Source: an uncultured Planctomycetaceae bacterium (lineage in GTDB: Bacteria > Planctomycetota > Phycisphaerae > SM23-33). From it: 59,215 nucleotides of DNA. Position 1 is the stretch's first letter; every line of letters starts with the position of its first letter. Shown here in pieces: positions 1 through 59,215 of this stretch. Both the position numbers and the translations under genes were made by a program. The stretch lies in assembly GCA_964449175.1 (NCBI GenBank), contig CAYUYH010000001.1, positions 1 to 59,215 on the forward strand. The letters run 5' to 3'. The notes beneath the pieces are model-generated. The model had not been told where the DNA came from, did not search any database, and worked only from the letters and a program-made list of their open reading frames with translations.

Positions 1-1
1 C

Positions 2-1618
2 GGGTATGTCAGCGAAGAGCAGCTCGTCGCCGTGCTGGCCAAGCGCCTGGGCGTGCGCGGCTGCGTGCTGCGCCCGGGTCTGGCGGACCCCGCCCTGCTG
101 GAGCTGATCGGCAAGGACGAGGCGCTGCGGCTGAAGGCGCTGCCGATGTTCAGGGTCTGGGACACGCTGACGGTCGCGATGGCCGAGCCGCAGTCCCTGC
201 CCGCCATCGACCGCCTCAGGGAGATGACCGGCTGCAACATCCGCCCCGTCCTCGCGCTGGAAGCCAACACCATCGAGTTCATCAAGAAGCACTCCTCCAT
301 GAAGATGGACATGGAGAACGTGCTCGCGTCGATCTCCGAGTCGGACCTGGCCGAGAGCACAGCCGGCGAAGAGGGCCCGGTGGTCGACCTGGACAAGCCC
401 CGCGAGGGCGGCCCGGTCGTGAACTTGGTCAACATGGTGCTGCTGAAGGCGATCCGCGACCGGGCGAGCGACATCCATATCGAGCCGGACAACTCCGCCA
501 CTCGCGTCCGCTGCCGCATCGACGGGGTGCTTCACGACCTGGTGCAGCCGGCGGCGGAAATGCACCCGGCGATCGTGTCTCGCGTGAAGGTGATGGCCGG
601 CATGGACATCGCCGAGAAGCGACTGCCCCAGGAAGGCCGCATTCGCATCATCGCCGAGGGCAGGCAGATCGACCTGAGAGTCTCCAGCATGCCCACGCTG
701 CTGGGCGAGAAGATCGTCATCCGCATCCTGGACAAGGCCAACCTCCGCGTCCGCATGGAGGACCTGGGCTTCCGCACGGATACGCTGGACTGCTTCAGGC
801 GCATGCTCAGCCAGCCGTACGGCATGGTGCTCGTGACGGGCCCGACCGGCAGCGGCAAGACAACCACGCTGTACTCCGCACTGGACTGCATGCGCAACAG
901 CGAGGTGAACATAGTCACCGTCGAGGACCCGGTGGAGTACCAGTTGGACCTGATCAACCAGGTGCAGGTCCAGGGCGCGATCGGGATGACCTTCGCCCGT
1001 GCCCTGCGGAGCATCCTGCGGCAGGACCCGGACATCATCATGGTCGGCGAGATTCGCGACGAGGAGACCGCCAACGTGTCGGTTCACGCGGCCCTGACGG
1101 GGCACGTCGTGCTGGCGACGCTGCACACCAACGACGCCCCGGGCGCCGTGGCGCGACTGATCGACATGGGCATCGAGCCGTACCTGCTGTCGGGCGCGCT
1201 GAACGGCGTGGTCGCCCAGCGGCTTGTGCGGCTGAACTGCACCAACTGCGCGGCGAGCTACACCCCGGACCCCGTCGTCCTCCGGGACGCCGAGCTGACC
1301 GGCAAGGGGGGCAAGTTCACCAAGGGCGGCGGGTGCGACCAGTGCCATCAGACCGGCTTCCACGGGCGGACGGGCATCTACGAGGTCATGGAGATCACGC
1401 CCGAGCTGCGGAACATGATTCACCGCAGGGTGCCGACGGAGGAGTTCCGCGCCGAGTGGCGCAGTCGCGGCGGCGTGACGCTCCGCGAGGAGGGGCTGCT
1501 ACTGGCGCAGGGCGGCAAGACGTCGCTGGAGGAGGTGCTGGGCGCGACGTACACCGACGCCGGCGTGGCCGACGAGCCGCACGAACAGCAACGCGTCGCC
1601 CAGGCGATGAGTGCTTAG
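2..1618 (+). CDS. gspE: Type II secretion / type IV pilus assembly ATPase (GspE/PilB family); 5' end cut by window edge
   Basis: Frame is open from nt 2 (GYVSEEQLVAVLAKRLG..., a T2SSE N-terminal domain). Walker A GPTGSGKTTT. Tetra-Cys motif CTNC...CDQC typical of GspE/PilB. Confidence 0.9.
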   Translation, partial: GYVSEEQLVAVLAKRLGVRGCVLRPGLADPALLELIGKDEALRLKALPMFRVWDTLTVAMAEPQSLPAIDRLREMTGCNIRPVLALEANTIEFIKKHSSMKMDMENVLASISESDLAESTAGEEGPVVDLDKPREGGPVVNLVNMVLLKAIRDRASDIHIEPDNSATRVRCRIDGVLHDLVQPAAEMHPAIVSRVKVMAGMDIAEKRLPQEGRIRIIAEGRQIDLRVSSMPTLLGEKIVIRILDKANLRVRMEDLGFRTDTLDCFRRMLSQPYGMVLVTGPTGSGKTTTLYSALDCMRNSEVNIVTVEDPVEYQLDLINQVQVQGAIGMTFARALRSILRQDPDIIMVGEIRDEETANVSVHAALTGHVVLATLHTNDAPGAVARLIDMGIEPYLLSGALNGVVAQRLVRLNCTNCAASYTPDPVVLRDAELTGKGGKFTKGGGCDQCHQTGFHGRTGIYEVMEITPELRNMIHRRVPTEEFRAEWRSRGGVTLREEGLLLAQGGKTSLEEVLGATYTDAGVADEPHEQQRVAQAMSA

Positions 1619-1630
1619 CGAGGCAGTGAC

Positions 1631-2863
1631 ATGAGGCTAGAGGTTCGCGCCTTTGACAAGACGGGCCGGGAGGTTTGCAGCGTCCTGGAGGCGGGCAGTA
1701 TTGGCGAGGCCGTCGAAAGGCTTCACCAGGAGGACCTGCTCGTCGCGGACATCGCTCCGGCCGGTCGCGCGGTGGCCGCTAAGCGGTGGCGTCCGCGCCT
1801 GCCGCGAAGCAAGGTCCACCGCCTGCGCGAGCTGGCCCTGTTCACTCGCCAGCTTTACTCGCTGATACGGTCCGGCACGCCGATGGCACAGGGCCTCAGG
1901 GCGCTGGAGCGGCAGTCGCGCGATTCTTCCTGGCGCAAGGTCATCGGCGACGTTCGCGCCCGCCTGGAGCGAGGCCTGTCGCTGTCGGAGGCCCTGGCGG
2001 CACACGGCGAGTGTTTTGATCCGGTCTACAAGGCGATGGTCGCCGCGGGCGAGAACAGCGGCAAGCTGACCGCCCTGCTGGACCGCCTGGCGGTCCTGAT
2101 CCGCAAGCGTGCGCACGTCGTGAGCACGGTGCGGGCGGCGATGACGTATCCGATTCTGCTGTCGGCCGTGGCGACGGTGGTGTTCAGCGCGCTGCTGCTG
2201 TTCGTGGTGCCGCGCTTCGCGGATCTGTTCGAGAGCATGGGCGCGCCCCTGCCGCCCACCACCGCGGCGCTGATCGCGGTGGGCCAGGGCCTGCGGACTT
2301 ACTGGTGGGCCCTGACGGGAGGAATCCTCGCGGCGGTGGTGGCGATCCGGACATACGTCAAGTCGTCGGCCGGCAAGACAATGATGGACACGATCGTCCT
2401 GCGTCTGCCGCGGATCGGCAGGCTCGTCAAGAGCTTCTGCACGGCGCGGATCATCCGCCTGCTGGGCATCCTCACCGACAGCCACTTGCCCATACAGGAC
2501 ATCCTCGCGCTGACCCGCGGGGCATCGGGCAACGTTCACTACGCAGCCATTCTCGACAAGGCAGAGGAGGTGGTCGGCCACGGCGAGCCGGTCAGCTCGG
2601 CCTTCCGCGATACGAAGCTGATCAGCCCGTCGGTGTACGAGTCTCTCCGCAGCGGCGAGCAGAGCGGCCAGGTCGGCCCGCTGCTGCTGGAACTGGCGGA
2701 GTTCATGGACGACGAGAACGAGTTCGCGCTGAAGTCGCTGACCAGCATCATCGAGCCGGTGATGCTGGTCATCATGGGCATCGCGGTCGGGTTTGTCGCC
2801 ATCAGCGTGTTCATGCCGCTGTTCGACGTGACCGCCATGGTATCCGGTGGAGGTGCCCCTTGA
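1631..2863 (+). CDS. gspF: Secretion/pilus platform protein (GspF/PilC family)
   Basis: 410 aa with a duplicated T2SSF-type domain and hydrophobic segments (ILLSAVATVVFSALLLFVV, VMLVIMGIAVGFVAISVF). Lies directly after gspE. Confidence 0.85.
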   Translation: MRLEVRAFDKTGREVCSVLEAGSIGEAVERLHQEDLLVADIAPAGRAVAAKRWRPRLPRSKVHRLRELALFTRQLYSLIRSGTPMAQGLRALERQSRDSSWRKVIGDVRARLERGLSLSEALAAHGECFDPVYKAMVAAGENSGKLTALLDRLAVLIRKRAHVVSTVRAAMTYPILLSAVATVVFSALLLFVVPRFADLFESMGAPLPPTTAALIAVGQGLRTYWWALTGGILAAVVAIRTYVKSSAGKTMMDTIVLRLPRIGRLVKSFCTARIIRLLGILTDSHLPIQDILALTRGASGNVHYAAILDKAEEVVGHGEPVSSAFRDTKLISPSVYESLRSGEQSGQVGPLLLELAEFMDDENEFALKSLTSIIEPVMLVIMGIAVGFVAISVFMPLFDVTAMVSGGGAP

Positions 2864-3936
2864 GGTGGCCAAAGATAGCAGCTCGCACGATCATCGGTGT
2901 TGACATCGGCTCGCGCTACGTCAAGGCGGCCCAGGTGGTGGGTCAGCGCATCTCGGCCGTCTGGTTTCCGCGTGCGAGCAGCGAAGGGCCGGTGGAGGCT
3001 TTCGAGATCCGGCATCTCGCCGAGGCGCTTCAGGAAGGCGGGTTGCGGGGCAAGTCGCTCGTGCTGGCGGCGCCGCGCAAGGAGCTTCTGGCCGGCATCA
3101 TGGAGCTGCCACCCAGGGCATCGGGCGCGCCCATCGACCAGCTCGCTCGCTCGGAGCTGGCCCGCCGACACAACGCCGACATGAACGCGCTGGAGATGGC
3201 CTGCTGGGACCTGCCCTCGCCGGCCAGGGCGGCCAACCGCACCTACGTGATGGCCGTCGCCTGCCCGCAGGCCAGCGCGGACAATCTGCTGGACACCGTC
3301 GAGGCCGAGGGGCTCAGCGCCGAGGCCATGGACGTCCATGCCAGGGCCATCAGCCGGGCGTGCATGCCGCTATTGTCTGACGTGGACCAGACCGCCGCCA
3401 TCCTCGACGTCGGGTGGACGTCATCGCGGCTGGTGCTGCTGTATTGCGGCACGGTCGTCTACGAGCGAGACCTCGCCAGGAGCGGCGTGATCGCGCTAAC
3501 CCGGCTGGCGGCGCCGCAACGCGACGGCGATACGGAAGAGGCCGAGCGAGTCCTGTTCACGCGGGGGATAGAGGAGCCCGCCCCTGCCGGCAAGACGCCC
3601 GGCCCCGCTCAGGCCCAGCCGGCCGGCACGCCGACACACAGCGTCGCCAGTCCCCTGGCCGCCCAGCTCGGCAACATGGCCGGCGAGGTGCGCACCAGCC
3701 TGGCATACCTGGTCGGTCAGTATCCCGACAGCCCGGTCAGCCGACTGCTGCTGGTGGGCGGCGGCGCCTGCATACCGGGGCTTCAGCAGCTCCTGGCCGA
3801 GAAGCTCCAACTGGATGTGCGCGTCGTCAACCCGTCTGACCTGGGCCAGTGCTCCGGGCAGGCCGGCGGGGCGTATGGGCCGTCGCTGATCTCAGCCATA
3901 GGACTGGCCCAGTATTCCGGGAGGGCGGAGAGGTGA
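2860..3936 (+). CDS. pilM: PilM-like actin-fold pilus/secretion assembly protein
   Basis: IIGVDIGSRYVKAAQV, AAILDVGWTSSRLVLL and LLLVGGGACIPGL motifs. TTG start at 2860 overlaps the gspF stop (TTGA). The upstream part of ORF 2305..3936 is an Arg/Gly-rich out-of-frame read of gspF. Confidence 0.7.
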   Translation: MRWPKIAARTIIGVDIGSRYVKAAQVVGQRISAVWFPRASSEGPVEAFEIRHLAEALQEGGLRGKSLVLAAPRKELLAGIMELPPRASGAPIDQLARSELARRHNADMNALEMACWDLPSPARAANRTYVMAVACPQASADNLLDTVEAEGLSAEAMDVHARAISRACMPLLSDVDQTAAILDVGWTSSRLVLLYCGTVVYERDLARSGVIALTRLAAPQRDGDTEEAERVLFTRGIEEPAPAGKTPGPAQAQPAGTPTHSVASPLAAQLGNMAGEVRTSLAYLVGQYPDSPVSRLLLVGGGACIPGLQQLLAEKLQLDVRVVNPSDLGQCSGQAGGAYGPSLISAIGLAQYSGRAER

Positions 3937-4583
3937 ACGCGGTGAACCTGATACCCAAGCAGCGGCGCGAGGCCAAGGCGCGCAAGGTGCACCTGATCAG
4001 ACTCATCTCCGGTCTGGGCGTCTACGGCGTCATACTGCTGGGAGGCTACCTCCTATGCCTCCGCTACGTGGCTTCCGACGGTCGGTCGCTTGACGGCCGG
4101 ACCACGGATGTCGCCGCCGGGCTGAACAGCTCCAACCGCCAGGTTCTCGTGCTGGCAGGGGAGTTGGCCGAGGCCAACCGGAAGCTCCAGGCGGTCCAGG
4201 CCGTGGGACGCCAGCCGGATTGGGGCGGGCTGCTCAAGGTCCTGGCCGAGAACATGGGAGAACGGACCGTGCTGGACTTCTGCCGGCTTCGCAGGGTTCG
4301 CCCGGTCGCCCAGACAGCCGCCGACAGCGACCCAGGGCGCGCCGCTTCCGGCAGTGACGATGAGGCCCCCAAGGCCGCCACCGACGCGCCGCTACTGCTG
4401 GAGCTGACCGGGTGGGCCGAGGCCCAGGCGGATGTGTCGGCGTTTCTGCTGCGACTGGAGCAGACGGGGCTGTTCGACAAGGTTAAGCTGGTCCGGACAT
4501 CGCGGCGGCCCTTCCTGGACCGCACCGCGGTGGCGTTCCAGTTGGAGTGTGTCCTTGGCCAGTCCGAAGGAGCGATCCAGTGA
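3933..4583 (+). CDS. pilN: PilN-like fimbrial assembly protein (single N-terminal TM)
   Basis: VNAVNLIPKQRREAK followed by a TM segment (LISGLGVYGVILLGGYLL). GTG start overlaps the pilM stop (GTGA). Confidence 0.65.
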   Translation: MNAVNLIPKQRREAKARKVHLIRLISGLGVYGVILLGGYLLCLRYVASDGRSLDGRTTDVAAGLNSSNRQVLVLAGELAEANRKLQAVQAVGRQPDWGGLLKVLAENMGERTVLDFCRLRRVRPVAQTAADSDPGRAASGSDDEAPKAATDAPLLLELTGWAEAQADVSAFLLRLEQTGLFDKVKLVRTSRRPFLDRTAVAFQLECVLGQSEGAIQ

Positions 4584-5158
4584 AGATCCCCCCCCTGCTG
4601 ACAAGATGGCGGTGTGTGCGGATTGACCTGGCGGCCTTGGGGCTGGCCGCGGCCGCCGGCCTGCTGTTCTTCTCGTTTGGCCTGCGGCCCGTTCTGCACG
4701 TCCACGAGCGGCGCGTCGCCCAGACGGCCCAGTTGGAAAGTCAGCAGAAGGACGTCGCGCTGATGGGCACCCGCGCCGAGGGCCTCGAACAGAGGCTGCG
4801 GGAAGTGCAGGCCGCCCTAGCCGACAGCCGCGTGCAGCTGGAGCCGGCCTCCGCCGTCAACAACAGGATCAGCCGTCTGGCGGCATTGGCGGCCGACCAC
4901 GGCCTGAACGTCAACGAGATCCAGCCCGCTGAGCCGGTCTACGGCGACAACTGCGGATCAGTGCCGATTCACCTCAACGGCAACGGCGGTTATCGGACTT
5001 GGGCGGCATTCCTGCACGCCATGGCCAGGTCGTTCCCCGACACGACGGTCGAGTCCTTCCAGCTTTCGGGCAAGAACGAAGACCCGGGGGCCTTGCCGGA
5101 CTTCCAGGTCAACCTGGTTTGGCACGTCATGCCGCGGCAGGCGCCCAGCGACGGGTAG
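4580..5158 (+). CDS. pilO: PilO-like assembly protein (TM + coiled coil + alpha/beta domain)
   Basis: TM segment LAALGLAAAAGLLFFSF, then a coiled-coil stretch and a C-terminal domain. Position after pilN. GTG start overlaps the pilN stop. Confidence 0.55.
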   Translation: MKIPPLLTRWRCVRIDLAALGLAAAAGLLFFSFGLRPVLHVHERRVAQTAQLESQQKDVALMGTRAEGLEQRLREVQAALADSRVQLEPASAVNNRISRLAALAADHGLNVNEIQPAEPVYGDNCGSVPIHLNGNGGYRTWAAFLHAMARSFPDTTVESFQLSGKNEDPGALPDFQVNLVWHVMPRQAPSDG

Positions 5159-5212
5159 AAAAAACTCGCCCCCTCATTTGCCCCAAGCCCGGCTGTATCG
5201 TCTACTTGCCGT

Positions 5213-5785
5213 ATGGCAGTCTCAAAGAGACAAAAGGTGCTTATAGGCTTGTGCTGCATCGGGCTTGCGGTCGTCGCGCTGGACCTCCTGCACGGCGATT
5301 CGGCTATCTTGAGCCCCGAGGGCACCTACGCTTCGGTCGCCAGGTTCGATGAAGCCGCCCCCCCCACTGGCCTTGAGGATGTGGCCGCTGACGTAAACGT
5401 CGCCGCGGGCGGGGCCAAGGACGCCATCGCCAGGCGAATCGACATGGCGGCGGGCATAGGCCCACTGGAAGCGGACGACATGCGCGACGCATTCCAGCCG
5501 CCGGCGGCATGGGTGGCCGCTTCCCGCGGACGCAGCGACGGAGCGGACGGTTCCACGGCGCTGGCATTCATGCAAGCCCATAAACTAAAGGCTGTTATGG
5601 TGAGCCCCGAGGGGCGCGAGGCCATCATCGACGGCTCCTGCCTGGGCGTGGGAGACAGGATCGACGGCTTTGAGCTGGTTTCCGTGGGCGAGCGGGCGGT
5701 CATCCTCGCATCCGAGGACGGCTCCCGGCTGACCATGGAGCTGCCTGTCGGCGCCGAGGGCAGCCCCGGCGGAAACGAGGAGTGA
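5213..5785 (+). CDS. PilP/GspC-like small periplasmic assembly protein
   Basis: N-terminal TM (VLIGLCCIGLAVVALDLL). The C-terminal segment AVMVSPEGREAIIDGSCLGVGDRIDGFELVSVGERAVIL resembles the PilP/GspC beta domain. Position after pilMNO. Confidence 0.45.
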   Translation: MAVSKRQKVLIGLCCIGLAVVALDLLHGDSAILSPEGTYASVARFDEAAPPTGLEDVAADVNVAAGGAKDAIARRIDMAAGIGPLEADDMRDAFQPPAAWVAASRGRSDGADGSTALAFMQAHKLKAVMVSPEGREAIIDGSCLGVGDRIDGFELVSVGERAVILASEDGSRLTMELPVGAEGSPGGNEE

Positions 5786-5923
5786 GGTCCCGTGGGCTCA
5801 ATTGCCGTCACTCTGTTCATGAGAAGTCCCCATGTGCTAATGAAGTCGCCCCGCTTCCAGGCCGATACTCACGCTAGCGGGGCCGGCCCGATCGCCCCAC
5901 AGTACAGCCGGAGGCACGGAACT

Positions 5924-6400
5924 ATGCAGAATCACAAGACACCCAGTAACACCGGCTTCAGCCTGCTCGAGCTGATGCTCGTGGTGGTCATCATCGGCAT
6001 GATCGCGGCGATCGCCATACCGCGGCTCAGCCGCGGGGCCGCCGGGGCAGCCGACGCATCCTTGTCCGGCAGCCTGGCCGTGCTCAGGGAGGCCATCGAC
6101 CGATACTCGGCCGAGCATCTTGGCGCGTTCCCGACCATCGCCAGGTTCGAGCGCCAACTCACCTGGTACAGCGACGATTCCGGGCGGGTCAGCCGCACCA
6201 GGACGACGACCTATATCTACGGACCTTACCTCCGTAAGATACCGCCCCTGCCCGTCGGACGCAGGAAAGGCCAGACCGGCGTCGCCGCCGCCGATGCAAC
6301 CACGATCGGCTGGATATACGACGAGACCGCGGGCGACATCAGGGCCAACACGACAGGCGCAGAGGTCGACGTCACCGGTACGCGCTACCGCGACTATTGA
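5924..6400 (+). CDS. gspG: Major pseudopilin (GspG-like), prepilin-type N-terminal methylation motif
   Basis: MQNHKTPSNTG/FSLLELMLVVVIIGMIAAIAIP (G-F-x-x-x-E signature). GGAGG lies 8 nt upstream of the ATG at 5924. Confidence 0.8.
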   Translation: MQNHKTPSNTGFSLLELMLVVVIIGMIAAIAIPRLSRGAAGAADASLSGSLAVLREAIDRYSAEHLGAFPTIARFERQLTWYSDDSGRVSRTRTTTYIYGPYLRKIPPLPVGRRKGQTGVAAADATTIGWIYDETAGDIRANTTGAEVDVTGTRYRDY

Positions 6401-6529
6401 TGTAGCCCCGGTTGAAACGAACGTGGAAGGCCTGGCCGGTCGAGACGCCCGCCAGGCCTTCGCTCGCTTATGTGCGGCGACGAGGCAAGGCGCCGTAGCC
6501 GACTGCGGCGGCATGGAAGGTGAAACCGG

Positions 6530-7009
6530 ATGACCCGCTTCGTGACGAAGGCTTCGTCGCTCCGAAGGGGATTCAGCATACTCGAGCTGGTCCTGGTGGT
6601 GGTCATCATCGCCATCACCGCCGCCATCGCCGTGCCCCGGTACGTCTCGTCGATCAACTTCTATCGCACGGACCTGGCCGCCAAGCGCATCGCGACGGAC
6701 CTGGCCATGGCACGCGACAACGCCTGGACGACCGGCGCCCAGCGGACCGCGACCTTCGACGCCGCCGCCAATACCTACAGCATGCCCGGCATCCGCAGCC
6801 TGGAACGCTCGACGGCCGACTTCGCTGTCGACCTGTCGGGCAGGCCCTACTACTGCGACCTGGTGTCGGTCAACTTCCAGGGGCGAACCAGCGTCACGTT
6901 CGACGCCTACGGGCTCCCCAACCGCGGCGGGCAGGTCGTGGTCAGGTCGGGCCAGTTCCAGAAGACCATCGTCCTCAATCCCTATACGGGAAACGCGACG
7001 ATCCAATGA
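6530..7009 (+). CDS. gspH: Minor pseudopilin (GspH/FimT-like)
   Basis: RRG/FSILELVLVVVIIAITAAIAVP prepilin motif, 159 aa. Confidence 0.7.
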   Translation: MTRFVTKASSLRRGFSILELVLVVVIIAITAAIAVPRYVSSINFYRTDLAAKRIATDLAMARDNAWTTGAQRTATFDAAANTYSMPGIRSLERSTADFAVDLSGRPYYCDLVSVNFQGRTSVTFDAYGLPNRGGQVVVRSGQFQKTIVLNPYTGNATIQ

Positions 7010-7524
7010 ACCGCGAGCAGGACAATCCATCCCGCGCCACGGATGCCCCGGCCCGGGCCCGCGGCGGGTTTACCCTCGTCGAGGCCGTCCTCGGCACGGC
7101 GGTGGCCGTCATCATCCTCTCGGCTATAACCGGCGTGATGTTCCTCGCCCAGCAGGGCCTGGCCGGCGGCGAGAGCAAGACCGCCAATATCGCCGCGCAG
7201 AACCGCGTGATCCAGATGATCACGCTGGACCTCAGCCTGGCGACGTCGTTCAGCGAGCGGACCTCCACGGCCGTCACCATGGTCGTCCCTGACCGCACCG
7301 GCGACGGAGTGGACGAGACGATCCGCTACTACTGGTCCGGCACGCCGGGCGACCCGCTGACCCGCCAGGTCAACGGCGCGGCCCCCGCCGCGGTCGCCGA
7401 AGACGTCCACGCCTTCAGCCTGGACTACCTGCTGACCGACTCCTCGCCACAGGCTTCCGTCGCGCCGCCGCAGGTCCTTTGGCTGGCGATGGGCCCGCGG
7501 GACTGCAAGGACCCCTGCCGATGA
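7006..7524 (+). CDS. Minor pseudopilin (prepilin-type N-terminus)
   Basis: ARGG/FTLVEAVLGTAVAVIILSA. The ATG overlaps the previous stop (ATGA). Confidence 0.65.
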   Translation: MNREQDNPSRATDAPARARGGFTLVEAVLGTAVAVIILSAITGVMFLAQQGLAGGESKTANIAAQNRVIQMITLDLSLATSFSERTSTAVTMVVPDRTGDGVDETIRYYWSGTPGDPLTRQVNGAAPAAVAEDVHAFSLDYLLTDSSPQASVAPPQVLWLAMGPRDCKDPCR

Positions 7525-8159
7525 GCACCCGCCCTGCCAACAGCGCCAGAGGCATGACGCTCATCGAGGCGGCGATCTCGGTTGTGATCGTGGCCGTCCT
7601 GATCTCCATGATGGTGGGGACGTTCGGCTCGCTGGCCAAGGGGCGGCAGTCGAACATGGCCCGCAACACCGCCACCGCCCTGGCCACCCAGTTGCTGTCG
7701 GAGATCACCCAGAACTTCTATCTGGACCCGGCAGGCTTCGGCGTGTTCGGCCCAGAGAGCGGCGAGGCGGGCTCGTCACGCGCGCTATTCGACGACGTGG
7801 ACGACTACCACAACTGGACCGCCTCCCCGCCGCAGATGAAGGACGGCACGGCCATCAGCGGCTTGACGAACTGGACGCGGACGGTGACCGTCGAGCACGT
7901 TGACCCCGACACGCTGGCCCCCTGCGGGGCGGCCGACCGCGGCGTCAAGAGGATCACGGTCACCGTCACCGACCCAAGAGGCATACCGACCACCGTCACC
8001 GCCCTGCGGGCCAAGGCCGGGGCGTGCGACAGGCGATCGGCCACGCAGACCACCTGCGTCGGGTGGATCGGCGTGGAGCTACAGATCGGCGGCGACAGCA
8101 GCACCAAGGCGTACTCCGGCACGAGCGTGCTGAGCGTCGTGGACGCGGGAGGCCCGTGA
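7521..8159 (+). CDS. Minor pseudopilin (prepilin-type N-terminus)
   Basis: SARG/MTLIEAAISVVIVAVLISMMV. The ATG overlaps the previous stop (ATGA). Confidence 0.65.
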   Translation: MSTRPANSARGMTLIEAAISVVIVAVLISMMVGTFGSLAKGRQSNMARNTATALATQLLSEITQNFYLDPAGFGVFGPESGEAGSSRALFDDVDDYHNWTASPPQMKDGTAISGLTNWTRTVTVEHVDPDTLAPCGAADRGVKRITVTVTDPRGIPTTVTALRAKAGACDRRSATQTTCVGWIGVELQIGGDSSTKAYSGTSVLSVVDAGGP

Positions 8160-8164
8160 CGAGA

Positions 8165-9442
8165 ATGTCCGCACGCCGCATCCAACATCGCCGCGACCAC
8201 CGCCCAATCCGCGCCGCCCGACGGACCGGCTCGATCTACATGCTCGTCCTGGGCCTGTCGGTGATCGTCACCATCATCGCCCTCGGCGCCATCGCCGTCA
8301 GCCGAGTCCAGGCCAGATCGACAGTCGCCTCGCAAGACTTCTCCGAGGCACAGTCGCTGGCCATCTCGGCCGTGGACCACGCCCTGGCAGAGATCGACCG
8401 GACGAGCAACTGGCGGTCCACCTACGACCGGCAGACGGTAAGCAAGCCGCTGTCGAGGGGAACGTTCACCTGGCGGTTGGCCGACGAGACCGACGGCGAC
8501 CTGACGGACGACGGAACCGACCCGTTCACTGTCTTCGCCACCGGGACCGTCGGGGGAGCCAGCTATTCGCTGCGGGCGAGCATGACTATGCCGCTGGCCC
8601 AGATGGTCAATGGCATAAGCGCCCTGGACACCTTCACCGCGGACGACTCCACCATCGACAGTTGGGACTCATCCGACGGGCCCTACGGCGGGCCTAGAGT
8701 CACAGCCGAGGCCCGCGTGGCGGCCAACTCCACCGCGCCCGGCGGCGTCAGCCTCATATTCGGATCACAGATCAACGGCTCGCTGTTCGTCGGGTCGGGC
8801 GGCGACCCCAACACGGTCCTCAGCAAGGACGGCTCGAGCGGCATCAGCGGCACGGTCGGCGCGCTGTACGATTCGCTGGCGACGCCGGCATACTCCGCCC
8901 CCACGGGGATGGGGCCGAGCCTCGGCGACCGCACCTACACCGGCGGCGGCTCGCCGTCCATCAACGGGAACCTGCACGTCGACGACCTCACGATCGAGTC
9001 AAAGAACCCCGTGCGAATCATGGCCGACGTGATAATCCTCGCCGAAGGGGACGTGGACATCCTCAACAGCTCGGGCATCACCGTCCAGCCCGGCGCATCC
9101 CTGACGCTGTACTTCAGGGGCAAGCTGAAGGTCCGAGACGACGCCGAGCTCAGGGTGCTCGGCTCGAACCTCTCCCGGCTGACGCTGATCAATCTGGGTA
9201 CCGGCACGGTCGAGCTTTCCGGCAGCGGCTCCAGCGCCGAGGGCGTGATCATCTCCCCCGGCGGCGACGTGCAGCTCAGTGGCGGCTTCGACATGTGCGG
9301 CGCGGTGCTGGGCAAGAACATCAGCCTGACGACCGGCTCGGCGATCCACGAGGACAAGCGGATCACCGGCCTGACCGATCCCGTCACGTTGCCCGGCACG
9401 GCCAGACCTCGCCCCGCCTCCTGGAACCGCGTCGTGGATTGA
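8165..9442 (+). CDS. GspK/PilX-like terminal pseudopilin-like protein lacking Glu5, with a repetitive beta-rich C-terminal region
   Basis: RTG/SIYMLVLGLSVIVTIIALGAIAV (pilin-like TM helix, no Glu at +5). The C-terminus is rich in G/S/T-x-hydrophobic beta-strand repeats. An alternative GTG start is at 8156. Confidence 0.45.
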   Translation: MSARRIQHRRDHRPIRAARRTGSIYMLVLGLSVIVTIIALGAIAVSRVQARSTVASQDFSEAQSLAISAVDHALAEIDRTSNWRSTYDRQTVSKPLSRGTFTWRLADETDGDLTDDGTDPFTVFATGTVGGASYSLRASMTMPLAQMVNGISALDTFTADDSTIDSWDSSDGPYGGPRVTAEARVAANSTAPGGVSLIFGSQINGSLFVGSGGDPNTVLSKDGSSGISGTVGALYDSLATPAYSAPTGMGPSLGDRTYTGGGSPSINGNLHVDDLTIESKNPVRIMADVIILAEGDVDILNSSGITVQPGASLTLYFRGKLKVRDDAELRVLGSNLSRLTLINLGTGTVELSGSGSSAEGVIISPGGDVQLSGGFDMCGAVLGKNISLTTGSAIHEDKRITGLTDPVTLPGTARPRPASWNRVVD

Positions 9443-9692
9443 CCCGGCCGCGGCGCTAGCAGGCACAACCACCGCCGCAAGGGCCAGCTTGGCAAGAGAA
9501 AGGGACTCTAGTCGAGACGGTCGCCGAGGGCTATTCCTGGTCATGGCTGATCTCCTTTCACCCACTCCGAAGTCTGCCCGTGCTGTGGCTATACGGCCCG
9601 CTAAGCGTCCGGAGCAGGGTTTTGCCGGCGTGGGCGACCTAACCGAGCAACCATCGCGGGTTGCACAAGGGCGGGAGCGGGCCTCTGAATGC

Positions 9693-11846
9693 TCACTCGA
9701 GAAGGAACCGCCCCACTGCAGGCGGCGGGGCGCCTAACTCTTCCCCTCGACCGCCCGGCGAGCAGCCGCCGATCGTGACGGTGAACGCGCCGGCCTCCAG
9801 GCGGGCCTCGCCGTCCTCGCCGATCAGCTCCATCATTCGAGGCGTGATCTCGAACTTGACGCGCTTCGATCGGCCCGGCGCGATGCGAAGGTGGCGAAAT
9901 GCCTTCAGCGCCCAACGGGGCGTCCCCGCCGATGCCTCCTCATCCGTGAGATACATCTGGACAACCTCATCGGCCTTCCGCTTGCCGACGTTCTTGACCG
10001 TCACGCTGGCCGTCAGCGACTCGCCGGCCTTGATCCGCTTGGCCGATAGCCGCAATGGGCCATACTCGAACCGCGTGAAGCTAAGGCCGAAGCCAAACGG
10101 ATACACTGGTGGCTCGCTCATGTATCGGTAAGTCCGCCCGGCCATCGAGTAGTCCTCGAACAGCGGCACCTGATCCAGCGAACGCGGAAAAGTGACGGGC
10201 AGCCTTCCGGACGGGCACTGATCGCCGAACAGAACATCCGCCACGGCCGCGCCGCCCTGCTGGCCGGGATACCAGACCAGCAGGATCGCGTCGACCAGGT
10301 CGTGCACTTCCTCCAGTGCCAGGGGCGAGCCGCCGGCAAGCACCAGCACCACGGGCTTGCCGTGTTGTGCAAGCTTGCGGAGGAAGTCCACCTGGTTCCG
10401 TGGCAGCGTGATCTCATCGCGATCACCCAGGGCCGTGGAGGCGATTGCCTCGCCCTCCTCGCCCTCCAGCAGAGGCGAGATGCCCATGACCGCCACGGTG
10501 ACGTCATTCGCCCCGGCCCCGCCGGTGGTCCAGTCCAGCAGGTTGGCGTTCTCGCGGTCGAGTTGCGTCCCGGCGCGATAGCTGACCCTCCGCTCCCCGG
10601 CGCGGGCCACCACGCCCTCCAGCACCGTCACCAGGTGGTCCGCCACGCCGTAGTAGTTGCCCAGCAGGATGTCGGCGTTGGCCGCGTTGTTCCCCACTAT
10701 GAAGATTCGCTGCACGTCGGGCCTCAGCGGCAGAAGGTCGTTCTTGTTCTTCAGCAGGACGATGGATTGCACTGCCGCTTGCCGGGCCAGTCGGATGTGC
10801 CGGCGGCAGGCCACTGCCTCGGGAGGGATCGAGCTGTACGGCACGAGCTTCTCATCATCGAACATGCCGAGCTTGAAGCGAGTCGCCAGCAGGCGAGCAA
10901 CGGAGCGGTCGATCTCCGCCTCGATGATCAGCCCTTCCTGCACGGCCGCCGCGAGGGTCGAATAGCACGAGCCGCAGTTCAGGTCGCACCCCATGCGGAC
11001 GGCCAGGGCGGCCGCCTCCGCCGGCGTGTGCGCGACCTTGTGGTTGGCGTGGATGTCTTGGATGGCCCCGCAGTCGCTGACTACGTGGCCCTGGAAACCC
11101 CATCGCCTGCGGAGGATATCCTCCAGCAGCGTCGGGCTGGCGCAGCAGGGCTCGCCGTTGACACGGTTGTAGGCGCCCATGACCGACTCGACGCCGGCCT
11201 TCACCAGCTCCTCGAAGGCCGGCAGGTATGTCTCGAACAGGTCCTTGCGGGTGACGCGGGCGTCGAAGTGGTGGCGGTCGCCCTCCGGGCCACTGTGCAC
11301 GGCGAAGTGCTTGGCGCAGGCTGCGGCCTTGAGATACCTGGGATCGTCGCCCTGCAGGCCTCGCACAAACGCCTTGCCGATGTCGGCTGTCAGCACAGGA
11401 TCCTCGCCGTAGGTCTCCTGTCCGCGGCCCCAGCGGCAGTCGCGGAAGATATTGATGTTCGGCGTCCAGAAGGTCAGGCCGTTGGCCTGGCCGGGCGTGC
11501 TGGCCCGCGCGGCTGCGTGATACTTGGCACGCGCCTCGGTGGAGATGGCCTCGGCTACTCGCGCGGCCAGGTCCACGTCAAATGTGGCGGCCAGGCCTAT
11601 CGCCTGCGGGAAGACCGTCGCCCGCCCGGACCGGGCCACGCCGTGCAGGCATTCACTGCCCCAGTTGTAGGCGGGAATGCCCAGCCGCTCGACGGCGGGG
11701 CTGACGTGCTGCATCTGCGAGACCTTCTCAGCCAGCGTCATCCGCCGAAGAAGATCGTTTACTCGCTGCTGGATCGGCAGCGACGCATCGCGGTACGTCC
11801 CTTGGGTGTTGCTGTCTTGGTTCATGTTCGGCTCGACATCCCCCAA
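9693..11846 (-). CDS. Glycoside hydrolase family 3 (beta-glucosidase/beta-xylosidase, BglX-like)
   Basis: About 717 aa. GH3 hallmarks KHFAVHSGPE and VVSDCGAI, plus a C-terminal Fn3-like domain. The ORF-track start at 11846 is TTG; an ATG alternative is at 11825. No obvious signal peptide. Confidence 0.85.
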   Translation of the reverse strand: MGDVEPNMNQDSNTQGTYRDASLPIQQRVNDLLRRMTLAEKVSQMQHVSPAVERLGIPAYNWGSECLHGVARSGRATVFPQAIGLAATFDVDLAARVAEAISTEARAKYHAAARASTPGQANGLTFWTPNINIFRDCRWGRGQETYGEDPVLTADIGKAFVRGLQGDDPRYLKAAACAKHFAVHSGPEGDRHHFDARVTRKDLFETYLPAFEELVKAGVESVMGAYNRVNGEPCCASPTLLEDILRRRWGFQGHVVSDCGAIQDIHANHKVAHTPAEAAALAVRMGCDLNCGSCYSTLAAAVQEGLIIEAEIDRSVARLLATRFKLGMFDDEKLVPYSSIPPEAVACRRHIRLARQAAVQSIVLLKNKNDLLPLRPDVQRIFIVGNNAANADILLGNYYGVADHLVTVLEGVVARAGERRVSYRAGTQLDRENANLLDWTTGGAGANDVTVAVMGISPLLEGEEGEAIASTALGDRDEITLPRNQVDFLRKLAQHGKPVVLVLAGGSPLALEEVHDLVDAILLVWYPGQQGGAAVADVLFGDQCPSGRLPVTFPRSLDQVPLFEDYSMAGRTYRYMSEPPVYPFGFGLSFTRFEYGPLRLSAKRIKAGESLTASVTVKNVGKRKADEVVQMYLTDEEASAGTPRWALKAFRHLRIAPGRSKRVKFEITPRMMELIGEDGEARLEAGAFTVTIGGCSPGGRGEELGAPPPAVGRFLLE

Positions 11847-12021
11847 GCAGTCTTCCGCCCGTGATCATTTCCGGGTGTTATCCGGGGATTCTACTCTAAA
11901 AGCAGGCCCCAACAACCTGATTCTCGCAGCTAGCCAACCACACCCCTCTGCCCCGCCGCGCAGCAGAAGGGCCGAGCGGGAACGCACGCCCGGCCCAAAA
12001 GGGACACACCCGCCCAGTCAG

Positions 12022-12903
12022 CTACGATCGGCGTCCGCGCCGGCGCAGCATCGCCAGGCCGGCCGCGGCGAGCAGGCCCAGCGTCGTCGGCTCGGGGATC
12101 ACCTCCAGCGTCAGGTCGTCGATAGTGTAGCCATACGGGCAAACGGCGGGGTTCTCAGCCAGGGCCGACTGCTGCCCGCGGAACCACCACCCCGTCCACT
12201 GGGTAGGATCGCCCAGCCGGGAGTCCTGGCTGAGCAGGCTCATCGAGACGTTCTGGAGGCCCGACGGGGCCGTGACCGCGCTGGTCGCCAGGTCCACGAA
12301 CGACAGCGACATGCTGCCGTCGCCGCCGTTGGCCGTCAGGTCCATGTCCAGGGTGACCTTCAGCCAGGGCATCTGGCCGGAGGGGGGCATGCCCGTGGCG
12401 TCGAGGACCGACGGCGAGCCGTTCGCGCCGCGGACGCGCCACTGGCCGCCGGACATGCCGAACTGGCAGACCAGCTCCTGGTTGCTCGTCTCCATGCTGT
12501 TGACCGACGGGTCGATGCCGTCAACCCATATCCCCACCATGCCGCCGGCTGCGTAGTTCATTCGGCTGGTGAACGAGACGCGAACCAGCGTGTCGGCGGG
12601 TGTCAGGTTGAATACGCTGGACACGCTGTTGGGGTCAGCCATCGTGCCGACCGACTGCTCCTGGAGGCTGGACGACATGGAGTCGACGTACTTGTTGCCG
12701 GCGTCGTTGGGGTCTACGACCACCTCGAACACGTCCACGTTCCCGCTGATGCTGCGCCAGGTGACGTCCTCGCCGGTCTTGCCGTTGATGTCGCCCGTGG
12801 TCAGCGAGTCGAAATTGTAGGTGTTCACCACGGCCGCCTGGGTGGTCGAGCCGCCGGCGACGAACACCGCCAACAGGCCGATGAGGATGACGTTCTTGCG
12901 CAT
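12022..12903 (-). CDS. Secreted PEP-CTERM-anchored protein of unknown function
   Basis: Own ATG at 12903 preceded by AAGGAG. Signal peptide MRKNVILIGLLAVFVAGGSTTQA. C-terminal VIPEPTTLGLLAAAGLAMLRRRGRRS (PEP motif + TM + basic tail). Confidence 0.7.
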   Translation of the reverse strand: MRKNVILIGLLAVFVAGGSTTQAAVVNTYNFDSLTTGDINGKTGEDVTWRSISGNVDVFEVVVDPNDAGNKYVDSMSSSLQEQSVGTMADPNSVSSVFNLTPADTLVRVSFTSRMNYAAGGMVGIWVDGIDPSVNSMETSNQELVCQFGMSGGQWRVRGANGSPSVLDATGMPPSGQMPWLKVTLDMDLTANGGDGSMSLSFVDLATSAVTAPSGLQNVSMSLLSQDSRLGDPTQWTGWWFRGQQSALAENPAVCPYGYTIDDLTLEVIPEPTTLGLLAAAGLAMLRRRGRRS

Positions 12904-15153
12904 CTTCGGTCTCCTTTTGCGCAGCAGCAGGCACGCGCCGGCAACCAGCAGGCTCAGCGCAGCCGGTTCGGGAACCGCTGTCAGGACGAGGTCGTTGCCG
13001 ACGGCATCGACCAGGAAGCCGTCGGTGACGGAATCGAAACCTCCGGTGAAGCTGCCGGCGGCGAGGATCTCCCATGTATCGTTGAGCTGGGGCGTGTAGC
13101 CTCCCAGCAGCTTGATTTGCAGGTCTCCGCCCAGCGTGGCCAGGCCGTCGACGATGACCTTGTCGAAGTCGAGCAGGGATGCGAGCTCGATCTCCATCGC
13201 GCCGTCTGTCAGCGTCAGGTCGCCGATCACGTGGGTGGCGCCCGTGCTGTCGCCCGGCGCGAGCAGGCCGCCGGCGTTGGTCAGATCGAACGCCACCTCG
13301 TCGGCGCTGAGCGTGCCGCCGGTGAAGCGGAACTCCCCGAAGCCGCTGCCGATGGCCAGTTGCGTGGTGCGGAGGGCGCCGCCTCTGAGGTCGTACAGGC
13401 CTCTGCTGGTGGGCCCATCGGCGATGACCACGCCGCCGCCCATCGCGCAGCTGCCGCCTGTCTGGACGAGCGTGCCCATGCCGACGGACCCGAGATGCAG
13501 CTTCCCGCCGGCCCGGAGCACGCCGCCGTAGACGTCCACCGTCCCGCCTGCCCCGGCTGCGGCGCCGACGTGGATGCTGTCAGCCACGGTCAGCCCGCCG
13601 CCGGACAGCATGGCCAGCCCGCCTGTGCCGCCCGGCGAGTTGCCCACGCGCATCGTGCCGGCCGCCTGGCCGAGATAGCTTACGTGGGCCCTGCCGGAGT
13701 TGATCTCGACGGCGTCCAGCGACGACGGCTGCCACGGGATGTCCCAACTGCTGATCCGCTCGTATTGCAGCCCCCCGCCGATGAAGACGATCGGCTTAGG
13801 CGCGGGGAACGCGGCCAGCTCGTTGACGTATTCCTCGATGTTGGTGTAGCCGTCGAGGTCGTGGTCGCCGTTCTGGTCGGCGGTGTTGGGGTCCAGCCCG
13901 TGGGCGATCTCCCACGTGTTGGGCATGCCGTCGGAGTCGGTGTCGAAGTCGCCGGGGCGGTGCACTTCCGGGTAATATGTCAGCCCGCCGACGTCGGTGG
14001 TCCAGTTCTTGATCGTCCCGCCGCAGGTGATGACGTCGTTGACGATGCGCGCGTCGACCGAGTCGCGATTCCACCAGTCCGCCCCGACATAGCTCAGCAC
14101 GGTCTGGAGGGCGTCGGCGGCGGTCTGCGTGTGGACGGCTGCAGCGGGCAACTCCGACGCCTCGGCGACGTAGACGCCGGTGAACATGCCCCAGCCGGTG
14201 TCGGCGCCGTCGAACGCGCCGTTGATGTTCGGGTCGATCTTGTTGCCCGACTGGTAGAGGTGCGTGAAGGTGCCGGCCGCACTGAACGCCTCGGCCCGGT
14301 CGCCGCTCGAGGTGCTGTTGCCGGCGCCGTAGTAGTTGCCGACGAAATTGCCCCATGCGTAGTTGCCGCCGCCGCCCCCGCTGCTGTAGCCGCAGTTGCT
14401 CTCCCAGTTGTACATCACGTTGTTGCGCCAGTCGACCACGTTGACGACCTTGGCCTCGTTGCCCAGGCGCGGATTGCGGGACTTGTTGTGGGCGTAGAGG
14501 TTGTGGTGATAGCTCAGCGTGACGTTGGGCTCGTCGGACCCCACCAGCGACCCGTAGCCGTGGCCGGCGTAGTTCAACGCCTCGGAGACGACGGTGTACT
14601 GGACGGTGTTGTCGTAGCCCGGGTGCCAGCCCGACAGCCCCTCGTCGGTGGCCCACTCGACCGAGCAGTGGTCGATGATGGAGCCGGTGGCGTCAAACGA
14701 AATGCCATCGCCCGATCGGCCGAAGGCGTCCTCGCCGGGACGCATGTGGAGGTTGCGGACGATCACGTTGCTGCCGGTGAGCTTGAGCCCCTGGCCGTAG
14801 ACGAAGATGCCGTCTCCCGGGGCGGTCTGCCCGGCGATGGTGATGTTGCTGGCCGAGGTGGTCAGCGTGTTTGTCGTCGCGTCCGGGCCAAGGGTGATCG
14901 TGCCGCCCACGTCGAACACGACCAGCCGGTTGCCGGCGGAGACGGCGTCGCGAAAAGACCCCGCCCCGGAGTCGTTGAGGTTCGTGACGTGATAGACGTC
15001 ATAGCCGCGTCCGCCGCTGGCCGTCGCGCCGGCGCCCTCGGCGCCGGGAAAGGCCGGCAGGGCCTGCCCTGATGCCTCCCCCGCAACCACAGCGGCCGCC
15101 AGGACCGCCAACACCAACGGACAACACAACCCACGCACCGCACAGGCAAACAT
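12904..15153 (-). CDS. Secreted pectate-lyase-like protein with a beta-helix repeat region and PEP-CTERM anchor. It has no stop codon of its own and reads in frame into 12022..12903
   Basis: ATG at 15153 with GGAGGAG upstream. Signal peptide ...LAVLAAAVVAGEASGQA. AFPGAEGAGATASGGRG...HHNLYAHNKSRNPR pectate-lyase signature. Ca-binding-like DTDSDGMPNTWE...DQNGDHDLDGYTN. Ends VPEPAALSLLVAGACLLLRKRRPK, immediately followed by the next Met. Confidence 0.75.
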
Positions 15154-15285
15154 GCTCTCCTCCTTCCTGTCGGCCCACGCGCAGACAGACCACGGCACAA
15201 CATGTTCGAGCAGAAGCGAAAGTCGGAAGCACAGCTCCGCGGGTAAGCAGGCCGCGGGCTGCCCATCTCTCCTGATTGGCCATAT

Positions 15286-15314
15286 AAGATACCCGAAAAC
15301 ACGCACTTAGTCAA
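15286..15314 (-). promoter_or_regulatory. Candidate sigma70-type promoter for the pectate-lyase gene
   Basis: The minus strand reads TTGACT-17 nt-TATCTT inside the only AT-rich patch of the divergent intergenic region, about 135 nt upstream of the ATG at 15153. Confidence 0.3.
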
Positions 15315-15467
15315 TAACGCACTTGGGGTTTTCCGCGTGGCCCGGCTGCGGCGGGGATGCGAGTACTTGCAGGTTGGCCGGCGGGGATGTATGTATGTCC
15401 TGACCGAAGTCCGCGACGTCGAGGACGAGCGGCGCGCGGGCTGGGTGTCGGGGCAAAGGGTGTCAGG

Positions 15468-17102
15468 ATGGCAGCGATTGACGGCAGGACGCCGGCTGGA
15501 GGCGGGCGAGGCCACGGAGTGGCATGGCGGCATGTGTGCGGGCTGCTGGTAGTGCTGGCGCTATTGGGGGCGGTGCGGGCATGGATGCTGAGCCGCAGTG
15601 AGGTAATCGCCCGCGACGGCATCTGGTACTCAGCGATGGCCCAGCAGTGGTCGTCGCAGCCGATGGAGGTGGTGCGGGGCTACGCCCATCACGTCGGCTA
15701 TCCCGTGGCCGTCGACGGCATGCATCGGTTGCTCGCCGCGGCTGGTCAGGCAGACAGGCCCGACAGTTGGGACCTGGCGGGCGGACTGGTGTCGCTGGCA
15801 GCCAGTCTGGTCGCGATGGCCGGGCTATGGTACTGGGCGGCGAAGGCCTACGGCCGGGGCGTGGCGATCGTCACGGTGCTACTGGCGGGCCTGGGCCGAA
15901 AGTGGGCCGGCCTGGGGGCCGACGTACTGTCCGACGCGACGGCAATCGCATTCCAGGTGTGGTCCCTGGTGCTGGTCCACGGCATGCTCCAGCGCCTGAA
16001 GGCGCGGCGCTGGTCGGCGGTGGCCCTGGCGGCCGGCGCGGGCCTGGCCGGCGGGCTGGGATACCTTGTCAGGCCTGAGTCGCTGCTGATACCGGCGCTG
16101 GGGGCGATAATGGCAGTGGGCTTCCAGGTCCGCCACAGGCTGCGGTGGCGTGTCACCTTGACATCGGCGGCTGTGCTGGGCGGGGTGGCCTTGGCGACCG
16201 CCTTGCCGTACATCATCGCCATCGGCGGGCTATCGAAGAAGAAACACCTGCTCGAATTGTTGCGCGATCTGGCCTCCTCGCGCGGGGCGACGGCGCCCCT
16301 CGCAGCGGTGGCTGCCGGCGAGCCGTACTCGTTCGCTCACAAGTACGCCAACCAGCTCTTCGAGGCGATGCACCCGGCGCTCGGGTTCGTTCTGGCCCTG
16401 TTCATCGCGGCGGTTATCTGCCGCTGGATATTCCGCTGGCCGGCCCTGAACGAGGCGAAGCTGCCATCGGCGACCGCCGGGGCGCTGATGGTGCTGTACG
16501 CCGCGGCGATGGCGGCCATTCTGGCCGGGCTGAGTCGCGGCTACGGGTACCTCTCGTATCGGCACCTCATGATGACTGCCTTGGTGCTCTCGCCGCTGGT
16601 CGGTCAGGGCATCTTCATGCTGGCCGGCTTGGCCAGGTGGGCGATGCGGCTGAGATGGCGGCGCGCGCCTGGGGTGTCCGCCATCGCCGCCGTGATAACG
16701 GCGATCTTCGCCGTGGCGATCCTGGCCCACGCCGTCGGCATACCCCTCCACCGCGGCAAGGGCGTCTACCGCGCCGCTGCCCTGGACATCGCCAGCCAGA
16801 CGCCCGCCGACGAGGGCATCCTGGAGACCACCAGGTGGGTCGGCCACTATGTCCGGCAGATCGATCCCGACCGCCGCGTGCTGCTCGAGCTGGACCTGCC
16901 GATGACCGCCGAGCACATAACAGAGAAGGCCAAGCTGCACCGGGTCGGCTATGTCGTTCTGCCGGCCCAGAAGCCGCGCCGCGTGGCGCCGAGCGATGAG
17001 GAGATGGCCGCGGCCGGCTTCGTGCTCTGGCGGCGCTATGACGCCAGCGACGGCAAGGTGCTGCGGGTCTTCCGCGCGCCGCGCGAGGAGGCTGGATCGT
17101 GA
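15468..17102 (+). CDS. Polytopic membrane glycosyltransferase, GT-C fold (ArnT/PMT, GT39/83-like)
   Basis: About 544 aa with more than 10 hydrophobic segments, an acidic/aromatic first loop (ARDGIWYSAMAQQW) and a soluble C-terminal domain. Confidence 0.45.
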   Translation: MAAIDGRTPAGGGRGHGVAWRHVCGLLVVLALLGAVRAWMLSRSEVIARDGIWYSAMAQQWSSQPMEVVRGYAHHVGYPVAVDGMHRLLAAAGQADRPDSWDLAGGLVSLAASLVAMAGLWYWAAKAYGRGVAIVTVLLAGLGRKWAGLGADVLSDATAIAFQVWSLVLVHGMLQRLKARRWSAVALAAGAGLAGGLGYLVRPESLLIPALGAIMAVGFQVRHRLRWRVTLTSAAVLGGVALATALPYIIAIGGLSKKKHLLELLRDLASSRGATAPLAAVAAGEPYSFAHKYANQLFEAMHPALGFVLALFIAAVICRWIFRWPALNEAKLPSATAGALMVLYAAAMAAILAGLSRGYGYLSYRHLMMTALVLSPLVGQGIFMLAGLARWAMRLRWRRAPGVSAIAAVITAIFAVAILAHAVGIPLHRGKGVYRAAALDIASQTPADEGILETTRWVGHYVRQIDPDRRVLLELDLPMTAEHITEKAKLHRVGYVVLPAQKPRRVAPSDEEMAAAGFVLWRRYDASDGKVLRVFRAPREEAGS

Positions 17103-18217
17103 GAGTCGCCCTGGCACATGACTGGCTGACCGGCATGCGGGGCGGGGAGAAGGTGCTTCTGGGGATGTGCGAGCTGTTCCCCCAGGCCGACCTGTTCACG
17201 CTGGTGCACGTCCCGCGGCTGTGCCACCCGGTCATCCGGCGCCGCCGCGTCATCACGAGCTGGCTGAGCCGCCTGCCCGGCGTCGAGCGATACTACCGCC
17301 ACCTGCTGCCGGTGATGCCCTGGGCGGTCGGCTCGCTGGACCTGCGCGGCTACGACCTGATCGTCTCGAGCAGTCACTGCGTGGCCAAGGGGCTGCGGCG
17401 TCCGGTCGGGGCCGTCCACGTGTGCTACTGTCACTCGCCCATGCGCTACGCGTGGTCGCAGGCGCGGGCATATCGGCAGACGATGGGCCTGGAGGGGCTG
17501 GCGCTGGGCCTGCTCGGCGGGCCGCTGCGGCGGTGGGATCGCCGATCGGCCGACGGCGTCGACGTGTTCGTGGCCAACAGCCAAAACGTCGCCGACCGCA
17601 TCCGCCGGGCCTACGGCCGACAGGCCGCGGTCGTCTACCCCCCCGTGGACACGGCCTTCCACACCCCGGCGGCGGTCGAGCGGGAGGAGTTCTACCTCAT
17701 CATCGGCGCGCTGGCCCCCTACAAGCGGATCGACCATGCCATGGAGGCGATGCGGCGGCTGCCGGACCGGCGGCTGGTGGTCATCGGCTCGGGCCAGATG
17801 GCCGGCGTGCTGCGGCGGTCGGCCCCGCCGAACGTGACATTCCTGGGCTGGCGGAGCGACCAGGTCGTCCGAGACCACTACCGCCGGGCGAAAGCCCTGC
17901 TGCTGCCGGGGGAGGAGGACTTCGGCATCGTCCCGGTGGAGGCGATGGCCTGCGGCTGTCCGGTGATCGCGTATCGCGGCGGCGGAGCGACGGAGACGGT
18001 TCTCGACGCCGCCCAGGGGCTCCGCCCGGCGACGGGAATCTGCTATAGCCCGCAGACGCCGGAAGCCCTGGCGGCGACAATCGAGGGCTTCGAGAGATTC
18101 AACGGCGGCTGGGACGCCGCCGCGATGGCCCGCCACGCCGGGCGGTTCGGAGCGGCGAGGTTCCGCGCGGAGATCAACGCGGTCGTCCAGGCCGCGTGTC
18201 AGGGACGACCATGCTGA
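17099..18217 (+). CDS. Glycosyltransferase family 4 (GT-B)
   Basis: MRVALAHDWLTGMRGGEKV N-terminus and the E-x7-E region GEEDFGIVPVEAMACGCPVIAYRGGGATETV. Confidence 0.8.
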   Translation: MRVALAHDWLTGMRGGEKVLLGMCELFPQADLFTLVHVPRLCHPVIRRRRVITSWLSRLPGVERYYRHLLPVMPWAVGSLDLRGYDLIVSSSHCVAKGLRRPVGAVHVCYCHSPMRYAWSQARAYRQTMGLEGLALGLLGGPLRRWDRRSADGVDVFVANSQNVADRIRRAYGRQAAVVYPPVDTAFHTPAAVEREEFYLIIGALAPYKRIDHAMEAMRRLPDRRLVVIGSGQMAGVLRRSAPPNVTFLGWRSDQVVRDHYRRAKALLLPGEEDFGIVPVEAMACGCPVIAYRGGGATETVLDAAQGLRPATGICYSPQTPEALAATIEGFERFNGGWDAAAMARHAGRFGAARFRAEINAVVQAACQGRPC

Positions 18218-19686
18218 GAGGCCGCAGCAGCGTGTTTCTGTTGGGCTTTCGCCTGCTCGACGTGGCGCTGGTGCTGGCCGCGTGGGCGGGCGGCTACGGC
18301 ATCCGTCTGCTAGGCAACCAGCTTGGCTGGTCGTCCCACGCGGTGCCCGAGTTCAAGGACTTCACGTTCCTGGTTGTCCTGTCGGCCGCCCTCACGCCGG
18401 CGGTGTTCACATGGCAGCACGCCTACAGGCCGCGGCGCACGGAGTCGCTGACGCGCGAGCTGGCGCTGGCCATGCGGTGCGCGGGAATCGTCTGGCTGGC
18501 GACATACGTCTACTCCACGCTGGTGGCGCATCTGCTGCTGTCGCGGCTGCTGCTGCTGGGGATGCTGGTCAGTTGGATCGTCCTGCTGGTCGCCGAGCGG
18601 CTGACCGTCCGCGGCCTGCTGAGGTGGGCGCGCAGGCGAGGATACAACCAGCGATACGCTGCCGTCGTCGGCACGGGCCAGCTCGCCCAGCGGCTGTTCT
18701 GGACGATTCGGCATCAGCGATGGACGGGTATCCAGGTATCTTACTTCGTCGATACGTCGTCCAAGCGGACATCGCTGTGCGGCGTCCCCGTCCACGGCCT
18801 GGCCGACGGGCTGGGCGACCTGATCGACGAGCACCCGGTGGACATAGTGTTCCTGGCGCTGCCGGCTGAGGATGCGGAGGCAACCCGCGAAGCCCTTAAT
18901 GAGGTTGGCCGCACGAGCGCCCAGTTGGCGATCGTGCCGGACCTGCCCACAGCACGTCTGCTCCGGCAGAGGGTGGTCGAGCTGGGCGACCTTCACTTGC
19001 TGGCCGTGACCGACTCGCCGATGTTCGGGTGGGGAGGCGTCGTGAAGCGCGCGATCGACGTGGCGGGCGCCGCAGTCGGGCTTGTCGTATTGGCGCCCGT
19101 CGTGGGCCTCGTGGCGCTCCTGGTCAAGCTGACCAGCGCCGGGCCCGTGATCTACCGTCAGCGGCGGTGCAGCACGGACTGCCGGGCTTTCACGCTGTAC
19201 AAGTTCCGCTCGATGTCCGCCGACGCCGAGGCCGACAGCGGGGCAGTCTGGTGTGCCCACGCCGACAGCCGGGTCACGCGGCTGGGACGCTTCCTCCGCC
19301 GATATAACCTCGACGAGCTGCCGCAGTTATGGAACGTGCTGTCGGGCGACATGTCGCTGGTCGGCCCCCGGCCGGAGCGGCCTGAGCTGATCGCCGCCTT
19401 CAAGCAGATGATCCCTCGCTACATGCTTCGCTCTCACGTCAAGGCCGGTCTGACCGGCTGGGCGCAGGTTCATGGCTATCGCGGCAACACAAACTTGAGG
19501 AAGCGGATTCAATACGACGTGCACTACATCTCGCACTGGTCGCTCGGGATCGACGCGTGGATAATGTTGTGGACGTTTGTGCAATGCTTCGTGCCCGCGT
19601 TCGGGCGGCGCGCGGACGAGAAGGGCTCGGACGATGTGCCGCAACCGGCCCCGTCCCGGGGAGCGCCGCCCGCCGGCCGTCGCTGA
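18211..19686 (+). CDS. Polyprenyl-phosphate hexose-1-phosphate transferase (WbaP/WcaJ-type initiating 'bacterial sugar transferase')
   Basis: N-terminal TM bundle. C-terminal KRAIDVAGA...YKFRSM...LDELPQLWNVLSGDMSLVGPRPERPE. The ATG at 18211 overlaps the upstream stop. Confidence 0.85.
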   Translation: MLRGRSSVFLLGFRLLDVALVLAAWAGGYGIRLLGNQLGWSSHAVPEFKDFTFLVVLSAALTPAVFTWQHAYRPRRTESLTRELALAMRCAGIVWLATYVYSTLVAHLLLSRLLLLGMLVSWIVLLVAERLTVRGLLRWARRRGYNQRYAAVVGTGQLAQRLFWTIRHQRWTGIQVSYFVDTSSKRTSLCGVPVHGLADGLGDLIDEHPVDIVFLALPAEDAEATREALNEVGRTSAQLAIVPDLPTARLLRQRVVELGDLHLLAVTDSPMFGWGGVVKRAIDVAGAAVGLVVLAPVVGLVALLVKLTSAGPVIYRQRRCSTDCRAFTLYKFRSMSADAEADSGAVWCAHADSRVTRLGRFLRRYNLDELPQLWNVLSGDMSLVGPRPERPELIAAFKQMIPRYMLRSHVKAGLTGWAQVHGYRGNTNLRKRIQYDVHYISHWSLGIDAWIMLWTFVQCFVPAFGRRADEKGSDDVPQPAPSRGAPPAGRR

Positions 19687-20396
19687 AAAAAACTTGAATC
19701 TTCTCTTGCCAAGGGTTGGACAGGCCGCGAACGCCCCGCTAAACTCCCGTGTATCGAAGGCTCACGACAGTTGGGTCTTCGCCCTATCCGGCAACCGGCA
19801 CGTCTGATGCGTACTCGGGGCCAGCACGCCGGCGCGAACCGTTTGGGGAACGGGTATTGATGCGCCAGTGTATTTCGGCCAAGGATACTTCATAAGATAC
19901 ATCATGTAGTTGACAACCGAGCGTCTGCACAAGACTATAGTTGTGTGTTGTGGACGCCATGCGTGTTCTGAGCCACTGACGGCCTGAACGGAATCCGGCA
20001 CGAGCGACGTGGGTGTATGGCATGAGGCCAACACAGCCGCAATTCAGTGAGCTGACAGGCTGCATGTTGACAAGGGGACTTGGCCCGCGGTTGGCTCCGC
20101 GGGCCGAGCCCGGCATCACCTCCCCCGCCCTCCTGGATGTATTCCAGCCCGGTTTGTCACGAAATGCCTTATCGCTCGCTATTGGATGTCCCCGGTTTGC
20201 GCTCGCGACGTGGATGCACATCGGAATCCAAGCAACAGCAGCGCTTCTCGCCGTAGTGCGAGACCTTCTCTGTAGCAGTCGGCCAGGACGCCGCGCATCG
20301 GGACGGCGGCGTTCGTGCCGACGTAGGCAAGCCTGAGCGCACGGACGATCTCAGGTACTGACAGACGGCAGGTCGCGATACGAGGAGTGGCTAACG

Positions 20397-21530
20397 ATGG
20401 CGCCAGAGAACGGGAATGGATTCGAGATTCTCAGCCATGCACCGACACGCATCAGTTTCGCCGGCGGGGGGACGGACATATCCCCCTACCCCGAGATGTA
20501 CGGCGGGCTCGCACTGAATGCCACGATCTCGATCTACATGATCGCCCGGCTGCGACCCCGCAAGGACTCCAAGGTGATCATCCACGCCAACACCCGTCCT
20601 AAGCCCATGGTGTATCCAAACGTACATGACCTCCGCCCGGACGGGCACCTGGATTTCATCAAGATCATTGTAAACAGGATGTGCCCCTTGGGCAGCGGGC
20701 TGGAGATTTACATCTATTCCAGCCTGCCCCTGCAGAGTGGGCTGGGCGGCTCGGCCTCGATGTGCGTCGCCATGCTGAACGCCTTCAGACACCTGACATG
20801 CTGCGAAGACCTTGACAACCGCGCCCTTGCCGAGCTGGCCTACGAAATCGAGACCGAGGGACTGGGCAATCCCTCCGGCCGGCAAGACCAGTATGCCGCG
20901 TCCGTCGGCGGACTGAACCTGTTCGAGTTCAACGGCGGCAAGAACGTCAAGGTCACGCCCGTGGACGTGTCCAGTGCCGGCTGCCGCATGCTGAATCACG
21001 CGCTGGTGCTGTTTCGGGTCGGCGGGCGCAGCCCGTCCGGACGAATCGTCCGAGACCACGTCGCCGGGATGCGGGCGGGGGGCGCACAGCTCGATGCACT
21101 GCACGAGACCAAGAGGCGCGTCCCGGAGATGCTCGACGCCATCCGTGCCATGGACATCGGCGAGATCGGCAGGCTCCTGGATGGTCTGTGGCAGGAGAAG
21201 AAGCGCTTCAGCCGCTTCATCTCCAACGACTACATCGACATGCTCTACTCGCGCCTCCAGGACGCGGGCATGCTCGGCGGCAAGATCACCGGCGCCGGCG
21301 GCGGCGGCCACTTGCTGGCCTGCTGCGACATGGAGCGACGCGATCAGGTGATCGCCGCCGGCGAGCGGCTCGGACTGCGGGCCATCCCCTTCTCCTTTGT
21401 CCACGAGAGCGTGCTGAGCTGGGAGTCGCAGGTCCGGACCGTGGAGGATTTGACTCTGGGTACGTTTGTCTCGGACGGCGAAGCAGACAGCGAGGTGGAG
21501 ATCGCCACAGCCGTCACCGAAACGACCTGA
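20397..21530 (+). CDS. GHMP-family sugar kinase (HddA / fucokinase-like)
   Basis: APTRISFAGGGTDISPY, PLQSGLGGSASMCVAML (GHMP motif II), GRQDQYAASVGG. Confidence 0.75.
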   Translation: MAPENGNGFEILSHAPTRISFAGGGTDISPYPEMYGGLALNATISIYMIARLRPRKDSKVIIHANTRPKPMVYPNVHDLRPDGHLDFIKIIVNRMCPLGSGLEIYIYSSLPLQSGLGGSASMCVAMLNAFRHLTCCEDLDNRALAELAYEIETEGLGNPSGRQDQYAASVGGLNLFEFNGGKNVKVTPVDVSSAGCRMLNHALVLFRVGGRSPSGRIVRDHVAGMRAGGAQLDALHETKRRVPEMLDAIRAMDIGEIGRLLDGLWQEKKRFSRFISNDYIDMLYSRLQDAGMLGGKITGAGGGGHLLACCDMERRDQVIAAGERLGLRAIPFSFVHESVLSWESQVRTVEDLTLGTFVSDGEADSEVEIATAVTETT

Positions 21531-21639
21531 CGCATCGGCGCGGGGATCGGCGGTGTGGGCGGTGCTTCGCCGCGCCGGTTTCTGGCCAATCGCGTGAGGC
21601 CGGCTGACATTGGCTTGTCCGGAGGTCGCAGGGATCGAG

Positions 21640-22788
21640 ATGATCGCTGCAAACGTAAGAACTCTCGCCGCCAGGATGACGGGCGGGCAACGGCACGTCT
21701 GGGAGTTGCTGCGCCGTTTCGGCCCGCAGGTGGCCAGGCTGGCGCCTCGCGGCCGGTTCGACGGCGTCAGGGGACACCTGTGGGAGCAGATCGCCCTCCC
21801 CTCGCAGGTGCGAGGCAGGCTGCTGTGGAGTCCGGCCAACACCGGGCCCCTGGCCGTCCGCAGGCAGGTGCTCACCGTGCACGACCTGGCCGCCCTGGAC
21901 CACCCCGAGTGGTTCACGGCGAAGTTCGCCGGGTGGTACCGCCGGCTCATGCCTCCGCTGGCCAGGAGGGTCTCTCACATCATCGCCGTCTCGGAGTTCA
22001 CCAAGCGGCGGCTCGTGGAGACCACGGGCGTCGAGGCGGAGAAGGTCTCGGTCGTGCCCAACGGCGTCGACGGCGACTTCAGGCCCAGATCACTGGACCA
22101 GGTTCGGGCCACGCGACGGGCCCTGGGGATTCCCCCCGGCCGATACCTGCTGTCGGTCGGCTCGCAGGAGCCTCGCAAGAACATCGCCCGGCTGCTGCGG
22201 GCGTGGGAGCTCGTGCAGGACTCCCTGGACGATGGTCTGTGGCTGGTTGTCGCCGGCGGGCCGGGCACGAGGCTTGCGTTCCGCGAGGCCTCCTTCACAT
22301 CCGTCCCGTCGCGCGTGCATCTGACCGGATACGTGTCGGACGGGCAGCTGCCGGCCTTGTACAGCGGGGCGATGGCCATCGCGTTCCCGTCGATGTATGA
22401 AGGCTTCGGCCTGCCGGTGCTGGAGGCGATGGCATGCGGCACGCCGGCGATCGTCGCCGACAACACCGCCCTGCCCGAGACCACCGGCGACGCAGCCGTC
22501 ATGGTGGACCCGCTCAGCGTGGACTCCATCGCCGAGGGCGTCGGCAGGATCGCGGCCGACGACACTTTGCGCGACGAACTGGCGCGCCGGAGCCTGGCGC
22601 GGGCGAGGCAGTTCACCTGGGATCGCGCCGCGGACGCGACCTGGGCGCTGCTCGAGCGCGTCGACAGCCAGACGGAGTGGATGGCGCACTCCAGGACGAG
22701 AACGCCGCGGACGTGCCACGCAGTCGCAGCCGATCGGTCCAATCGGCAGCTCGCTCGCGCCGCCGCGGAAAGGAGAGCGGGGCATTGA
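21640..22788 (+). CDS. Glycosyltransferase family 4 (mannosyltransferase-like)
   Basis: VHDLAALDHPEWF and EGFGLPVLEAMACGTPAIVADNTALPETTGDAAVMVDP. Confidence 0.8.
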   Translation: MIAANVRTLAARMTGGQRHVWELLRRFGPQVARLAPRGRFDGVRGHLWEQIALPSQVRGRLLWSPANTGPLAVRRQVLTVHDLAALDHPEWFTAKFAGWYRRLMPPLARRVSHIIAVSEFTKRRLVETTGVEAEKVSVVPNGVDGDFRPRSLDQVRATRRALGIPPGRYLLSVGSQEPRKNIARLLRAWELVQDSLDDGLWLVVAGGPGTRLAFREASFTSVPSRVHLTGYVSDGQLPALYSGAMAIAFPSMYEGFGLPVLEAMACGTPAIVADNTALPETTGDAAVMVDPLSVDSIAEGVGRIAADDTLRDELARRSLARARQFTWDRAADATWALLERVDSQTEWMAHSRTRTPRTCHAVAADRSNRQLARAAAERRAGH

Positions 22789-23594
22789 GGTCGCTGCTGC
22801 TATTCCTCCAGCGACTGTGCACGCACCGGGGCATCATATGGTCGATGGCCCGCAGGGAGATCCAGCTCCGCTATGCCGGCACGATCGCGGGGCTGATCTG
22901 GTCGGTCATCCACCCGCTGATGCTCATATTGACGTACTGGCTGGTGTTCTCCAAGGGGCTGAAGATCAGGCCGGCGGCGGACGTGCCGTTCATCGCGTTC
23001 TTCCTGTCGGGCCTGATTCCCTGGACGGCCTTCGCCGAGACCACCTCAGCCAGCACCAACGCCATCACCTCCAGCCCGCACCTGGTCAAGCGGATACTGT
23101 TCCCCACCGAAATCCTCCCGGTGGTCCACTTCACGGCCAGCCTGGTCAATCACGCCGTCATGCTGGTGGTGCTTGTCGTCGTGCTGATCTTCTACGGCAT
23201 GTGGCCGTCGCTGTACGCCCTCCAGTTCCTGTACTTCGCCGCCGGGCTATCGGTGTTCTGCGTGGGGCTGGGGTGGATCGTCTCGGCGCTGAACGTGTTC
23301 TATCGCGACGTCGGACAGATCATCCTGGTCGTGCTGAACATGTGGTTCTGGCTGACGCCGATAGTCTGGCCGCCGGAGAACATGCAGTCGTTCAACCCCA
23401 CGGTCGCGTTCTGCCTGAAGCTCAACCCGATGTACTACGTCGTGCAGGGGTACCGGGCGAGCTTCATCTACCGGACGGGCCTGTGGGAACACTGGCGGCT
23501 GGGGGCGTATTTCTGGGCCGTGAGCCTGGCCGTGTTCGCGCTGGGCGGCGTGCTGTTCCGCAAACTTAAGCCCGATTTCCCGGACGTGTTATGA
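22785..23594 (+). CDS. wzm: ABC-2 type polysaccharide export permease (Wzm)
   Basis: 269 aa with 6 TM segments. N-terminal ...REIQLRYAGTIAGLIWSVIHPL motif. TTG start overlaps the upstream stop (TTGA), with AGGAG 9 nt upstream. Confidence 0.8.
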   Translation: MRSLLLFLQRLCTHRGIIWSMARREIQLRYAGTIAGLIWSVIHPLMLILTYWLVFSKGLKIRPAADVPFIAFFLSGLIPWTAFAETTSASTNAITSSPHLVKRILFPTEILPVVHFTASLVNHAVMLVVLVVVLIFYGMWPSLYALQFLYFAAGLSVFCVGLGWIVSALNVFYRDVGQIILVVLNMWFWLTPIVWPPENMQSFNPTVAFCLKLNPMYYVVQGYRASFIYRTGLWEHWRLGAYFWAVSLAVFALGGVLFRKLKPDFPDVL

Positions 23595-23804
23595 CACCGG
23601 AGCGACACATGGCCCGCGAGGACGGAGCGGCCGACCCGCGGCGGCGGGCGGGCACGGAGGCCTTGACAGGCGACCGCCCCGGTTGGATAAGACTGTCGGC
23701 GGGCATCTCGCCGCCCTGCTGGCGGGTGGCGACTCTATCCCCGCGGCGTGTGCGTGTCGGATTCGACCTTGGCCAAGGACAGGAAACGGGAGGGAGGCGA
23801 ACGG

Positions 23805-25502
23805 ATGAGTGATTCGCACGTGACGGACGACTCTCGGCTGCCGCACCAACCTCAGCAGAAAGGTCGCACTATGCGTCTCGGCCGCGTGGCGGTTGTGCCG
23901 GTAATGGCGCTCATCGTGATGGCTGCGTTCCTGCCGGTTGTCCAGGGAAACTATGTCTATCACGACGACTACTATGACTTCTCCGTGGGCAAATCCGTGG
24001 AGACGCATCCGCAGTACAAGGCATACACCGAGAACTATGGCCGACCTCTGGGGATTCGCATCAAGTACTGGTACGCCCGGTCCATGGAGATAGCCCGCGA
24101 TGCCAACTTGGCCCGCGGCGTCACCCTCTGCGCGATCGCCCTGCTGGGGCTGATGCTCTACGGCAGCGTTCGGCCTTACGTCGCCGGCATGGCGGAGGGG
24201 TTGCTCCTGGTGGCGATGGTCATCACCCTGCCGCCGTTCCAGACCCCCGCGGCCATGCTCGCCAACGCCACGCACATATACGCGGCGCTACTGGGTGGCC
24301 TGGCCGGGCTGGTCATGCTCGGCGTGCTCAGGGATCGCCTGTGGATACTCTGGCGGATACTGGGGGCGATTGCCGCCGCCGTGATGATGTACTACGGCCT
24401 GCAGATATACCAGCCGGCCGTGTTCTTCTACCTGCCGGTGGTGTGTTTCTTCCTGCTCTATAGGGAGTTCAACACTCTGCGGTCGCTCATCTGGCGGTTC
24501 GCTCTGGCCGTCGCGCCGCTTCTGGTCGCCTCGGCTGCGTACTTCGTCTACCTCCAGACGCTGCCCACCGAGCGCGCCAAGCCCGCCGGGGACATCGTCG
24601 GAAAACTCGCGTGGTTCTGGCAGACCGTGCTTCCGACCGTGTTCTCCTTCTGGTCGCTCCACACGACAAGGCTGTGGATGAAGGTCTTCGGCGTATTGCT
24701 GGCGGTGCTGGCGGCGTTGCGGATCATCTCCGTGTGGCGGGCATTGCGGCGCAAGGAGGTTGACCAAGCGAGCGCAGGTAGAGTACTGCTGATCGATCTC
24801 GTGAGGGTTGTCGGCATCGCCGCGCTTGGCATCCTGAGCTACCTGCCCAACCTGGCTGCCCACGAGCAAGCCCTCTACTATCGCACCCTTATTGCCGTTC
24901 AGCCGTTCGCGTTGCTGGTGTTCTACGCCGCAGCCAGGGCCGTGATTCGCCGCATCGGGGCCTTGCTGGGCCCTGCCGATCACGGCATCTTCGCCAGGGG
25001 CCTAAACTTCACAGCCACCGCTGTGCTACTGCTGGCGGCGTGCCTGGCAGCGGGCATTGGCGTCTTCACCGCTCACTACAATATCATGAACTACTACGTC
25101 GTCCCACAGACGATCGAGCTGGGTTACCTCAGGCAGCAGTTCTCGCAGCTCGACCCGACCCGTCGTCACCACGTCCACATCGTCAGGCCGAAGATCCCTT
25201 ATCTAGTCTGGCGGAATTGGGAGGATGAATACGGGGTGCCCAGCACACTGTTCCCACAGGATATTGGACACATAGTTGCTGCCCTCAACAGGGAATTCAG
25301 CATGTCCCTGCCCATAGACACAGTGACAAATGGGCCAAGCGCGACGGAGTGCGACTTCTCTCCTGAGAATCCTTCCGTCAGGACGAGCCTTCCGGTTCCC
25401 AAGGACGCCGTGATTATCGATATGAACGGGATAGGGCTGCTATTGGATCCGGTCCAGGCACCACGCTGGAAGAAGCGTAATGTTACGGTCCATTTCGAAT
25501 AA
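23805..25502 (+). CDS. Polytopic membrane protein, possible GT-C glycosyltransferase
   Basis: At least 10 hydrophobic segments. First loop NYVYHDDYYDF (acidic/aromatic). Soluble C-terminal roughly 150 aa. Start is uncertain (23748/23805/23871). Confidence 0.35.
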   Translation: MSDSHVTDDSRLPHQPQQKGRTMRLGRVAVVPVMALIVMAAFLPVVQGNYVYHDDYYDFSVGKSVETHPQYKAYTENYGRPLGIRIKYWYARSMEIARDANLARGVTLCAIALLGLMLYGSVRPYVAGMAEGLLLVAMVITLPPFQTPAAMLANATHIYAALLGGLAGLVMLGVLRDRLWILWRILGAIAAAVMMYYGLQIYQPAVFFYLPVVCFFLLYREFNTLRSLIWRFALAVAPLLVASAAYFVYLQTLPTERAKPAGDIVGKLAWFWQTVLPTVFSFWSLHTTRLWMKVFGVLLAVLAALRIISVWRALRRKEVDQASAGRVLLIDLVRVVGIAALGILSYLPNLAAHEQALYYRTLIAVQPFALLVFYAAARAVIRRIGALLGPADHGIFARGLNFTATAVLLLAACLAAGIGVFTAHYNIMNYYVVPQTIELGYLRQQFSQLDPTRRHHVHIVRPKIPYLVWRNWEDEYGVPSTLFPQDIGHIVAALNREFSMSLPIDTVTNGPSATECDFSPENPSVRTSLPVPKDAVIIDMNGIGLLLDPVQAPRWKKRNVTVHFE

Positions 25503-26283
25503 GGAGAGCGAGCTGCTGAGCCCCTTCCCGCACGTCATCCGCGACGGCGTGGAGGTTTCATTCATCTACAACTACTACCGCAAGGAAAGCACGATATTCC
25601 AGTCGCTGGAGAGCATCCAGAACCAGTCGCCCTCCATGTGCGGCCGGGACCAGATCGAGATCATCGTGGTCGACGACGGCACGGAGATCGAGCACGTCCG
25701 CGACGTCCGCGAGATGCTCCCCCCCGAGGTCATCTACCTCTGGCAGCGGAAGTGCAAGTACGGCATCTGCCGCGCGAAGAACACCGGCGCGAAGATGGCC
25801 AACGGGCGGGTCCTGGTGTTCATCGACCCGGACATCGTGATCTGCGAGGACTTCACCGACGCCCTGCTGCGGGCGGTCCACTGCTACGGCGAGCGCGTGC
25901 TGCAATCGTCCTACATCGAGGGCTACTACTTCGAGGGCAGCCCCGACCCGCGCGCCGAGTTCGGCGTCTGGGAAATACCGAACCGCGTCACCAGCCGGTT
26001 CAGCCAACTGGCCTCCACCTGCTTCGGCATCTCGCGGAGGCTGTTCATGGAGTCCGGCGGCTTCGACGAGGACATCATCCACGGCGGCGTGGAGGACCTC
26101 GCCTTCGGCTATCACGTCGGCACGCTGCCGGAGACGGGCATCGTCTTCAACACGGAGATGCAGGTCAAGCACATCCCACATCCGCCCGGGACGGCCCACG
26201 CCGACCCGCAGGCCAGCTGGCAGGTCGTCAAGCTGAAGTGCCCTGAGTTCTACGATCAGTACATCGCCAGAGGGCTGAGATGA
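25480..26283 (+). CDS. Glycosyltransferase family 2 (GT-A)
   Basis: VSFIYNYYRKESTIFQSLESIQNQS...IIVVDDGT...FIDPDI (DxD-type). Confidence 0.75.
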   Translation: MLRSISNKESELLSPFPHVIRDGVEVSFIYNYYRKESTIFQSLESIQNQSPSMCGRDQIEIIVVDDGTEIEHVRDVREMLPPEVIYLWQRKCKYGICRAKNTGAKMANGRVLVFIDPDIVICEDFTDALLRAVHCYGERVLQSSYIEGYYFEGSPDPRAEFGVWEIPNRVTSRFSQLASTCFGISRRLFMESGGFDEDIIHGGVEDLAFGYHVGTLPETGIVFNTEMQVKHIPHPPGTAHADPQASWQVVKLKCPEFYDQYIARGLR

Positions 26284-27725
26284 GCGACAGCTTCAAGAAG
26301 GTCTCGGTTATGATCCCCTCCAGGGGGCGAATCGCCTACCTGGAGCAGATGCTGGAGTCGTTCGACAAGACCGTCGGCGACAAGGATCAGGCCGAGATCG
26401 TCTTCCGCGCCGACCAGGACGACCCGGAGACGATTCAATTCCTGTGCAACACGCCCTACAAGACGATCGTCGGCCCGCGCGAGCAGGGGTACAAGTCGCT
26501 GCCCGGCTTCTACAACGACATGGTCAAGATCGCCACCGGCGACCTGCTGATGTGCTGCAACGACGACGCCGTGTTCGTGACGCCGAACTGGCCTCGGAAG
26601 CTCATCGACATCGCCAACAAGTATCCCGACGGCATCTTCAACATCGGAGTGCAGGTAAGCGTCAACGACCAGTTCTTCCCCTTCAGCATCGTCTCGCGGA
26701 AGCTGGTCGACATCCTGGGCATCATCAACGACACGCGCCTGCTGTTCTCAGACCTGTTCCTGCTCGACATCGCAAACTACTTCGACCGGGCCATACGCGC
26801 CCCGGAGGTCGTGATCACGCACTATTGGGCTGGCAGCGTGCCGGACCAGACGCGGATCGACGCGAACAAGCACGAGTTCGACATGGTCTTCAAGGACACG
26901 ACCGGCGCCTGGACGGACGAGTATCAGGCCAAGCACAACAAGGTCGTGGCCGAGGCCGTCATGAAGATCCGCCGGTCCGGCGACATCATGCCCGATATCG
27001 CCATGAACACGTTGGCGGCCTGGGAACCTCCCGACGACGTGGGCGCCGACAGCATCTGGCCGCCGAAGGTGCGGTGCCGGAACTGGTACTACGCCAAGCC
27101 CCCGCACGCGATCCACTACCCGCGGATCGGCATCCGCCGGCTCATAGGGATGATGTACGAGTTCGGCCTGGATGGGGGAGAGATACTCCTGTCCTGCTTC
27201 CACAACGGGCTGCCGAACACCTTGTGGGAGGGTGTGTTCGACAAGGTCGTCTCGATCGACCACCAGAGTGAGCGCCAAGAGACCATCCGAGACGGCAAGC
27301 AGGTCATCTTCCGCGGGCCCGTCGGGAATGCTCGGCTTCTCTTCAGCGTTGCCGAGGAGCTGGCGGACCTGCGGGCGATCGTGCTCGACGACACGAAGTA
27401 TAACAACATCATCTCGACATACTTTGTGTTCAAGAAGCTCATCGCCCCGCCGGGGCTGATCGTGTTCACCAACGCCGGCAACACAAACCCAGCCCACGCC
27501 GGCGTGCATAAGTTCATCAGCGACCTGTCCCGCGGCGCGCTGGACGGCATGAGGCATGAGATCGTCATGCTGGACGCCGACGACATCGCAAGCCCGGGCC
27601 TGGCCTACGAGTTGATAGGCGACCCGGCCGAATACAGGCCGTCCCAGGCCGGCATCGAGGAGGCCGTCCTGCGGACCGTCGCATGCAAATCCGCCCGAGC
27701 CGTACCACTGGAGCACGAGGTCTGA
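26280..27725 (+). CDS. GT-A-like glycosyltransferase domain (paralog of 47502..48215) fused to an uncharacterised C-terminal alpha/beta domain
   Basis: VSVMIPSRGRIAYLEQMLESF...LLMCCNDDAVF...PDGIFNIG aligns by eye with 47502..48215. The C-terminal roughly 230 aa have no motif I recognise. Confidence 0.5.
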   Translation: MSDSFKKVSVMIPSRGRIAYLEQMLESFDKTVGDKDQAEIVFRADQDDPETIQFLCNTPYKTIVGPREQGYKSLPGFYNDMVKIATGDLLMCCNDDAVFVTPNWPRKLIDIANKYPDGIFNIGVQVSVNDQFFPFSIVSRKLVDILGIINDTRLLFSDLFLLDIANYFDRAIRAPEVVITHYWAGSVPDQTRIDANKHEFDMVFKDTTGAWTDEYQAKHNKVVAEAVMKIRRSGDIMPDIAMNTLAAWEPPDDVGADSIWPPKVRCRNWYYAKPPHAIHYPRIGIRRLIGMMYEFGLDGGEILLSCFHNGLPNTLWEGVFDKVVSIDHQSERQETIRDGKQVIFRGPVGNARLLFSVAEELADLRAIVLDDTKYNNIISTYFVFKKLIAPPGLIVFTNAGNTNPAHAGVHKFISDLSRGALDGMRHEIVMLDADDIASPGLAYELIGDPAEYRPSQAGIEEAVLRTVACKSARAVPLEHEV

Positions 27726-30700
27726 TGGAATACATAAGGAACAACGAGGGCGCCCGTCCGCTGGTCAGCATCATCCTGCTGGACTGGGGCGTCCGCGAGA
27801 GCTTCCACGCGGTCCACTACCTGAACCACCAGGCCTTCCCACGCGACAGATACGAGATCATCTGGGTCGAGTTCTACGATCACAAGCCCGAGGCGCTGGC
27901 CAGGGCGCAGCAGCGGGCAAGCGACGACCGCGACTTCCGCCTCGACAAGTGGATCATCCTCGGATACCCCGAAAGCGTCTACTATCACAAGCATCTGATG
28001 TACAACATCGGTTTCATCGCGGCAGCCGGCGAAATCTGCGCGATCTGCGACTCCGACGCCATTTATCCGCCCACCTTCATCCGTAGCCTCCACAACGCCA
28101 TGAAGATCAGCAAGGACCTGGTGGTGCACGTCGACCAGGTCCGCAGCGAGAACCGCAAGTTCTACCCGTTCAACTACCCGCGGACAGACGATATCCTCCA
28201 GGCCGAGAGCCTGGTCAACTGGACGGGCTCGACCACGACCGGGCTGGCCAACTCCGCCGACTTCGTCCACGACGTCAACTACGGCGCCTGCATGTGCGCC
28301 AGGCGGAGGGATATCATCGGCGTCGGCGGCGCCGACGAACACATCGAGTATCTGGGCTACATATGCGGGCCATACGACCTGACGTGGCGACTCGTCAATG
28401 CCGGCAAGCACGAGCAGTGGCTGACGCACGAGTTCACCTACCACACCTGGCATCCCGGACAGGCCGGGCACCGCAACTTCGGCGGCCCGCACGACGGGCG
28501 GAACGTCTCCAGCCGGGCCCTGGAGGCCAGGGACACCGGCCGAGTCATGCCATTCGTGGAGGATCCGGCCATACTCCAGCTCCGCCAAGGCACGACCAAG
28601 TCGGCCGACGAGCTGCTGGACGAGCTGATGCGGATCGACCGCAGCCAGTGGGCCAATCCCGAGCAGTTCCTCACCGTGCAGGCCCCCGTGCAACTGGTGA
28701 AGTCGAACTACCGCGGGCACAACATCGTCTTCTACAAGGATGAATACTACGGCATGCCCCATGACTGGGGCGAATTCAGCCGCCCCCGGGCCGAAGGCGG
28801 GGATTACGATGAGGTCGCCGGCGATTCGGTCGAGAAGGTCAAACGCCTGATAGACGAGCGAGTGGGCGAAGCTGAGCCGGCCGAAGCCGGCGTGTACGCC
28901 AGCGCCTCGCAGCATGACCATGGCGCCGCCGACTGCGACGAGATGCCGAAGGAGCCAACCCCGCCACTTGCGCAGGCCGAGGTAGAAACGCAGGTTCTCC
29001 AGCCGGTGGCACAGCTGCTATCGAGTGAACAGGCCTTCGCCGACGCCGACGGCGAGATTCCAGACCCGGCCAAGATCGCGCCGATCCTCGTCCGCGAGGG
29101 CTGCCGCGGCCTGAACATTGTCCGTCACGACGGCGAGTACTACGCCGTCAGCCAGGACGGCGGCGCGTTCGACCCGGACAGGCTGACCGCAGGCCGATAC
29201 GGCATATGCTACTGGGGCGCCTCCGAGCAGGAGGTCGTCGCCAAGGCCACGCGCGAGCCGGCCACGAGGGTCGGCCAGTGGGCGCTGCGGCCCGTACGCG
29301 GCGGGATAGCACGCAGAATCGCACGCAAGCTGCTCGACCCGCGAGGCTCGCGACGCCTGTTGCGAGAGCTCGGCCGACAGCAGGCGGTGGACACGATGCG
29401 GCAGAAGCGCTCCGTCCACCTCAGCCAACAGTTGCTGCGCGAGCGGCAGCGCCTGCACGCCCAGCTCGCCGCCAACGAGGCTCAGCGCGCCCACCTTGCG
29501 GCCGAACAGCAACGCCTGGCGACCGAGCGAGCCGCGCTCGCTAACAGGCAGGGCGAGTTCGACGCCCAACTGGCCGACCTGGCCGACAAGCACGCCCGCC
29601 TGGAGGCCCTGTCGGCCTCGGCCACGCGGACAGAGGCGGTGGATCGCCTCCGCAAGGAGCTGGCCGGCCAGGCGATGGCCGTCACGAGGGTCCGCCAGGA
29701 GGCCACCGCCCAGAAGGACCAGCTCCGCCAGGCCCTCGAGCGAATCGAGGATCAGGACCAGGCGCTGCGTCGCAGCCATCAGGAGGCCAAGGAACGCAAC
29801 GAAGTGCTGCGTCGAGCACTCAGCACGCTCAGGGAGCACGAGCAGGCGCAGAGGCGCAGCCGGCTGGAGATGGAATCCCAGGAGCAGCTCCAGCGACAGA
29901 CCGCCGACGAGCTGGCCGCCCAGGAGCAGACCCTCAAGGCCGTCCGAGAGGCCCTCTCCGCCCAGCAGCAGTCGCTCGACGAAGGCCGACGGCAGGCCGA
30001 ACAACACACCGAGGCACTGCGCCTGGCAGGTCAGGCCCGCCAGCAACAGGAGCAATTGCTCCAGGCCGCCCGCGCGGACCTGGACCAGCAGATCCAGGCA
30101 GTCACGGAGACCCGCGGCGATGTCCAGGCCCAGCGACAGCTCATCGATGAGAGCCGCCAGCAGGTCCAGCAGCACGCCGAGGACCTCCGCGTGGCGACCG
30201 AGGCCCAGCGGCAACAGGAGCAGTTGCTCCAGGCCGCCAGGGCGGACCTCGACCAGCAGACGCAGGCCATTGCGGAGACCCGCGGCCAGGTGCAGGCCCA
30301 GCGGCAGTTGATCGATGAGACGCGCCAGAACCAGGAGTACGCGCTGCGCCTGACGTCCCAGACCCAACAGGAGCACGGGCGCCTGCTCGAGGCGGTCCGT
30401 CAGGAGATCGCCCAGCAGAGGCAAGCCCTCGAGCAGACGCGCGCGGAGGTCGAGCGGCAGAGGGAATCAGTGGAGACCTTCTACCGGATGGTCGCCGAGG
30501 TGGCGTTCCACAGGGTCGCCGCCGATCTAAAGGCGCCGATCGGCGAGGGCGCCGCGGGCATCCCCCTGGGCCATCCAGAGCTGCCGGAAGAGCCGCCACC
30601 GCCGGCGGCGCCGGAACCGGCCGACGCCGCCCCGCCGCCACCGCCTGCCAAGCCGCCGCCCCCCGCCCCACAGGTCGCGCCGGAGCTGGCTTGCACGGCC

Positions 30701-31855
30701 GAGCAGAGAGAGGCGATCGACGCCCGCCTCGGACCCGACGCGCCTTGCGACCAGCCGCGCCTGCCGGACGCCGAGCTGTACGAGCTGGTCAAGACCATCG
30801 ACTTCTCCCAGGGGCTGCCCCTGGAGAACACGTTCCTCTACTACTGCGGCCGAAAGGCGCCCGCCGGCGGCAGGATAGTCGACCTCGGCACCGGGCACGG
30901 CGGGTCGGCCTATGTGTTCGCCCGCGCAGTGCAAGGCCGCGACGTGCGTATCGTCAGCGTCGACCATCGCAGCGACTCTCAGGCCGTCGAGCGGCTCAAG
31001 AACACGCCCGTCGAGCTGGTCGAGGCCGATTCGGTGGCCTACGCCAAGAAGTGGCGCCGGCGCAAGGACAGCCGGATCGACCTGCTGTTCATCGACAGCG
31101 GGCACGCCCTGGCCGACGTGTTCAGGGACTATCGCGCGTGGATCGGCTTCGTCGAGCCGCGCGGCGTCGTGGTCTTCCACGACCACGACGTGGCCTCCGA
31201 CGGCGGCACGAACCACTTCGGCGTCCGCGTGTTCATAGACGCGCTGCGCCAGAGGGAGTGCCTGTCGGACCTCTATCACAGCCAGCGGTGCTGCCTGGGC
31301 GTCAAGCCGCCCGGAGAATTGCGGGAGGTGACCCTGGACGACTGCAAGGCGGCGCTCAAGAGGATCGCGGCGAACATCTGCAACATCCTCGACGGCAAGG
31401 CCACGGTCATCAAGGCCTGGCCGAACACGGCCTCGCGGCTGGTCCAGGTCCTCTCGCCGCGGATGCCGGCGCGCATCTGCACGCCGCCGGATAGCGCCGA
31501 GCCGCTCGTGATCGTCGGCAGCGACCAGGGCCTGGATGCCGCCGTCGCCGCCGGACAGGCGCCGCCGATCGACGCCCGGGCGGACAAGCTCACCCTGCTG
31601 TACGTGCTGGACGAGCTGATACGGACCTCCGATGAGCGGACCGTGATGACGATCTCCGCCAACCGCAACGCGATGCTGCACTGGCGAGAGGGCATCTCGA
31701 TGCTCGCCCAGGCGACAAACGCCGGCGGATTCCCCCGTCAGCTGGACGCGATAGACGCAACGAAAAACATCGAGGAGCTGTCACGCTACGTAGCCCTCGA
31801 GCAGACCCGGCTGCTCATGCTGATGGAGCTGGAGCAGCCCGCGACGTACCTGTAG
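27725..31855 (+). CDS. 1376-aa multidomain protein: GT-A-like domain, two small 'GxNIV' modules, a roughly 380-aa coiled coil, a Pro-rich linker, a class I SAM methyltransferase and a C-terminal domain
   Basis: The ATG overlaps the previous stop (TGATG). The N-terminus is paralogous to 48203..49771. There is no Pro between about nt 29354 and 30493. PELPEEPPPPAAPEPADAAPPPPPAKPPPPAP linker. MTase motifs RIVDLGTGHGGSA and DLLFIDSGH. Confidence 0.8.
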   Translation: MEYIRNNEGARPLVSIILLDWGVRESFHAVHYLNHQAFPRDRYEIIWVEFYDHKPEALARAQQRASDDRDFRLDKWIILGYPESVYYHKHLMYNIGFIAAAGEICAICDSDAIYPPTFIRSLHNAMKISKDLVVHVDQVRSENRKFYPFNYPRTDDILQAESLVNWTGSTTTGLANSADFVHDVNYGACMCARRRDIIGVGGADEHIEYLGYICGPYDLTWRLVNAGKHEQWLTHEFTYHTWHPGQAGHRNFGGPHDGRNVSSRALEARDTGRVMPFVEDPAILQLRQGTTKSADELLDELMRIDRSQWANPEQFLTVQAPVQLVKSNYRGHNIVFYKDEYYGMPHDWGEFSRPRAEGGDYDEVAGDSVEKVKRLIDERVGEAEPAEAGVYASASQHDHGAADCDEMPKEPTPPLAQAEVETQVLQPVAQLLSSEQAFADADGEIPDPAKIAPILVREGCRGLNIVRHDGEYYAVSQDGGAFDPDRLTAGRYGICYWGASEQEVVAKATREPATRVGQWALRPVRGGIARRIARKLLDPRGSRRLLRELGRQQAVDTMRQKRSVHLSQQLLRERQRLHAQLAANEAQRAHLAAEQQRLATERAALANRQGEFDAQLADLADKHARLEALSASATRTEAVDRLRKELAGQAMAVTRVRQEATAQKDQLRQALERIEDQDQALRRSHQEAKERNEVLRRALSTLREHEQAQRRSRLEMESQEQLQRQTADELAAQEQTLKAVREALSAQQQSLDEGRRQAEQHTEALRLAGQARQQQEQLLQAARADLDQQIQAVTETRGDVQAQRQLIDESRQQVQQHAEDLRVATEAQRQQEQLLQAARADLDQQTQAIAETRGQVQAQRQLIDETRQNQEYALRLTSQTQQEHGRLLEAVRQEIAQQRQALEQTRAEVERQRESVETFYRMVAEVAFHRVAADLKAPIGEGAAGIPLGHPELPEEPPPPAAPEPADAAPPPPPAKPPPPAPQVAPELACTAEQREAIDARLGPDAPCDQPRLPDAELYELVKTIDFSQGLPLENTFLYYCGRKAPAGGRIVDLGTGHGGSAYVFARAVQGRDVRIVSVDHRSDSQAVERLKNTPVELVEADSVAYAKKWRRRKDSRIDLLFIDSGHALADVFRDYRAWIGFVEPRGVVVFHDHDVASDGGTNHFGVRVFIDALRQRECLSDLYHSQRCCLGVKPPGELREVTLDDCKAALKRIAANICNILDGKATVIKAWPNTASRLVQVLSPRMPARICTPPDSAEPLVIVGSDQGLDAAVAAGQAPPIDARADKLTLLYVLDELIRTSDERTVMTISANRNAMLHWREGISMLAQATNAGGFPRQLDAIDATKNIEELSRYVALEQTRLLMLMELEQPATYL
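29987..30322 (+). repeat. Tandem 168-nt (56-aa) repeat inside the coiled-coil region. Two near-identical units are flanked by diverged units
   Basis: Unit 1 is RRQAEQHTEALRLAGQARQQQEQLLQAARADLDQQIQAVTETRGDVQAQRQLIDES. Unit 2 is RQQVQQHAEDLRVATEAQRQQEQLLQAARADLDQQTQAIAETRGQVQAQRQLIDET. The DNA cores 30044..30160 and 30212..30328 are roughly 80-85 % identical by eye. Confidence 0.8.
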
Positions 31856-31896
31856 CGGCGGACCGCGCCGCTGGGCCGCACGTGGGAGGTGAACCG

Positions 31897-32808
31897 ATGC
31901 GTCAGTTGAGTGCCAAGGAAACTTCAGAGCTGGAGTTCTGGATCGACCACGTCCACGGCGGCGGCTGCGAGAGGGAGTCGGGCCGGCCCTTCCTCGAGCA
32001 GTGGCGCGACGGGGCGAGGGGCAGGCTGAAGTTCTACTTCGAGAACATCCACGACGCCATCGCCCGGGACGGCGCCACGTGGGTGGACGTGGGCTGCGGG
32101 CCGTTCTCCGTCCTGATGGAGGCGCCCGCCGGCATCACCAAGATAATGGTCGACCCGCTGATGAAGTTCTACCTCCACCACAAGCTTGTGCCGCCCGTCG
32201 AGGACACCTCGCGGCACGTCTTCATCGAGGCCGCCGGCGAGGACCTGCCGCTGGCCGACGAGACGGCCGAGATGGTCTTCTGCACGAACACGCTCGATCA
32301 CGTCGCCGATCCGTGGCAGACGCTGTCGGAGCTGGTGCGAATCCTGAAGGTCGGGGGGCACCTGATCATCGACACGGACACCGAGGGCCAGACCGACGAG
32401 ATGCACCCGCATGCCCTGAAGGTCGCCGAGGTGGAGAAGTGCCTGGCCGAGATCGGCGCGCCCAGGACGTTCAGCCACTTCCCCAAAGGGGTCAAGCGTC
32501 GCCCGGGCGCGGTGCTGTACTTCGGCTTCTTCAAGAAGACCGCGCGCCGGCCCGAGCATGCGGAAGCAGTCCCGGCCGGTGCGTCTCATCCGTCGCTGGT
32601 GGCCGAGGGAGTGGACGGGTTCAACATCATCAAGCTGTCCGACTCGCGCCAAGGGGACAGGTACTACGCCATACTGCAGGGCGACGGGGCGTTCTCCTAC
32701 GAGAAGGTCGTCAACTCCGAGTACACTGTCGTGCTGGACGGCAAGAGCGTCGGCCAGGTCAAGCGGGCCATCGGGCGCTACTCCCGCAGCCGACAGCCGA
32801 GCGCCTAG
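31897..32808 (+). CDS. Class I SAM-dependent methyltransferase with a C-terminal 'GFNII' module
   Basis: VDVGCGPFS motif I and LVRILKVGGHLII. GGAGGTGA upstream of the ATG at 31897. C-terminal GVDGFNIIKLSDSRQGDRYYAILQGDGAF. Confidence 0.75.
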   Translation: MRQLSAKETSELEFWIDHVHGGGCERESGRPFLEQWRDGARGRLKFYFENIHDAIARDGATWVDVGCGPFSVLMEAPAGITKIMVDPLMKFYLHHKLVPPVEDTSRHVFIEAAGEDLPLADETAEMVFCTNTLDHVADPWQTLSELVRILKVGGHLIIDTDTEGQTDEMHPHALKVAEVEKCLAEIGAPRTFSHFPKGVKRRPGAVLYFGFFKKTARRPEHAEAVPAGASHPSLVAEGVDGFNIIKLSDSRQGDRYYAILQGDGAFSYEKVVNSEYTVVLDGKSVGQVKRAIGRYSRSRQPSA

Positions 32809-33407
32809 CCGCCCTGCCACAGCGGGATGTTCGCCGCCTTCGTGCAGATCGCGTCGAAGACTATCCCCTCCGATGCGATCTGCCGCCTGTAGTCGGGAAT
32901 CTCCTCGGCCCGGCCCACTAGGTCCGGCGAGACCAGGCAGAGCTTGAAGCCCGCCTCGGTCAGCGCGGCGTACGTCTCGCCGCCGATGGGCAGCCGCGAG
33001 AAGCAGTCCACCCACACCCACCCCACGCGCCCCTGCATGGCCAGGATCGTGTCCAGGCCCTCGAACTCCGAGAACCTCAGCGCGATGTTCCGCTCGCCCG
33101 CCCTGCTGAGCGCGACGATCATCGGAAACGAGCAGTCCAGGAAGAAGTACCGGCTGACGCCGCGGGCGGCCAGCATCTCAGCCACTCTGTGCTCGATCCG
33201 CTCGCTCTTGATGTTCAGGATCATCGTACCGTGGCGATACTGGTCCAGGTAGTCGGCGAAGTCCTCGCCGTCGGCGAACGGATCGTGCTGCATGATCACC
33301 TTCTCGCCGCGGTCGCGCAGGTCGACCTCCACGCCGTAGTCTCTCGGCAGGTCGCGCAACTGGGCTATCGTGTTGATGCGATGCGCGATGAACTCGGTAC
33401 GCGGCAT
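32805..33407 (-). CDS. GDPD/PI-PLC-like phosphodiesterase-fold protein
   Basis: FIAHRINT...GVEVDLRDRGEKVIMQHDPF matches the glycerophosphodiester-phosphodiesterase pattern (HR...E.D...HD). 200 aa. Confidence 0.5.
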   Translation of the reverse strand: MPRTEFIAHRINTIAQLRDLPRDYGVEVDLRDRGEKVIMQHDPFADGEDFADYLDQYRHGTMILNIKSERIEHRVAEMLAARGVSRYFFLDCSFPMIVALSRAGERNIALRFSEFEGLDTILAMQGRVGWVWVDCFSRLPIGGETYAALTEAGFKLCLVSPDLVGRAEEIPDYRRQIASEGIVFDAICTKAANIPLWQGG

Positions 33408-33416
33408 GGCTGGACC

Positions 33417-34454
33417 CTATCGCTCGGCGCTCATGTCCACCACGACCTTGACGATGTCGTGCGGCCTGGGGTCGGTCTTCAGCGAGTACATTCTCTCCAG
33501 CATCTCGCCGAGCTGTGCCAGCGCGATGCGGTGGGTCACCAGACCCTTGACCCAGTCGGCGGCGCCGATCAGCCTGAGGGCCTCGGACCAGTCGTCCGCC
33601 TCGCCGCGCTGGTAGCTGGAGTTCCACACGCCCGAGATGCGAAGCTCCCTGCGGAGGACGCCGGACACCTCGCCCTTCGCCAGCGTCAGGTCACCGGTGA
33701 TGTTGCCCGCCCAGATGACCTGCCCGCAAGGCTGGGCCAGCTTGAGGGACTGCCGGAACATGCTGGCTGCCCCGGCGGCGGTCACGACCAGGGCAAATCG
33801 GCCGTCCGTGGCCGGCGCCTCGGCGGCGGGCATTGCCGTAAGTCCCATATTAGCAGCCAGTTGGAGCTTGAACTGATTCCTGTCAATCACGGTGACGCTG
33901 TAGCCTCGCTCGGCCAGCAGCTTGGCGGCCGTCAGGCCGATCAGCCCGGCGCCTATGACGGCCGCCGGGGCGCTTCGCTCCGGCGGCGGTGCCTGGCGGG
34001 CGATGTGAACGCCGACGGCCATCGGCTCGCACAGGCAGGTGAGCGACGCGTCTACTCCATCCGCTACGGGTAGCAGGTTCCACTCGTCGGCGGTGAGGTA
34101 CTCCTGGAAGCCGCCGTCGCGACGCGAGCCGAAATAGTCGTAGCCCTTGCATAGTGCCCAGTGGCCTTGGCGGCAGGGCTCGCACGGTCTGCACGGGATC
34201 AACGGGAACACCGCGACGTTCTGCCCCGGCGCGAGCGACCGCACGCCGGGGCCCACTTCGACGACCCGGCCGGCGATCTCGTGGCCCATCACCAACGGAT
34301 ACGAATACGCCCCGCCGGCGAACGCGCGGAAGATGTCGGAGTTGCACACGCCGACCGAGCCGACCTTGACCAGGCACTGGCCGTCGCAGGCGGACGGCGG
34401 CGGGCGATCCTGAATCTCCAGGACGCCGTTAGATGTGAGCACCGCTGCCTTCAA
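33417..34454 (-). CDS. Zn-dependent medium-chain dehydrogenase/reductase (polyol/polyol-phosphate dehydrogenase-like)
   Basis: GVCNSDIFRAFAGGAYSYPLVMGHEIAGRVVEVG and GAGLIGLTAAKLL Rossmann motif. The likely start is the TTG at 34454 (LKAAVL...), preceded by GAGGAGG. The ORF-track start is 34475. Confidence 0.8.
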   Translation of the reverse strand: MKAAVLTSNGVLEIQDRPPPSACDGQCLVKVGSVGVCNSDIFRAFAGGAYSYPLVMGHEIAGRVVEVGPGVRSLAPGQNVAVFPLIPCRPCEPCRQGHWALCKGYDYFGSRRDGGFQEYLTADEWNLLPVADGVDASLTCLCEPMAVGVHIARQAPPPERSAPAAVIGAGLIGLTAAKLLAERGYSVTVIDRNQFKLQLAANMGLTAMPAAEAPATDGRFALVVTAAGAASMFRQSLKLAQPCGQVIWAGNITGDLTLAKGEVSGVLRRELRISGVWNSSYQRGEADDWSEALRLIGAADWVKGLVTHRIALAQLGEMLERMYSLKTDPRPHDIVKVVVDMSAER

Positions 34455-35559
34455 GGGCGCCTCCTCGCTTGGCAAACACCCAGAACTTCATTCCGCAGAA
34501 GTTGACTATCGCGCTGACGAGTATCGCGAGCACCTGCCCGAGCTCCGGCCAGATGCCGATCACCTTCACGGCCAGGTATATCGTGACCGTGTTGGCGCCG
34601 AGCGAGGCCAGGTTCACTATCAGGAACTTCCACAGCTCGTGCGCCATGTTCGTGCCCGCGATGCCGAACACGAACGAGCGATTGAGGAAGAAACCCACGA
34701 CAAACCCTGCGAAGAACCCTGCAACCGAGCACACGACCGGGTCCAATCCAACCGCCCACAGCAGGACGATGAACGTGACGTAGTTCGTGGTGTTCGTGAC
34801 GGCGCCGGACAGGCCAAAGCGCAGCACCTGGCCGATGGGGTTGTCCTTCCTGCGCCAGTCGCGCCAACCCATCAGGAAGATGCTCTCGAGGTACTTGGCA
34901 ATCGTTTTGTACTTCTTCAGCAGCGTGCTCGCCCACTTCGACTCGCCGTGCAGCCGCTGGTCGAAGCTCACCTCGATCGAGTTGACGTCCAGGCCCTCTC
35001 TGGCGCCCGCCCAGAACACGTACGTGTCATAGGAGAAGTCCATCGGCGGCTGACCCATCGTCTCCAGCAGCGAGCGGTGGAATACCTTCGGCTGGCCGTT
35101 GATGTCCTCGACGTTCACGCCGGTCAGCGTCGCCGTGATGATGCGCAGCCAGCGGGTGAGCACGCTGGCCCCGTCCCGGCCCGGACGCAGTCCCCGGATG
35201 ATCCCGCGCGTGATGTCAACTTCGCCGGACTCGATCAGCTCGAACGCGCGGAAGATGTCCTCCGGCGGCGTCTGGGCGTCGGCGTGGGAGTAGGCCAGTA
35301 TCTCCCCCCGGGCGGCTGAGAGCCCCGCGTGGATGCCGTGGCCGTAACCGATGTTCTGGTTGATCGTTACGACGCGCACGAACTCGCCGTCGCCGCCCGA
35401 CTGGATCGCCGCCATCACCTCAGCCGTCTCGTCCGTCGAGCCGTTGTTGACCAACACCAGCTCGAAGTCCCAGTTGGCGGCGAATCTCTTGAACCGCTCC
35501 ACCACGACGGGGATGTTCGCGGACTCGTTGTAGCAGGGCAACACGATGCTGTACTTCAT
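34429..35559 (-). CDS. Polyprenyl-phosphate glycosyltransferase (GT2, GtrB/DPM1-like) fused to a GtrA-like 4-TM domain
   Basis: MKYSIVLPCYNESANIP...LVLVNNGSTDET...YSHADAQ. C-terminal LRFGLSGAVTNTTNYVTFIVLL...IVNFCGMKFWVF (GtrA signature). Confidence 0.8.
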   Translation of the reverse strand: MKYSIVLPCYNESANIPVVVERFKRFAANWDFELVLVNNGSTDETAEVMAAIQSGGDGEFVRVVTINQNIGYGHGIHAGLSAARGEILAYSHADAQTPPEDIFRAFELIESGEVDITRGIIRGLRPGRDGASVLTRWLRIITATLTGVNVEDINGQPKVFHRSLLETMGQPPMDFSYDTYVFWAGAREGLDVNSIEVSFDQRLHGESKWASTLLKKYKTIAKYLESIFLMGWRDWRRKDNPIGQVLRFGLSGAVTNTTNYVTFIVLLWAVGLDPVVCSVAGFFAGFVVGFFLNRSFVFGIAGTNMAHELWKFLIVNLASLGANTVTIYLAVKVIGIWPELGQVLAILVSAIVNFCGMKFWVFAKRGGALEGSGAHI

Positions 35560-35566
35560 GCCTGCC

Positions 35567-36355
35567 TTACCTCTGCTGCCAGCCGCTATAGGGGTGGCTC
35601 TCCTCGTGGAAGAAGAAGTCCTCCCACGCCTGGTACAGTTGCAGCTCCAGCGGGTCGCCGAAGGAGATGAACTTCTCCACGGGGAATATGCGGACGTTCT
35701 TGCCGCGGGCGATCACCTCGTTGATGCTCGTGCCCACGTAGAACTCGTTGTTCACGCGGACGTTCTTGTCGATCATCGCCCGGGCGCCGTCGATGAAGTC
35801 GCCAGACCTGCGATAGTAGAACGTGCCCACGACGGCTGGGTCGTACTCGGGCCTGTCGGAGATGATCCGCTTCTCCACCACCTCGGTGACCCTGTCGCCG
35901 TCGGTGCGGCAGAACGCGAAGGCCGCGGGATCCTTCATGCAGACCGACCCCATCTGGAACGTGAAGATCACCACGTCGACTGTCTTGTCCGCGGCGAGCA
36001 GGTCCCAGGCCGCGTGGTCGTAGATGATCTGGTAGTCGATGCTCGAGATCAGCAGCTCCTCCTCGCTGCGGATGTGCTTCTCAGCCAGCAGGCACGTGCA
36101 GGCCTGTCCGTCGGTCACTTCGGGCACGGAGACGATGGCGGAGTTGCGGAAGTACTTCCGCGTCTCCTCGGCGAAGGGGTAGCGCTGGAGGAACTGCTCC
36201 AGGCAGATGAACACGAATCGGTCCGCCGGCGGGAACGAGCTGATCGCCGCCACAAACATCGGCTGTCCCATAATCGGGATGAACGGCTTTGGCAGGCGAT
36301 AGCCGGCCTGGCTGAACCGTCTGCCCCCGCCGGCCATGGGAATCAGACTAAGCAT
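35567..36355 (-). CDS. Sugar/polyol-phosphate nucleotidyltransferase-like protein (GT-A/NTP-transferase fold), copy A
   Basis: LIPMAGGGRRFSQAGYRLPKPFIPIMGQPM (G-x-G-x-R...PKP signature). Tandem paralog of 36348..37136. Confidence 0.55.
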   Translation of the reverse strand: MLSLIPMAGGGRRFSQAGYRLPKPFIPIMGQPMFVAAISSFPPADRFVFICLEQFLQRYPFAEETRKYFRNSAIVSVPEVTDGQACTCLLAEKHIRSEEELLISSIDYQIIYDHAAWDLLAADKTVDVVIFTFQMGSVCMKDPAAFAFCRTDGDRVTEVVEKRIISDRPEYDPAVVGTFYYRRSGDFIDGARAMIDKNVRVNNEFYVGTSINEVIARGKNVRIFPVEKFISFGDPLELQLYQAWEDFFFHEESHPYSGWQQR

Positions 36356-37136
36356 AGCTTATCCGCCTGGCGGCCGTCGCCGGGATATCGTTCCTGAAGT
36401 AGTCGGACCAGAAGGCGAACTGCTCGACGTCGCGCGGCGTGCCCCAGCAGATGAACCGCTCGACCTCGTAGGCGATGACCTTCATGCCTCCGGCGACCAT
36501 GGGGCTGTAGATAAGGCTGATGTAGAACTCCCCGCCGACGTTCTCGCCGGCGGCGAGGACCTGCCGGGCGAATTGCCTGTACGTCCGCCACGACCTGACG
36601 TAGTACACGCCCGTCGAGGCGGGCTCCTCGTGACGATGCTCGGTGAAGGACTGCTTCTCGCGGAGCTCGAGCATCTCTCCCAGCTCGTTGCACCGCAGGT
36701 AGGCGTAGTAGGTATTGCCGAACGAGGCCGGGTGATAGCCCTTGAACACGGCGACGCCGCCGTCGTACCCGTCAACCTTCCAGAGGAACTTGCGGTAGTC
36801 CCAGTGCTGGTAGAAGTCGCAGTAGGTGAAGATGACCGGCTCGTCGTCGTCTATGACGGGGTCGGCCGCCAGCGCGGTCTGAATCGGCCCCATGTCGTGC
36901 GGGTCGATCTCGATGATCGTGTACCTGGGCACGGCGGATGTGAGTATGTCGCGGTACTCCGGCACGGCCCAGTGCGCACGCTGGACGATGAACACGAACT
37001 CGTCGTCCTGGCTGAACATCTCGCAGACCCTATGGCACATGGGCCTGCCGTCTATGGGCATGAACTGCTTGGGCACGGTGTAGCCGGCTCGCCTGAACCG
37101 CTCGGAATTCCCCGCCATGGGAATGACAATGTGCAT
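36348..37136 (-). CDS. Sugar/polyol-phosphate nucleotidyltransferase-like protein, copy B
   Basis: VIPMAGNSERFRRAGYTVPKQFMPIDGRPM. Same length (262 aa) as copy A, with an 8-nt overlap. Confidence 0.55.
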   Translation of the reverse strand: MHIVIPMAGNSERFRRAGYTVPKQFMPIDGRPMCHRVCEMFSQDDEFVFIVQRAHWAVPEYRDILTSAVPRYTIIEIDPHDMGPIQTALAADPVIDDDEPVIFTYCDFYQHWDYRKFLWKVDGYDGGVAVFKGYHPASFGNTYYAYLRCNELGEMLELREKQSFTEHRHEEPASTGVYYVRSWRTYRQFARQVLAAGENVGGEFYISLIYSPMVAGGMKVIAYEVERFICWGTPRDVEQFAFWSDYFRNDIPATAARRISYA

Positions 37137-37153
37137 TGCGTCGATCCTTCAGT

Positions 37154-38059
37154 TCAGCACAGACAATGCGGTCTCCAGTAGGCCACGGACTGCTTGAGGT
37201 CGTCGCCCATCCGCCTCTCAGCCGGGCCTCGCTCGCGGAAACTGATCTCCAGAATGAAGCACACGTCCGTCGCCCCGCCGGCCTCGAAGGCCTGGACGAC
37301 CCTTTCCGGCGTGATCTTTCCCCGCCGGTTGTGTTCGGTGGTGAACGGCCAGTGCCCGCCCTTGTCGTCATGGGACTGCTTGAGATGGATGATGGGGGTG
37401 ATGGCCGCGAAGTGCTCGATCCATGCGTACGGGTCGTTGTCGCGCGCGTCGGCCGAGTCGATATCGCCGTGGTCCACGTCGAGGCACAGCCGCATCGGGA
37501 TGGCAAAATCAGCAAGGGCGGCCTGGATATCCTCGGTCTCGCGGATCGTGCCGCCATACTCCCGCGGGATCGACATCGGCTCCCACGTGAGATACTCCAA
37601 CCCCGCCTTGTGGCCGTGGTCGGCCAGCCGGCGCCAGCAGTCCACGTTGTCGTCGAACACCCCGCGGTGCCTGGCCGGGGCGCTGCAATCGGGGATGGTC
37701 TGGATGCCGAAGTGGCTGCCCATGCTTCTGGCCCCAAGGGCCACGGAGACGTCCGCGAAGGCCTTGAACCACCGCAGCCAATACTCGCGCACCTCGCGGT
37801 CCGGATGGCCGAAGTGGTTGAGGCGCGTAAACGCCCCGGTGAACGTCGAGTGGACGGTCAGCCCATGGTCGTCGGCGATCCGCCGCGTCCGCTCGGCGAT
37901 CCGCATGGCCAGCGGGTCGAGCATGTAGGGCATGAGCATGTCGGCGGTGAGCTGAACACAGTTGATGTCCAGCTCCTCGCGGACAAAGGGGATCCACTGC
38001 TCCGGCGGGGTGAAGCGGTTCACAGCGAAGCCCGTGTTGACCGCCAGCGCGATCTTCAT
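37154..38059 (-). CDS. Sugar-phosphate isomerase/epimerase (xylose-isomerase-like TIM barrel)
   Basis: 301 aa. MKIALAVNTGF...HSTFTGAF...GSHFG...LDVDHGD pattern of the AP-endonuclease-2/TIM family. Confidence 0.6.
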   Translation of the reverse strand: MKIALAVNTGFAVNRFTPPEQWIPFVREELDINCVQLTADMLMPYMLDPLAMRIAERTRRIADDHGLTVHSTFTGAFTRLNHFGHPDREVREYWLRWFKAFADVSVALGARSMGSHFGIQTIPDCSAPARHRGVFDDNVDCWRRLADHGHKAGLEYLTWEPMSIPREYGGTIRETEDIQAALADFAIPMRLCLDVDHGDIDSADARDNDPYAWIEHFAAITPIIHLKQSHDDKGGHWPFTTEHNRRGKITPERVVQAFEAGGATDVCFILEISFRERGPAERRMGDDLKQSVAYWRPHCLC

Positions 38060-38754
38060 GCCTCACCACCCAGGCCGCGCCCCTCGTCTATGGCGCCCTT
38101 CAGCCGAACGAAGCTCTCAGCCAGGGGAACGTCGGACGTGAACAGCCCCGAGGTGCCGAGGACCAGCATGTCCGCGCCCGCGGCGACCATGTTCGGGATG
38201 TTGGCGAAGCTGACGTTGCCGTCAACGACTATGTCCAGCTTGTAGCCGGCGCGGTCGCGCCACTCCTTCAGCCGCTCGATCTTCTTCAGCACCTGGGGGA
38301 CGATCCTCTGGCTGGGCGCGCCGGGGTTGACCGTCATGATGGTGACAAGGTTGACCTCCTCGACGACGTACTCGATGTGGTCCAGCGTGGTGGCCGGGTT
38401 GACCACCAGCCCGGGCGAGAAGCCCAACTGGCGCAGCTTCACCAGCTCGCGATGGAGGTTCCTGCACGCCTCGTAGTGCAGGCTGACGCGAGCGCCTTCC
38501 TGCCGCGGTATGAACTCGAAGATCCGCTTGGGCTCCTCGACCATCAGGTGATAGTCCGACTGGAGCGAGGTGCTGGCGATGATCTTGCGGATGAGGTAGA
38601 ACGGCAGGCCGAACTCCGGCACGAAGTAGCTGTCGCAGACGTCGTAGTGCATGTAGTCGACCGGGAAGCCCTCCAGCAGCTCGATGTCGTGCTTCGGGTC
38701 GAAGAAGTTCATGCAGATCGCGGATGCCGAGATTTTGATGCCGTTGTACGCCAT
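38056..38754 (-). CDS. Ribulose-phosphate 3-epimerase family protein (divergent)
   Basis: ISASAICMNF...YMHYDVCDSYFVPEFG...HLMV...VTIMTVNPGAPSQ...IVVDGNV...AGADMLVLGTS follows the Rpe scaffold, with substitutions in the MDGHFVPN motif. Confidence 0.65.
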   Translation of the reverse strand: MAYNGIKISASAICMNFFDPKHDIELLEGFPVDYMHYDVCDSYFVPEFGLPFYLIRKIIASTSLQSDYHLMVEEPKRIFEFIPRQEGARVSLHYEACRNLHRELVKLRQLGFSPGLVVNPATTLDHIEYVVEEVNLVTIMTVNPGAPSQRIVPQVLKKIERLKEWRDRAGYKLDIVVDGNVSFANIPNMVAAGADMLVLGTSGLFTSDVPLAESFVRLKGAIDEGRGLGGEA

Positions 38755-38755
38755 T

Positions 38756-39826
38756 CTAGCGCCCGTTGGAGTCCCATGGCCTCACGACCACCTTCAGCCC
38801 TTTCTGCGTCTGGACGGTCTCAAACGCCTCGGCGATTCGCTCCAGGCCGAAGCGATGCGTGATCAGGGAGTCAACCTGGATCCGCCCGGAGGCGATCATG
38901 CTGACGGCCAGCGTGTGCTGCGTCGGCGTCGAGCCGTGCGAGCCCGTGGCCGACGCCTCCCGATAGTGCAGCGTGTTGGAGTGCAGCGAGATGTCGCGGG
39001 CATCGCCGGCCAGCCCGCCGAAGAAGTTCACCACGCCGCGCTTGGCGACGACCTCGACGGCCTGCTCCTGCGCCTCGGGGCTTGAGCACGCCGTCAGGAT
39101 CACGTCGAAGCCCTCCCGCTCCTTCGCCACTTGCTCGTCGATCTGCTTGAGCGTGACCTCGCGCCCGTCGAATACGTTGCCCAGGCCCAGTTCCCGCGCC
39201 AGGCGGATGCGGTGCTCGCTGCGGTCGACCAGCGCCACCAGCGACGCCCCGAACGCCTCGGCCGAGCGGGCCAGCAGCATCCCCACGGGCCCGGCGCCGA
39301 TGATGAGCACCGTCTTGCCCGGCGCCATCGCCGCCCGCTCCAGGCCGTTGATGCAGCAGGCCAGCGGCTCGGCGAGCGTGGCCGAGTCGTAGGAGACGTG
39401 CTCCGGGATCGTCGCGACCGGTCCGAACCGCACCGTCAACTCGTTCAGCAGGCAGTACTGGGCGAATCCGCCGGGGAACTGATAGCCGATCGCGTAGTTG
39501 ATGTCGCAGAGGTTCGCCAGCCCGCGCTTGCTCCACTCGTCGGCCATGCTCGGCACGTCCGCGCCGAGGGCGACGCGCCGGCCGGGGCGGAGCCGCTCGA
39601 CGCCCGGCCCCACCTCGACCACCTCGCCGGCTATCTCGTGCCCGATGATGGCCGGATACTTCACCCGGTCGTTGCCGGAGTTGAATATCCGCACGTCCGA
39701 CCCGCACACCGAGCACGCGTGGACCTTGACCAGCACCTCGCCGGCGGCCGGGGCCGCGACCTCCGCGCTCTCGACGCGGATGTCTCCGATGCCGTGCAGG
39801 CGCGCGCATTTCATGGTCCGGCCCAT
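38756..39826 (-). CDS. Zn-dependent medium-chain dehydrogenase/reductase (sorbitol/threonine dehydrogenase-like)
   Basis: ACSVCGSDVRIF...IIGHEIAGEVVEVG and IIGAGPVGMLLA. GGAGGT lies 5 nt upstream of the ATG at 39826. Confidence 0.8.
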   Translation of the reverse strand: MGRTMKCARLHGIGDIRVESAEVAAPAAGEVLVKVHACSVCGSDVRIFNSGNDRVKYPAIIGHEIAGEVVEVGPGVERLRPGRRVALGADVPSMADEWSKRGLANLCDINYAIGYQFPGGFAQYCLLNELTVRFGPVATIPEHVSYDSATLAEPLACCINGLERAAMAPGKTVLIIGAGPVGMLLARSAEAFGASLVALVDRSEHRIRLARELGLGNVFDGREVTLKQIDEQVAKEREGFDVILTACSSPEAQEQAVEVVAKRGVVNFFGGLAGDARDISLHSNTLHYREASATGSHGSTPTQHTLAVSMIASGRIQVDSLITHRFGLERIAEAFETVQTQKGLKVVVRPWDSNGR

Positions 39827-39828
39827 CG

Positions 39829-41799
39829 CTACCTCCGCGAGTCGCCTTCGGACAAGTGGATCAGTGTGTACCGGCCTGCTTCCTGCCGCCGGAAGCCGGC
39901 GAGCGCGTCCGGCACGCTGCCCCGCACGAGAACGGCCTCGACGGGGTTGCGGCGGAGCAGCTCGTCCAGCGTCGCGCTGCCGTGAAGCTCGCGGGCCTTG
40001 CGGACAAGCTCGTCCAGCTCCTCAGCCGTCAGCCGCTTCTTGTGATTCAGCAGCCAATACCCAAGCCCGTTGGCCATCATCCCGTCGGTGACGACAACGT
40101 CCTTGTTCTCGTAACTGTTCAGCGCGTCGAATCGCGCGGTCGGTCTCAGGAAGTCCGTCAGGCGCCGCTCATCCCAGCCGAACAGCTTGGCGTAGAGGAC
40201 GATGCGGTCGAGGATGGCGTCCTCGTCGATGAAGTTGCCGAATGCGCTGGGCAGCAGCGTGGCCCTGGCCGTGATCGCCGGCGAGAGGAGATTGGCCGCG
40301 ATGCTCTCGTAGGCGACCAGCCCGGCGGCGCTGACATCCGACCGCTCAACGGCGTCGATCTGTGCCATAACCTCGCGCATGGCAGATGGAACTGCCTTCT
40401 CGTGCCTGCGGAAGATGTGCACGTCCGTCAGGACGATGTACGCCGACAGCAGGCAGACGCCGATCACCACGTACACGACGCGGTAGCGGTGGATGTATCG
40501 CCGCAGCAGGTCCGGCAGCGTCTGGTGCAGCACTCGCCACGGCCTGGATCTCCTGGCGGAGACGTGCTTGGCCGGCAGGCTGATGAAGTACAGGAACGGA
40601 ATGAAGTAGAAGAACCTGAACACGATGTTCGAGATTCGATGGAAGTACAGCTCGGGGTTCACCCGCTGGCCGGCTACAAGGTGGATGCTGCCTATGAGCA
40701 GGTCCACGATCAGGGCCAGGAACACGGGCATGCATCGCCCGAACAGTTCGTAGTAGTCGCCCTGGAACAGGAAAAAGCTCACCGCGAGAAGCGCGATCGG
40801 CAGGCCGTAGCCGAACATCGCGCCCCAGTCGCTGGTGGTGACGGCCCCGGCGGCCGGCGCGAACAGCTTGTCGGACATCTGCCTGCCGAGCGGGCTGGCA
40901 GCCGCCGCGTAGCATGGCGCGCCGAGCAGGATGCAGACGCCCAGGAATACGGCGATCGAGCCGACGATCGCGCCGAAGTGGTAGCGGCGGTCGGTCATGC
41001 GACGGGCGTAGATGATCCACAACACGAAGAACAGCGCCCCGGCCACAAAGTTGAAGAAGTAGACATACACCTGAAGCGCCCACACGACGCTGAGGAAGAA
41101 CAGCCTCCCAGGCGTCAGGCGGAAGTGCCGCAGCGTCAGGTACAGCGGAATCAGGAACAGTACCAGCGAGATGCTCGGAAACGGGACTCGGGCGGCCTCC
41201 GGCAGTGTGGGGCTCAGGAACGAGCCACCCTGTCCGTTGGCTGATGCGAAGAGCGAGGCGAGGCCCTCGACGTAGTGGAAGCCGGAGAAATACGTCACGC
41301 CGAAAAACGCCAGCAGCACCGCCCAGGTCTTCGAGACGTATCGCTTGAACAGGTGATAGATCAGCCAGAAGATCAGCACCGGCAGGACCCCGTGGGCGAT
41401 CAGCAGGAAGGCGTCGACGTTGCCCAGTGCACAGACCTTCAGGACCACGCCCTCCAGCGAGAACGTGATCCACGGGAACACGGACACCGCCGAGAGTGTC
41501 TTGTCGTATGTCGGGGCGACGGGGAAGAGGTTCTCCGGTGAGAACGCCTGTGCGAACGGCGTGTAGATTACCACCTCTTCCCAGCGCTGGACGGGCACGC
41601 CGACGGCGCCGTACAGGTGAGGCCAGTCGCTCAGGCCAAGGACCAGCACATCGCTCAGGGCGAACAGCGCTAGGACGAGCACGGTCATCAGAATTCGCAC
41701 CGGCCAGGACAGCCGCTCGCTGTGCAGCGACGCGGGAAGGAACAGATACGAGAGGAACCCCGACAGCGTCGACCTGGTGTCTTGTGCAGGATCGCTCAC
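39829..41799 (-). CDS. Large polytopic membrane protein (about 14 hydrophobic segments) with a soluble C-terminal domain; possible GT-C transferase/polymerase
   Basis: 656 aa. Hydrophobicity pattern only; no motif I can name. Confidence 0.3.
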   Translation of the reverse strand: MSDPAQDTRSTLSGFLSYLFLPASLHSERLSWPVRILMTVLVLALFALSDVLVLGLSDWPHLYGAVGVPVQRWEEVVIYTPFAQAFSPENLFPVAPTYDKTLSAVSVFPWITFSLEGVVLKVCALGNVDAFLLIAHGVLPVLIFWLIYHLFKRYVSKTWAVLLAFFGVTYFSGFHYVEGLASLFASANGQGGSFLSPTLPEAARVPFPSISLVLFLIPLYLTLRHFRLTPGRLFFLSVVWALQVYVYFFNFVAGALFFVLWIIYARRMTDRRYHFGAIVGSIAVFLGVCILLGAPCYAAAASPLGRQMSDKLFAPAAGAVTTSDWGAMFGYGLPIALLAVSFFLFQGDYYELFGRCMPVFLALIVDLLIGSIHLVAGQRVNPELYFHRISNIVFRFFYFIPFLYFISLPAKHVSARRSRPWRVLHQTLPDLLRRYIHRYRVVYVVIGVCLLSAYIVLTDVHIFRRHEKAVPSAMREVMAQIDAVERSDVSAAGLVAYESIAANLLSPAITARATLLPSAFGNFIDEDAILDRIVLYAKLFGWDERRLTDFLRPTARFDALNSYENKDVVVTDGMMANGLGYWLLNHKKRLTAEELDELVRKARELHGSATLDELLRRNPVEAVLVRGSVPDALAGFRRQEAGRYTLIHLSEGDSRR

Positions 41800-41957
41800 C
41801 GCGGCTGGCCCCTCCCTTCCCGCGCCGCCGTGGCGGCGCAGCCAGTCCGCCCCGCGTCGGCGAGCGGCGGAATCACGCCGATCAGACGACTGACAGCGAT
41901 GCTGTTGGCAAGGCCTTCCATGGCAGGCGACGGTGATACGGCGACACCTGGTCCTGG

Positions 41958-43559
41958 CTAGCGGTTTCCTACCTGTTCCGTGCTGACGCCTTGATATGTC
42001 CGCCGGGCGACCGGCTCAAACGAACAGGCCAGGCCGGCGAATCCGTCGAACCGCTGCTTCTCCTGCACGACAACGTAGATCATGCCGCAGCGGATGTCAA
42101 TCGGCACGTCCTCGGCCGGTTCCTTCTCGGCGATGCCAAGGTCCAGGAAGTAGTCGCCCCAGTGGACGTCGAGCGTGACCGTCAGCTTTCCGATGACGAT
42201 CTCGCCGGCGTCGGCCGGGGCCAGCTCGACGTCGAGAAGCCGCGTGTTCATGCCGAAAACCATCACGCCGTCGACCGTCTTGACGGCCAGGCCGAACATC
42301 GGACGCTCGATCCGCTGCTTGACGCGCGCCTTGATGTAGATGTCCAGCGTGTCTCCGCTGTAGACGGCCGGCGGATCGCACCTGTCGCCGCAGGTGATCA
42401 TGCAGTCGACGATCTCCGCGCGGCGATCGCCGAATCGGTGCTCGTTCTTGTTGTATGCGCCGCGCTGGGGGCACATGTCCATCTCCGGCACGTGGCGGAC
42501 GAACTGCTCCACGGCGTCCTGGGCCCTGTCGCCGGCCCTGGCCGTCTCGTAGACGCCCGCCGTCGCGGTATCGTCCCAGGCTGCTGCCTCGGGCACGAGC
42601 TCATCGACCGCCTGTAGCACGCCCTCCTCGGACGGGGCGATCGCGCACAGGCGGTCGCTCTGGTAGCGGCTGAGGATCGAGTCCGGGATCGCGTCCAGGT
42701 CAATCGGCCCCAGTGCCCGGGCCAGCGCGAAGAAGCGCCGGCCGAACCTGATGATGTTGAACCCCTTGTAGCCCTCGATGAGGATTTCGGGGTAAGGGAC
42801 GTACCCGTCGATCTTGCCGGTGAACAGCAGCTCGTAATAGCAGTTGGCCACGTGGTTCGGCTCGCCGCGTTCGAGCACCTTGCCGTGGTCCAGGAGGATC
42901 GCGTGGCTGCAATACTTTACGATCGCGTTGGTGTCGTGGCTGACGAAGAGGATGGTCTTGCCCATCCGCTGGAATTCGAGGAACTTCTGGAAGCATTTGT
43001 GCTGGAACTTCGCGTCGCCGACGGACAGCGCCTCGTCTATCACGAGGATGTCGGCGTCGACGTGGATGGCCGCGCTGAACGCCAGGCGGACGTACATGCC
43101 GGATGAGTAGGTCTTCACTGGCTGGGATACGAAGTCCCCGATGTCGGCGAAGGCCTCGACCCGCGGCAGGCGGCGCGTTATCTCCTTTTCCGACAGGCCC
43201 TTGAGTCGGCCGTTGAAGATGACGTTCTCCCTGCCGGTCAGCTCGGGGTTGAATCCGGTCCCCAGCTCCAGCAGCGAGGAGACCGACCCGGCCACCTCCG
43301 CCGTGCCGTTCGTGGGGCGCAGAATGCCGCAGATGATCGCCAGCAGCGTGCTCTTGCCGCTGCCGTTCGGGCCGATGATGCCGACCGTGGCCCCCTTGCG
43401 AACGTCGAAGCTGACGTCCTTCAACGCCCAGAACGTGCGATGATACCTCTTGCGCAGAGGATGTATCGCCTCGAGGAGGCGGTGCCTGTGGGAGGCGAAC
43501 AGGCGGTATGCCCTGGAGACTCCGCACACGCGAATGGCTGTAGCTGTCCCGTCGGCCAT
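41958..43559 (-). CDS. wzt: Polysaccharide ABC exporter ATPase (Wzt) with an inserted 'GFNII' module and a C-terminal Wzt_C-like carbohydrate-binding domain
   Basis: Walker A GPNGSGKST, signature YSSGMYVRLAFS, Walker B ILVIDEALSVGD. The C-terminal part (HRFGDRRAEIVDCMI... onward) is beta-rich, as in Wzt_C. True start is the ATG at 43559 (MADGT...); the ORF-track extension to 43865 is rejected. Confidence 0.85.
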   Translation of the reverse strand: MADGTATAIRVCGVSRAYRLFASHRHRLLEAIHPLRKRYHRTFWALKDVSFDVRKGATVGIIGPNGSGKSTLLAIICGILRPTNGTAEVAGSVSSLLELGTGFNPELTGRENVIFNGRLKGLSEKEITRRLPRVEAFADIGDFVSQPVKTYSSGMYVRLAFSAAIHVDADILVIDEALSVGDAKFQHKCFQKFLEFQRMGKTILFVSHDTNAIVKYCSHAILLDHGKVLERGEPNHVANCYYELLFTGKIDGYVPYPEILIEGYKGFNIIRFGRRFFALARALGPIDLDAIPDSILSRYQSDRLCAIAPSEEGVLQAVDELVPEAAAWDDTATAGVYETARAGDRAQDAVEQFVRHVPEMDMCPQRGAYNKNEHRFGDRRAEIVDCMITCGDRCDPPAVYSGDTLDIYIKARVKQRIERPMFGLAVKTVDGVMVFGMNTRLLDVELAPADAGEIVIGKLTVTLDVHWGDYFLDLGIAEKEPAEDVPIDIRCGMIYVVVQEKQRFDGFAGLACSFEPVARRTYQGVSTEQVGNR

Positions 43560-43886
43560 TGTTCGCACCACGCCCCGACAGCGGAAAGCCAAACCGCAGG
43601 CGGAAAGGACTCCCTCAGTGCCGGCCTGGACCGCCATGCCGCCGATCCGGCCACGTCGCCCCATCGCGCCGCACGCGGGCGCTTCGCAGCAGCCCCCGTC
43701 GCCACCGGACCCGTGCCCCATGCACAGCGTCCCTGCTGCAAGGGCAAGGCCAGTTCCTCGTCCGAACTGGCGCTGTCTGCCCGTCGGAGTCATTTCCCAG
43801 CGAGCCAGCGAGTGCATTATATCTGGCCTGGCCAGACGATCAACGGCCAACTGGGATTCGCCCACAAAATCGTTGACAGGCGGGCG

Positions 43887-43918
43887 CCGAGTAGACTAGC
43901 GTGCTTGTGTCTACTCGG
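43887..43918. promoter_or_regulatory. Perfect 10-bp inverted repeat (candidate operator) in the divergent wzt / E1-alpha intergenic region
   Basis: CCGAGTAGAC-12 nt-GTCTACTCGG, starting 8 nt downstream of a TTGACA hexamer at 43873..43878. Confidence 0.3.
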
Positions 43919-44000
43919 GGCAGCATGCGTTGGGAGCGTCGAAAACGGCGCCGCGGGCTTGACGAGGGCCCGGGGGATGCTCCTACGCGCCAAGGATGGT

Positions 44001-44930
44001 ATGGACATGATCACTGAGGATCGGCTCTACAGGGCAGTCTCCCTCATTCGGCACGCCGAGCAGAAGATCCTCGATGTCTACACCTCGGACGTGATGCAGT
44101 GCCCGGTGCATCTGAGCGTCGGGCAGGAGTCCATCGCCGCCGCCCTGTGCGCCCATCTGACCAGCGACGACCCGAAGGTCGGCACGCACCGGTCGCACGC
44201 GCTGTACCTGGCCAACGGCGGGGACTTGACGGCCTTCTTCGGCGAGCTGCTGGGCCGGCGTTGCGGGTGCAGCGGGGGCTTCGGCGGGTCGATGCACGTC
44301 GTCGACACGCGCAACGGCCTGATGGGCACAACCAGCATCGTCGGCGGGGCGCTGCCCATCGCGGTCGGACTGGCCATGAGCATCGCCCGGCCCCAGGTGT
44401 CAGCCGTGCTGTTCGGCGACGGCGCCGCCGACCAGGGCATCTTTGCCGAGAGCCTCAACTTCGCCCAGCTTCACAAGCTGCCTGTGATCTTCATCTGCGA
44501 GAACAACCGCTACAGCGTCTACACGCCCGACCGCGTGCGCCGGGCGGTCAAGCCGTCCGCCATCGCTCGGGCCTTCGGCATCGAGACAATCGAGGCGCCC
44601 ATTGAGCTGGCCAGCGACGTCTTCGCCCTCCATGAGATGCTCGCCGAGCCGATCGCCGCCGTCCGCGCGGGCGCCGGCCCGCTGTTCGCAGAATGCCGCA
44701 CCATCCGCAGATACGACCATAACGGCGTGCGCGACGACATCGCCGCCGGATTCCGCGACGCCGCCGAGGCCGAGCTGTTCGAGAAGTACTGCCCGATGAA
44801 GGTCGCCCGCAGCCGGTTCGACGCCGCCAAGGCCGACGCCATCGACGAGGATGTACGTCGCCTGGTCGAGGCCGCCTACGAGGAGGCACTGAAGTCCGAG
44901 GAAACCGTGCTGGCTTATCAGCACACGTGA
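44001..44930 (+). CDS. Thiamine-diphosphate-dependent dehydrogenase E1 component, alpha subunit-like
   Basis: TPP motif GDGAADQGIFAESLNFAQLHKLPVIFICENN. Start is ambiguous (43977/44001/44007). Confidence 0.8.
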   Translation: MDMITEDRLYRAVSLIRHAEQKILDVYTSDVMQCPVHLSVGQESIAAALCAHLTSDDPKVGTHRSHALYLANGGDLTAFFGELLGRRCGCSGGFGGSMHVVDTRNGLMGTTSIVGGALPIAVGLAMSIARPQVSAVLFGDGAADQGIFAESLNFAQLHKLPVIFICENNRYSVYTPDRVRRAVKPSAIARAFGIETIEAPIELASDVFALHEMLAEPIAAVRAGAGPLFAECRTIRRYDHNGVRDDIAAGFRDAAEAELFEKYCPMKVARSRFDAAKADAIDEDVRRLVEAAYEEALKSEETVLAYQHT

Positions 44931-44960
44931 TGCGGGACTGACGAAAGGCCGCCAGACGAC

Positions 44961-46004
44961 ATGAGCAACTGGGGTACAACGCCGAAGCTGCCGGAGATGC
45001 TCGATCAGGGCACGCGGGCGCTGTCCTATCAGCAGGCTATTGCCGAGGCGATGCGCCAGGCACTGGAGATTGACGAGCGCGTCCGCGTGTTCGGCGAGGG
45101 CGCGACTGACAAGGCCGGCACATACGGCACGACCAGGGACCTGCACGTCGAGTTCGGCCAGACCAGAGTCTTCGACGTCCCCACCGCGGAGGGCATCATC
45201 ACCGGCCTGGGCATCGGCATGGCGCTGGGCGGGCTTAGGCCGATCGTCATCCACCCCCGCAACGACTTCCTGCTGGTCGGCCTGGACCAGATAGCCAACC
45301 ACGCGGCCAAGTGGGCGCTGATGTTCGGCGAGCGAGCCCTCGTGCCTGTCGCCATTCGGACGGTCGCCTGCCGCGGCTGGGGCTCAGCCGCCCAGCACTC
45401 CCAGGCGTTGCACGCGGTCCTCGCACACTTCCCCGGGCTGGAGGTGGCCGTGCCGTTCACCCCCGCCGACGCCAAGGGAATGCTGCTATACGCCGCCACG
45501 CGGGCGAACGGGCCGGTTATCATCATGGAACACAAGTGGTTATGGAAACTGACCGGCCACGTCACGCCCGAGCCGTACACGCTGGGCCCCGGTCAGCCGC
45601 AGGTCATCCGCCCCGGCAGCGACCTGACCATCGCCGCGATCAGCTACGGCGTCGCCGAGGCGATGCTGGCCGCGACGAAGCTGGCCGACGAGCACGGCAT
45701 CTCGGCCGAGGTCATCGACATCCGCTGGCTGCGGCCGCTCGACGTCATGCCGATCTGCCGGTCCGTCGCCGCCACCAGGGGCCTGGTCGTCGTGGACACC
45801 GGGCACGTGCAGTACGGCATCGGCGGCGAGGTGATCGCCCAGGTCGCCGAGCGCGTCTCGCCGGGCGCCTTCCAGATGCCCCCCAGGCGCATCGGCATGC
45901 CGGACACGCCCGTCCCGGCCTGTAGCGAATCGACATACTACCCCGGCGTCGACGACATCGTCGCGTCGGCATTGTGCGTCGCCAACGGCGCCAAGGTCAC
46001 TTGA
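44961..46004 (+). CDS. E1 component beta subunit-like (transketolase pyrimidine-binding + C-terminal domains)
   Basis: LSYQQAIAEAMRQALEIDERVRVFGEG...VFDVPTAEGIITGLGIGMALGGLRPIV. Confidence 0.8.
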   Translation: MSNWGTTPKLPEMLDQGTRALSYQQAIAEAMRQALEIDERVRVFGEGATDKAGTYGTTRDLHVEFGQTRVFDVPTAEGIITGLGIGMALGGLRPIVIHPRNDFLLVGLDQIANHAAKWALMFGERALVPVAIRTVACRGWGSAAQHSQALHAVLAHFPGLEVAVPFTPADAKGMLLYAATRANGPVIIMEHKWLWKLTGHVTPEPYTLGPGQPQVIRPGSDLTIAAISYGVAEAMLAATKLADEHGISAEVIDIRWLRPLDVMPICRSVAATRGLVVVDTGHVQYGIGGEVIAQVAERVSPGAFQMPPRRIGMPDTPVPACSESTYYPGVDDIVASALCVANGAKVT

Positions 46005-46029
46005 AGGGAACACTTCGGCAGGGAGCGAC

Positions 46030-47499
46030 ATGGCTGAGCAGACGGACTTGCTGCTGATCAACCCCGGCGGTCGGCGCCAGTCCTATCAAGACCTGGGGGA
46101 GGACCTCTCCGGCGTCGAGCCGCCCATTTGGATAGGCCTGCTGGCGACCAACGCTCGCAACGCCGGCTTCAGCGCAGCGGTGATCGACGCCGACGCCGAG
46201 GGCCTGTCTCCCGAGCAGGTGGCCCAGATCGTCGCGCGCGACAGGCCGCTGCTGGCGGCGACGATCGTCTTCGGCGCGAATCCGTCGGCTTCCACGCAGA
46301 AGATGTCGGCCGCAGGTGAGACCTGCTCGGCCATCCGCGACGCCGCTGCGTCCGTCAAGCAGATGCTCGGCGGGCTGCATGTCTCGGCCTTGCCGGAACG
46401 GACGCTGCGTGAGGAGTCGGTGGACTTCGTCTGCCAGGGCGAGGGCCCGGCCACCATTCGCCCGCTCCTGGCCAAGCTCCGCGCCGGCCCGGACGACTAC
46501 GGCGCCAACCCGGGCCAGTGGGATTGGCGGGACCGGCAGGTCGCCTCGAATCCCCCCGCCCCGCTGATAGGCGATCTCGACGCCGAGCTGCCGGGCGTGG
46601 CGTGGGACCTGCTGCCGATGGACCGGTACCGCGCCCACAACTGGCACTGCTTCGACCACATCGACCACCGCAGCCCATACGCGGTGATCTACACCTCGCT
46701 CGGCTGTCCGTTCCGCTGCCACTTCTGCTGCATAAACGCCCTGTTTGGCCGCAGCGGCATCCGCTATCGCAGCATCGAGCAGACCGTCGGCGAGATCGAC
46801 CTGCTCGTGCGGGAATACGGCGTCAAGAACATCAAGATTCTCGACGAGCTGTTCGTGATCAAGCGCGACCGCGTCGAGAAGTTCTGCGACATGCTGGTCG
46901 ATCGCGACTACGACCTGAACTTCTGGGCCTACGCCCGCGTGGACACCGTCGACCCGGACATCCTCCGCAAGCTGCGGGCCGCCGGCGTGCGATGGCTGGC
47001 GTACGGGTTCGAGTCGGCCTCGCAGACCGTGCGCGACGGCGTGTCAAAGAGGTTCTCGACCGCGACCGTCGACAACGCCATCCGATGGACAAGGGAGGCC
47101 GGCATCCACATCATCGCCAACTACATCGTCGGCCTGCCCGACGACACCCACGAGACCATGCAGGAGACGCTGGACGAGGCCATCCGGCACAACTTCGAGT
47201 TTCTCAACATCTACTGCGCGATGGCCTATCCCGGCTCGCGCTTGTACGACCAGGCCCTCGCCGAGGGCTGGCCATTACCCGACACGTGGCACGGGTATTC
47301 TCAACTGGGGTATGAGACGCTGCCCCTGCCGACAAAGCACCTGACCGCGGCCGAGGTGCTGGAGTTCAGGGACGCCGCGTTCGCCAGATACTATGAAAGG
47401 CCCGAGTATATCCGGATGATCGCCGAGAAGTTCTCTCCGAAAGCAGCCGAACACATTCGGCAGATGACCAACCGCCAGATCGCCCGCAAGCACTGCTAG
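46030..47499 (+). CDS. B12-binding-domain radical SAM enzyme (class B rSAM, methyltransferase-like)
   Basis: N-terminal Rossmann-like B12 domain (LLLINPG...VIDADAEGL). CxxxCxxC present as GCPFRCHFCC. Confidence 0.8.
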   Translation: MAEQTDLLLINPGGRRQSYQDLGEDLSGVEPPIWIGLLATNARNAGFSAAVIDADAEGLSPEQVAQIVARDRPLLAATIVFGANPSASTQKMSAAGETCSAIRDAAASVKQMLGGLHVSALPERTLREESVDFVCQGEGPATIRPLLAKLRAGPDDYGANPGQWDWRDRQVASNPPAPLIGDLDAELPGVAWDLLPMDRYRAHNWHCFDHIDHRSPYAVIYTSLGCPFRCHFCCINALFGRSGIRYRSIEQTVGEIDLLVREYGVKNIKILDELFVIKRDRVEKFCDMLVDRDYDLNFWAYARVDTVDPDILRKLRAAGVRWLAYGFESASQTVRDGVSKRFSTATVDNAIRWTREAGIHIIANYIVGLPDDTHETMQETLDEAIRHNFEFLNIYCAMAYPGSRLYDQALAEGWPLPDTWHGYSQLGYETLPLPTKHLTAAEVLEFRDAAFARYYERPEYIRMIAEKFSPKAAEHIRQMTNRQIARKHC

Positions 47500-47501
47500 A
47501 C

Positions 47502-48215
47502 GTGTCTGAGAACACCGAGATAATCGTTCTTCTTCAGAATCGGGGCAGGGTCGACTCGGTCGCCCGGTTCCTCGACAGCGTTACCGTCACCGCCGACCGC
47601 CCGGACAGGCTGGAGGTGGTGCTGTATCTCGACGCCGACGACCAGGCCAGCCACGACGCGAATCACGACGGCCTGAGAATCGTAAAGCTCATCCGCCCGG
47701 CTGTCAGAATGGGCGAGATGCAGCGCGCCTGCTTCCACGCCAGCCGCGGGCGATACATCATGTTGATGAACGATGACGCCGTCTGCCGGACGCAGGGCTG
47801 GGACACCGCGATCCTGGCTGAGTTCGACAGATTCCCCGACGGCGTCGCCCTGGCCTGGTGCAACGATCTGTGCCTCGGGCCGAGGATGGCGAACTTCCCC
47901 TGCATTTCGCGGGGAGTCTGCGAGCTGATGGGCGAGCCGTGCCCGGCCGACTTCAGCCACGACTACGTCGACACGCACATCTTCGACACCTTCCACAAGC
48001 TGCGGGCCGCCGGACACGATCGCCTGGCGTATCTGCCGCAGGTCATCATCGAGCATCTGCACCACGAGGCCGGCAAGGCCGCGTTCGACCTCACGTACGT
48101 CAAGCCGAGACGCCAGGGGGACGAGCTGGCCTTCATCGCCTGGGACGAGCAGCGCCAGGCGCTCGCCGACGCGCTCGCCGCGCGGAGCAACGGGAAGCCG
48201 CCATGCGATTCGTAG
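47502..48215 (+). CDS. GT-A-like glycosyltransferase (short paralog of the N-terminal half of 26280..27725)
   Basis: IIVLLQNRGRVDSVARFLDSV...IMLMNDDAVCRTQGW...FPDGVALAWC aligns with 26280..27725. GTG start. Confidence 0.5.
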   Translation: MSENTEIIVLLQNRGRVDSVARFLDSVTVTADRPDRLEVVLYLDADDQASHDANHDGLRIVKLIRPAVRMGEMQRACFHASRGRYIMLMNDDAVCRTQGWDTAILAEFDRFPDGVALAWCNDLCLGPRMANFPCISRGVCELMGEPCPADFSHDYVDTHIFDTFHKLRAAGHDRLAYLPQVIIEHLHHEAGKAAFDLTYVKPRRQGDELAFIAWDEQRQALADALAARSNGKPPCDS

Positions 48216-49771
48216 GCAACGAACAGCCTCGCGGCCGCCTCGACGTCAGCCTGGTGCTGATGGACTGGGGCTGTCGCGAGAGCTTCCACATCCTGGACTA
48301 CCTGGCGGAGCAGACGGCCGACCGCAGCCGATTCGAGATCATCTGGTTGGAGTTCTACGGCCCGTCGCCGCGGCTGTGCGCGCGGATCGACGCCGCCCGC
48401 GCAGCCGGCAAGCGGCCGGGCGTGGACGTCTATGCGGCCATGGAGATGGACGCCGGCCTGTGCTACCACAAGCACCTGATGATGAACCTCGGGATCGTCC
48501 TGGCCCGCGGGAAGGTCGTCTGCTTCACCGACTCCGACGCGCTGGTGCGCCCGACGTTCGTGGAGTCCATCATCGGCGCGTTCGCCGAGGACGACGACAT
48601 CGTGCTGCACATGGATGAGGCGCGCAACAGCGATCCGAGCTTCTACCCGTTCGCCCGGCCGGCCTTCGATGACATCACGGGCTTCGGGTCGATGAACTGG
48701 CTCAACGGCCGACCGACGGGCCTGCTGGACAAGACCGATCCGCTGCACAGCCCGAACTACGGCGCGTGCATGGCCGCGACACGCCGCAACCTCATCGCCG
48801 CCGGCGGCGCGGACATGCACATCGACTACCTCGGCCACATCGCCGGGCCCTACGAGATGACGTGGCGGCTGGTCAACGCCGGCAAGCGAGAGGTGTGGCA
48901 TGACAGCGAGTGGCTGTACCACGTCTGGCACCCCGGCCAGGCTGGAGACCGGAACCTCGCCGGGCCGCACGACGGCATGCACGTCTCCCTGCGCGCCCTG
49001 GAGGCGCGAGACACCGGCCGAACCGAGCCGTTCGCCCCCCACCCCGCCATCGCCATGCTGCGCGACGCGCCCGAGACCCCCGTCTCCGAGCTTCTGGCCG
49101 CACTGGTCGACCCGCGGTGGCGGCAGGACTGGCGATACGACCGGCTGGCCGGGGCCGAGCGGACATACCGCCTCGGCGCGGGCCAGGTCCGCCTCACCGA
49201 GCACGGCGACGACAACCACCCAGCCGCCGATCGCATCGCTGCGCCCAAGCCTGTGTTCGGGCACGCATTCAAGCGGCGGGACCGCTTGCGGCATCTGCCC
49301 TTGCTGGCGGGAATAGTCTGGCGGCAGCTGCGGGTCAAGCGGCGCGCGGCCGGCTGGTCGCGCCCGCGCCCGGGCAGCTCCCCGGCCCGCGAGTGGGGCC
49401 GGAAGATCCGGGCGACGGTCGGCTTTCTCAGGAGAATCCTCGCGTTCGACGAGTGGCAGTTTCGCCAGTGCTGGTGGGCCCTAGCCTACGCAGCCCAGGA
49501 GGGCAGGCGGCAGGTCGTCCTCTACGGCCAGGGCGATGCCGCGCGCATCCTCTGCGCCCTGTCCAGGCACCTGCCGGTCAGCGTGACGGGGATCTGCCCC
49601 GCCGGGCGAAGCGGTCGGGGGCGCCTGTTCGGGCGTCCCGCGATTGCGCCGGAGCAACTGGCCGGGAACGGCATGCCGGTTGTCGTGGCGGCGTTCGTCG
49701 ACATACCGGCCTACGTGGCGCGCCTCGAGGAACTCGGCCTCTCACGCGACAAAATCATCACACTGCAATAG
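48203..49771 (+). CDS. GT-A-like glycosyltransferase (paralog of the N-terminal domain of 27725..31855) with a C-terminal Rossmann-like domain
   Basis: VSLVLMDWGCRESFHILDYL...YHKHLMMNLG...FTDSDA...NYGACMAA...HVWHPGQAGDRNLAGPHDG...LEARDTGR is collinear with the giant protein. Confidence 0.6.
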   Translation: MRFVGNEQPRGRLDVSLVLMDWGCRESFHILDYLAEQTADRSRFEIIWLEFYGPSPRLCARIDAARAAGKRPGVDVYAAMEMDAGLCYHKHLMMNLGIVLARGKVVCFTDSDALVRPTFVESIIGAFAEDDDIVLHMDEARNSDPSFYPFARPAFDDITGFGSMNWLNGRPTGLLDKTDPLHSPNYGACMAATRRNLIAAGGADMHIDYLGHIAGPYEMTWRLVNAGKREVWHDSEWLYHVWHPGQAGDRNLAGPHDGMHVSLRALEARDTGRTEPFAPHPAIAMLRDAPETPVSELLAALVDPRWRQDWRYDRLAGAERTYRLGAGQVRLTEHGDDNHPAADRIAAPKPVFGHAFKRRDRLRHLPLLAGIVWRQLRVKRRAAGWSRPRPGSSPAREWGRKIRATVGFLRRILAFDEWQFRQCWWALAYAAQEGRRQVVLYGQGDAARILCALSRHLPVSVTGICPAGRSGRGRLFGRPAIAPEQLAGNGMPVVVAAFVDIPAYVARLEELGLSRDKIITLQ

Positions 49772-49898
49772 CCTGTACCACGTTATGGTTGGAGGACGGA
49801 TATTGTCTTGCGACGGATGCACCGGACAGATAGCCTCACGACGTCGGCGTCGGGCATTTCTCGGGGCAGTTGTCGCCTGACTACTGAGGGACATCAAT

Positions 49899-50834
49899 AT
49901 GACCAAGGTCTTCGTGACGGGAGCTGCCGGCTACATCGGCTCGGTGCTCGTGCCACGGCTTCTCCAGGCGGGGCATTCCGTGCTGGCCATGGACAACTTT
50001 ATGTACGGCCAGACGTCTCTACTGGACTGCTGCAACGATCCGAAGTTCGAGCTGGTCCGTGGCGACTGCCGCGACCGTGAGCTTCTCGCCCGGTGTCTGG
50101 AGGGGGCTGACTTCGTGCTGCCACTGGCGTGCCTGACCGGCGCGCCGCTGTGCAAGCGAGACCCGGTCGGCGCCAGGACGATCATCGTCGACGCCGTTCG
50201 CGACCTGCTCGAGCTGCGCTCGCCAGGGCAGTGGATCGTCTACCCCACCACCAACAGCGGCTACGGCGTCGGCGAGAAGGGCAAGCACTGCACGGAGGAG
50301 ACGCCGCTGCGCCCGATCAGCCTGTACGGCAAGCTCAAGTGCGAGGCTGAGAAGCTCCTGCTCGACGCCGGCGGCGCGATCACGCTGCGACTGGCGACGG
50401 TCTTCGGCGCCAGCCCGCGAATGCGGACGGACCTGCTGGTCAACGACTTCGTGCTGCGGGCGGTGCGAGACCGCTTCATCATCCTCTTCGAGGCCCATTT
50501 CCAGCGGAACTACCTGCACATTCGCGACGCAGCCGACGCGTTCGTCCACTGCATCGAGAACTTCGACGCGATGGCCGGCGAGCCCTACAACGTGGGCCTC
50601 TCGGATGCGAACATCTCCAAGCTCCAGCTCTGCGAGGAGATTCGCCGGCAGGTGCCGGAGTTCCACATCCAGGAATGCGCCCTGGCCGAGGACCCGGACA
50701 AGCGAGACTACATCGTCTCGAACGCCAAGATCGAGGCGACCGGCTTCAAGGCCCGGCGGACGCTCCAGGAAGGCATCGCCGAGCTGATCAAGGCGTATCG
50801 CGTGCTGCCGACCTTCCCGTACGGCAACGTCTGA
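49899..50834 (+). CDS. Extended SDR NAD(P)-dependent sugar epimerase/dehydratase/reductase
   Basis: VTGAAGYIGSVLV and catalytic YGKLK (YxxxK). Confidence 0.8.
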   Translation: MTKVFVTGAAGYIGSVLVPRLLQAGHSVLAMDNFMYGQTSLLDCCNDPKFELVRGDCRDRELLARCLEGADFVLPLACLTGAPLCKRDPVGARTIIVDAVRDLLELRSPGQWIVYPTTNSGYGVGEKGKHCTEETPLRPISLYGKLKCEAEKLLLDAGGAITLRLATVFGASPRMRTDLLVNDFVLRAVRDRFIILFEAHFQRNYLHIRDAADAFVHCIENFDAMAGEPYNVGLSDANISKLQLCEEIRRQVPEFHIQECALAEDPDKRDYIVSNAKIEATGFKARRTLQEGIAELIKAYRVLPTFPYGNV

Positions 50835-50847
50835 CACGGAGGCGGAC

Positions 50848-52077
50848 ATGAAGAACACGCAGACGAAGGCTGCGGGCGTGCGAATACCGTTCGGCACGAT
50901 CACGATCACGCAGACGGCCAAGGACCTGATCGCCGAGGCGCTCGCCAGTCAGCGGCTGAGCAGCGGGAATCTCGTCCGGCGGCTGGAGCAGCGATTCGCG
51001 GAGCTGACCGGCACGAAGGAGGCGGTGGCGGTCTCGTCCGGTACGGACGCCGACGCCTTGGCACTGGCGGCGCTGCACGACTTCGGCGCGAAGCGCGGCG
51101 ACGAGGTCATCGTGCCAGCCCTGTCGTTCGTGGCCACGGGCAACGCCGTCCTCCAGGCCGGCTTGACCCCCGTGTTCGTGGACATCGAGCGCGAGACGTT
51201 GAACATCAATCCGTCGAAGGTCGCCGCCGCCGTGACCGACCGGACGGTCGCGATCATGCCGGTCCACCTGATGGGCAAGCCGGCTGAGATGGACACGATC
51301 AACGCCGTCGCCGCCGCCCGCGACCTGTTCGTCGTCGAGGACGCCGCAGAGGCACACGGGGCGACCTACAAGGGCCGAAACGTCGGAACTCTCGGCGACA
51401 TGGCCGCTTACAGCCTCTATGTCGCGCACATAATCACGTCCATCGAGGGCGGCATCGTCACGACCGACCGCGAGGACTTCGCCGAGGTGCTCCGCTCCCT
51501 CCGCTCCCACGGGCGTGCGTGCAAGTGCGCCCAGTGCGTGATCAACAGCTCCGGCGGCGCGTGCAAGAGGCGGTTCCAGTACGGCTCGGACGTGCGATTC
51601 GTGTTCGAGCGGATCGGCTTCTCATGCAAGATGAACGAGCTGGAGGCCGCGGTCGGCCTGGGCAGCATGGAGCTGTACGACCAGATCCTCGACATCCGGC
51701 ACAGGAACCTGATCGCCATGTCTGAGGGGATGCGGCAGTTCGCGCCGTACCTGATGACCTTCCGCGAGGAAGAGCACGAGCGCATCGGCCCGCACGCCCT
51801 GCCGATCCTGGTGGCCGAGGATGCGCCCTTCTCGCGCGACGAACTGGTCACGCACCTCGAGCAGGCCGGCATCGACACGCGAAACCTGTTCGCGTCCATG
51901 CCGACGCAGTGCGCGGGGTTCAAGTTCCTCGGCCACTCACTCGGCGAGTTCCCCGAGGCGGAGTACGCCGGCACGCACGGCCTGCACCTCGGCGTGCACC
52001 AGGACCTCGGCCCGGAGCACATCGAGTATCTGATGGACACGCTGGACGGCTTCATCTCAGCCAGGTGCGGGAGGTAG
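50848..52077 (+). CDS. DegT/RfbH-family PLP/PMP enzyme with the 3-dehydrase signature (Lys replaced by His, Cys-cluster insert)
   Basis: SLYVAHIITSIEGG (His194 where aminotransferases have Lys) and HGRACKCAQCVINSSGGACKRRF, which resembles the GR.C.C...C.KRF Fe-S loop of RfbH/E1. Confidence 0.65.
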   Translation: MKNTQTKAAGVRIPFGTITITQTAKDLIAEALASQRLSSGNLVRRLEQRFAELTGTKEAVAVSSGTDADALALAALHDFGAKRGDEVIVPALSFVATGNAVLQAGLTPVFVDIERETLNINPSKVAAAVTDRTVAIMPVHLMGKPAEMDTINAVAAARDLFVVEDAAEAHGATYKGRNVGTLGDMAAYSLYVAHIITSIEGGIVTTDREDFAEVLRSLRSHGRACKCAQCVINSSGGACKRRFQYGSDVRFVFERIGFSCKMNELEAAVGLGSMELYDQILDIRHRNLIAMSEGMRQFAPYLMTFREEEHERIGPHALPILVAEDAPFSRDELVTHLEQAGIDTRNLFASMPTQCAGFKFLGHSLGEFPEAEYAGTHGLHLGVHQDLGPEHIEYLMDTLDGFISARCGR

Positions 52078-52080
52078 CCC

Positions 52081-53025
52081 GTGCGGACCGACTCGCGGAT
52101 ATACGTCGCCGGCCACACCGGAATGGTGGGCAGCGCCCTCTGCCGCCTGCTTCGGCGGCGCGGCTGCGAGAAGCTGATCCTCCGCACGCGCGCCGAGCTG
52201 GATCTGACGGACAGATCCGCCGTCGAGGAGCTGTTCCGCACCGAGAGGCCGGAGTACGTGTTTCTGGCGGCCGCGATGGTCGGCGGAATCAAGCGCAACG
52301 CCTCGTCGCCGGCTGAGATGATCCACGTGAACCTGGCGATCCAGGACAACGTGATCGACCTCGCCTGGCGGCACGGCGCGGCGAAGCTGCTGTTCATCGC
52401 GTCAGGCTGCACGTATCCCAAGCACTGCCCCGTGCCCATCCGCCCCGAGGCGATGCTCACCGGGCCGATCGAGCCGAGCAACGAGCCGTTCGCCGTCGCC
52501 AAGATCGCCGGCATCCGCATGTGCCAGGCCTACAACGCCCAGTACGGAACGCACTTCATCTCGGTCATACCGGCGACGATGTACGGGCCGGGCGACCACT
52601 TCCACGACGGCGGGCACGTGATCTCCGCGCTGATCGCCAGGTTCCACGCCGCCAAGGCCTCCGGCGCGCCGGCCGTGGAGATATGGGGCACGGGCACGCC
52701 GCGGCGCGAGTTCGTCTACGTTGACGACGCCGCCGAGGCAATGGCGCTGCTGATGGACGCCTGCGACGACAGCGAGGTGGTCCACATCGGCGTCGGCGAG
52801 AGCATGTCGATCGCCGACCTGGCCCGGAAGATCGCCCGCGTCGTCGGCTTCACAGGCGAGATCACCTTCGATACCGCCCGGCCTGACGGCATACCCGAGC
52901 GACTGCTGGACTCCGGCAAGATATCCGAGCTTGGCTGGCGGCCGCGAACGTTGCTCGACGACGGCCTGGCCAAGACCTACGCGTGGTACCTCCAGCAGCT
53001 TCGCTCGGCTGCCGCAGTGAAATAG
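52081..53025 (+). CDS. fcl: GDP-L-fucose synthase (GDP-4-keto-6-deoxymannose 3,5-epimerase/4-reductase) homologue with Phe at the catalytic Tyr position
   Basis: VAGHTGMVGSA, LLFIASGCTYPK, EPSNEPFAVAKIAGIRMC, GGHVISAL are collinear with E. coli Fcl. The TTC codon is at 52489..52491. Confidence 0.75.
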   Translation: MRTDSRIYVAGHTGMVGSALCRLLRRRGCEKLILRTRAELDLTDRSAVEELFRTERPEYVFLAAAMVGGIKRNASSPAEMIHVNLAIQDNVIDLAWRHGAAKLLFIASGCTYPKHCPVPIRPEAMLTGPIEPSNEPFAVAKIAGIRMCQAYNAQYGTHFISVIPATMYGPGDHFHDGGHVISALIARFHAAKASGAPAVEIWGTGTPRREFVYVDDAAEAMALLMDACDDSEVVHIGVGESMSIADLARKIARVVGFTGEITFDTARPDGIPERLLDSGKISELGWRPRTLLDDGLAKTYAWYLQQLRSAAAVK

Positions 53026-53049
53026 GCGACCGAGACTGGCGAGAGGCGA

Positions 53050-53760
53050 ATGGCGGAACGAGACAGCGACACGACGGTGTGCATCCTGGCCGGCGGGCTG
53101 AGCACCCGCCTGCGCCCGCTGACCGACACGATCCCAAAGCCCATGATCCCCGTCGGCGGGCAGCCCTTCCTGCAACTGCTGCTGGAGCACTTCTCGTCGC
53201 TGGGGCATCGGCGCTTCGTCCTCGCCGTCAGCTACCTGTGGGAGCGGATCCGCGACTATTTCGGCGACGGCTCGCAGCTCGGGGCGGAGATCAAGTACTC
53301 CGTCGAGGCCGCCCCGCTCGGCACGGGCGGTGCGACGCTGTGGGCCCAGCCGCTGTGGGGGCCGAGGGCCATCGTGGCCAACGGAGACACGTTCCTTCCC
53401 GAGGACTGGCGCGGCCTGGCCGCGACGCACGCCTCGGCCGGCCTGCCGGCGACGATGGCGCTGGTCCGCCAGGACGACTGCGCCCGCTTTGGCCGGGTCG
53501 AGGTCGCCGGCGGGCGAGTGACCGGCTTCGTCGAGAAGAGTCCAGACGCGGGAAGCGGGTGGATCAACGCCGGCGTGTACGTCCTGGAGGCTGAGGCACT
53601 GACAGCCTTTGAGCGCGGGCAGGCGTTCTCGCTGGAGCGCGACGTGTTCCCCGCCATGGTCGGCCGAATCGCCGCCCATCAGTGCCGCAGCTCGTTCGCA
53701 GACATCGGCACGCCGGAATCCTTGGACGACTTCAGACGCGAGCAGCAGACCGCCCGCTAG
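53050..53760 (+). CDS. Sugar-1-phosphate nucleotidyl(guanylyl)transferase, HddC/ManC-N-like
   Basis: ILAGGLSTRLRPLTDTIPKPMIPVGGQPFL...EAAPLGTGGA. 236 aa. Confidence 0.75.
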   Translation: MAERDSDTTVCILAGGLSTRLRPLTDTIPKPMIPVGGQPFLQLLLEHFSSLGHRRFVLAVSYLWERIRDYFGDGSQLGAEIKYSVEAAPLGTGGATLWAQPLWGPRAIVANGDTFLPEDWRGLAATHASAGLPATMALVRQDDCARFGRVEVAGGRVTGFVEKSPDAGSGWINAGVYVLEAEALTAFERGQAFSLERDVFPAMVGRIAAHQCRSSFADIGTPESLDDFRREQQTAR

Positions 53761-53895
53761 GCCGCGTGGGGCTGGCAACTGTGTTGCACGCGGCGGAATT
53801 CGGCGCGCAACGAGTTGCCCGCCCTACTTCCCCGCCCTTCGACTTGCTGCGCTCGCTTCCGACTTCGCCCGCTGGGCTTCGCCGGACACGCAGGA

Positions 53896-55086
53896 CTACG
53901 CCGGGCCGATCTTGCGGATGAACTCCACGCTTCGCGCCGCGACGGCCTCATTGGCGCGCATGTGCATCGGCAGGTTGACGACCTCCCGCGATGCCCGCTC
54001 AGCGGCCGGACACATCCCCGCGGTGTAGCCGTACGCCTCCATCGGCGTCTCCTGCGGATGCAGCGGGCACTCGAACCACGTGCCGATCTCCACGCCACTC
54101 CTTGGCGCGGCCGCGACGGCCTGCTGCTTGTCGGCCACTCGCACCGGATACCGCACGAGCACGGGGTCCATCTCCGCCGGCAGCTCAACGATGGGCAGGC
54201 CCGCCTCGCCGAGCAGACGATCGTAGACTGCCCGCATGGCCCGGCGGTGGTCGATGTTGGCCTGGATCTTGCGCATTTGCCGCCGGCCGGCCCGCGCCTG
54301 CGCGGCGCCCATGCTCGCAAAGAAATCACCCGGCATCTCCGGCGCAAACTCGGCCGTCGAGGACGAGCCGACGACCACGCCCTTCCGCGTCAGCCAGCGG
54401 AACAGGCTCGTCGCCAGTGCGTTCGTTCGCGGGTAGATGAACAGCCGGTAGACGACCCGTTGCAGCCAGAGCATCGTCGCCGCTTGAGCCGACGGCGACT
54501 GGATATAGCGGCTGCAGAGCTCGTCGATCTTGCCCGCCAGCTCCGCGTCGGACGTCGTCGCCATCCCGCCGATGCCGGTTGTGAAGGGCTTGTTCCACTG
54601 GAACGACCAGAACGCCGCCAGGCCGAACGTGCCGCACAACCGGGCGGCGAACGTCGAGCCCATCGCCAGGCAGCAGTCCTCGACCACCGGCAGGCCGTGG
54701 CGGCTGGCGATGTCCATGATCGCGTCCATCTGGCATGGGATGCCGTAGGTGTGCTGGGCGACGATGGCCTTGGTCCGCGGCGTGATGCGCTTCTCGAGAA
54801 GCTCCGGGGCGACGTTGAACGTCTCCGGGGCGATATCCACGAACGTCGGGACCGCTCCAACGTACACGATCGGATTGACGGCCATCACGCACGTGTAGCC
54901 CGGACAGACGACCTCGTCGCCGGCGCCGACGCCCATCGCCCGCAGGATGGCGTACATGGCCACCCGGCCCTTCCAGAAGGCAAACGCCTGCCCGCCGCCC
55001 AGCCACTGGGCGAAGAGCTTCTCGAATTGCTCGATTGCCTGTGCCATTGCGATCGGACGGGCCTTGCCGCCCCCGCTGGGGCCCAT
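53896..55086 (-). CDS. DegT/DnrJ/EryC1-family sugar aminotransferase (canonical Lys present)
   Basis: GDEVVCPGYTC...FWSFQWNKPFTTGIGG (Schiff-base Lys retained). An alternative start is at 55047. Confidence 0.8.
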   Translation of the reverse strand: MGPSGGGKARPIAMAQAIEQFEKLFAQWLGGGQAFAFWKGRVAMYAILRAMGVGAGDEVVCPGYTCVMAVNPIVYVGAVPTFVDIAPETFNVAPELLEKRITPRTKAIVAQHTYGIPCQMDAIMDIASRHGLPVVEDCCLAMGSTFAARLCGTFGLAAFWSFQWNKPFTTGIGGMATTSDAELAGKIDELCSRYIQSPSAQAATMLWLQRVVYRLFIYPRTNALATSLFRWLTRKGVVVGSSSTAEFAPEMPGDFFASMGAAQARAGRRQMRKIQANIDHRRAMRAVYDRLLGEAGLPIVELPAEMDPVLVRYPVRVADKQQAVAAAPRSGVEIGTWFECPLHPQETPMEAYGYTAGMCPAAERASREVVNLPMHMRANEAVAARSVEFIRKIGPA

Positions 55087-55154
55087 GCGGCAATTGTCTC
55101 TGCCGCTGTGCCGGTGTCAATGCCGTTGACGACGCGCTGCCGACGGTCGGCTCG

Positions 55155-55955
55155 CTAGGTCGCGTAGCTGTGCAGCCCCTGGAACGTCGCCGCCAGGTTC
55201 ACCCACAGCAGCGTGACCACAATGGCTGCCAGGCCGGTCAACACGGCCGCAGCATTGGCGTTGGGATACCGCCGGCCGAACGCACGACGGAAGTGCAGAT
55301 ACCACAGGAATACCAGCCACGATGCCAGCGACCACAGCTCCTTGGGGTCCCAGTTCCACCAGTCGCCCCAGGCGATCTTGCCCCAAACTGCCCCGAGTAT
55401 CAGGCCGGCCGTCAGCAGCGGGAATGCCAGCCGCACCATCCTATACGTGCCAAGCTCGTACGGCACGAGCCGCCCGTCGCGCGGCGCCCGGCCGGCCAGT
55501 TGCCCGATCGCTTGGACGCCGGCCTTGGCGAGCATGACATACGCGGCCATGTAGGCGGCCACGTGCGGCGCGAACAGCCCGCTCTGAAGCGCCGGCGGCA
55601 GCATCCGCGGGGCCGGGCTGAAGCGCTCCACGAACCCCGCCGGCAGCAGCAAGGCCGCGGCGATCAGGCAGTCGCCGGCCACGCCGCCCACCCGCAGGAG
55701 TCGCAGGCAGAGAATCGACAGCGGGCAGATGAGCATCCCCAGGCACAGGAACACCTCGAAGAGGTTCTGGAGCGGCACGTGGCCGACGCGATGCCAGTGA
55801 ATGCCGAATGCCGTCGTCGTGGCCGCGAAGCCGAGGACGTACAGCGTCCAGCCCGCCCTGGCCCACCGGGCCAGCATGGTCAGGAACGCCGCCAGGTAGA
55901 GCGCCATCGCGCAGTAGATCCAGGCGCACTCCGGGCTGTCAAACTTGATCGTCAT
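55155..55955 (-). CDS. ccsA: Cytochrome c biogenesis System II heme-handling protein CcsA/ResC
   Basis: WWD motif AWGDWWNWDPKELW; 8 hydrophobic segments. Confidence 0.85.
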   Translation of the reverse strand: MTIKFDSPECAWIYCAMALYLAAFLTMLARWARAGWTLYVLGFAATTTAFGIHWHRVGHVPLQNLFEVFLCLGMLICPLSILCLRLLRVGGVAGDCLIAAALLLPAGFVERFSPAPRMLPPALQSGLFAPHVAAYMAAYVMLAKAGVQAIGQLAGRAPRDGRLVPYELGTYRMVRLAFPLLTAGLILGAVWGKIAWGDWWNWDPKELWSLASWLVFLWYLHFRRAFGRRYPNANAAAVLTGLAAIVVTLLWVNLAATFQGLHSYAT

Positions 55956-57033
55956 CGCCGCCTCGCCTCGCGAAGTAGCCCCAGGCCGGCCTGCCCCATA
56001 GCGACCAGAACACCCCCGCGCACAGCAACGCGAACCCCGCCCAGACCGCCGGCAGGCCTGAGTCCGACTTGACCAGCAGCACGGTGTACTGCCCGCCCTC
56101 GTCGTCGCAGGCGTGCTGGTAGAAGTGATAGCCGCCGAAGTGCAGCGGGTCGTTGACCTCGATTGTCTTCTCGGCCGCCTGCTGGCCGGCGGTCAACACG
56201 ACCAGGCTGGACTTGTAGTCCTTCACCGGCCCGACGGGCCTGGCCAGGACCAGGTACGCCGCGCCGTGCGAATGTCCGTCGTGCATCGTCGGCCCCAGCA
56301 ATGGCTCAAGCGACAGCACGCCCGGGGCGTCGCCGCGGGGGATCAGCCACCCGCGCAATTCCTCGCCGCCGCGCGTGACGCGCACCTCCATCGCCGGCAG
56401 GTGAGTCTCGGCATCCGGCTCGGCGCCGCCGCTGTCCGTCGCCCGGGCGCTTGGGATGTATCCCAGCACCTCCACACGGGCGCCGATCAGCTCGACGGCG
56501 ACGGCTCGCCCGGCCGACCAGTGGATTTCCTCCTCCCGCGGCGGGAGGCCGGGTTCGATCGGCGGGGTGACCGCGCCCAGCCGCCACGGGCCAGGCCGGC
56601 TGTAGTACTCGATCCAGAAGTCGCGCAGCGCGACGCTGAACGGCAGCTCGCCGATCTTCCGCCCGTCGGCGTCGATGACGGTCGAGCTGGCGTGGCCGGC
56701 GTCGATGATCATGTAGCCGGTGGGAATCTTCGCGACGCCGAACAGCCTGGCCGCGACGGCGTGGCCGGTGTCGGAACCGTACATCCCCCCCCCGATGACC
56801 AGCAGTGCGCCCAGGTGCGCGGCCAGCAGACCCGGCGAGCGGACGATGCCGCCGGCAAGCACGCCCGCGACCAGCAGCACCGCCAGCACGAGCCAGAACG
56901 CCGTCAGCGGGACGGAGTTGAACAGCGCCTTGGCGGCCTCGGCGCCTATGAACGCGCCGACGACCGAGACGACCGCCAGGGCGGCGATCGCCGTCAGTCC
57001 CGCAAGCATCACTGTGCGGCGCAGGCGCTTCAC
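55939..57033 (-). CDS. ccsB: Cytochrome c biogenesis protein CcsB/ResB-like
   Basis: N-terminal TMs, large periplasmic domain, C-terminal ...HFGGYHFYQ...LLVKSDSG...TM. Overlaps ccsA by 17 nt. Confidence 0.7.
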   Translation of the reverse strand: MKRLRRTVMLAGLTAIAALAVVSVVGAFIGAEAAKALFNSVPLTAFWLVLAVLLVAGVLAGGIVRSPGLLAAHLGALLVIGGGMYGSDTGHAVAARLFGVAKIPTGYMIIDAGHASSTVIDADGRKIGELPFSVALRDFWIEYYSRPGPWRLGAVTPPIEPGLPPREEEIHWSAGRAVAVELIGARVEVLGYIPSARATDSGGAEPDAETHLPAMEVRVTRGGEELRGWLIPRGDAPGVLSLEPLLGPTMHDGHSHGAAYLVLARPVGPVKDYKSSLVVLTAGQQAAEKTIEVNDPLHFGGYHFYQHACDDEGGQYTVLLVKSDSGLPAVWAGFALLCAGVFWSLWGRPAWGYFARRGGDDDQV

Positions 57034-57243
57034 GCAATCACCTCAACTCGCTCGACTCGGCGGTCTCGCCGGCCATTATCCACGCCCACCCGTGGGATAC
57101 GCCAGTCGCAAGATCACCGCCGGAGGGCCCTTCGGCCTTGACTCGCGCGGCGCGCCGCGATACCAGAGATTCACGTCGCGACCGTCGCCAGGCAGCCGCC
57201 GCGGCGGCGGCGCCAGGAGGACGCGGCGGATAGAGGCGAACCG

Positions 57244-58590
57244 ATGGAAGTCTCCGCGATCGGTATAAGTCATCACACGGCGCCGCTCGCCGTGCGCGAG
57301 CAGCTTGCCCTGTCAGCCGACCAGGCCAGGGAGCTGCTGCGCGCCATCCACGCCGACGACGTCTTCGAGGAGGCTCTGGTCCTCAGCACCTGCAACCGCA
57401 CCGAGGTGTACTTCGTGTGCAGGAACGCCGCGGACCCGCTGGACTATCTTCTAGGCCTGCTCGGGCGGATCAACGCCCTCCCAGTGGATCTGGAGCAGTC
57501 GATGTTCTATCGCCACGACGGCGCCGAGGCCGTCAGGCACCTGTTCCGCGTGGCCGCCGCCTTGGACTCGCAGATCGTCGGCGAGCACCAGATCATCGCC
57601 CAGGTCAAGCTGGCCTATCGCATGGCGTTGGAGGAGCGGACGGCGCGCTTCCTGCTGAACAAGCTGCTGCACTTCTCGTTCCGCGTCAGCAAGGCCGTGC
57701 GGACGGAGACGGAGCTGGGCCGCGGCTCGGTCAGCGTGGCCGAGGCGGCTGTGGACCTGGCCGGCGAGGTGATGGGTGCACTGGCGGGCAAGACGGTCCT
57801 GCTCGTCGGCGCCGGCCAGACCGCTGCCCTGGCGGCACGCGCGCTGATGCGGCGTGACGTCGGCCGAATCGTCGTCGCCAGCCGCACGATCGCCCGGGCT
57901 AAAGAAGCAGCCGCCCGACTGCTGCAACTGGCGGACGAGGATAACGGCACGCGCCGGCGCGGCGCGGCGCCGCAGTCGAAGCAGCGCCCGCAGACTCAGG
58001 CCATCGATCTGGCGGCGATACCGGAGGTGATCGGCGAGGCGGACCTTGTTATCTGCTCGACGAGCTCGCCCGACTTCGTCCTGACGCGTAAGCGGTTTGC
58101 GGGGGCGATCGGCAGGTCGCCGCGACCCATCTGCATCGTCGACATCGCCGTGCCGCGCGACGTCGAGCCGGCCCTCGGCGAGCTGCCCAATGTGCATCTC
58201 CACAACATCGACGACCTCGACCGCATGGTGGCCGACAACATCCAGCGGCGGCGGGGCGAGATCCCCAAGGCCGAGGCGATTGTCGACGAGGGCGTCCGCG
58301 ACTTCGCCCGGTGGTTCGACTCGCTCCAGATCGTCCCGACCATCAAGCTGCTGCGGCGGCGGTTTCGCGACTTCGAACAGGCCGAGCTCCGCAGGCACGC
58401 CGGCAGGTTCGCCGACGGCAACCGCGACCAGCTCGAGCAATACACTCGGAGGCTGTGCAACCAGATCGTCCACCGCCCGATCGCCTTCCTGCGCGAGATG
58501 TCGACCGACTCGCGCGTCAGCGACCAACTGGCGGCGGCCGAGATGGTGCGGAAGGTCTTCGACCTCGACGCACTGGAGCAGGACGAATGA
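57244..58590 (+). CDS. hemA: Glutamyl-tRNA reductase
   Basis: [31 protein letters not shown]. Confidence 0.9.
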
Positions 58591-59215
58591 CCCGCCTGGT
58601 CATCGGCACGCGCGGCTCGGCCCTGGCGACCTGGCAGGCGAACCACGTCAAGGCCGCGCTGTCTGCCGCCCACAAAGACCTCCAGGTCGAGCTGCGAGTC
58701 ATCCGCACCAAGGGCGACAAGACGCCGTACGAGCTGGCCCCCGCGGCTGCGACGGACAAGGGGCTATTCACCAAGGAGATCGAGGTCGCGCTGCTGGCAG
58801 GCGAGATCGATCTGGCCGTCCACAGCCTGAAGGACCTGCCCACCGAGCTGCCCGAGGGCCTGGCCTTGGCGGCGGTGATCGCGCGGGAAGACCCGGCCGA
58901 CGCGCTGGTGAGCCGCACCGGCGCGACGCTGAAGGCCTTGCCCATCGCCGCAACGGTGCTGACTGGCTCACCGCGACGCCGGGCGCAGCTGCTGGGTTTG
59001 CGGCGCGATCTGAAGGTCGCGCCCGTGCGCGGCAACGTCCAGACTAGGCTGCGGAAGCTGGACGAGCTAGAGGCCGACGCGATCGTCCTGGCCCGGGCGG
59101 GCTTGGTGCGGCTCGGCCTGGCCGGCCGCATCACCGAGCGGCTGGACCCGGCGGAGTTCCTGCCGGCGTGCGGGCCCGGCGCCCCGGGCCGGGCGCTAAC
59201 CCGCGGCCACCCCCC
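58587..59215 (+). CDS. hemC: Porphobilinogen deaminase (hydroxymethylbilane synthase); 3' end cut by window edge
   Basis: My own translation of the frame starting at 58587 (ATGA overlap with hemA) gives [21 protein letters not shown]...IRTKGDK...[12 protein letters not shown]...[11 protein letters not shown]. This frame is not in the ORF track because no stop is reached. Confidence 0.85.

Follow-up and report, generated by a model that had tools for sequence, protein, structure and literature searches.

The gene at 27725..31855 of the window, the 59,215-nucleotide stretch of high-GC planctomycete DNA analysed here, encodes a 1376-residue fusion protein that is a real enzyme encoded within a surface-polysaccharide gene cluster. 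With moderate probability, and by analogy with characterised systems, the protein serves as a cytoplasmic, membrane-associated scaffold and ruler-terminator of an ABC-transporter-dependent glycan pathway, making an O-antigen-like or other surface polysaccharide. Its design most likely follows the logic of WbdD, WbbB and Klebsiella pneumoniae O7 ORF6, although its N-to-C order is inverted, it draws on other enzyme families and its spacer is far longer.

The full open reading frame spans 27683..31855 on the forward strand, and translation from the ATG at 27725 yields 1376 amino acids plus a stop. This ATG is preceded by a Shine-Dalgarno-like GGAG/GAGG, shares one base with the TGA that ends the upstream GT2 gene (TGATG) and is supported by the orthologues P0242 and P0002, whose N-termini start at the equivalent Met. 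Codon-position GC of 0.72/0.44/0.88 in 27725..31855 is typical of coding sequence within the window. The reading frame, profile searches and AlphaFold upheld the 1376-residue frame and the domain map of the initial annotation. No transmembrane segment is present in the protein, the sole one in the window with a long coiled coil. Its features are:

27725..31855, + strand: whole gene, GT-A / two modules / basic helix / coiled coil / Pro linker / O-methyltransferase / C-terminal domain (ORF, GC3 0.88, orthologue starts, TGATG overlap)
27725..28654, + strand: GT-A fold glycosyltransferase domain, residues 1-310, DXD = D109-S110-D111 (AF2, Foldseek, homologue conservation)
28691..28867, + strand: small module copy 1, residues 323-381, beta-beta-beta-alpha-beta-alpha (home-made HMM i-E 2.2e-18; AF2 pLDDT about 90)
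28880..29038, + strand: acidic, Pro-containing disordered linker, residues 386-438 (AF2 pLDDT <50)
29087..29257, + strand: small module copy 2, residues 455-511, beta-beta-beta-alpha-beta-alpha (home-made HMM i-E 1.6e-16; AF2 pLDDT around 90)
29261..29380, + strand: most basic, amphipathic segment, residues 513-552, net charge +10, a candidate membrane-association helix and coil base (hydrophobic moment, conservation)
29339..30526, + strand: coiled-coil or long helical spacer, residues 539-934 (Pro-free, 3.5-residue periodicity, self-similarity, AF2 helices)
30017..30334, + strand: 8-heptad internal duplication (56 aa) with copies at 30017-30166 and 30185-30334 (76% aa, 78% nt identity)
30527..30679, + strand: Pro/Ala/Glu-rich disordered linker, residues 935-985 (composition; AF2 no helix or strand, mean pLDDT about 43-57)
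30680..31321, + strand: class I SAM-dependent sugar O-methyltransferase, residues 986-1199, GxGxG at 1055-1060 (Pfam, PDB profile, Foldseek, invariant columns)
31334..31852, + strand: C-terminal alpha/beta domain, residues 1204-1376, which always accompanies this methyltransferase subfamily (AF2 pLDDT mostly 88-97)

The N-terminal GT-A assignment, suspected from the outset, was confirmed by an AlphaFold model with pLDDT >90 over most of the domain, by Foldseek matches to the GT-A enzymes K4CP, PmHS2, SpsA and GalNAc-Ts (E 1e-10 to 1e-8; best E about 2e-10 for K4CP/PmHS2/SpsA) and by a DXD motif invariant or near-invariant across 73 homologues; the Pfam GT2 match is sub-threshold only (E 1.4e-3). 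Members of this family share 45-50% identity across phyla, are accompanied by a conserved and unusual set of sugar-precursor genes and are mostly stand-alone proteins of about 420-560 aa. A Wzt-like ATPase lies within 10 kb of 41 of the 82 loci encoding this family, and 37 of them have a Wzm, which links the family to ABC export. The domain is a candidate polymerase and may instead be a single-addition enzyme. The island also holds a paralogue (47858..49771, 47.5% identical to the fusion's GT domain) and at least five other GTs. The paralogue, which has its own GT2-like partner at 47502..48215, could be the real polymerase.

At the other end of the polypeptide, the class I methyltransferase recognised in the initial annotation matches Pfam Methyltransf_24 above cut-off (E 3.5e-16), and its profile retrieves MeT1 from the PDB at E 5.4e-16. 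Foldseek matches comprise MeT1 (E 3e-8), MycE, CalS11 and SpnK, and D1124, H1127, H1152, D1153 and D1155 are invariant among homologues. These motifs mark the domain as an O-methyltransferase of the sugar type whose SAM-binding and catalytic residues are intact. The closest solved relative, MeT1 of Mycobacterium hassiacum (PDB 6g7d/6g80; TM 0.68 on target), uses SAM to O-methylate one end of an oligosaccharide, in assays that contained Mg2+; its target is the 1-OH at the reducing end of precursors of methylmannose polysaccharide. Unlike the fusion it is a stand-alone cytoplasmic enzyme and has no coil, C-terminal domain or ABC transporter context (PMC9883506). A PDB profile search for relatives of the methyltransferase returned no WbdD chain at E <=1. 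The further residues of unknown fold noted at the C-terminus, put at about 200, are present (about 180) and have no relative in Pfam and PDB sequence searches, but AlphaFold predicts a confident alpha/beta fold for them, and this domain is conserved in stand-alone homologues of 310-370 aa. The methyltransferase and C-terminal domain normally form such a protein without a coil; as the GT family is also mostly coil-free, neither domain would need the coil for basic activity.

The gene neighbourhood comprises the following:

22434..23594, + strand: wzm, ABC-2 permease (Pfam ABC2_membrane E 1e-20; NCBIfam Wzm/RfbD-like)
25480..26283 and 26280..27725, + strand: two upstream GT2 genes, translationally coupled to the fusion gene (Pfam)
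31882..32808, + strand: Methyltransf_11 enzyme adjoining the fusion gene, with one small module at its C-terminus (Pfam; HMM)
41958..43865, - strand: wzt, ABC ATPase and Wzt_C carbohydrate-binding domain with a small module between (Pfam ABC_tran; Wzt_C E 2e-23)

Pfam and NCBIfam thus corroborated the earlier placement of wzm, a wzt bearing a carbohydrate-binding domain and further methyltransferases in one island, which also encodes an initiating phosphoglycosyl transferase and several GTs. Translation of wzt probably begins some 100 codons downstream of where the listed frame opens. The two GT2 genes occur in the same order at the P0002 locus (L001), with 55% and 51% identity. A Wzt with a carbohydrate-binding domain implies a terminal cap made by some enzyme of the cluster; the methyltransferase of the fusion is a candidate for this role, and the adjacent Methyltransf_11 enzyme could be the terminator instead.

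Between the two enzymatic ends lies the predicted coiled coil. The Pro-free stretch, given initially as about 380 aa, is the longest in the protein (residues 540-937); its hydrophobic 3.5-residue periodicity exceeds that of 1000/1000 shuffles, and the heptad pattern is pronounced along the full 390 aa of the spacer. Compared with itself, the region is most similar at offsets divisible by 7, above all at 56, in agreement with the 56-aa repeats already noticed, which both TRF and a separate repeat search missed; the sequence indicates that the spacer grew via this 8-heptad duplication. For this Q/E-rich region AlphaFold predicts three helices, 539-630, 637-766 and 782-934 (92, 130 and 153 aa; pLDDT about 75), with breaks in the monomer at 631-636 and 767-781. 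A continuous helix of 50-60 nm, as first suggested, therefore stands as an upper bound only: the coil could extend up to about 56 nm, while antiparallel packing of the three helices could bring the domain separation down to about 20 nm (about 14-23 nm or less for an intramolecular bundle), and a disordered linker follows. This Pro-linker, also identified at first reading, is predicted by AlphaFold to be disordered, holds 19 Pro in residues 951-1000 and is missing from P0242 and P0002; 50 disordered residues between coil and methyltransferase would blur a precise ruler.

Residues 513-552, at the base of the coil, have the highest cationic hydrophobic moment of the protein and are 73% identical in P0242. 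In each of the four coil-bearing relatives, the 35-aa window that is richest in basic charge (+10 to +12) falls on the GT side and never on the methyltransferase side. The segment is a candidate for membrane binding on these grounds, and its position would make the methyltransferase membrane-distal, as in known rulers.

Three collinear orthologues, fusion protein included, share 58-68% identity in the GT and 47-59% in the methyltransferase, and several other methyltransferases are encoded in the orthologous loci. The P0242 gene lies directly downstream of wzm-wzt(Wzt_C), as does that of the reversed relative P0062. The region from module 2 to the methyltransferase measures 485 aa here versus about 337 and 120 aa in two orthologues, the pattern that would be expected of a length-setting spacer; the 3.5-residue periodicity of the P0002 spacer, tested by shuffling, was not significant.

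In the proposed mechanism, the GT-A domain, the two modules and the basic amphipathic helix would sit at the membrane, where the GT-A domain, with the two co-transcribed GT2 enzymes, would help to extend an undecaprenyl-linked chain. The heptad-repeat region would oligomerise and project the MeT1-like O-methyltransferase away from the membrane, so that only chains reaching it would be O-methylated at the non-reducing end, which would halt extension and create the cap read by the Wzt carbohydrate-binding domain for export. In all characterised systems, a coiled coil carries the terminator at its distal end, and chain length is set by the length of that coil (PMC11231755, PMC5082667). WbdD of E. 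coli O9a/O8 likewise has a coiled coil that holds a methylating terminator off the membrane; coil length sets O-antigen chain length and the cap is read by the Wzt carbohydrate-binding domain. It differs in lacking a GT domain, its polymerase WbdA being recruited separately, in its N-terminal methyltransferase (plus kinase) and C-terminal membrane helix, and in a coil of about 20 nm versus up to about 56 nm here (PMC3482155, PMC5082667). As summarised in PMC11231755, WbbB (K. pneumoniae O12/Raoultella terrigena) also has a polymerase GT and a terminator at opposite coil ends and depends on ABC-transporter export, but its terminator is an N-terminal beta-Kdo glycosyltransferase rather than a methyltransferase, and its two polymerase GTs are C-terminal, a polarity opposite to the fusion's.

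The fusion matches neither of these models, as originally claimed, but two other proteins already join a methyl-type terminator to polymerase GTs (PMC11231755, PMC2943079), so the single-chain polymerase/terminator concept is known and only its N-to-C order is inverted here. K. pneumoniae O7 ORF6 is one polypeptide of a wzm/wzt cluster, with a predicted coiled coil between a methyltransferase-type terminator and GT-A/GT2 domains and with an extra small non-catalytic domain (a CBM-like Ig fold, where the fusion has beta modules). Its order is MT-kinase-CBM-CC-GT2-GT2 versus GT-modules-CC-MT-C-terminal domain; it has a kinase domain and a methyl-phosphate cap, whereas no kinase domain is detectable in the fusion, and its methyltransferase resembles CgnL rather than MeT1 (PMC11231755). 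Only one GT module is present in the fusion, whose coil is longer. WsaE of Geobacillus stearothermophilus NRS 2004/3a, from a Gram-positive S-layer glycan pathway, combines a glycan-capping O-methyltransferase with repeat-building GT domains, and its gene adjoins wzm/wzt; its order is opposite (an N-terminal MT, then two rhamnosyltransferase domains), and it is described without the long coiled coil of the fusion (PMC2943079). New here are the inverted order (GT N-terminal, MT C-terminal), the enzyme families, the coil length and a shared module of about 60 aa.

It is possible, though distinctly less probable than a ruler, that the role of the coil is confined to oligomerisation or to assembly of an enzyme complex, with the methyltransferase decorating internal repeat residues or a GT-added sugar and length set otherwise, by another methyltransferase or enzyme stoichiometry. 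The mostly coil-free relatives of both enzymes and the other methyltransferases here and in orthologous loci agree with such a scaffold, the flexible linker and helix breaks are more in keeping with a tether than with a rigid ruler, and WsaE methylation in vitro is independent of chain length (PMC2943079). However, the Wzt domain calls for a terminal cap, in every characterised system it is the coiled-coil protein that bears the terminator (PMC11231755), and about four-fold spacer variation among otherwise conserved orthologues is hard to square with mere oligomerisation. Rather doubtful is an intramolecular antiparallel three-helix bundle forming a compact terminator, in which the GT adds a capping sugar that the methyltransferase methylates while the paralogous GT and partners polymerise. 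The division into three helices, with low confidence at both breaks, fits this arrangement, the paralogue and its partner could supply the polymerase, and cross-phylum GT conservation with the sugar-precursor set suggests a conserved donor sugar, not a serotype-specific polymerase. Yet monomer AF2 routinely folds back long coiled coils, which makes the breaks weak evidence, the ends of a three-helix bundle would still lie at opposite poles, and both the strong heptad periodicity and the basic segment, which lies only on the GT side, speak against this reading. It is very improbable that the coil belongs to a cytoskeletal, motility or surface-protein-like type and was fused to the enzymes by chance: the composition-driven NCBIfam PspA and HmpF matches (E 4e-4, 1.5e-3) are weak and far below cut-offs, whereas the domains on either side of the coil are carbohydrate enzymes whose motifs are intact, the gene is translationally coupled inside a polysaccharide operon and orthologues adjoin wzm-wzt.

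The two small beta modules noted initially are both real, with larger extents than listed then (residues 323-381 and 455-511 by HMM and AlphaFold). The module, which found no match in Pfam and PDB, also ends the neighbouring Methyltransf_11 enzyme (C-terminal residues 239-301; HMM i-E 1.2e-10) and lies between the ATPase and Wzt_C in the wzt product (residues 360-425, 42591..42788; HMM i-E 7.8e-12). It is thus an undescribed module of about 60 aa, new here, common to the fusion protein, the adjacent methyltransferase and the Wzt ATPase, and an insertion of it occurs at the same Wzt site in 5 of 19 related Wzt proteins, plus that of locus L083.

The best-supported reading of the fusion protein encoded at 27725..31855 (+), by analogy with characterised systems, is that it would follow the known logic of a terminator carried on a coiled-coil ruler. 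The open reading frame extends over 27683..31855 on the forward strand, and an ATG at 27725 yields a protein of 1376 aa. This ATG overlaps the stop codon of the upstream GT2 gene by 1 base (TGATG), has GGAG/GAGG 5' of it, and matches the N-termini of both collinear orthologues, P0242 and P0002. Codon-position GC (0.72/0.44/0.88) is as in the window's real genes. The ORF, its start context, codon-position GC, AlphaFold and Pfam confirmed the 1376-aa frame and the series of domains that the initial annotation had claimed for it. An antisense ORF of 468 aa with coding-like GC3 lies opposite the coil region (29018..30424, -). It is rich in Leu, Gly, Ala and Gln because the CAG/GAG/CGC/GCC/CTG-rich codons of the coil are read backwards; it was rejected as a gene and is probably a by-product of the coil's Q/E/R/A/L codon composition.

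Domains of the 1376-aa fusion protein, by residue, with the evidence for each.
1-310: glycosyltransferase (GT) domain; AlphaFold, Foldseek, conserved DXD
323-381 (28691-28867, +): small module, copy 1; home-made HMM, AlphaFold
455-511 (29087-29257, +): small module, copy 2; home-made HMM, AlphaFold
513-552: basic segment; net charge +10, highest amphipathic basicity in the protein
~539-934: spacer or coil; proline-free over ~390 aa, periodicity, AlphaFold helices
935-985: Pro-rich linker; disordered (AlphaFold)
986-1199: class I methyltransferase (MT); Pfam, PDB profile, Foldseek
1204-1376: C-terminal domain; alpha/beta, confidently folded (AlphaFold)

The N-terminal domain is, as modelled, a GT-A Rossmann-like fold with a DXD motif. 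The Pfam GT2 profile PF00535 scores it below threshold (19.1 bits against a cut-off of 23.3), and PF00535 or PF13506 is annotated on many of its homologues. The AlphaFold model of this region, built on 73 homologues, is confident (pLDDT >90 in most 10-residue blocks), and Foldseek matched it to the GT-A enzymes K4CP (chondroitin polymerase), PmHS2 (heparosan synthase), SpsA, RmlT and GalNAc-Ts (probability 1.00, E 2e-10 to 1e-7, identity 12-17%). D109-S110-D111 and ~25 further residues are invariant, or nearly so, among the 73 homologues. The domain defines an unnamed GT-A family, with 45-55% identity among members from Planctomycetota, Nitrospirota, Nitrospinota, Omnitrophota, Desulfobacterota and some Proteobacteria; in species-representative genomes it was found at 268 loci. 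A Wzt-like ATPase is encoded within 10 kb in half of the loci examined (41/82) and Wzm in 37/82. Most members, of 420-560 aa, stand alone; in others the domain is joined to a GT4, radical-SAM/TPR, SDR, sulfotransferase-like or methyltransferase domain. Under the ruler reading, the GT of the fusion protein would act as a polymerase. A stand-alone paralogue, 47.5% identical to this GT domain, is encoded at 47858..49771 (+), with a likely start near 48203; 5' of it lies a short GT2-like gene (47502-48215, +) resembling the N-terminal half of ORF 26280..27725. This pair mirrors that of GT2b and the fusion gene, and it is kept at the P0242 locus (L083) and at many other loci.

On the C-terminal side, the class I SAM-dependent methyltransferase expected from the initial annotation was recovered by Pfam Methyltransf_24 (PF13578) at 60.4 bits, well above the cut-off of 26.3. 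Its SAM-loop and acidic/His residues are invariant: G1055 in the Gly-rich loop, D1124, H1127, D1135, W1139, H1152, D1153 and D1155. The full-length sequence gave only a marginal PDB match, to the mycobacterial sugar O-methyltransferase MeT1, so that a profile search was needed; with the MT family profile MeT1 was matched at E 5.4e-16. Foldseek likewise placed MeT1 first (TM 0.68), followed by the sugar O-methyltransferases MycE, CalS11 and SpnK and then by COMT-like enzymes. The same profile search of all PDB sequences found MeT1 and COMT-like O-methyltransferases and, at E <=1, no chain of WbdD, whose structures have been solved (PMC3482155). By analogy, methylation by the fusion protein would be terminal. 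The roughly 200 residues that follow the methyltransferase, for which no fold had been recognised, proved to be a folded alpha/beta domain with no relative in Pfam, NCBIfam or PDB. This domain always accompanies the MT subfamily of the fusion protein, and an exhaustive HMMER search showed that the two normally form a stand-alone unit of 310-370 aa.

The long proline-free Q/E/R/A/L-rich stretch between the catalytic domains, put at ~380 aa in the initial annotation, has the properties of a coiled coil. Its hydrophobic 3.5-residue periodicity exceeds that of all 1000 shuffles, its self-similarity peaks fall at multiples of seven, and AlphaFold predicts helices at residues 539-630, 637-766 and 782-934 (pLDDT ~75). 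Protein self-alignment revealed a duplication of 56 aa (eight heptads) inside it, which neither TRF nor a second repeat search reported at the DNA level. NCBIfam matches of the coil to PspA/HmpF were rejected as compositional. The coil would be expected to oligomerise. Joined end to end in a single extended, parallel coil, the three helices would span ~56 nm (375 residues x 0.1485 nm), against ~45 nm for P0242 and ~19 nm for P0002. The length of 50-60 nm first proposed is an upper bound, as the single continuous helix does not appear in the AlphaFold2 monomer, which splits the spacer into three at residues 631-636 and 767-781. Because of these two breaks the spacer may instead be a fold-back bundle, as the model would allow.

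The two ends of the coil differ, with an intact sugar-type O-methyltransferase at one and the basic amphipathic segment at the other. The protein has no transmembrane segment. In all four coil-bearing relatives compared (4/4) the most basic amphipathic segment is found on the coil's GT side; in P0062, a related protein of reversed domain order, it follows the GT as the very last part of the chain. This placement suggests a membrane-proximal GT end and a distal MT end, as far as sequence can indicate. Tails of stand-alone GT-family members are weakly informative, with a charge of at least +5 in 16/69, as against 8.6% of background windows.

Proteins of the GT family with long coils (length, source, domain order; CC, coiled coil).
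Fusion protein: 1376 aa, this window, GT-CC-MT
P0242: 1170 aa, ENA contig, GT-CC-MT
P0002: 987 aa, JGI contig, GT-CC-MT
P0062: 1038 aa, Phycisphaerae MAG, MT-modules-CC-GT (classical order)

A coil of >80 aa occurs in five proteins of the GT family, these four and one from locus L033 with a stretch of 82 aa. P0242 and P0002 are collinear with the fusion protein and share with it, respectively, 68 and 58% identity in the GT, 59 and 47% in the MT and 48 and 32% in the C-terminal domain. The region from the second small module to the methyltransferase measures ~485 aa in the fusion protein, ~337 aa in P0242 and ~120 aa in P0002, whose spacer has no significant heptad periodicity. Orthologues with spacers of ~120-485 aa constitute a natural length series in which coil length can be set against chain length. 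P0242 and P0062 are each encoded directly 3' of wzm-wzt(Wzt_C), and the gene order GT2-GT2-fusion gene is kept at the P0002 locus. The GT-coil-MT architecture is rare, since a metagenome scan with the MT profile gave no such fusion beyond a fragment of the P0242 cluster.

Genes of the fusion-gene operon and its surroundings.
20397 (+): HddA-like GHMP kinase, gene 1 of the operon
21610 (+): GT4
22434..23594 (+): wzm
23748 (+): protein of 584 aa
25480 (+): GT2
26280 (+): GT2
27725 (+): fusion gene, seventh of the operon
31882 (+): Methyltransf_11, next after the fusion gene
41958..43865 (-): wzt (NBD + Wzt_C), first gene of a convergent operon, from 43865

The wzm gene, a wzt with a carbohydrate-binding domain (CBD) and further methyltransferases, which the initial annotation had assigned to the same island, are all present; Pfam Wzt_C matches above its cut-off (E 2e-23). 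By analogy, the C-terminal domain of Wzt is a candidate reader of the terminal cap. From its GTG start, the listed wzt ORF runs for ~100 Gly/Cys/Ala-rich codons before any domain match: ABC_tran is aligned from residue 148 and NCBIfam families from ~111. Translation probably begins at Met 103 (~43559). Upstream, the island also encodes a PMT_2 (GT-C) protein, a GT4 and an initiating transferase of WcaJ type.

In WbdD, WbbB and the Klebsiella pneumoniae (Kp) O4/O7 proteins, the terminating enzyme occupies the membrane-distal end of the coil, only chains that reach it are capped, and the cap ends polymerisation; in CBD-bearing systems it also licenses export (PMC11231755, PMC5082667). The functional class used for comparison comprised WbdD, WbbB, Kp O4 ORF7 and Kp O7 ORF6. 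The fusion protein resembles this class in its wzm/wzt cluster, its Wzt CBD and an extended coil, at one end of which it has a candidate terminator domain, and to that extent the ruler/terminator reading is supported. Its polarity is not the canonical one: WbdD, WbbB and Kp O7 ORF6, the prototypes for which a membrane-proximal end has been described, begin with the terminator and have the membrane/polymerase end at the C-terminus (PMC11231755), whereas here the GT is N-terminal and the MT C-terminal. The WbdD coil measures ~20 nm (PMC5082667), against ~56 nm here if extended. The PDB profile search detected no sequence relation of the MT to E. coli O9a WbdD, and Pfam found no kinase domain in the fusion protein. 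WbbB carries an N-terminal beta-Kdo glycosyltransferase, whereas the sole GT here is GT-A/GT2-like, with no Kdo-GT. The initial annotation had held that the protein matches neither WbdD nor WbbB. It does differ from both, but closer precedents exist for uniting a methyl-type terminator and polymerase GTs in one chain, namely Kp O7 ORF6, MT-kinase-CBM-CC-GT2-GT2 (PMC11231755), and WsaE, MT-GT-GT (PMC2943079). What would be new is the inverted polarity, the other GT and MT families and the extra C-terminal domain; the unusually long, recently duplicated coil also sets the protein apart.

Under the ruler reading, the GT end would sit at the membrane, the coil would hold the MT end away from it, and coil length would measure the glycan chain. 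Caveats to this reading are that both catalytic families usually work without coils, that a floppy, lineage-specific Pro linker of ~50 residues intervenes before the MT, and that the spacer of P0002 lacks the periodicity. The island also holds a second methyltransferase, adjoining the fusion gene, and the GT paralogue at 47858..49771 with its own GT2-like partner. In view of all these points the coil may serve only as a scaffold, or the protein may be an 'add-and-methylate' terminator, with polymerisation left to the paralogue.

To our knowledge, coiled-coil rulers are the sole well-understood means of measuring polysaccharide length in ABC-transporter pathways, all those characterised come from a few enterobacterial serotypes, and it is poorly understood how finished chains pass from their site of synthesis to the transporter. 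If the inverted protein is a ruler, ruler logic is independent of chain polarity. Its candidate internal membrane-binding helix and a spacer up to 2-3 times that of WbdD are further points of note, and its GT family, with the associated unusual sugar pathway, is widespread in environmental phyla.

The two small beta-type modules noticed between the GT and the coil were verified by AlphaFold and a home-made HMM as domains of ~60 aa, each beta-beta-beta-alpha-beta-alpha, parted by an acidic disordered linker (residues 386-438). Their consensus is 'GFNIV...YYA.PQ..G.FD', also given as ..GFNIV.Y.g.fYg.PQ.lG.fD..., and has no match in Pfam, NCBIfam or PDB. The HMM found four copies in three island proteins, the two in the fusion protein and these:

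32596-32784: residues 239-301 of the Methyltransf_11 enzyme (ORF 31882..32808)
42591-42788 (-): residues 360-425 of Wzt, between NBD and CBD

The module is also inserted in the Wzt of the P0242 locus and, more widely, in 5/19 Wzt(NBD+CBD) proteins of related loci; where it is absent the Wzt linker is ~65 aa shorter. The 82 related loci hold 116 ORFs with 1-11 copies, GTs, MTases and Wzt among them, usually at the C-terminus or between catalytic domains. That the scaffold, the second methyltransferase and Wzt all carry it hints at a physical connection, open to testing, of glycan synthesis with export. It is conceivable, if rather doubtful, that the module is an undescribed docking or recruitment domain joining scaffold, accessory modifying enzymes and Wzt into one assembly-export machine; it may alternatively be a glycan-binding unit. 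Were docking its role, the inverted GT-coil-MT protein would belong to a larger group of modular machines that set glycan length in Planctomycetota, Nitrospirota, Omnitrophota and relatives. Tandem arrays of 5-11 modules stand after the GT domain in other members of the GT family (L015 9926-13222, L024 9962-13570, L009 9911-13318, P0014 and P0015), in some proteins extending to the C-terminus, and may be an alternative spacer that replaces the coiled coil. The L024 ORF (~1200 aa, seven modules) is P0028, on which Pfam annotates GT2 and GT4.

A sugar-precursor gene set (43440-53760, + and 20397-21530, +) co-occurs with the GT family in many phyla. It encodes E1_dh, a transketolase-like protein, a B12-binding radical SAM protein (~47-56% identical in ~20 loci), two epimerase/dehydratases, a DegT aminotransferase, an NTP_transferase and the HddA-like GHMP kinase. 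This conserved co-occurrence suggests that the GT family uses an unusual NDP-sugar, C-methylated, branched or amino and possibly heptose-derived. A second block (33417-41799, - and 15357-17102, +) is syntenic with an Anaerohalosphaeraceae MAG (L048) at ~50% identity, the exceptions being a 656-aa protein (28%) and the ADH at 33417, a weak paralogous match only. It encodes two Zn-ADH (polyol-phosphate dehydrogenase-like), two MobA-like nucleotidyltransferases, a ribulose-5-P 3-epimerase, a TIM-barrel isomerase-like protein, a GT2-GtrA fusion (polyprenyl-phosphate glycosyl synthase-like) and the 656-aa protein. The products of this block and the PMT_2 (GT-C) protein may jointly attach polyol-phosphate or pentose as side groups, possibly extracytoplasmically (cf. 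PMC11127046).

HemA at the end of the window is 50-58% identical to its nearest relatives, with the best named ones, from Phycisphaerae/Planctomycetota MAGs, at 50-53% and the closest match at 58%; the host thus probably belongs to a planctomycete lineage with little sampling. The left border of the glycan island is formed by flanking genes at 32-5158 (+) and 9693-15306 (-), which include a type IV pilus/T2SS set (PilB-like ATPase, PilC-like, PilN, PilO), a GH3 glycosidase and a 1094-aa protein with a weak pectate-lyase-like match and a PEP-CTERM motif.

Follow-up and report, generated by a model that had tools for sequence, protein, structure and literature searches.

A repeated domain without library annotation on polymer-acting enzymes and the export ATPase of ABC-transporter-dependent glycan pathways

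One class of bacterial surface-sugar assembly is marked by a small domain that is carried by its cytoplasmic enzymes and often by its export ATPase, and the family to which this domain belongs is large yet without annotation in the libraries that we searched. The domain was recognized in the window, a stretch of 59,215 nucleotides from an uncultured Planctomycetaceae bacterium (contig CAYUYH010000001.1), where it occurs on a glycosyltransferase-methyltransferase protein (P1), on a second methyltransferase (P2) and on the ATPase Wzt (Table 1).

Four copies of a folding domain in the window

An earlier note, written from the DNA letters, had drawn attention to four look-alike segments, and all of them are present in the frames that it gave; its start coordinates were off by a single codon, too late in a, b and c and too early in d. 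Its consensus matched exactly these four sites once the first gap, x(4-8), was extended to x(4-11) to take in the 10 residues of copy c at this place; the widened pattern was found only at the four sites in 97,482 residues of six-frame translation and gave 0 matches in 200 residue shuffles. In leave-one-out tests, a profile built from three copies was searched against 725 six-frame fragments and recovered the omitted copy each time, at i-E 8.5e-7 for a, 2e-12 for b, 3e-11 for c and 6e-5 for d. There was no further match with E<1 among these fragments, and profile searches found no fifth copy in the window. The similarity among the copies, which the note had proposed to check with an HMM, was significant, and the search revealed a large family.

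Our results showed that each of the four segments represents a copy of one domain of ~60-70 residues that folds autonomously. Its length is 63-71 aa, not the 30-50 aa suggested earlier, and the "amphipathic segment" that the note had placed 15-25 residues further on is the domain's own C-terminal helix (family consensus S-x-E-E-V-K-x-x-I-D) and not a separate element. The predicted topology is β1-β2-β3-α1-β4-α2. An AF2 model of copy b from a 124-sequence alignment (pLDDT 82, pTM 0.67) placed strands at residues 9-15, 18-23, 26-31 and 49-53 and helices at 39-43 and 56-65. In a model of full-length Wzt, copy d had strands at 254-264, 267-273, 275-280 and 305-308 and helices at 293-301 and 311-321, with a mean pLDDT of 79-94 in 10-residue blocks; the disordered stretch (325-342) comes after the module. 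The predicted order of elements was the same in both models, which are confident. The β2-β3 hairpin of copy c is extended by 5 inserted residues, and copy d, which is inserted in the hinge between the nucleotide-binding domain (NBD) and the carbohydrate-binding domain (CBD) of Wzt, is of a "long" subtype with an extended α1. The family consensus reads P-x-L-V-E-E-G-Y-[RK]-G-[FY]-N-I-[IV]-...-[YF]-Y-[AG]-[IL]-P-Q-x-E-G-A-F-D-...-Y-...-G-x-S-x-E-E-V-K-x-x-I-D, in which only one Asn (95%) and one Gly (96%) are near-invariant.

Table 1. Module copies, their host proteins and the Wzm permease in the window.
Feature	Position	Strand	Details
P1	27725..31855	+	Methyltransf_24 E 3.5e-16, weak GT2 match; database protein P0006 starts at 27725
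Module copy a	28682..28870	+	P1 residues 334-396 (counted from 27683); family profile i-E 1.6e-19
Module copy b	29075..29263	+	P1 residues 465-527; family profile i-E 3.6e-20
P2	31897..32808	+	Class I SAM methyltransferase, Methyltransf_11 E 3e-13; ATG at 31897; module c at C-terminus
Module copy c	32581..32793	+	C-terminus of methyltransferase P2, residues 234-304 of 308; family profile i-E 6.3e-19
Wzt ATPase, 533 aa	41958..43559	-	ABC_tran E 5e-21, Wzt_C E 2e-23; identical to database protein P0160
Module copy d	42588..42800	-	Wzt residues 254-324 (counted from Met at 43559); family profile i-E 7.1e-17
Wzm, ABC-2 permease partner of Wzt	22785..23594	+	ABC2_membrane E 1e-20

Domain scans upheld the earlier description of the three host proteins. 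In P1, the GT-A-like domain (aa 12-315) is followed by modules a and b and then by ~385 aa of coiled-coil-like sequence, from which a Pro-rich linker leads to Methyltransf_24 and a C-terminal region. Its N-terminal domain matched the "GT-modules-GT1" proteins of loci L003 and L005 (E 1e-104), and copy a is closest to copy 1 of the P1-like protein of locus L010 (47% identity). Residues 560-945 are rich in Q/E/R/A/L, P1 gave weak SMC and PspA coiled-coil-type matches, and it is a putative polymerase/terminator "ruler" protein. Wzt consists of the NBD, module d, a disordered linker with a helix, and the Wzt_C carbohydrate-binding domain; its NBD (8-247) aligns to residues 2-239 of A. aeolicus Wzt (8dku, E 2e-74) and its CBD (401-447) to residues 277-323. 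With an ABC NBD, a Wzt_C domain and an ABC-2 permease (Wzm) encoded along with it, the host of copy d is, as judged from sequence, a Wzt. Wzm may start at 22785 or at 22845; its longest ORF begins at 22434, and alignments with the Wzm proteins of loci L005, L004 and L001 begin at residue 119-122 of this long ORF.

A large family on proteins of one glycan pathway

Among 1.84 billion proteins, the four-copy profile matched 1,099 cluster representatives at E<=1e-3 and 471 at E<=1e-10. The module is present in 1-12 copies per protein, almost linker-free between copies; the 150 best representatives, whose ranking by total score favors multi-copy proteins, carry 2-12 copies in tandem. Neighboring copies are 60-75 aa apart in 70% of cases, distances between successive starts peak at 64 and 70 aa, against a core length of ~60 aa, and the array forms the C-terminal end of 65 of the 96 long hosts. 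Copy number shifts rapidly, and near-identical adjacent copies within arrays of L012 and L003 imply recent expansion. Copies group by orthology of the host protein and not by locus: for 73 of 76, the closest relative was in another locus, in an orthologous host, and host-specific subtypes are kept across phyla.

The earlier note could not assign the segments to a named domain, and neither could we from Pfam-A, NCBIfam, PDB-sequence or Foldseek searches. No model of Pfam-A (2025 copy) or NCBIfam (release 20) covered the module in the three window proteins, the 96 long hosts, the tandem-only proteins or the consensus, and precomputed Pfam lists of module-bearing genes contained nothing over it; the only matches were below cut-off or partial and inconsistent (CarbopepD_reg_2 at 30.7 bits, cut-off 32.2; DUF3310, partial). 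Foldseek gave at best E 1.3 with TM <0.4 against PDB and E 0.11 against BFVD. The source databases label module-bearing proteins hypothetical. In the PDB sequence search, the four-copy profile matched 3qwu_A (E 0.0012) over EEKVDGYN...YYAL, and with the 124-sequence profile the best E was 0.22, for this same match. An ATP-dependent ligase nucleotidyltransferase domain (motif I, KxDG) was rejected, the position of the Lys being Gly in the family consensus. Identity with Wzt_C (PF14524) was also rejected; Wzt_C maps elsewhere (residues 474-611 of the long ORF), and the module model is β3-α-β-α.

Module hosts include GT2 and GT4 glycosyltransferases, SAM methyltransferases, sulfotransferases, radical-SAM enzymes and coiled-coil proteins, and the identifiable partner domains are nearly all glycan-related, mostly enzymes that use cytoplasmic donors. 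Sugar-nucleotide precursor domains (epimerase, aminotransferase, kinase, NTP-transferase, transketolase-like) were found on no module-bearing host, though such genes are frequent in these loci. In proteins of L003 (7 copies), L005 and L007, two GT domains flank the array; in P1 and its L010 homologue, the modules precede the putative coiled coil; P0007 is a membrane protein with four modules, and P0009, with its cluster member PYS00937.1, is a stand-alone four-module protein. The lineages with module-bearing glycan pathways seen here are mostly uncultured Nitrospirota, Planctomycetota, Lentisphaerota and Acidobacteriota.

Exactly one copy, at the same NBD-CBD hinge site, was carried by 55 of the 120 nearest Wzt relatives, while 65 were without it. 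Seven loci retrieved by Wzt homology alone all (7/7) encoded further module-bearing enzymes, and each locus had 2-5 module-bearing genes, including those for Wzt and coiled-coil terminator-like proteins. In L001, L004, L011 and L012, Wzt is without the module and neighboring enzymes keep it; in L006, L009 and L010, a span of 10 kb to either side contains just two carriers, Wzt and one terminator-like or sulfotransferase protein. Within Wzt, mean pairwise identity falls from 68% in the NBD to 41% in the CBD and 35% in the module, so that the module diverges about as fast as the glycan-recognizing CBD. The earlier view of the carriers as cooperating proteins agrees with these data: the module lies on proteins of one ABC-transporter-dependent pathway, and the pattern recurs in distant genomes.

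Possible roles of the module

We infer that the module is an accessory domain of ABC-transporter-dependent glycan assembly, putatively non-catalytic because it is small, repeated and without an identified conserved catalytic-type residue set, and that it may act as a tether. Multivalent binding of the nascent polymer is favored over protein-protein docking, tentatively and with less than even confidence. Each copy would weakly bind the nascent lipid-linked polysaccharide at the cytoplasmic face, tandem copies would add avidity, and the polymer-acting enzymes (polymerase GTs, capping or decorating methyl- and sulfotransferases, radical-SAM modifiers) would be kept on one chain, by analogy with starch- and glycogen-binding modules on varied intracellular enzymes of one polymer's metabolism. 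In Wzt, the module beside the cap-binding CBD might hold the chain body or lengthen the CBD tether. Copy number, tight spacing, C-terminal arrays and recent expansion are typical of avidity-driven polymer-binding repeats, and we also counted in favor of polymer binding the lack of precursor-domain hosts, the retention of the module by enzymes where Wzt is without it, and the CBD-like divergence rate. The consensus offers many conserved Tyr and Phe, with Asn, Gln, Glu and Asp conserved too, but no conserved Trp, which counts against this reading, as do the conservation of the motif although glycans vary between loci, the lack of a locus-specific signature (the same 73 of 76 copies) and the carrier pairs of L006, L009 and L010, which terminator-exporter docking explains equally well. 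We take as a precedent the K. pneumoniae O7 terminator, which has an Ig-like putative CBM between its catalytic domains and coiled coil (PMC11231755). A glycan-binding module, listed as an alternative in the earlier note, fits the tandem arrays, host range, Wzt distribution and orthology clustering at least as well as docking among three partners.

The note's main idea, that copies bind one another or a common protein partner, is possible but rather unlikely in our estimate. In its favor, several different proteins per locus carry the module in every Wzm/Wzt locus examined, the carriers in L006, L009 and L010 (within 10 kb either side) amount to a minimal exporter-terminator pair, the subtypes conserved across phyla suit defined interfaces, and the four-module proteins P0007 and P0009/PYS00937.1 resemble scaffolds. 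On the other hand, dockerin-cohesin-type systems have a single tag per enzyme and arrays on scaffolds, whereas here arrays of up to 9 copies lie on the enzymes themselves; copy number changes fast, there is hardly any flexible linker between adjacent copies, and about half of the nearest Wzt relatives are without the module while enzymes in four such loci retain it. Docking among three partners accords poorly, in addition, with the usual tandem arrays (2-12 copies) on enzymes, the many other enzyme classes with the module (sulfotransferases, radical-SAM enzymes, GT4) and the clustering of copies by host orthology rather than locus. On the docking idea, the polymerase, coiled-coil terminator, decorating enzymes and Wzm/Wzt would sit in one membrane-associated complex with tandem arrays as multivalent scaffolds. 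Also in its favor, the modules of P1 and its relatives separate the N-terminal domain from the coiled coil, which may be compared with the membrane-proximal end of E. coli O9a WbdD, where the site that recruits the polymerase WbdA is located (PMC11231755). A self-recognizing "velcro" domain that couples the coiled-coil terminator, other polymer-acting enzymes and the Wzt ATPase into a polymerase-terminator-exporter factory, in a widespread kind of ABC-transporter-dependent pathway, is a minority prospect; if true, it would be the first modular, sequence-recognizable assembly tag for such machines.

It is improbable that copies joined head to tail make a rigid rod, which would add to the ruler function by fixing how far catalytic domains lie from each other or from the coiled coil. 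The near absence of linker implied by the spacing peaks and the arrays between GT domains or before the coiled coil would suit such a spacer, but an array at the extreme C-terminus, as in most long hosts (65/96), has nothing to separate, a spacer needs no strongly conserved sequence motif, and the single copies in P2 and Wzt are left unexplained, though the one in Wzt does lengthen the CBD tether. Slimmer still is the chance that the module binds the membrane or lipid carrier peripherally and brings soluble enzymes to the cytoplasmic membrane with its undecaprenyl-linked glycan. Every host must work at the membrane face on a lipid-linked substrate, and WbdD has a membrane-binding amphipathic helix (PMC11231755). 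However, the copies are not cationic (median net charge -1, interquartile range -3 to 0, 428 copies), no amphipathic or hydrophobic surface feature is evident in their sequence, and Wzm already holds Wzt at the membrane, with copy d probably placed away from the bilayer.

Comparison with known systems and significance

CBM20, CBM48 and CBM53 are starch- and glycogen-binding modules with a β-sandwich fold on intracellular enzymes of one polymer's metabolism. The present family follows the same logic, with one putative binding module in one to several tandem copies on different enzymes, but the fold differs and there is no sequence relation; no similarity to known carbohydrate-binding families was found in Pfam/NCBIfam, PDB sequence or Foldseek searches, which also counts against polymer binding. 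Dockerin-cohesin systems likewise equip the various enzymes of a pathway, encoded in one locus, with a shared tag; they use two complementary types where we found one, the arrays here are on enzymes, and the module has no Ca-binding repeat motif. Wzt_C resembles the module as a non-catalytic, cytoplasmic domain appended to the exporter ATPase, in the same protein and with a comparable divergence rate. It differs in position (Wzt residues 373-521 versus 254-324), in fold (all-β versus predicted α/β) and in having no sequence match to the module, and it is confined to Wzt, whereas the module is spread over many enzymes, often in tandem.

P1 resembles WbdD (E. coli O9a/K. pneumoniae O3) and WbbB (K. 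pneumoniae O12) in that a GT domain, a putative long coiled coil and, at the far end, a methyltransferase are joined in one protein. P1 is encoded in one gene cluster with wzm and wzt; in L010, the gene for its homologue is immediately downstream of wzt. The modules of P1 follow its N-terminal GT-A-like domain and precede the putative coiled coil, and WbdD recruits WbdA at its membrane-proximal end (PMC11231755), but the region of WbdD that does so, unlike the module, is neither repeated nor present on Wzt. P1 has no sequence homology with WbdD or WbbB, and the module showed no similarity to them in Pfam/NCBIfam scans or in PDB sequence or fold searches. The putative CBM of the O7 terminator ORF6 is, like the module, an unannotated non-catalytic domain between catalytic domains and coiled coil; it is an Ig-like β-sandwich described as unique among terminators, with sharing by other pathway proteins unreported (PMC11231755). 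In A. aeolicus Wzt, the geometry of a 9-residue NBD-CBD linker governs CBD repositioning (PMC9445017). Since the module is inserted in that linker, altered coupling between cap recognition and ATP hydrolysis is predicted in about half of the nearest Wzt relatives.

The assembly of glycans by the ABC-transporter-dependent route is thought to rely on complexes of several proteins and on Wzt recognizing the completed chain. To our knowledge, elements that tie enzymes, polymer and exporter together are known in just a few enterobacterial models. The module is a sequence-recognizable tag of polymer-acting enzymes, and often of the exporter, in >1,000 protein clusters, which gives grounds for a new family entry in domain databases. 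As a small soluble domain, it offers an experimental handle that can be expressed for glycan-binding or self-association assays, and it is a marker with which this class of glycan loci can be found and delimited in uncultured phyla.

Reality and extent of the four module copies

All four peptides claimed in the earlier note were found in the window in the expected frames, with starts off by one codon. The accompanying consensus matched exactly four sites in the 97,482 residues of the six-frame translation, provided that its first gap was widened (copy c has 10 residues there), and gave no match in 200 shuffles. Profiles built from three copies each recovered the copy left out (i-E 8.5e-7, 2e-12, 3e-11 and 6e-5) and no further match in the window below E=1; thus, the similarity is real and not due to chance. 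No fifth copy was found in the window. The unit is longer than the 30-50 aa proposed, as the family alignment gives 63-71 residues, and the "amphipathic segment" placed downstream of it is the last helix of the module itself.

Features of the window discussed in the text
Feature	Position	Strand	Content
P1, putative "ruler" protein	27725-31855	+	GT-A-like N-terminus, copies a and b, coiled-coil-like region (Q/E/R/A/L-rich, ~385 aa), Pro-rich linker, Methyltransf_24
P2, methyltransferase	31897-32808	+	Methyltransf_11, then copy c at C-terminus
Wzt, exporter ATPase	41958-43559	-	ABC_tran, then copy d, then Wzt_C
Module copy a	28682-28870	+	in P1
Module copy b	29075-29263	+	in P1
Module copy c	32581-32793	+	in P2, C-terminus
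Module copy d	42588-42800	-	in Wzt
P1 internal duplication	30038-30328	+	P1 residues ~786-882
wzt ORF overshoot	43560-43865	-	
wzm ORF overshoot	22434-22784	+	
Type IV pilus/T2SS genes	32-2863	+	ATPase (T2SSE and MshEN domain), T2SSF
637-aa protein	47858-49771	+	no module
Shared precursor genes	20397-21530, 35567-39826, 43440-47499		
262-aa paralogue	35567-36355	-	
262-aa paralogue	36348-37136	-	
Pfam-less protein, 656 aa	39829-41799	-	directly adjoins wzt
Pfam-less protein, 584 aa	23748-25502	+	directly adjoins wzm
Pfam-less protein, 1,094 aa	12022-15306	-	

Within the coiled-coil-like region of P1, a segment of ~40 residues is duplicated at a spacing of ~57 residues, with the pattern QQEQLLQAARADLDQQ.QA..ETRG.VQAQRQLIDE.RQ, which could represent a lengthening of the putative ruler. 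Across P1, TRF detected no tandem repeat at the DNA level, nor did a direct-repeat search of 29300-30700 pick up this duplication. For both wzt and wzm, the latter encoding the permease partner, the longest ORF overshoots the likely start: the database Wzt begins at Met 43559, 102 codons later, while Wzm homologues align only from residue 119-122 onward, so the wzm start is probably 22785 or 22845.

A large family, unnamed in the libraries searched

At E<=1e-3, <=1e-10 and <=1e-30, a search of 1.84 billion protein cluster representatives with the four-copy profile matched 1,099, 471 and 80 proteins, respectively, and a genome scan with the consensus peptide gave at least five loci. The module is often multiplied in tandem: the 150 best matches, ranked by total score and hence favoring multi-copy proteins, carry 2-12 copies each, with start-to-start spacings that peak at 64 and 70 residues and fall between 60 and 75 residues in 70%. 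The array forms the end of the protein in 65 of 96 long hosts. Alignment of 428 copies gave the consensus P-x-L-V-E-E-G-Y-[RK]-G-[FY]-N-I-[IV]-x-[YF]-x-G-x-[YF]-Y-[AG]-[IL]-P-Q-x-E-G-A-F-D and, after a gap, K-...-G-x-Y-...-F-x-G-x-S-x-E-E-V-K-x-x-I-D, with two near-invariant positions, an Asn (95%) and a Gly (96%).

AlphaFold2, supplied with 124 family sequences, predicted copy b as a confident small α/β domain (pLDDT 82, pTM 0.67) with the element order β1-β2-β3-α1-β4-α2. When Wzt was modeled in full (pLDDT 88), copy d showed the same order with a longer α1 and mean pLDDT of 79-94 over 10-residue blocks; after it, and ahead of the carbohydrate-binding domain (CBD), comes a disordered stretch (residues 325-342). 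Copies a and c, neither of which was folded separately, matched the family profile at E ~1e-19. The module is a domain that folds independently and has a non-enzymatic appearance.

The earlier statement that the module could not be assigned to a named domain was borne out by the libraries searched (Pfam-A and NCBIfam models, and Foldseek against PDB and BFVD). No Pfam-A or NCBIfam model covered it in the window proteins, the 96 long hosts or the module-only proteins, and precomputed Pfam lists of module-bearing genes held nothing over it; where sources name these proteins, the name is "hypothetical protein". Foldseek returned nothing significant (best E 1.3 in PDB and 0.11 in BFVD), word-indexed protein searches with module profiles gave no useful match, and no description of such a domain emerged from full-text literature searches. 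The family is real, large and unnamed in these libraries.

Several apparent identities were rejected as chance. Likeness to the motif-I region of the Aquifex "DNA ligase" 3qwu fell from E 0.0012 with the four-copy profile to 0.22 with a deep profile, and the family does not conserve the catalytic Lys. Partial matches to DUF3310 occurred in 2 of 58 hosts and were likewise attributed to chance. The β-sandwich matches in tandem-only proteins (CarbopepD_reg_2, fn3_3 and EMC7) were below cut-off, differed between proteins and clash with the predicted α/β topology.

Hosts, Wzt and genomic loci

Nearly all partner domains that could be identified in the hosts relate to glycans, and most belong to enzymes using cytoplasmic donors. 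In the 96 long hosts, GT2 was present in 17, Methyltransf_24 in 8, Methyltransf_11-type domains in 7 and radical SAM in 6, alongside GT1/GT4, sulfotransferases, one pyruvyl transferase and a few others. No module-bearing host carried a sugar-nucleotide precursor domain, though the same loci contain many such genes. Recurrent host types were "GT-A-like, modules, GT1" proteins, in which the N-terminal domain resembles that of P1 (E 1e-104); proteins in which a coiled coil comes after the modules; Methyltransf_24 proteins, among them a 1,170-aa P1 homologue in locus L010 with two modules that are one-to-one counterparts of copies a and b; sulfotransferases, one with nine copies and an APS kinase domain; and radical-SAM enzymes. 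The 637-aa protein of the window contains a close paralogue of the P1 GT-A-like domain (residues 128-425) and matches the "GT-modules-GT1" proteins of L003 and L005 at E 1e-100.

Several adjacent genes in a locus carry the module: four each in L003 (Sedimentisphaerales) and L004 (Nitrospira), and five each in L005 (Anaerohalosphaeraceae), L007 and L012. When relatives in the same protein are set aside, 73 of 76 copies had their closest relative in another locus, at the orthologous position of an orthologous host. Host-specific subtypes occur, an example being the "long" type (L-G-x-[IV]-D-L...C) shared by Wzt and some of the coiled-coil and Methyltransf_24 proteins. Near-identical neighboring copies within arrays indicate that the arrays expanded recently. 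A recent origin of the copies by DNA duplication or shuffling inside the window was rejected: there are no DNA-level repeats, and identities are only 25-31% among the window copies, against 42-47% to orthologous copies elsewhere.

Exactly one module, at residues ~250-320, was found in 55 of the 120 Wzt cluster representatives closest to the window protein and none in the other 65 (median length 518 versus 457 aa). Alignment with A. aeolicus Wzt placed the nucleotide-binding domain (NBD) of the window protein, including the hinge helix, up to 247 and the CBD after 370. The A. aeolicus NBD-CBD linker comprises residues 241-249 only, and its geometry accompanies nucleotide-dependent repositioning of the CBD dimer (PMC9445017). 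Mean pairwise identity within Wzt fell from 68% in the NBD to 41% in the CBD and 35% in the module. Seven loci fetched by Wzt identity alone had Wzt with the module in five and without it in two, and all seven had further module-bearing enzymes within 10 kb on either side. L001 and L004, in which Wzt lacks the module, showed the same. Because the background rate in the four-copy search is only ~6e-7 per representative protein, this association cannot be chance, although the loci share descent and hence do not count as independent events. An obligatory link to Wzm/Wzt was rejected, as the module protein of L002 (Lentisphaerota) has no Wzm/Wzt within 20 kb; it adjoins type IV pilus/T2SS ATPase genes. 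Type IV pilus/T2SS genes of the types that open the window thus surround the sole module-bearing gene of L002 (region 1247-7197), which may be coincidence.

The window shares with L006, L008, L009 and L010 a precursor gene set that includes a split transketolase-like pair, a B12-binding radical-SAM enzyme, a GHMP kinase, NTP transferases, an AP_endonuc_2 (xylose-isomerase-like) protein and epimerases; its conservation suggests an unusual sugar component common to the window and distant Wzt-related loci. The window additionally encodes a ribulose-phosphate 3-epimerase and two Zn-ADHs. The adjacent 262-aa paralogues match each other at E 4e-26; one of them resembles MobA-like NTP transferases, and its neighbor has no Pfam match. 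No homologues of the 656-aa and 584-aa proteins were detectable in L001-L005. In L009, toxin-antitoxin-type genes (Polbeta/HepT-like, HicA, PIN; 9057-9972, 15756-19628) are inserted in the wzm-wzt interval and also farther along this related glycan locus.

Candidate targets of the module

We infer that the module would tether its host proteins to a common target, for which the nascent polymer is our favored, though tentative, candidate. Consistent with this are the variable, fast-changing tandem copy number on enzymes, as with polymer-binding repeats, the restriction of hosts to polymer-acting enzymes, and the retention of the module on enzymes where Wzt lacks it; the putative CBM that the O7 terminator of K. 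pneumoniae has at a comparable place (PMC11231755) was also counted for this reading. The earlier note had proposed that the module docks polymerase/terminator, capping enzyme and exporter into a synthesis-export complex. This interpretation is supported in part: an unnamed module on cooperating glycan proteins stands, and docking to other module copies or a protein partner ranks second, as somewhat less likely than polymer binding. It would fit the minimal pairs of Wzt and terminator in L006, L009 and L010, the conserved subtypes and the scaffold-like hosts. It would also fit the location of the modules of P1 and its relatives between N-terminal domain and coiled coil, for which polymerase recruitment at the membrane-proximal end of WbdD (PMC11231755) was taken as a parallel. 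A role as a rigid spacer seems improbable, and the membrane is a very improbable target: the copies are near-neutral to acidic (net charge centered on -1), which disfavors electrostatic binding, and the position of copy d in Wzt also argues against it.

Whatever its target, the module is specific to those cytoplasmic proteins that act on the polymer in a class of ABC-transporter-dependent glycan loci, and it represents a new family among the known accessory tethering modules of glycan-assembly enzymes.

What the first reader, a model, noticed from the sequence alone, without database searches (positions are those of the whole stretch)
32805..39826. Minus-strand sub-operon that looks like synthesis of nucleotide-activated alditol-phosphate(s) in a diderm-type glycan island
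**Seen in the sequence.** The genes are tightly packed, with gaps or overlaps of 26 nt or less. In transcription order they are:
- MDR Zn-dehydrogenase (38756..39826);
- divergent ribulose-phosphate-3-epimerase homologue (38056..38754);
- TIM-barrel sugar-phosphate isomerase (37154..38059);
- two tandem paralogous NTP-transferase-fold proteins (36348..37136 and 35567..36355);
- GtrB-GtrA fusion (34429..35559);
- second MDR Zn-dehydrogenase (33417..34454);
- GDPD-like phosphodiesterase-fold protein (32805..33407).

**Established knowledge.** CDP-ribitol for wall teichoic acid and capsules is made from ribulose-5-P by an MDR-type reductase (TarJ) plus a cytidylyltransferase (TarI). GDPD-fold enzymes act on polyol-phosphodiester bonds.

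**Inference.** Epimerase/isomerase, then ketose-P reductase, then nucleotidyltransferase would yield an activated alditol-phosphate. The duplicated dehydrogenases and transferases suggest two different polyols or a heteromeric enzyme. A teichoic-acid-like polyol-phosphate substituent on this polymer would be unusual for the inferred lineage.
Basis: inference. Interest (0 to 1): 0.6.

Follow-up and report, generated by a model that had tools for sequence, protein, structure and literature searches.

The report
Lipid-linked rare-sugar decoration cassette
These genes are one copy of a widespread, unstudied cassette that probably turns a pentose-phosphate intermediate into an activated rare sugar (possibly a keto-pentose such as xylulose), loads it on a membrane lipid and adds it to an exported surface polysaccharide, rather than making a teichoic-acid-like polyol phosphate.

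Summary
All eight genes are real, at the stated coordinates and tightly packed. A ninth gene upstream (39829-41799), a polytopic GT-C-like membrane protein, belongs with them.

The set is a conserved, phylum-hopping cassette. Its core is two paralogous nucleotidyltransferases (NTaseA/NTaseB), a polyprenyl-phosphate GT2 with a GtrA domain, and a small GDPD-fold protein. The core recurs in most of about 88 bacterial, archaeal and plasmid loci. Viral loci keep the NTase pair but lack the GT2.

The dehydrogenases, epimerase and TIM protein are one of three interchangeable feeder modules. The others are PRK + HAD + class II aldolase, or the epimerase alone.

- The NTases have the RmlA/GalU-type fold, not TarI/IspD.
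- They are fused in other genomes and are modelled as a heterodimer.
- The TIM protein is a close homologue of EryC (ketose-1-phosphate 3-epimerase).
- The GDPD protein is often fused to the NTases, and sometimes to a 2H cyclic-phosphodiesterase-like domain.
- No TagF or LicD transferase was found in the genome.

Best reading: a Gtr-type periplasmic decoration with an unusual, probably keto-pentose, sugar. An alditol phosphate is at most an intermediate. The scan has met this cassette at least seven times on other DNA, and I found no published description.

The parts
39829..41799 (-). 656-aa polytopic membrane protein, GT-C-like candidate transferase.
   Evidence: About 11 hydrophobic segments followed by a ~200-aa soluble C-terminal domain. 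No Pfam hit. The nearest Atlas cluster is named RgtA/B/C/D-like glycosyltransferase, score 0.99. W59, H61, E74 and E75 are invariant in the first loop. Orthologues at 23-48% identity sit at the same position in the loci with the full epimerase/dehydrogenase set. The gap to MDR1 is 2 nt.
38756..39826 (-). MDR1, a Zn-dependent polyol/ketose dehydrogenase of the sorbitol-dehydrogenase / threonine-dehydrogenase type.
   Evidence: Pfam ADH_N + ADH_zinc_N. Best PDB matches are sorbitol dehydrogenases, E 5e-47. It has the Cys38 and His63-Glu64 catalytic-zinc motif, no four-Cys structural-zinc loop, and an Asp after the GxGxxG motif, which suggests NAD (read from the sequence).
38056..38754 (-). Divergent ribulose-phosphate 3-epimerase paralogue.
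   Evidence: PF00834 at 163 bits. NCBIfam best hits are allulose-6-P 3-epimerase (166 bits) and rpe (157 bits), both under their cut-offs. PDB best matches are AlsE 3ct7 (E 5e-37), then Rpe. A housekeeping Rpe is elsewhere in the genome at 229 bits. His36/Asp38, His69 and Asp178 are present.
37154..38059 (-). EryC-like TIM-barrel enzyme, a candidate 3-epimerase of a ketose that carries its carbonyl next to the phosphorylated carbon.
   Evidence: Pfam AP_endonuc_2. PDB 4K3Z, deposited as 'D-erythrulose 4-phosphate dehydrogenase', matches at E 1.2e-81 and 277 bits over residues 2-298. EryC is now assigned as tetrulose-4-phosphate racemase (PMC11508834).
36348..37136 (-). NTaseA, a sugar-phosphate nucleotidyltransferase of an uncharacterised subfamily.
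   Evidence: NTP_transf_3 at 37 bits. Model pLDDT 92.9. Fold matches are 4EVW, then GalU, RmlA, GlmU, GMPPB and IPCT. G9, R13, K23, D107, E160 and K161 are conserved in 33 homologues.
35567..36355 (-). NTaseB, a paralogue of NTaseA with its catalytic motifs intact.
   Evidence: 28% identical to NTaseA. G9, G11, R13, K23, D107 and K162 are invariant in 30 orthologues. It is fused behind NTaseA in other genomes. The heterodimer model scores 0.92 against a best control of 0.00.
34429..35559 (-). Polyprenyl-phosphate glycosyltransferase (GT2, GtrB/ArnC/DPMS-like) fused to a GtrA/DPMS four-helix membrane domain.
   Evidence: Pfam Glycos_transf_2 (residues 4-134) plus GtrA_DPMS_TM (residues 247-362). 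NCBIfam best hits are ArnC and PgfS, below their cut-offs. In other loci GtrA is a separate gene next to the GT2.
33417..34454 (-). MDR2, a Zn-dependent dehydrogenase closest to galactitol-1-phosphate 5-dehydrogenase.
   Evidence: NCBIfam GatD at 191 bits, below the 550-bit cut-off. PDB 4A2C at E 1.3e-46. It has a four-Cys structural-zinc loop and an Asp after the GxGxxG motif. The start is TTG at 34454 with a ribosome-binding site, or TTG at 34475.
32805..33407 (-). 200-aa cytoplasmic GDPD / PI-PLC-fold phosphodiesterase-like protein, part of the invariant core.
   Evidence: No Pfam hit. Atlas clusters are named PI-PLC/GDPD, score 0.97. Model pLDDT 92.7, and fold matches are GDPD/GlpQ. H9, R10, E27, D29 and H41 are invariant. 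It is fused to the NTase pair, to GT2, to GtrA or to a 2H-like domain in other genomes.
41958..43865 (-). Wzt ABC-transporter ATPase with a C-terminal glycan-binding domain. This is context: it exports the polymer that is presumably decorated.
   Evidence: Pfam ABC_tran + Wzt_C. Same strand, 158 nt upstream of the GT-C-like gene. The Wzm permease is at 22434-23594.

Best explanation
The nine co-directional genes 32805-41799 are one copy of a widespread cassette. It makes an unusual activated sugar and adds it, through a lipid carrier, to a polysaccharide exported by the neighbouring Wzm/Wzt transporter.

**Shown here**
- Gene content and family or fold assignments.
- The conserved core: NTaseA, NTaseB, polyprenyl-phosphate GT2/GtrA and a GDPD-fold protein.
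- The feeder genes are interchangeable between loci.
- The fusions.

**Inferred pathway**
1. *Feeder.* The Rpe-like epimerase and the GatD-like MDR2 convert ribulose/xylulose-5-phosphate to a pentitol-5-phosphate. MDR1 re-oxidises this at the carbon next to the phosphate, giving a pentulose-1-phosphate. The EryC-like enzyme epimerises it at C3. The two-step redox is cofactor-neutral. In other genomes, phosphoribulokinase plus a HAD phosphatase would reach the same kind of product.
2. *Activation.* The NTaseA/NTaseB pair, probably a heterodimer, works with the GDPD-fold enzyme to turn this into a true nucleotide-sugar donor. A possible route is NDP-1-ketose, then a 1,2-cyclic phosphate, then an anomeric 2-phosphate, then NDP-ketofuranose.
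3. *Loading.* The GT2-GtrA fusion loads the sugar on polyprenyl phosphate, and the product is flipped across the membrane.
4. *Transfer.* The 656-aa GT-C-like protein transfers it to the polymer in the periplasm.

**Odds**
- Overall architecture (rare sugar, then lipid carrier, then GT-C decoration): about 0.6.
- The sugar is a keto-pentose such as xylulofuranose: about 0.35.
- The cyclic-phosphate step: about 0.2.
For: **Conservation**
- The same genes, largely in the same order, occur in Chloroflexota, Omnitrophota, Elusimicrobiota, Planctomycetes, SAR86/SAR116, Bacteriovoracaceae and DPANN archaea.
- NTaseA + NTaseB + GT2 + GDPD-like co-occur in nearly all complete loci.
- There are three feeder types:
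  - MDR1 + Rpe + TIM + MDR2, as in this window;
  - Rpe alone;
  - class II aldolase + PRK fusion + HAD.

**Nucleotidyltransferases**
- The NTaseA fold is RmlA/GalU-like.
- Both paralogues keep their catalytic motifs.
- A-B fusions exist.
- The complex model scores 0.92, with a best control of 0.00. That mark was reached by 58 of 80 solved complexes and 2 of 110 mismatched pairs. The runs share at least 64% of contacts and the partner pLDDT is at least 89.

**GDPD-fold protein**
- The GDPD fold is confirmed.
- Triple fusions of GDPD, NTaseA and NTaseB (~740 aa) occur in dozens of clusters. Fusions to GT2 and to GtrA also occur.
- About 380-aa fusions carry a domain with two invariant H-x-T motifs. 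This domain scores 26.4 bits on Pfam 2_5_RNA_ligase2, just under the 27-bit cut-off. Members of that superfamily hydrolyse cyclic phosphates (established knowledge).

**Feeder and carrier enzymes**
- The TIM protein matches EryC at E 1e-81.
- Wzm/Wzt lie in the same island.

**Genome context**
- No TagF or LicD was found in the genome.

**Literature on xylulofuranose**
- Its biosynthesis is unknown, and its genes are not in the E. coli O95/O97 clusters (PMC7685785).
- It is reported from Eubacterium saburreum T15 (PMC8707391). That species is now placed in Lachnoanaerobaculum (my own knowledge), and the cassette is present in L. orale.
- It is reported from chlorovirus N-glycans (PMC9614988). 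NTase + GDPD genes occur on giant-virus contigs.
Against: - No enzyme of the core has been assayed, and the sugar's identity is wholly inferred.
- The Rpe-like protein scores slightly better against allulose-6-phosphate 3-epimerase than against Rpe, and MDR2 scores best against a hexitol-phosphate dehydrogenase. A hexulose is therefore not excluded.
- The Rpe-only loci have no obvious way to move the phosphate.
- Many viral loci carry the NTase pair without the GDPD-like gene, so the cyclic-phosphate step cannot be obligatory everywhere.
- The GT-C assignment rests on topology, a language-model look-alike and synteny, not on a fold or an HMM hit.
- NTaseA and NTaseB are paralogues of enzymes that form homo-oligomers, so the heterodimer score may partly reflect memory of such interfaces.
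- The link to xylulose-containing organisms is at genus or virus-group level only.
Confidence: 0.6

Rival explanations
1. The epimerase and isomerase supply ketose phosphates, the two MDR enzymes reduce them to two alditol phosphates, and the two nucleotidyltransferases make two NDP-alditols. The polymer then receives teichoic-acid-like polyol-phosphate substituents, and the GDPD-fold protein trims or remodels them.
For: - MDR2 is closest to galactitol-1-phosphate 5-dehydrogenase, and MDR1 to sorbitol dehydrogenase.
- Inositol-1-phosphate cytidylyltransferase (4jd0) ranks 5th among NTaseA's fold matches.
- The GDPD fold is confirmed.
- Pairs of nucleotidyltransferase plus reductase do make CDP-glucitol and CDP-mannitol in other bacteria (PMC10918830).
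Against: - The core occurs without any dehydrogenase in most loci.
- The known CDP-alditol enzymes belong to other families, IspD/PF01128 plus SDR. TarI matches NTaseA only at E 0.03.
- No TagF or LicD transferase was found in the genome.
- The cassette carries a polyprenyl-phosphate GT2, GtrA and a GT-C-like protein. In all known cases these move glycosyl groups, not alditol phosphates (established knowledge).
- The GDPD-like protein has no signal peptide or membrane segment and is often fused to the NTases.
- An EryC-like ketose-phosphate epimerase has no role if the alditol is the end point.
Confidence: 0.15
2. The architecture is the same (NDP-sugar, lipid carrier, GT-C), but the sugar is a six-carbon ketose or its derivative. 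The route would be fructose-6-P to allulose-6-P, then a hexitol phosphate, then a hexulose-1-P, rather than a pentulose.
For: - The Rpe-like protein's best NCBIfam and PDB hits are D-allulose-6-phosphate 3-epimerase (166 bits; 3ct7 at E 5e-37).
- MDR2's best hit is the hexitol-phosphate enzyme GatD.
Against: - These scores are below the family cut-offs and only marginally above the Rpe scores.
- The alternative feeder uses a phosphoribulokinase-family kinase, whose known sugar substrate is a pentulose phosphate.
- EryC's own substrate is even shorter, at four carbons.
Confidence: 0.15
3. The cassette is not glycan decoration. It makes a soluble phosphodiester solute or a lipid head group, in the manner of di-myo-inositol phosphate or CDP-alcohol chemistry.
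For: - IPCT is among the fold neighbours.
- GDPD-fold chemistry fits such products.
- Viral loci lack the GT2/GtrA.
Against: - In cellular genomes the core sits with GT2, GtrA and GT-C-like genes inside polysaccharide clusters.
- No CDP-alcohol phosphatidyltransferase was seen in the window's annotated ORFs.
- On the giant-virus-like contig L096, the one viral locus whose gene table was read, the genes lie beside soluble glycosyltransferases (GT61, GT11).
Confidence: 0.05

Closest known systems
Three-component Gtr-type periplasmic glycosylation: GtrA/GtrB/GtrC of Shigella and Salmonella phages; CsbB/GtcA/YfhO; ArnC/ArnT; and Klebsiella gmlABC, which decorates an ABC-exported O2 antigen (own knowledge)
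   Same: A polyprenyl-phosphate GT2, a GtrA-type small membrane domain and a large polytopic GT-C-like protein are encoded together. They lie next to an independently assembled polymer that is exported by an ABC transporter.
   Different: - The known systems draw on common housekeeping donors (UDP-Glc, UDP-Gal, UDP-GlcNAc) or on UDP-Ara4FN. This cassette carries its own donor-synthesis module of six enzymes.
- That module includes two paralogous NTases and a GDPD-fold protein, neither of which occurs in any described Gtr system.
- GtrA is fused to the GT2, as in archaeal DPMS.
- The GT-C-like protein has no Pfam family.
CDP-alditol pathways: TarI/TarJ and Bcs1/Acs1 (CDP-ribitol); AbpA/AbpB (CDP-arabinitol, own knowledge); Mnp1/Mnp2 and C. 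jejuni HS5.18/HS5.17 (CDP-mannitol, CDP-6-glucitol; PMC10918830)
   Same: A pentulose or hexulose phosphate, a nicotinamide-dependent reductase and a nucleotidyltransferase are encoded side by side in a surface-glycan cluster.
   Different: - The known cytidylyltransferases are IspD-family (PF01128). Here the NTases are RmlA/GalU-like and come in pairs.
- The known pathways are completed by TagF-, LicD- or polymerase-type phosphotransferases, none of which was found here.
- The dehydrogenases here are dispensable in most versions of the cassette.
Brucella erythritol catabolism enzyme EryC (tetrulose-4-phosphate racemase; PDB 4K3Z)
   Same: Full-length similarity, E 1.2e-81. The presumed chemistry is epimerisation at the carbon next to a carbonyl that itself lies next to a CH2-O-phosphate.
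   Different: - There are no eryA, eryB, eryD, eryH or eryI partners.
- The context is biosynthetic.
- The substrate is probably one carbon longer.
PDB 4EVW, a Vibrio cholerae RC9 'nucleoside-diphosphate-sugar pyrophosphorylase' from structural genomics, with no assigned substrate
   Same: It is the best sequence match (E 6e-9) and the best fold match (TMq 0.76) to NTaseA and NTaseB, and is of the same length.
   Different: It is only about 23% identical. Its genomic context and function are unknown to me.

Membership tests
CDP-alditol (TarI/TarJ-type) pathway | IspD/TarI-family cytidylyltransferase (PF01128) | tested here: not met
   NTaseA hits PF12804 only, and NTaseB hits it below the cut-off. 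TarI 4jis matches at E 0.034 over residues 13-67 only. No IspD or TarI structure is among the top 50 fold matches.
CDP-alditol (TarI/TarJ-type) pathway | Ketose-phosphate reductase that yields the alditol phosphate | tested here: inconclusive
   MDR2 is GatD-like (191 bits against a cut-off of 550; 4A2C at E 1e-46) and MDR1 is sorbitol-dehydrogenase-like. Both are plausible reductases, but their substrates were not determined. Both carry the Asp typical of NAD-dependent rather than NADPH-dependent enzymes.
CDP-alditol (TarI/TarJ-type) pathway | Alditol-phosphate transferase or polymerase (TagF/Glyphos_transf, LicD) | tested here: not met
   PF04464 and PF04991 gave no match in the whole genome, which is 90% complete. 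Neither domain was seen in the window's annotated ORFs.
CDP-alditol (TarI/TarJ-type) pathway | Phosphodiester-linked alditol in the polymer | not testable with these tools
   This needs chemical analysis of the polymer.
Gtr-type three-component lipid-linked glycosylation | GtrB/ArnC/DPMS-like polyprenyl-phosphate GT2 | tested here: met
   PF00535 at 78 bits. The best NCBIfam hits are ArnC, PgfS, PpgS and AglJ, all below their equivalog cut-offs.
Gtr-type three-component lipid-linked glycosylation | GtrA-family membrane component | tested here: met
   PF04138 at 75 bits over residues 247-362, fused to the GT2. It is a separate GtrA gene in L062, L091 and L092.
Gtr-type three-component lipid-linked glycosylation | Polytopic GT-C transferase | tested here: inconclusive
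   The 656-aa protein has about 11 membrane segments plus a soluble C-terminal domain, an Atlas look-alike named RgtA-D-like, and invariant E74/E75 in loop 1. It has no Pfam hit, and no fold was computed.
Gtr-type three-component lipid-linked glycosylation | Separately assembled acceptor polymer present at the outer face of the membrane | tested here: met
   The same island holds Wzm (22434-23594), Wzt with Wzt_C (41958-43865), an initiating Bac_transf enzyme and several GTs.
Sugar-phosphate nucleotidyltransferases of the RmlA/GalU/GlmU fold | The fold, the N-terminal G-x-G-x-R...K motif, the mid-chain Asp and the E-K motif | tested here: met
   Foldseek top 50. Conserved in NTaseA: G9, R13, K23, D107, E160, K161. 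Invariant in NTaseB: G9, G11, R13, K23, D107, K162.
Sugar-phosphate nucleotidyltransferases of the RmlA/GalU/GlmU fold | Defined nucleotide and sugar-phosphate substrates | not testable with these tools
   This needs enzyme assays.
GDPD / PI-PLC phosphodiesterase superfamily | TIM-barrel GDPD fold with the His/Arg...Glu/Asp...His catalytic set | tested here: met
   Fold matches reach E 1e-7 with TMq 0.62-0.74. H9, R10, E27, D29 and H41 are invariant. Their catalytic roles are assigned by position only.
GDPD / PI-PLC phosphodiesterase superfamily | Match to the curated GDPD family model (PF03009) | tested here: not met
   None of the seven members gave a Pfam hit, even at E 10. The protein lacks the usual GDPD insertion and is only 200 aa long.
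EryC (tetrulose-4-phosphate racemase) of erythritol catabolism | Sequence similarity over the full length | tested here: met
   4K3Z at E 1.2e-81 and 277 bits, over residues 2-298.
EryC (tetrulose-4-phosphate racemase) of erythritol catabolism | Erythritol-catabolic operon context (kinase EryA, dehydrogenase EryB, isomerases EryH/EryI) | tested here: not met
   The neighbours are NTases, Rpe-like, MDR and GT2 genes in every locus examined.

The most novel reading that the evidence does not exclude
The NTaseA/NTaseB pair and the GDPD-fold enzyme may form a previously undescribed way of making a nucleotide-activated keto-furanose.

1. A pentulose-1-phosphate is adenylylated or cytidylylated on its C1 phosphate.
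2. The GDPD-fold enzyme cyclises it to a 1,2-cyclic phosphate.
3. The cyclic phosphate is opened to the anomeric 2-phosphate. In some genomes a fused 2H cyclic phosphodiesterase would do this.
4. The second NTase makes the NDP-ketofuranose donor.

This would be the missing biosynthetic route to xylulofuranose, or a related pentulose, in E. coli O95/O97 and Yersinia O antigens, the C. jejuni RM1221 capsule, Lachnoanaerobaculum polysaccharide and chlorovirus N-glycans.
Probability: 0.2. Interest if true: 0.85.

Novelty: new variant of a known kind. Interest (0 to 1): 0.62.

Why it matters
How bacteria and giant viruses activate keto-pentoses such as xylulofuranose for glycan synthesis is an open question. 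The 2019 E. coli O-antigen review states that no genes for NDP-Xulf are known (PMC7685785).

This cassette is a concrete, testable candidate for that route.
- It is found from DPANN archaea to E. coli plasmids, marine picoplankton, cyanophages and giant-virus contigs.
- It contains an enzyme combination with no described precedent: a paired NTase plus a GDPD-fold protein.
- If confirmed, it would add a new sugar-activation chemistry. It would also explain a common, horizontally mobile way of varying surface antigens, which bears on serotyping and on phage and immune recognition.

For this window in particular, it corrects a teichoic-acid-like reading to a lipid-linked glycosyl decoration of an ABC-exported polymer.

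Tried and rejected
- **Close relatives.** No NTaseA homologue was found in 40 genomes of the same family, order or class. Vertical inheritance could therefore not be used, and the distribution is patchy.
- **Pfam and PDB sequence searches for the 200-aa protein.** A PDB profile search gave only chance-level hits. Pfam gave none. Only the fold search and the Atlas look-alikes identified it.
- **C. jejuni CDP-6-glucitol enzymes as a model.** Rejected as relatives, because they belong to the IspD and SDR families.
- **E. coli complete genomes.** The cassette is present only on two near-identical plasmids among 5,426 genomes. A link to serogroups O95/O97 could not be tested there.
- **Literature.** Searches for any NDP-xylulose or NDP-ribulose glycosyl donor, for papers citing PDB entry 4EVW, and for GtrA + epimerase + nucleotidyltransferase found nothing relevant.
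- **NTaseB as a degenerate regulatory subunit (GlgD/GMPPA-like).** Rejected, because its catalytic motifs are invariant.
- **The 262-aa proteins as glycosyltransferases.** RefSeq labels some distant plasmid homologues 'glycosyltransferase family 2'. Rejected on fold and motifs.
- **Viral collection.** It returned unnamed contigs, so chloroviruses MT325 and TN603 could not be checked.

Full report
**Observation**

They have the third-position GC bias of real genes in this 67% GC contig. Junctions between them are 1 to 17 nt, or overlaps of 4, 8 and 26 nt.

Pfam and NCBIfam confirm most of the domain assignments:
- two Zn-dependent MDR dehydrogenases;
- a ribulose-phosphate 3-epimerase family protein;
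- a xylose-isomerase-like TIM barrel;
- an NTP-transferase protein and a weaker paralogue, 28% identical to it (E 2e-27);
- a GT2 domain fused to a GtrA/DPMS membrane domain.

The 200-aa protein has no Pfam match. An AlphaFold model (pLDDT 92.7) matches glycerophosphodiester phosphodiesterases almost exclusively. The 'GDPD-like' call is therefore right at the level of fold.

The epimerase is a second, divergent copy. The genome has a housekeeping Rpe on another contig, at 229 bits against 163 bits for this one.

A 656-aa protein at 39829-41799 ends 2 nt before MDR1. It has about eleven membrane segments and a soluble C-terminal domain. Wzt lies a further 158 nt upstream.

**The cassette is conserved and modular**

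Homologues of NTaseA (50-68% identical) come from many uncultured lineages. On long contigs from Chloroflexota, Omnitrophota and others the same set recurs, largely in the same order:
- a ~640-aa membrane protein;
- MDR1, the Rpe-like protein and the TIM protein;
- NTaseA and NTaseB;
- GT2 (with or without GtrA);
- MDR2, and the ~200-aa protein.

I ran a tblastn census of the window's proteins against 88 fetched loci: 80 genome loci and 8 contigs. Four genes are the constant core: NTaseA, NTaseB, the GT2 and the GDPD-like protein.

The remaining genes vary and fall into three types.
- *Type 1:* about 30 loci have MDR1 + Rpe + TIM + MDR2, as here. These include DPANN archaea, SAR86, SAR116 and Bacteriovoracaceae.
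- *Type 1-min:* a few Opitutia and related loci have the epimerase only.
- *Type 2:* the rest instead have a class II aldolase-family protein, a ~700-aa phosphoribulokinase-family fusion and a HAD phosphatase. These include Lachnospiraceae, Lachnoanaerobaculum orale, an E. coli IncR plasmid and an Azospirillum brasilense plasmid.

None of 40 genomes from the window's own family, order or class has NTaseA. The cassette is therefore patchily distributed and presumably mobile. Earlier notes of this scan place the genome in Planctomycetota (Phycisphaerae). I did not test that.

**What the parts are**

*NTaseA.* The model has pLDDT 92.9. It is closest to the unassigned V. cholerae pyrophosphorylase 4EVW. 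Next come GalU, RmlA, GlmU, GMPPB and ADP-glucose pyrophosphorylases, and inositol-1-phosphate cytidylyltransferase. No IspD/TarI or GT2 structure is among the top 50.

*Catalytic motifs.* Both paralogues keep the N-terminal G-x-G-x-R and Lys, the central Asp and the E-K motif as invariant or nearly invariant positions. Both are therefore likely to be active nucleotidyltransferases.

*A-B association.* The two are one fused ORF (540-556 aa) in the E. coli and Azospirillum plasmids and in Prochlorococcus. A complex prediction gave ipSAE 0.92 against 0.00 for the best of three controls. That mark was reached by 58 of 80 solved complexes and 2 of 110 mismatched pairs. The runs agree in at least 64% of contacts, and the partner pLDDT is at least 89. 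The interface is the C-terminal helices. Because the two are paralogues of oligomeric enzymes, the pass may partly be memory. It supports association but does not show it.

*TIM protein.* It is a full-length homologue of PDB 4K3Z (E 1.2e-81), which was deposited under the old name of Brucella EryC (own knowledge). EryC is now known as tetrulose-4-phosphate racemase (PMC11508834). That enzyme inverts the centre next to a carbonyl that itself sits next to the phosphorylated CH2. In other words, it is a 3-epimerase of a 'ketose-1-phosphate'.

*Dehydrogenases.* MDR2 is closest to galactitol-1-phosphate 5-dehydrogenase. MDR1 is closest to sorbitol and threonine dehydrogenases. Both have the Asp that usually marks NAD-dependent enzymes.

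*GT2.* It resembles ArnC, PgfS, PpgS and AglJ-type polyprenyl-phosphate transferases.

*656-aa protein.* Its language-model look-alike cluster is named after the RgtA-D GT-C enzymes. It has an invariant Glu-Glu pair in its first loop.

**Fusions of the GDPD-like protein**

A search for longer relatives found many fusion forms:
- dozens of ~740-aa proteins that join the GDPD-like domain to both NTases;
- ~440-aa fusions of GT2 and the GDPD-like domain;
- a fusion of GtrA and the GDPD-like domain;
- a ~380-aa family in which the GDPD-like domain follows a ~180-aa domain.

That ~180-aa domain has two invariant H-x-T motifs. It scores 26.4 bits on the Pfam 2'-5' RNA ligase (2H phosphoesterase) family, just under the 27-bit cut-off. 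2H enzymes hydrolyse cyclic phosphates, including ribose 1'',2''-cyclic phosphate to the 1''-phosphate (established knowledge).

The GDPD-like protein has no signal peptide or membrane segment. It therefore works with the NTases in the cytoplasm, not on polymer phosphodiesters.

On viral contigs the NTase pair is common. It is sometimes accompanied by the GDPD-like gene and never by the GT2/GtrA. A giant-virus-like contig carries PRK, a HAD-aldolase fusion, the triple fusion and several soluble GTs. So the product of the NTase/GDPD unit is a soluble activated donor. Cellular genomes then pass it to a lipid carrier.

**Most likely mechanism**

The following steps are inferred, not shown.

1. 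Two quite different feeders should deliver the same kind of substrate.
   - PRK plus a HAD phosphatase would turn ribulose-5-P into ribulose-1,5-bisphosphate and then into a pentulose-1-phosphate.
   - The window's feeder can reach the same class of compound without ATP. The Rpe-like enzyme sets the C3 configuration of the pentulose-5-P. The GatD-like MDR2 reduces it to a pentitol-5-P. MDR1 re-oxidises the carbon next to the phosphate, which on renumbering gives a pentulose-1-P. The EryC-like enzyme epimerises C3.
   - This explains why there are two dehydrogenases and two 3-epimerases. It makes the alditol phosphate an intermediate, not the product.
2. A ketose-1-phosphate is not yet a glycosyl donor, because the anomeric carbon is C2.
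   - The invariant trio could move the phosphate. One NTase makes NDP-1-ketose. The GDPD-fold enzyme cyclises it to the 1,2-cyclic phosphate, as PI-PLC and the spider sphingomyelinase-D relatives do. The cyclic phosphate is then opened to the 2-phosphate, and the second NTase makes NDP-ketofuranose.
   - I put about 0.2 on this specific chemistry. It accounts for the paired active NTases, their fusion with the GDPD-like domain and the 2H fusions.
   - It does not account for viral loci that lack the GDPD-like gene, nor for the epimerase-only loci.
3. The GT2-GtrA fusion then forms polyprenyl-phospho-sugar. The GT-C-like protein adds the sugar to the Wzm/Wzt-exported polymer in the periplasm. 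Gtr systems and Klebsiella gmlABC work this way (own knowledge).

**Which sugar?**

Xylulofuranose is a known but rare glycan component whose activation is unexplained. The E. coli review states that no genes for NDP-Xulf are found in the O95/O97 clusters (PMC7685785).

Its reported sources partly overlap with where the cassette turns up.
- Eubacterium saburreum T15, now placed in Lachnoanaerobaculum (own knowledge), has xylulofuranose (PMC8707391). L. orale carries the cassette beside heptose-pathway genes.
- Chlorovirus N-glycans contain it (PMC9614988). Giant-virus MAG contigs carry the NTase pair plus the GDPD-like gene.

This is correlation at genus or group level only. A hexulose remains possible, because the epimerase and MDR2 score marginally better against hexose-phosphate enzymes.

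**Against the teichoic-acid-like reading**

- The core occurs mostly without dehydrogenases.
- The NTases are not TarI/IspD-like.
- The characterised CDP-glucitol and CDP-mannitol enzymes belong to other families.
- No TagF or LicD domain was found in the 90%-complete genome.
- The cassette's own transferases are of the glycosyl-carrier type.

I keep 0.15 on this reading, because substrate specificity is untested and IPCT, a polyol-phosphate enzyme, is a close fold neighbour.

**Novelty**

The overall logic (GT2 + GtrA + GT-C) is a known kind. The donor-synthesis module is not described in any paper I could find.

This scan has reported the same cassette at least seven times in other genomes, with similar readings. 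Those notes gave me the leads to the E. coli plasmid, the cyanophages and the giant viruses, which I checked.

- the EryC identification;
- the triple fusions and the 2H fusions;
- the intact motifs of both NTases;
- the heterodimer model;
- the absence of TagF and LicD;
- the redox-neutral phosphate end-swap proposal that unifies the feeder types.

Noticed in passing
window 43440-47499 (+): An E1-alpha-like (496 aa) and E1-beta-like (347 aa) TPP enzyme pair, without E2/E3, is followed by a B12-binding radical SAM protein and two GT2 genes. This suggests a branched-chain or C-methylated sugar. B12-radical-SAM genes, only 19-25% identical to this one, sit inside or next to the cassette in other loci such as L008, L009, L015 and L021.
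   Followed up: partly
window 27683-31855 (+), 31882-32808 (+) and 41958-43865 (-): A 1390-aa protein carries a C-terminal Methyltransf_24 domain. A second methyltransferase converges on the GDPD-like gene, with a 4-nt overlap of their ends (32805-32808). Wzt carries a Wzt_C glycan-binding domain. Together this looks like chain termination by methylation, read by the transporter.
   Followed up: no
window 15357-17102 (+) and 23748-25502 (+): There are two further polytopic membrane proteins: a PMT_2 GT-C of 581 aa, and a 584-aa protein with about 12 membrane segments and no Pfam hit. The island may therefore use more than one lipid-linked donor. Which of them pairs with the cassette's GT2 is not certain.
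   Followed up: no
window 49899-55086: A separate NDP-hexose modification set: two SDR epimerase/dehydratases, two DegT-family enzymes and a canonical RmlA-type NTP_transferase of 236 aa at 53050-53760. The island's ordinary sugar-1-phosphate nucleotidyltransferase is therefore a different gene from NTaseA and NTaseB.
   Followed up: no
window 20397-21530 (+): A GHMP-family sugar kinase lies between the initiating transferase and a GT4. A GHMP kinase and a SIS isomerase also flank the cassette in Lachnoanaerobaculum orale (L062), probably for a heptose.
   Followed up: no
L095:8001-9143 and neighbours: On a low-GC contig with very short ORFs, the fusion of the 2H-like and GDPD-like domains lies next to an FGGY-family (xylulokinase/ribulokinase-type) kinase and GT61 genes. 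NTaseA/NTaseB-like sequence lies just upstream.
   Followed up: partly
L096 (438-kb metagenomic contig): A giant-virus-like or eukaryote-associated contig with ankyrin repeats and GT61/GT11 genes. It holds PRK, a HAD-class II aldolase fusion and the triple fusion of the GDPD-like domain with NTaseA and NTaseB.
   Followed up: partly
window 12022-15306 (-): A 1094-aa protein with a weak pectate-lyase-like region and a C-terminal PEP-CTERM motif. Both hits are below the Pfam cut-offs.
   Followed up: no
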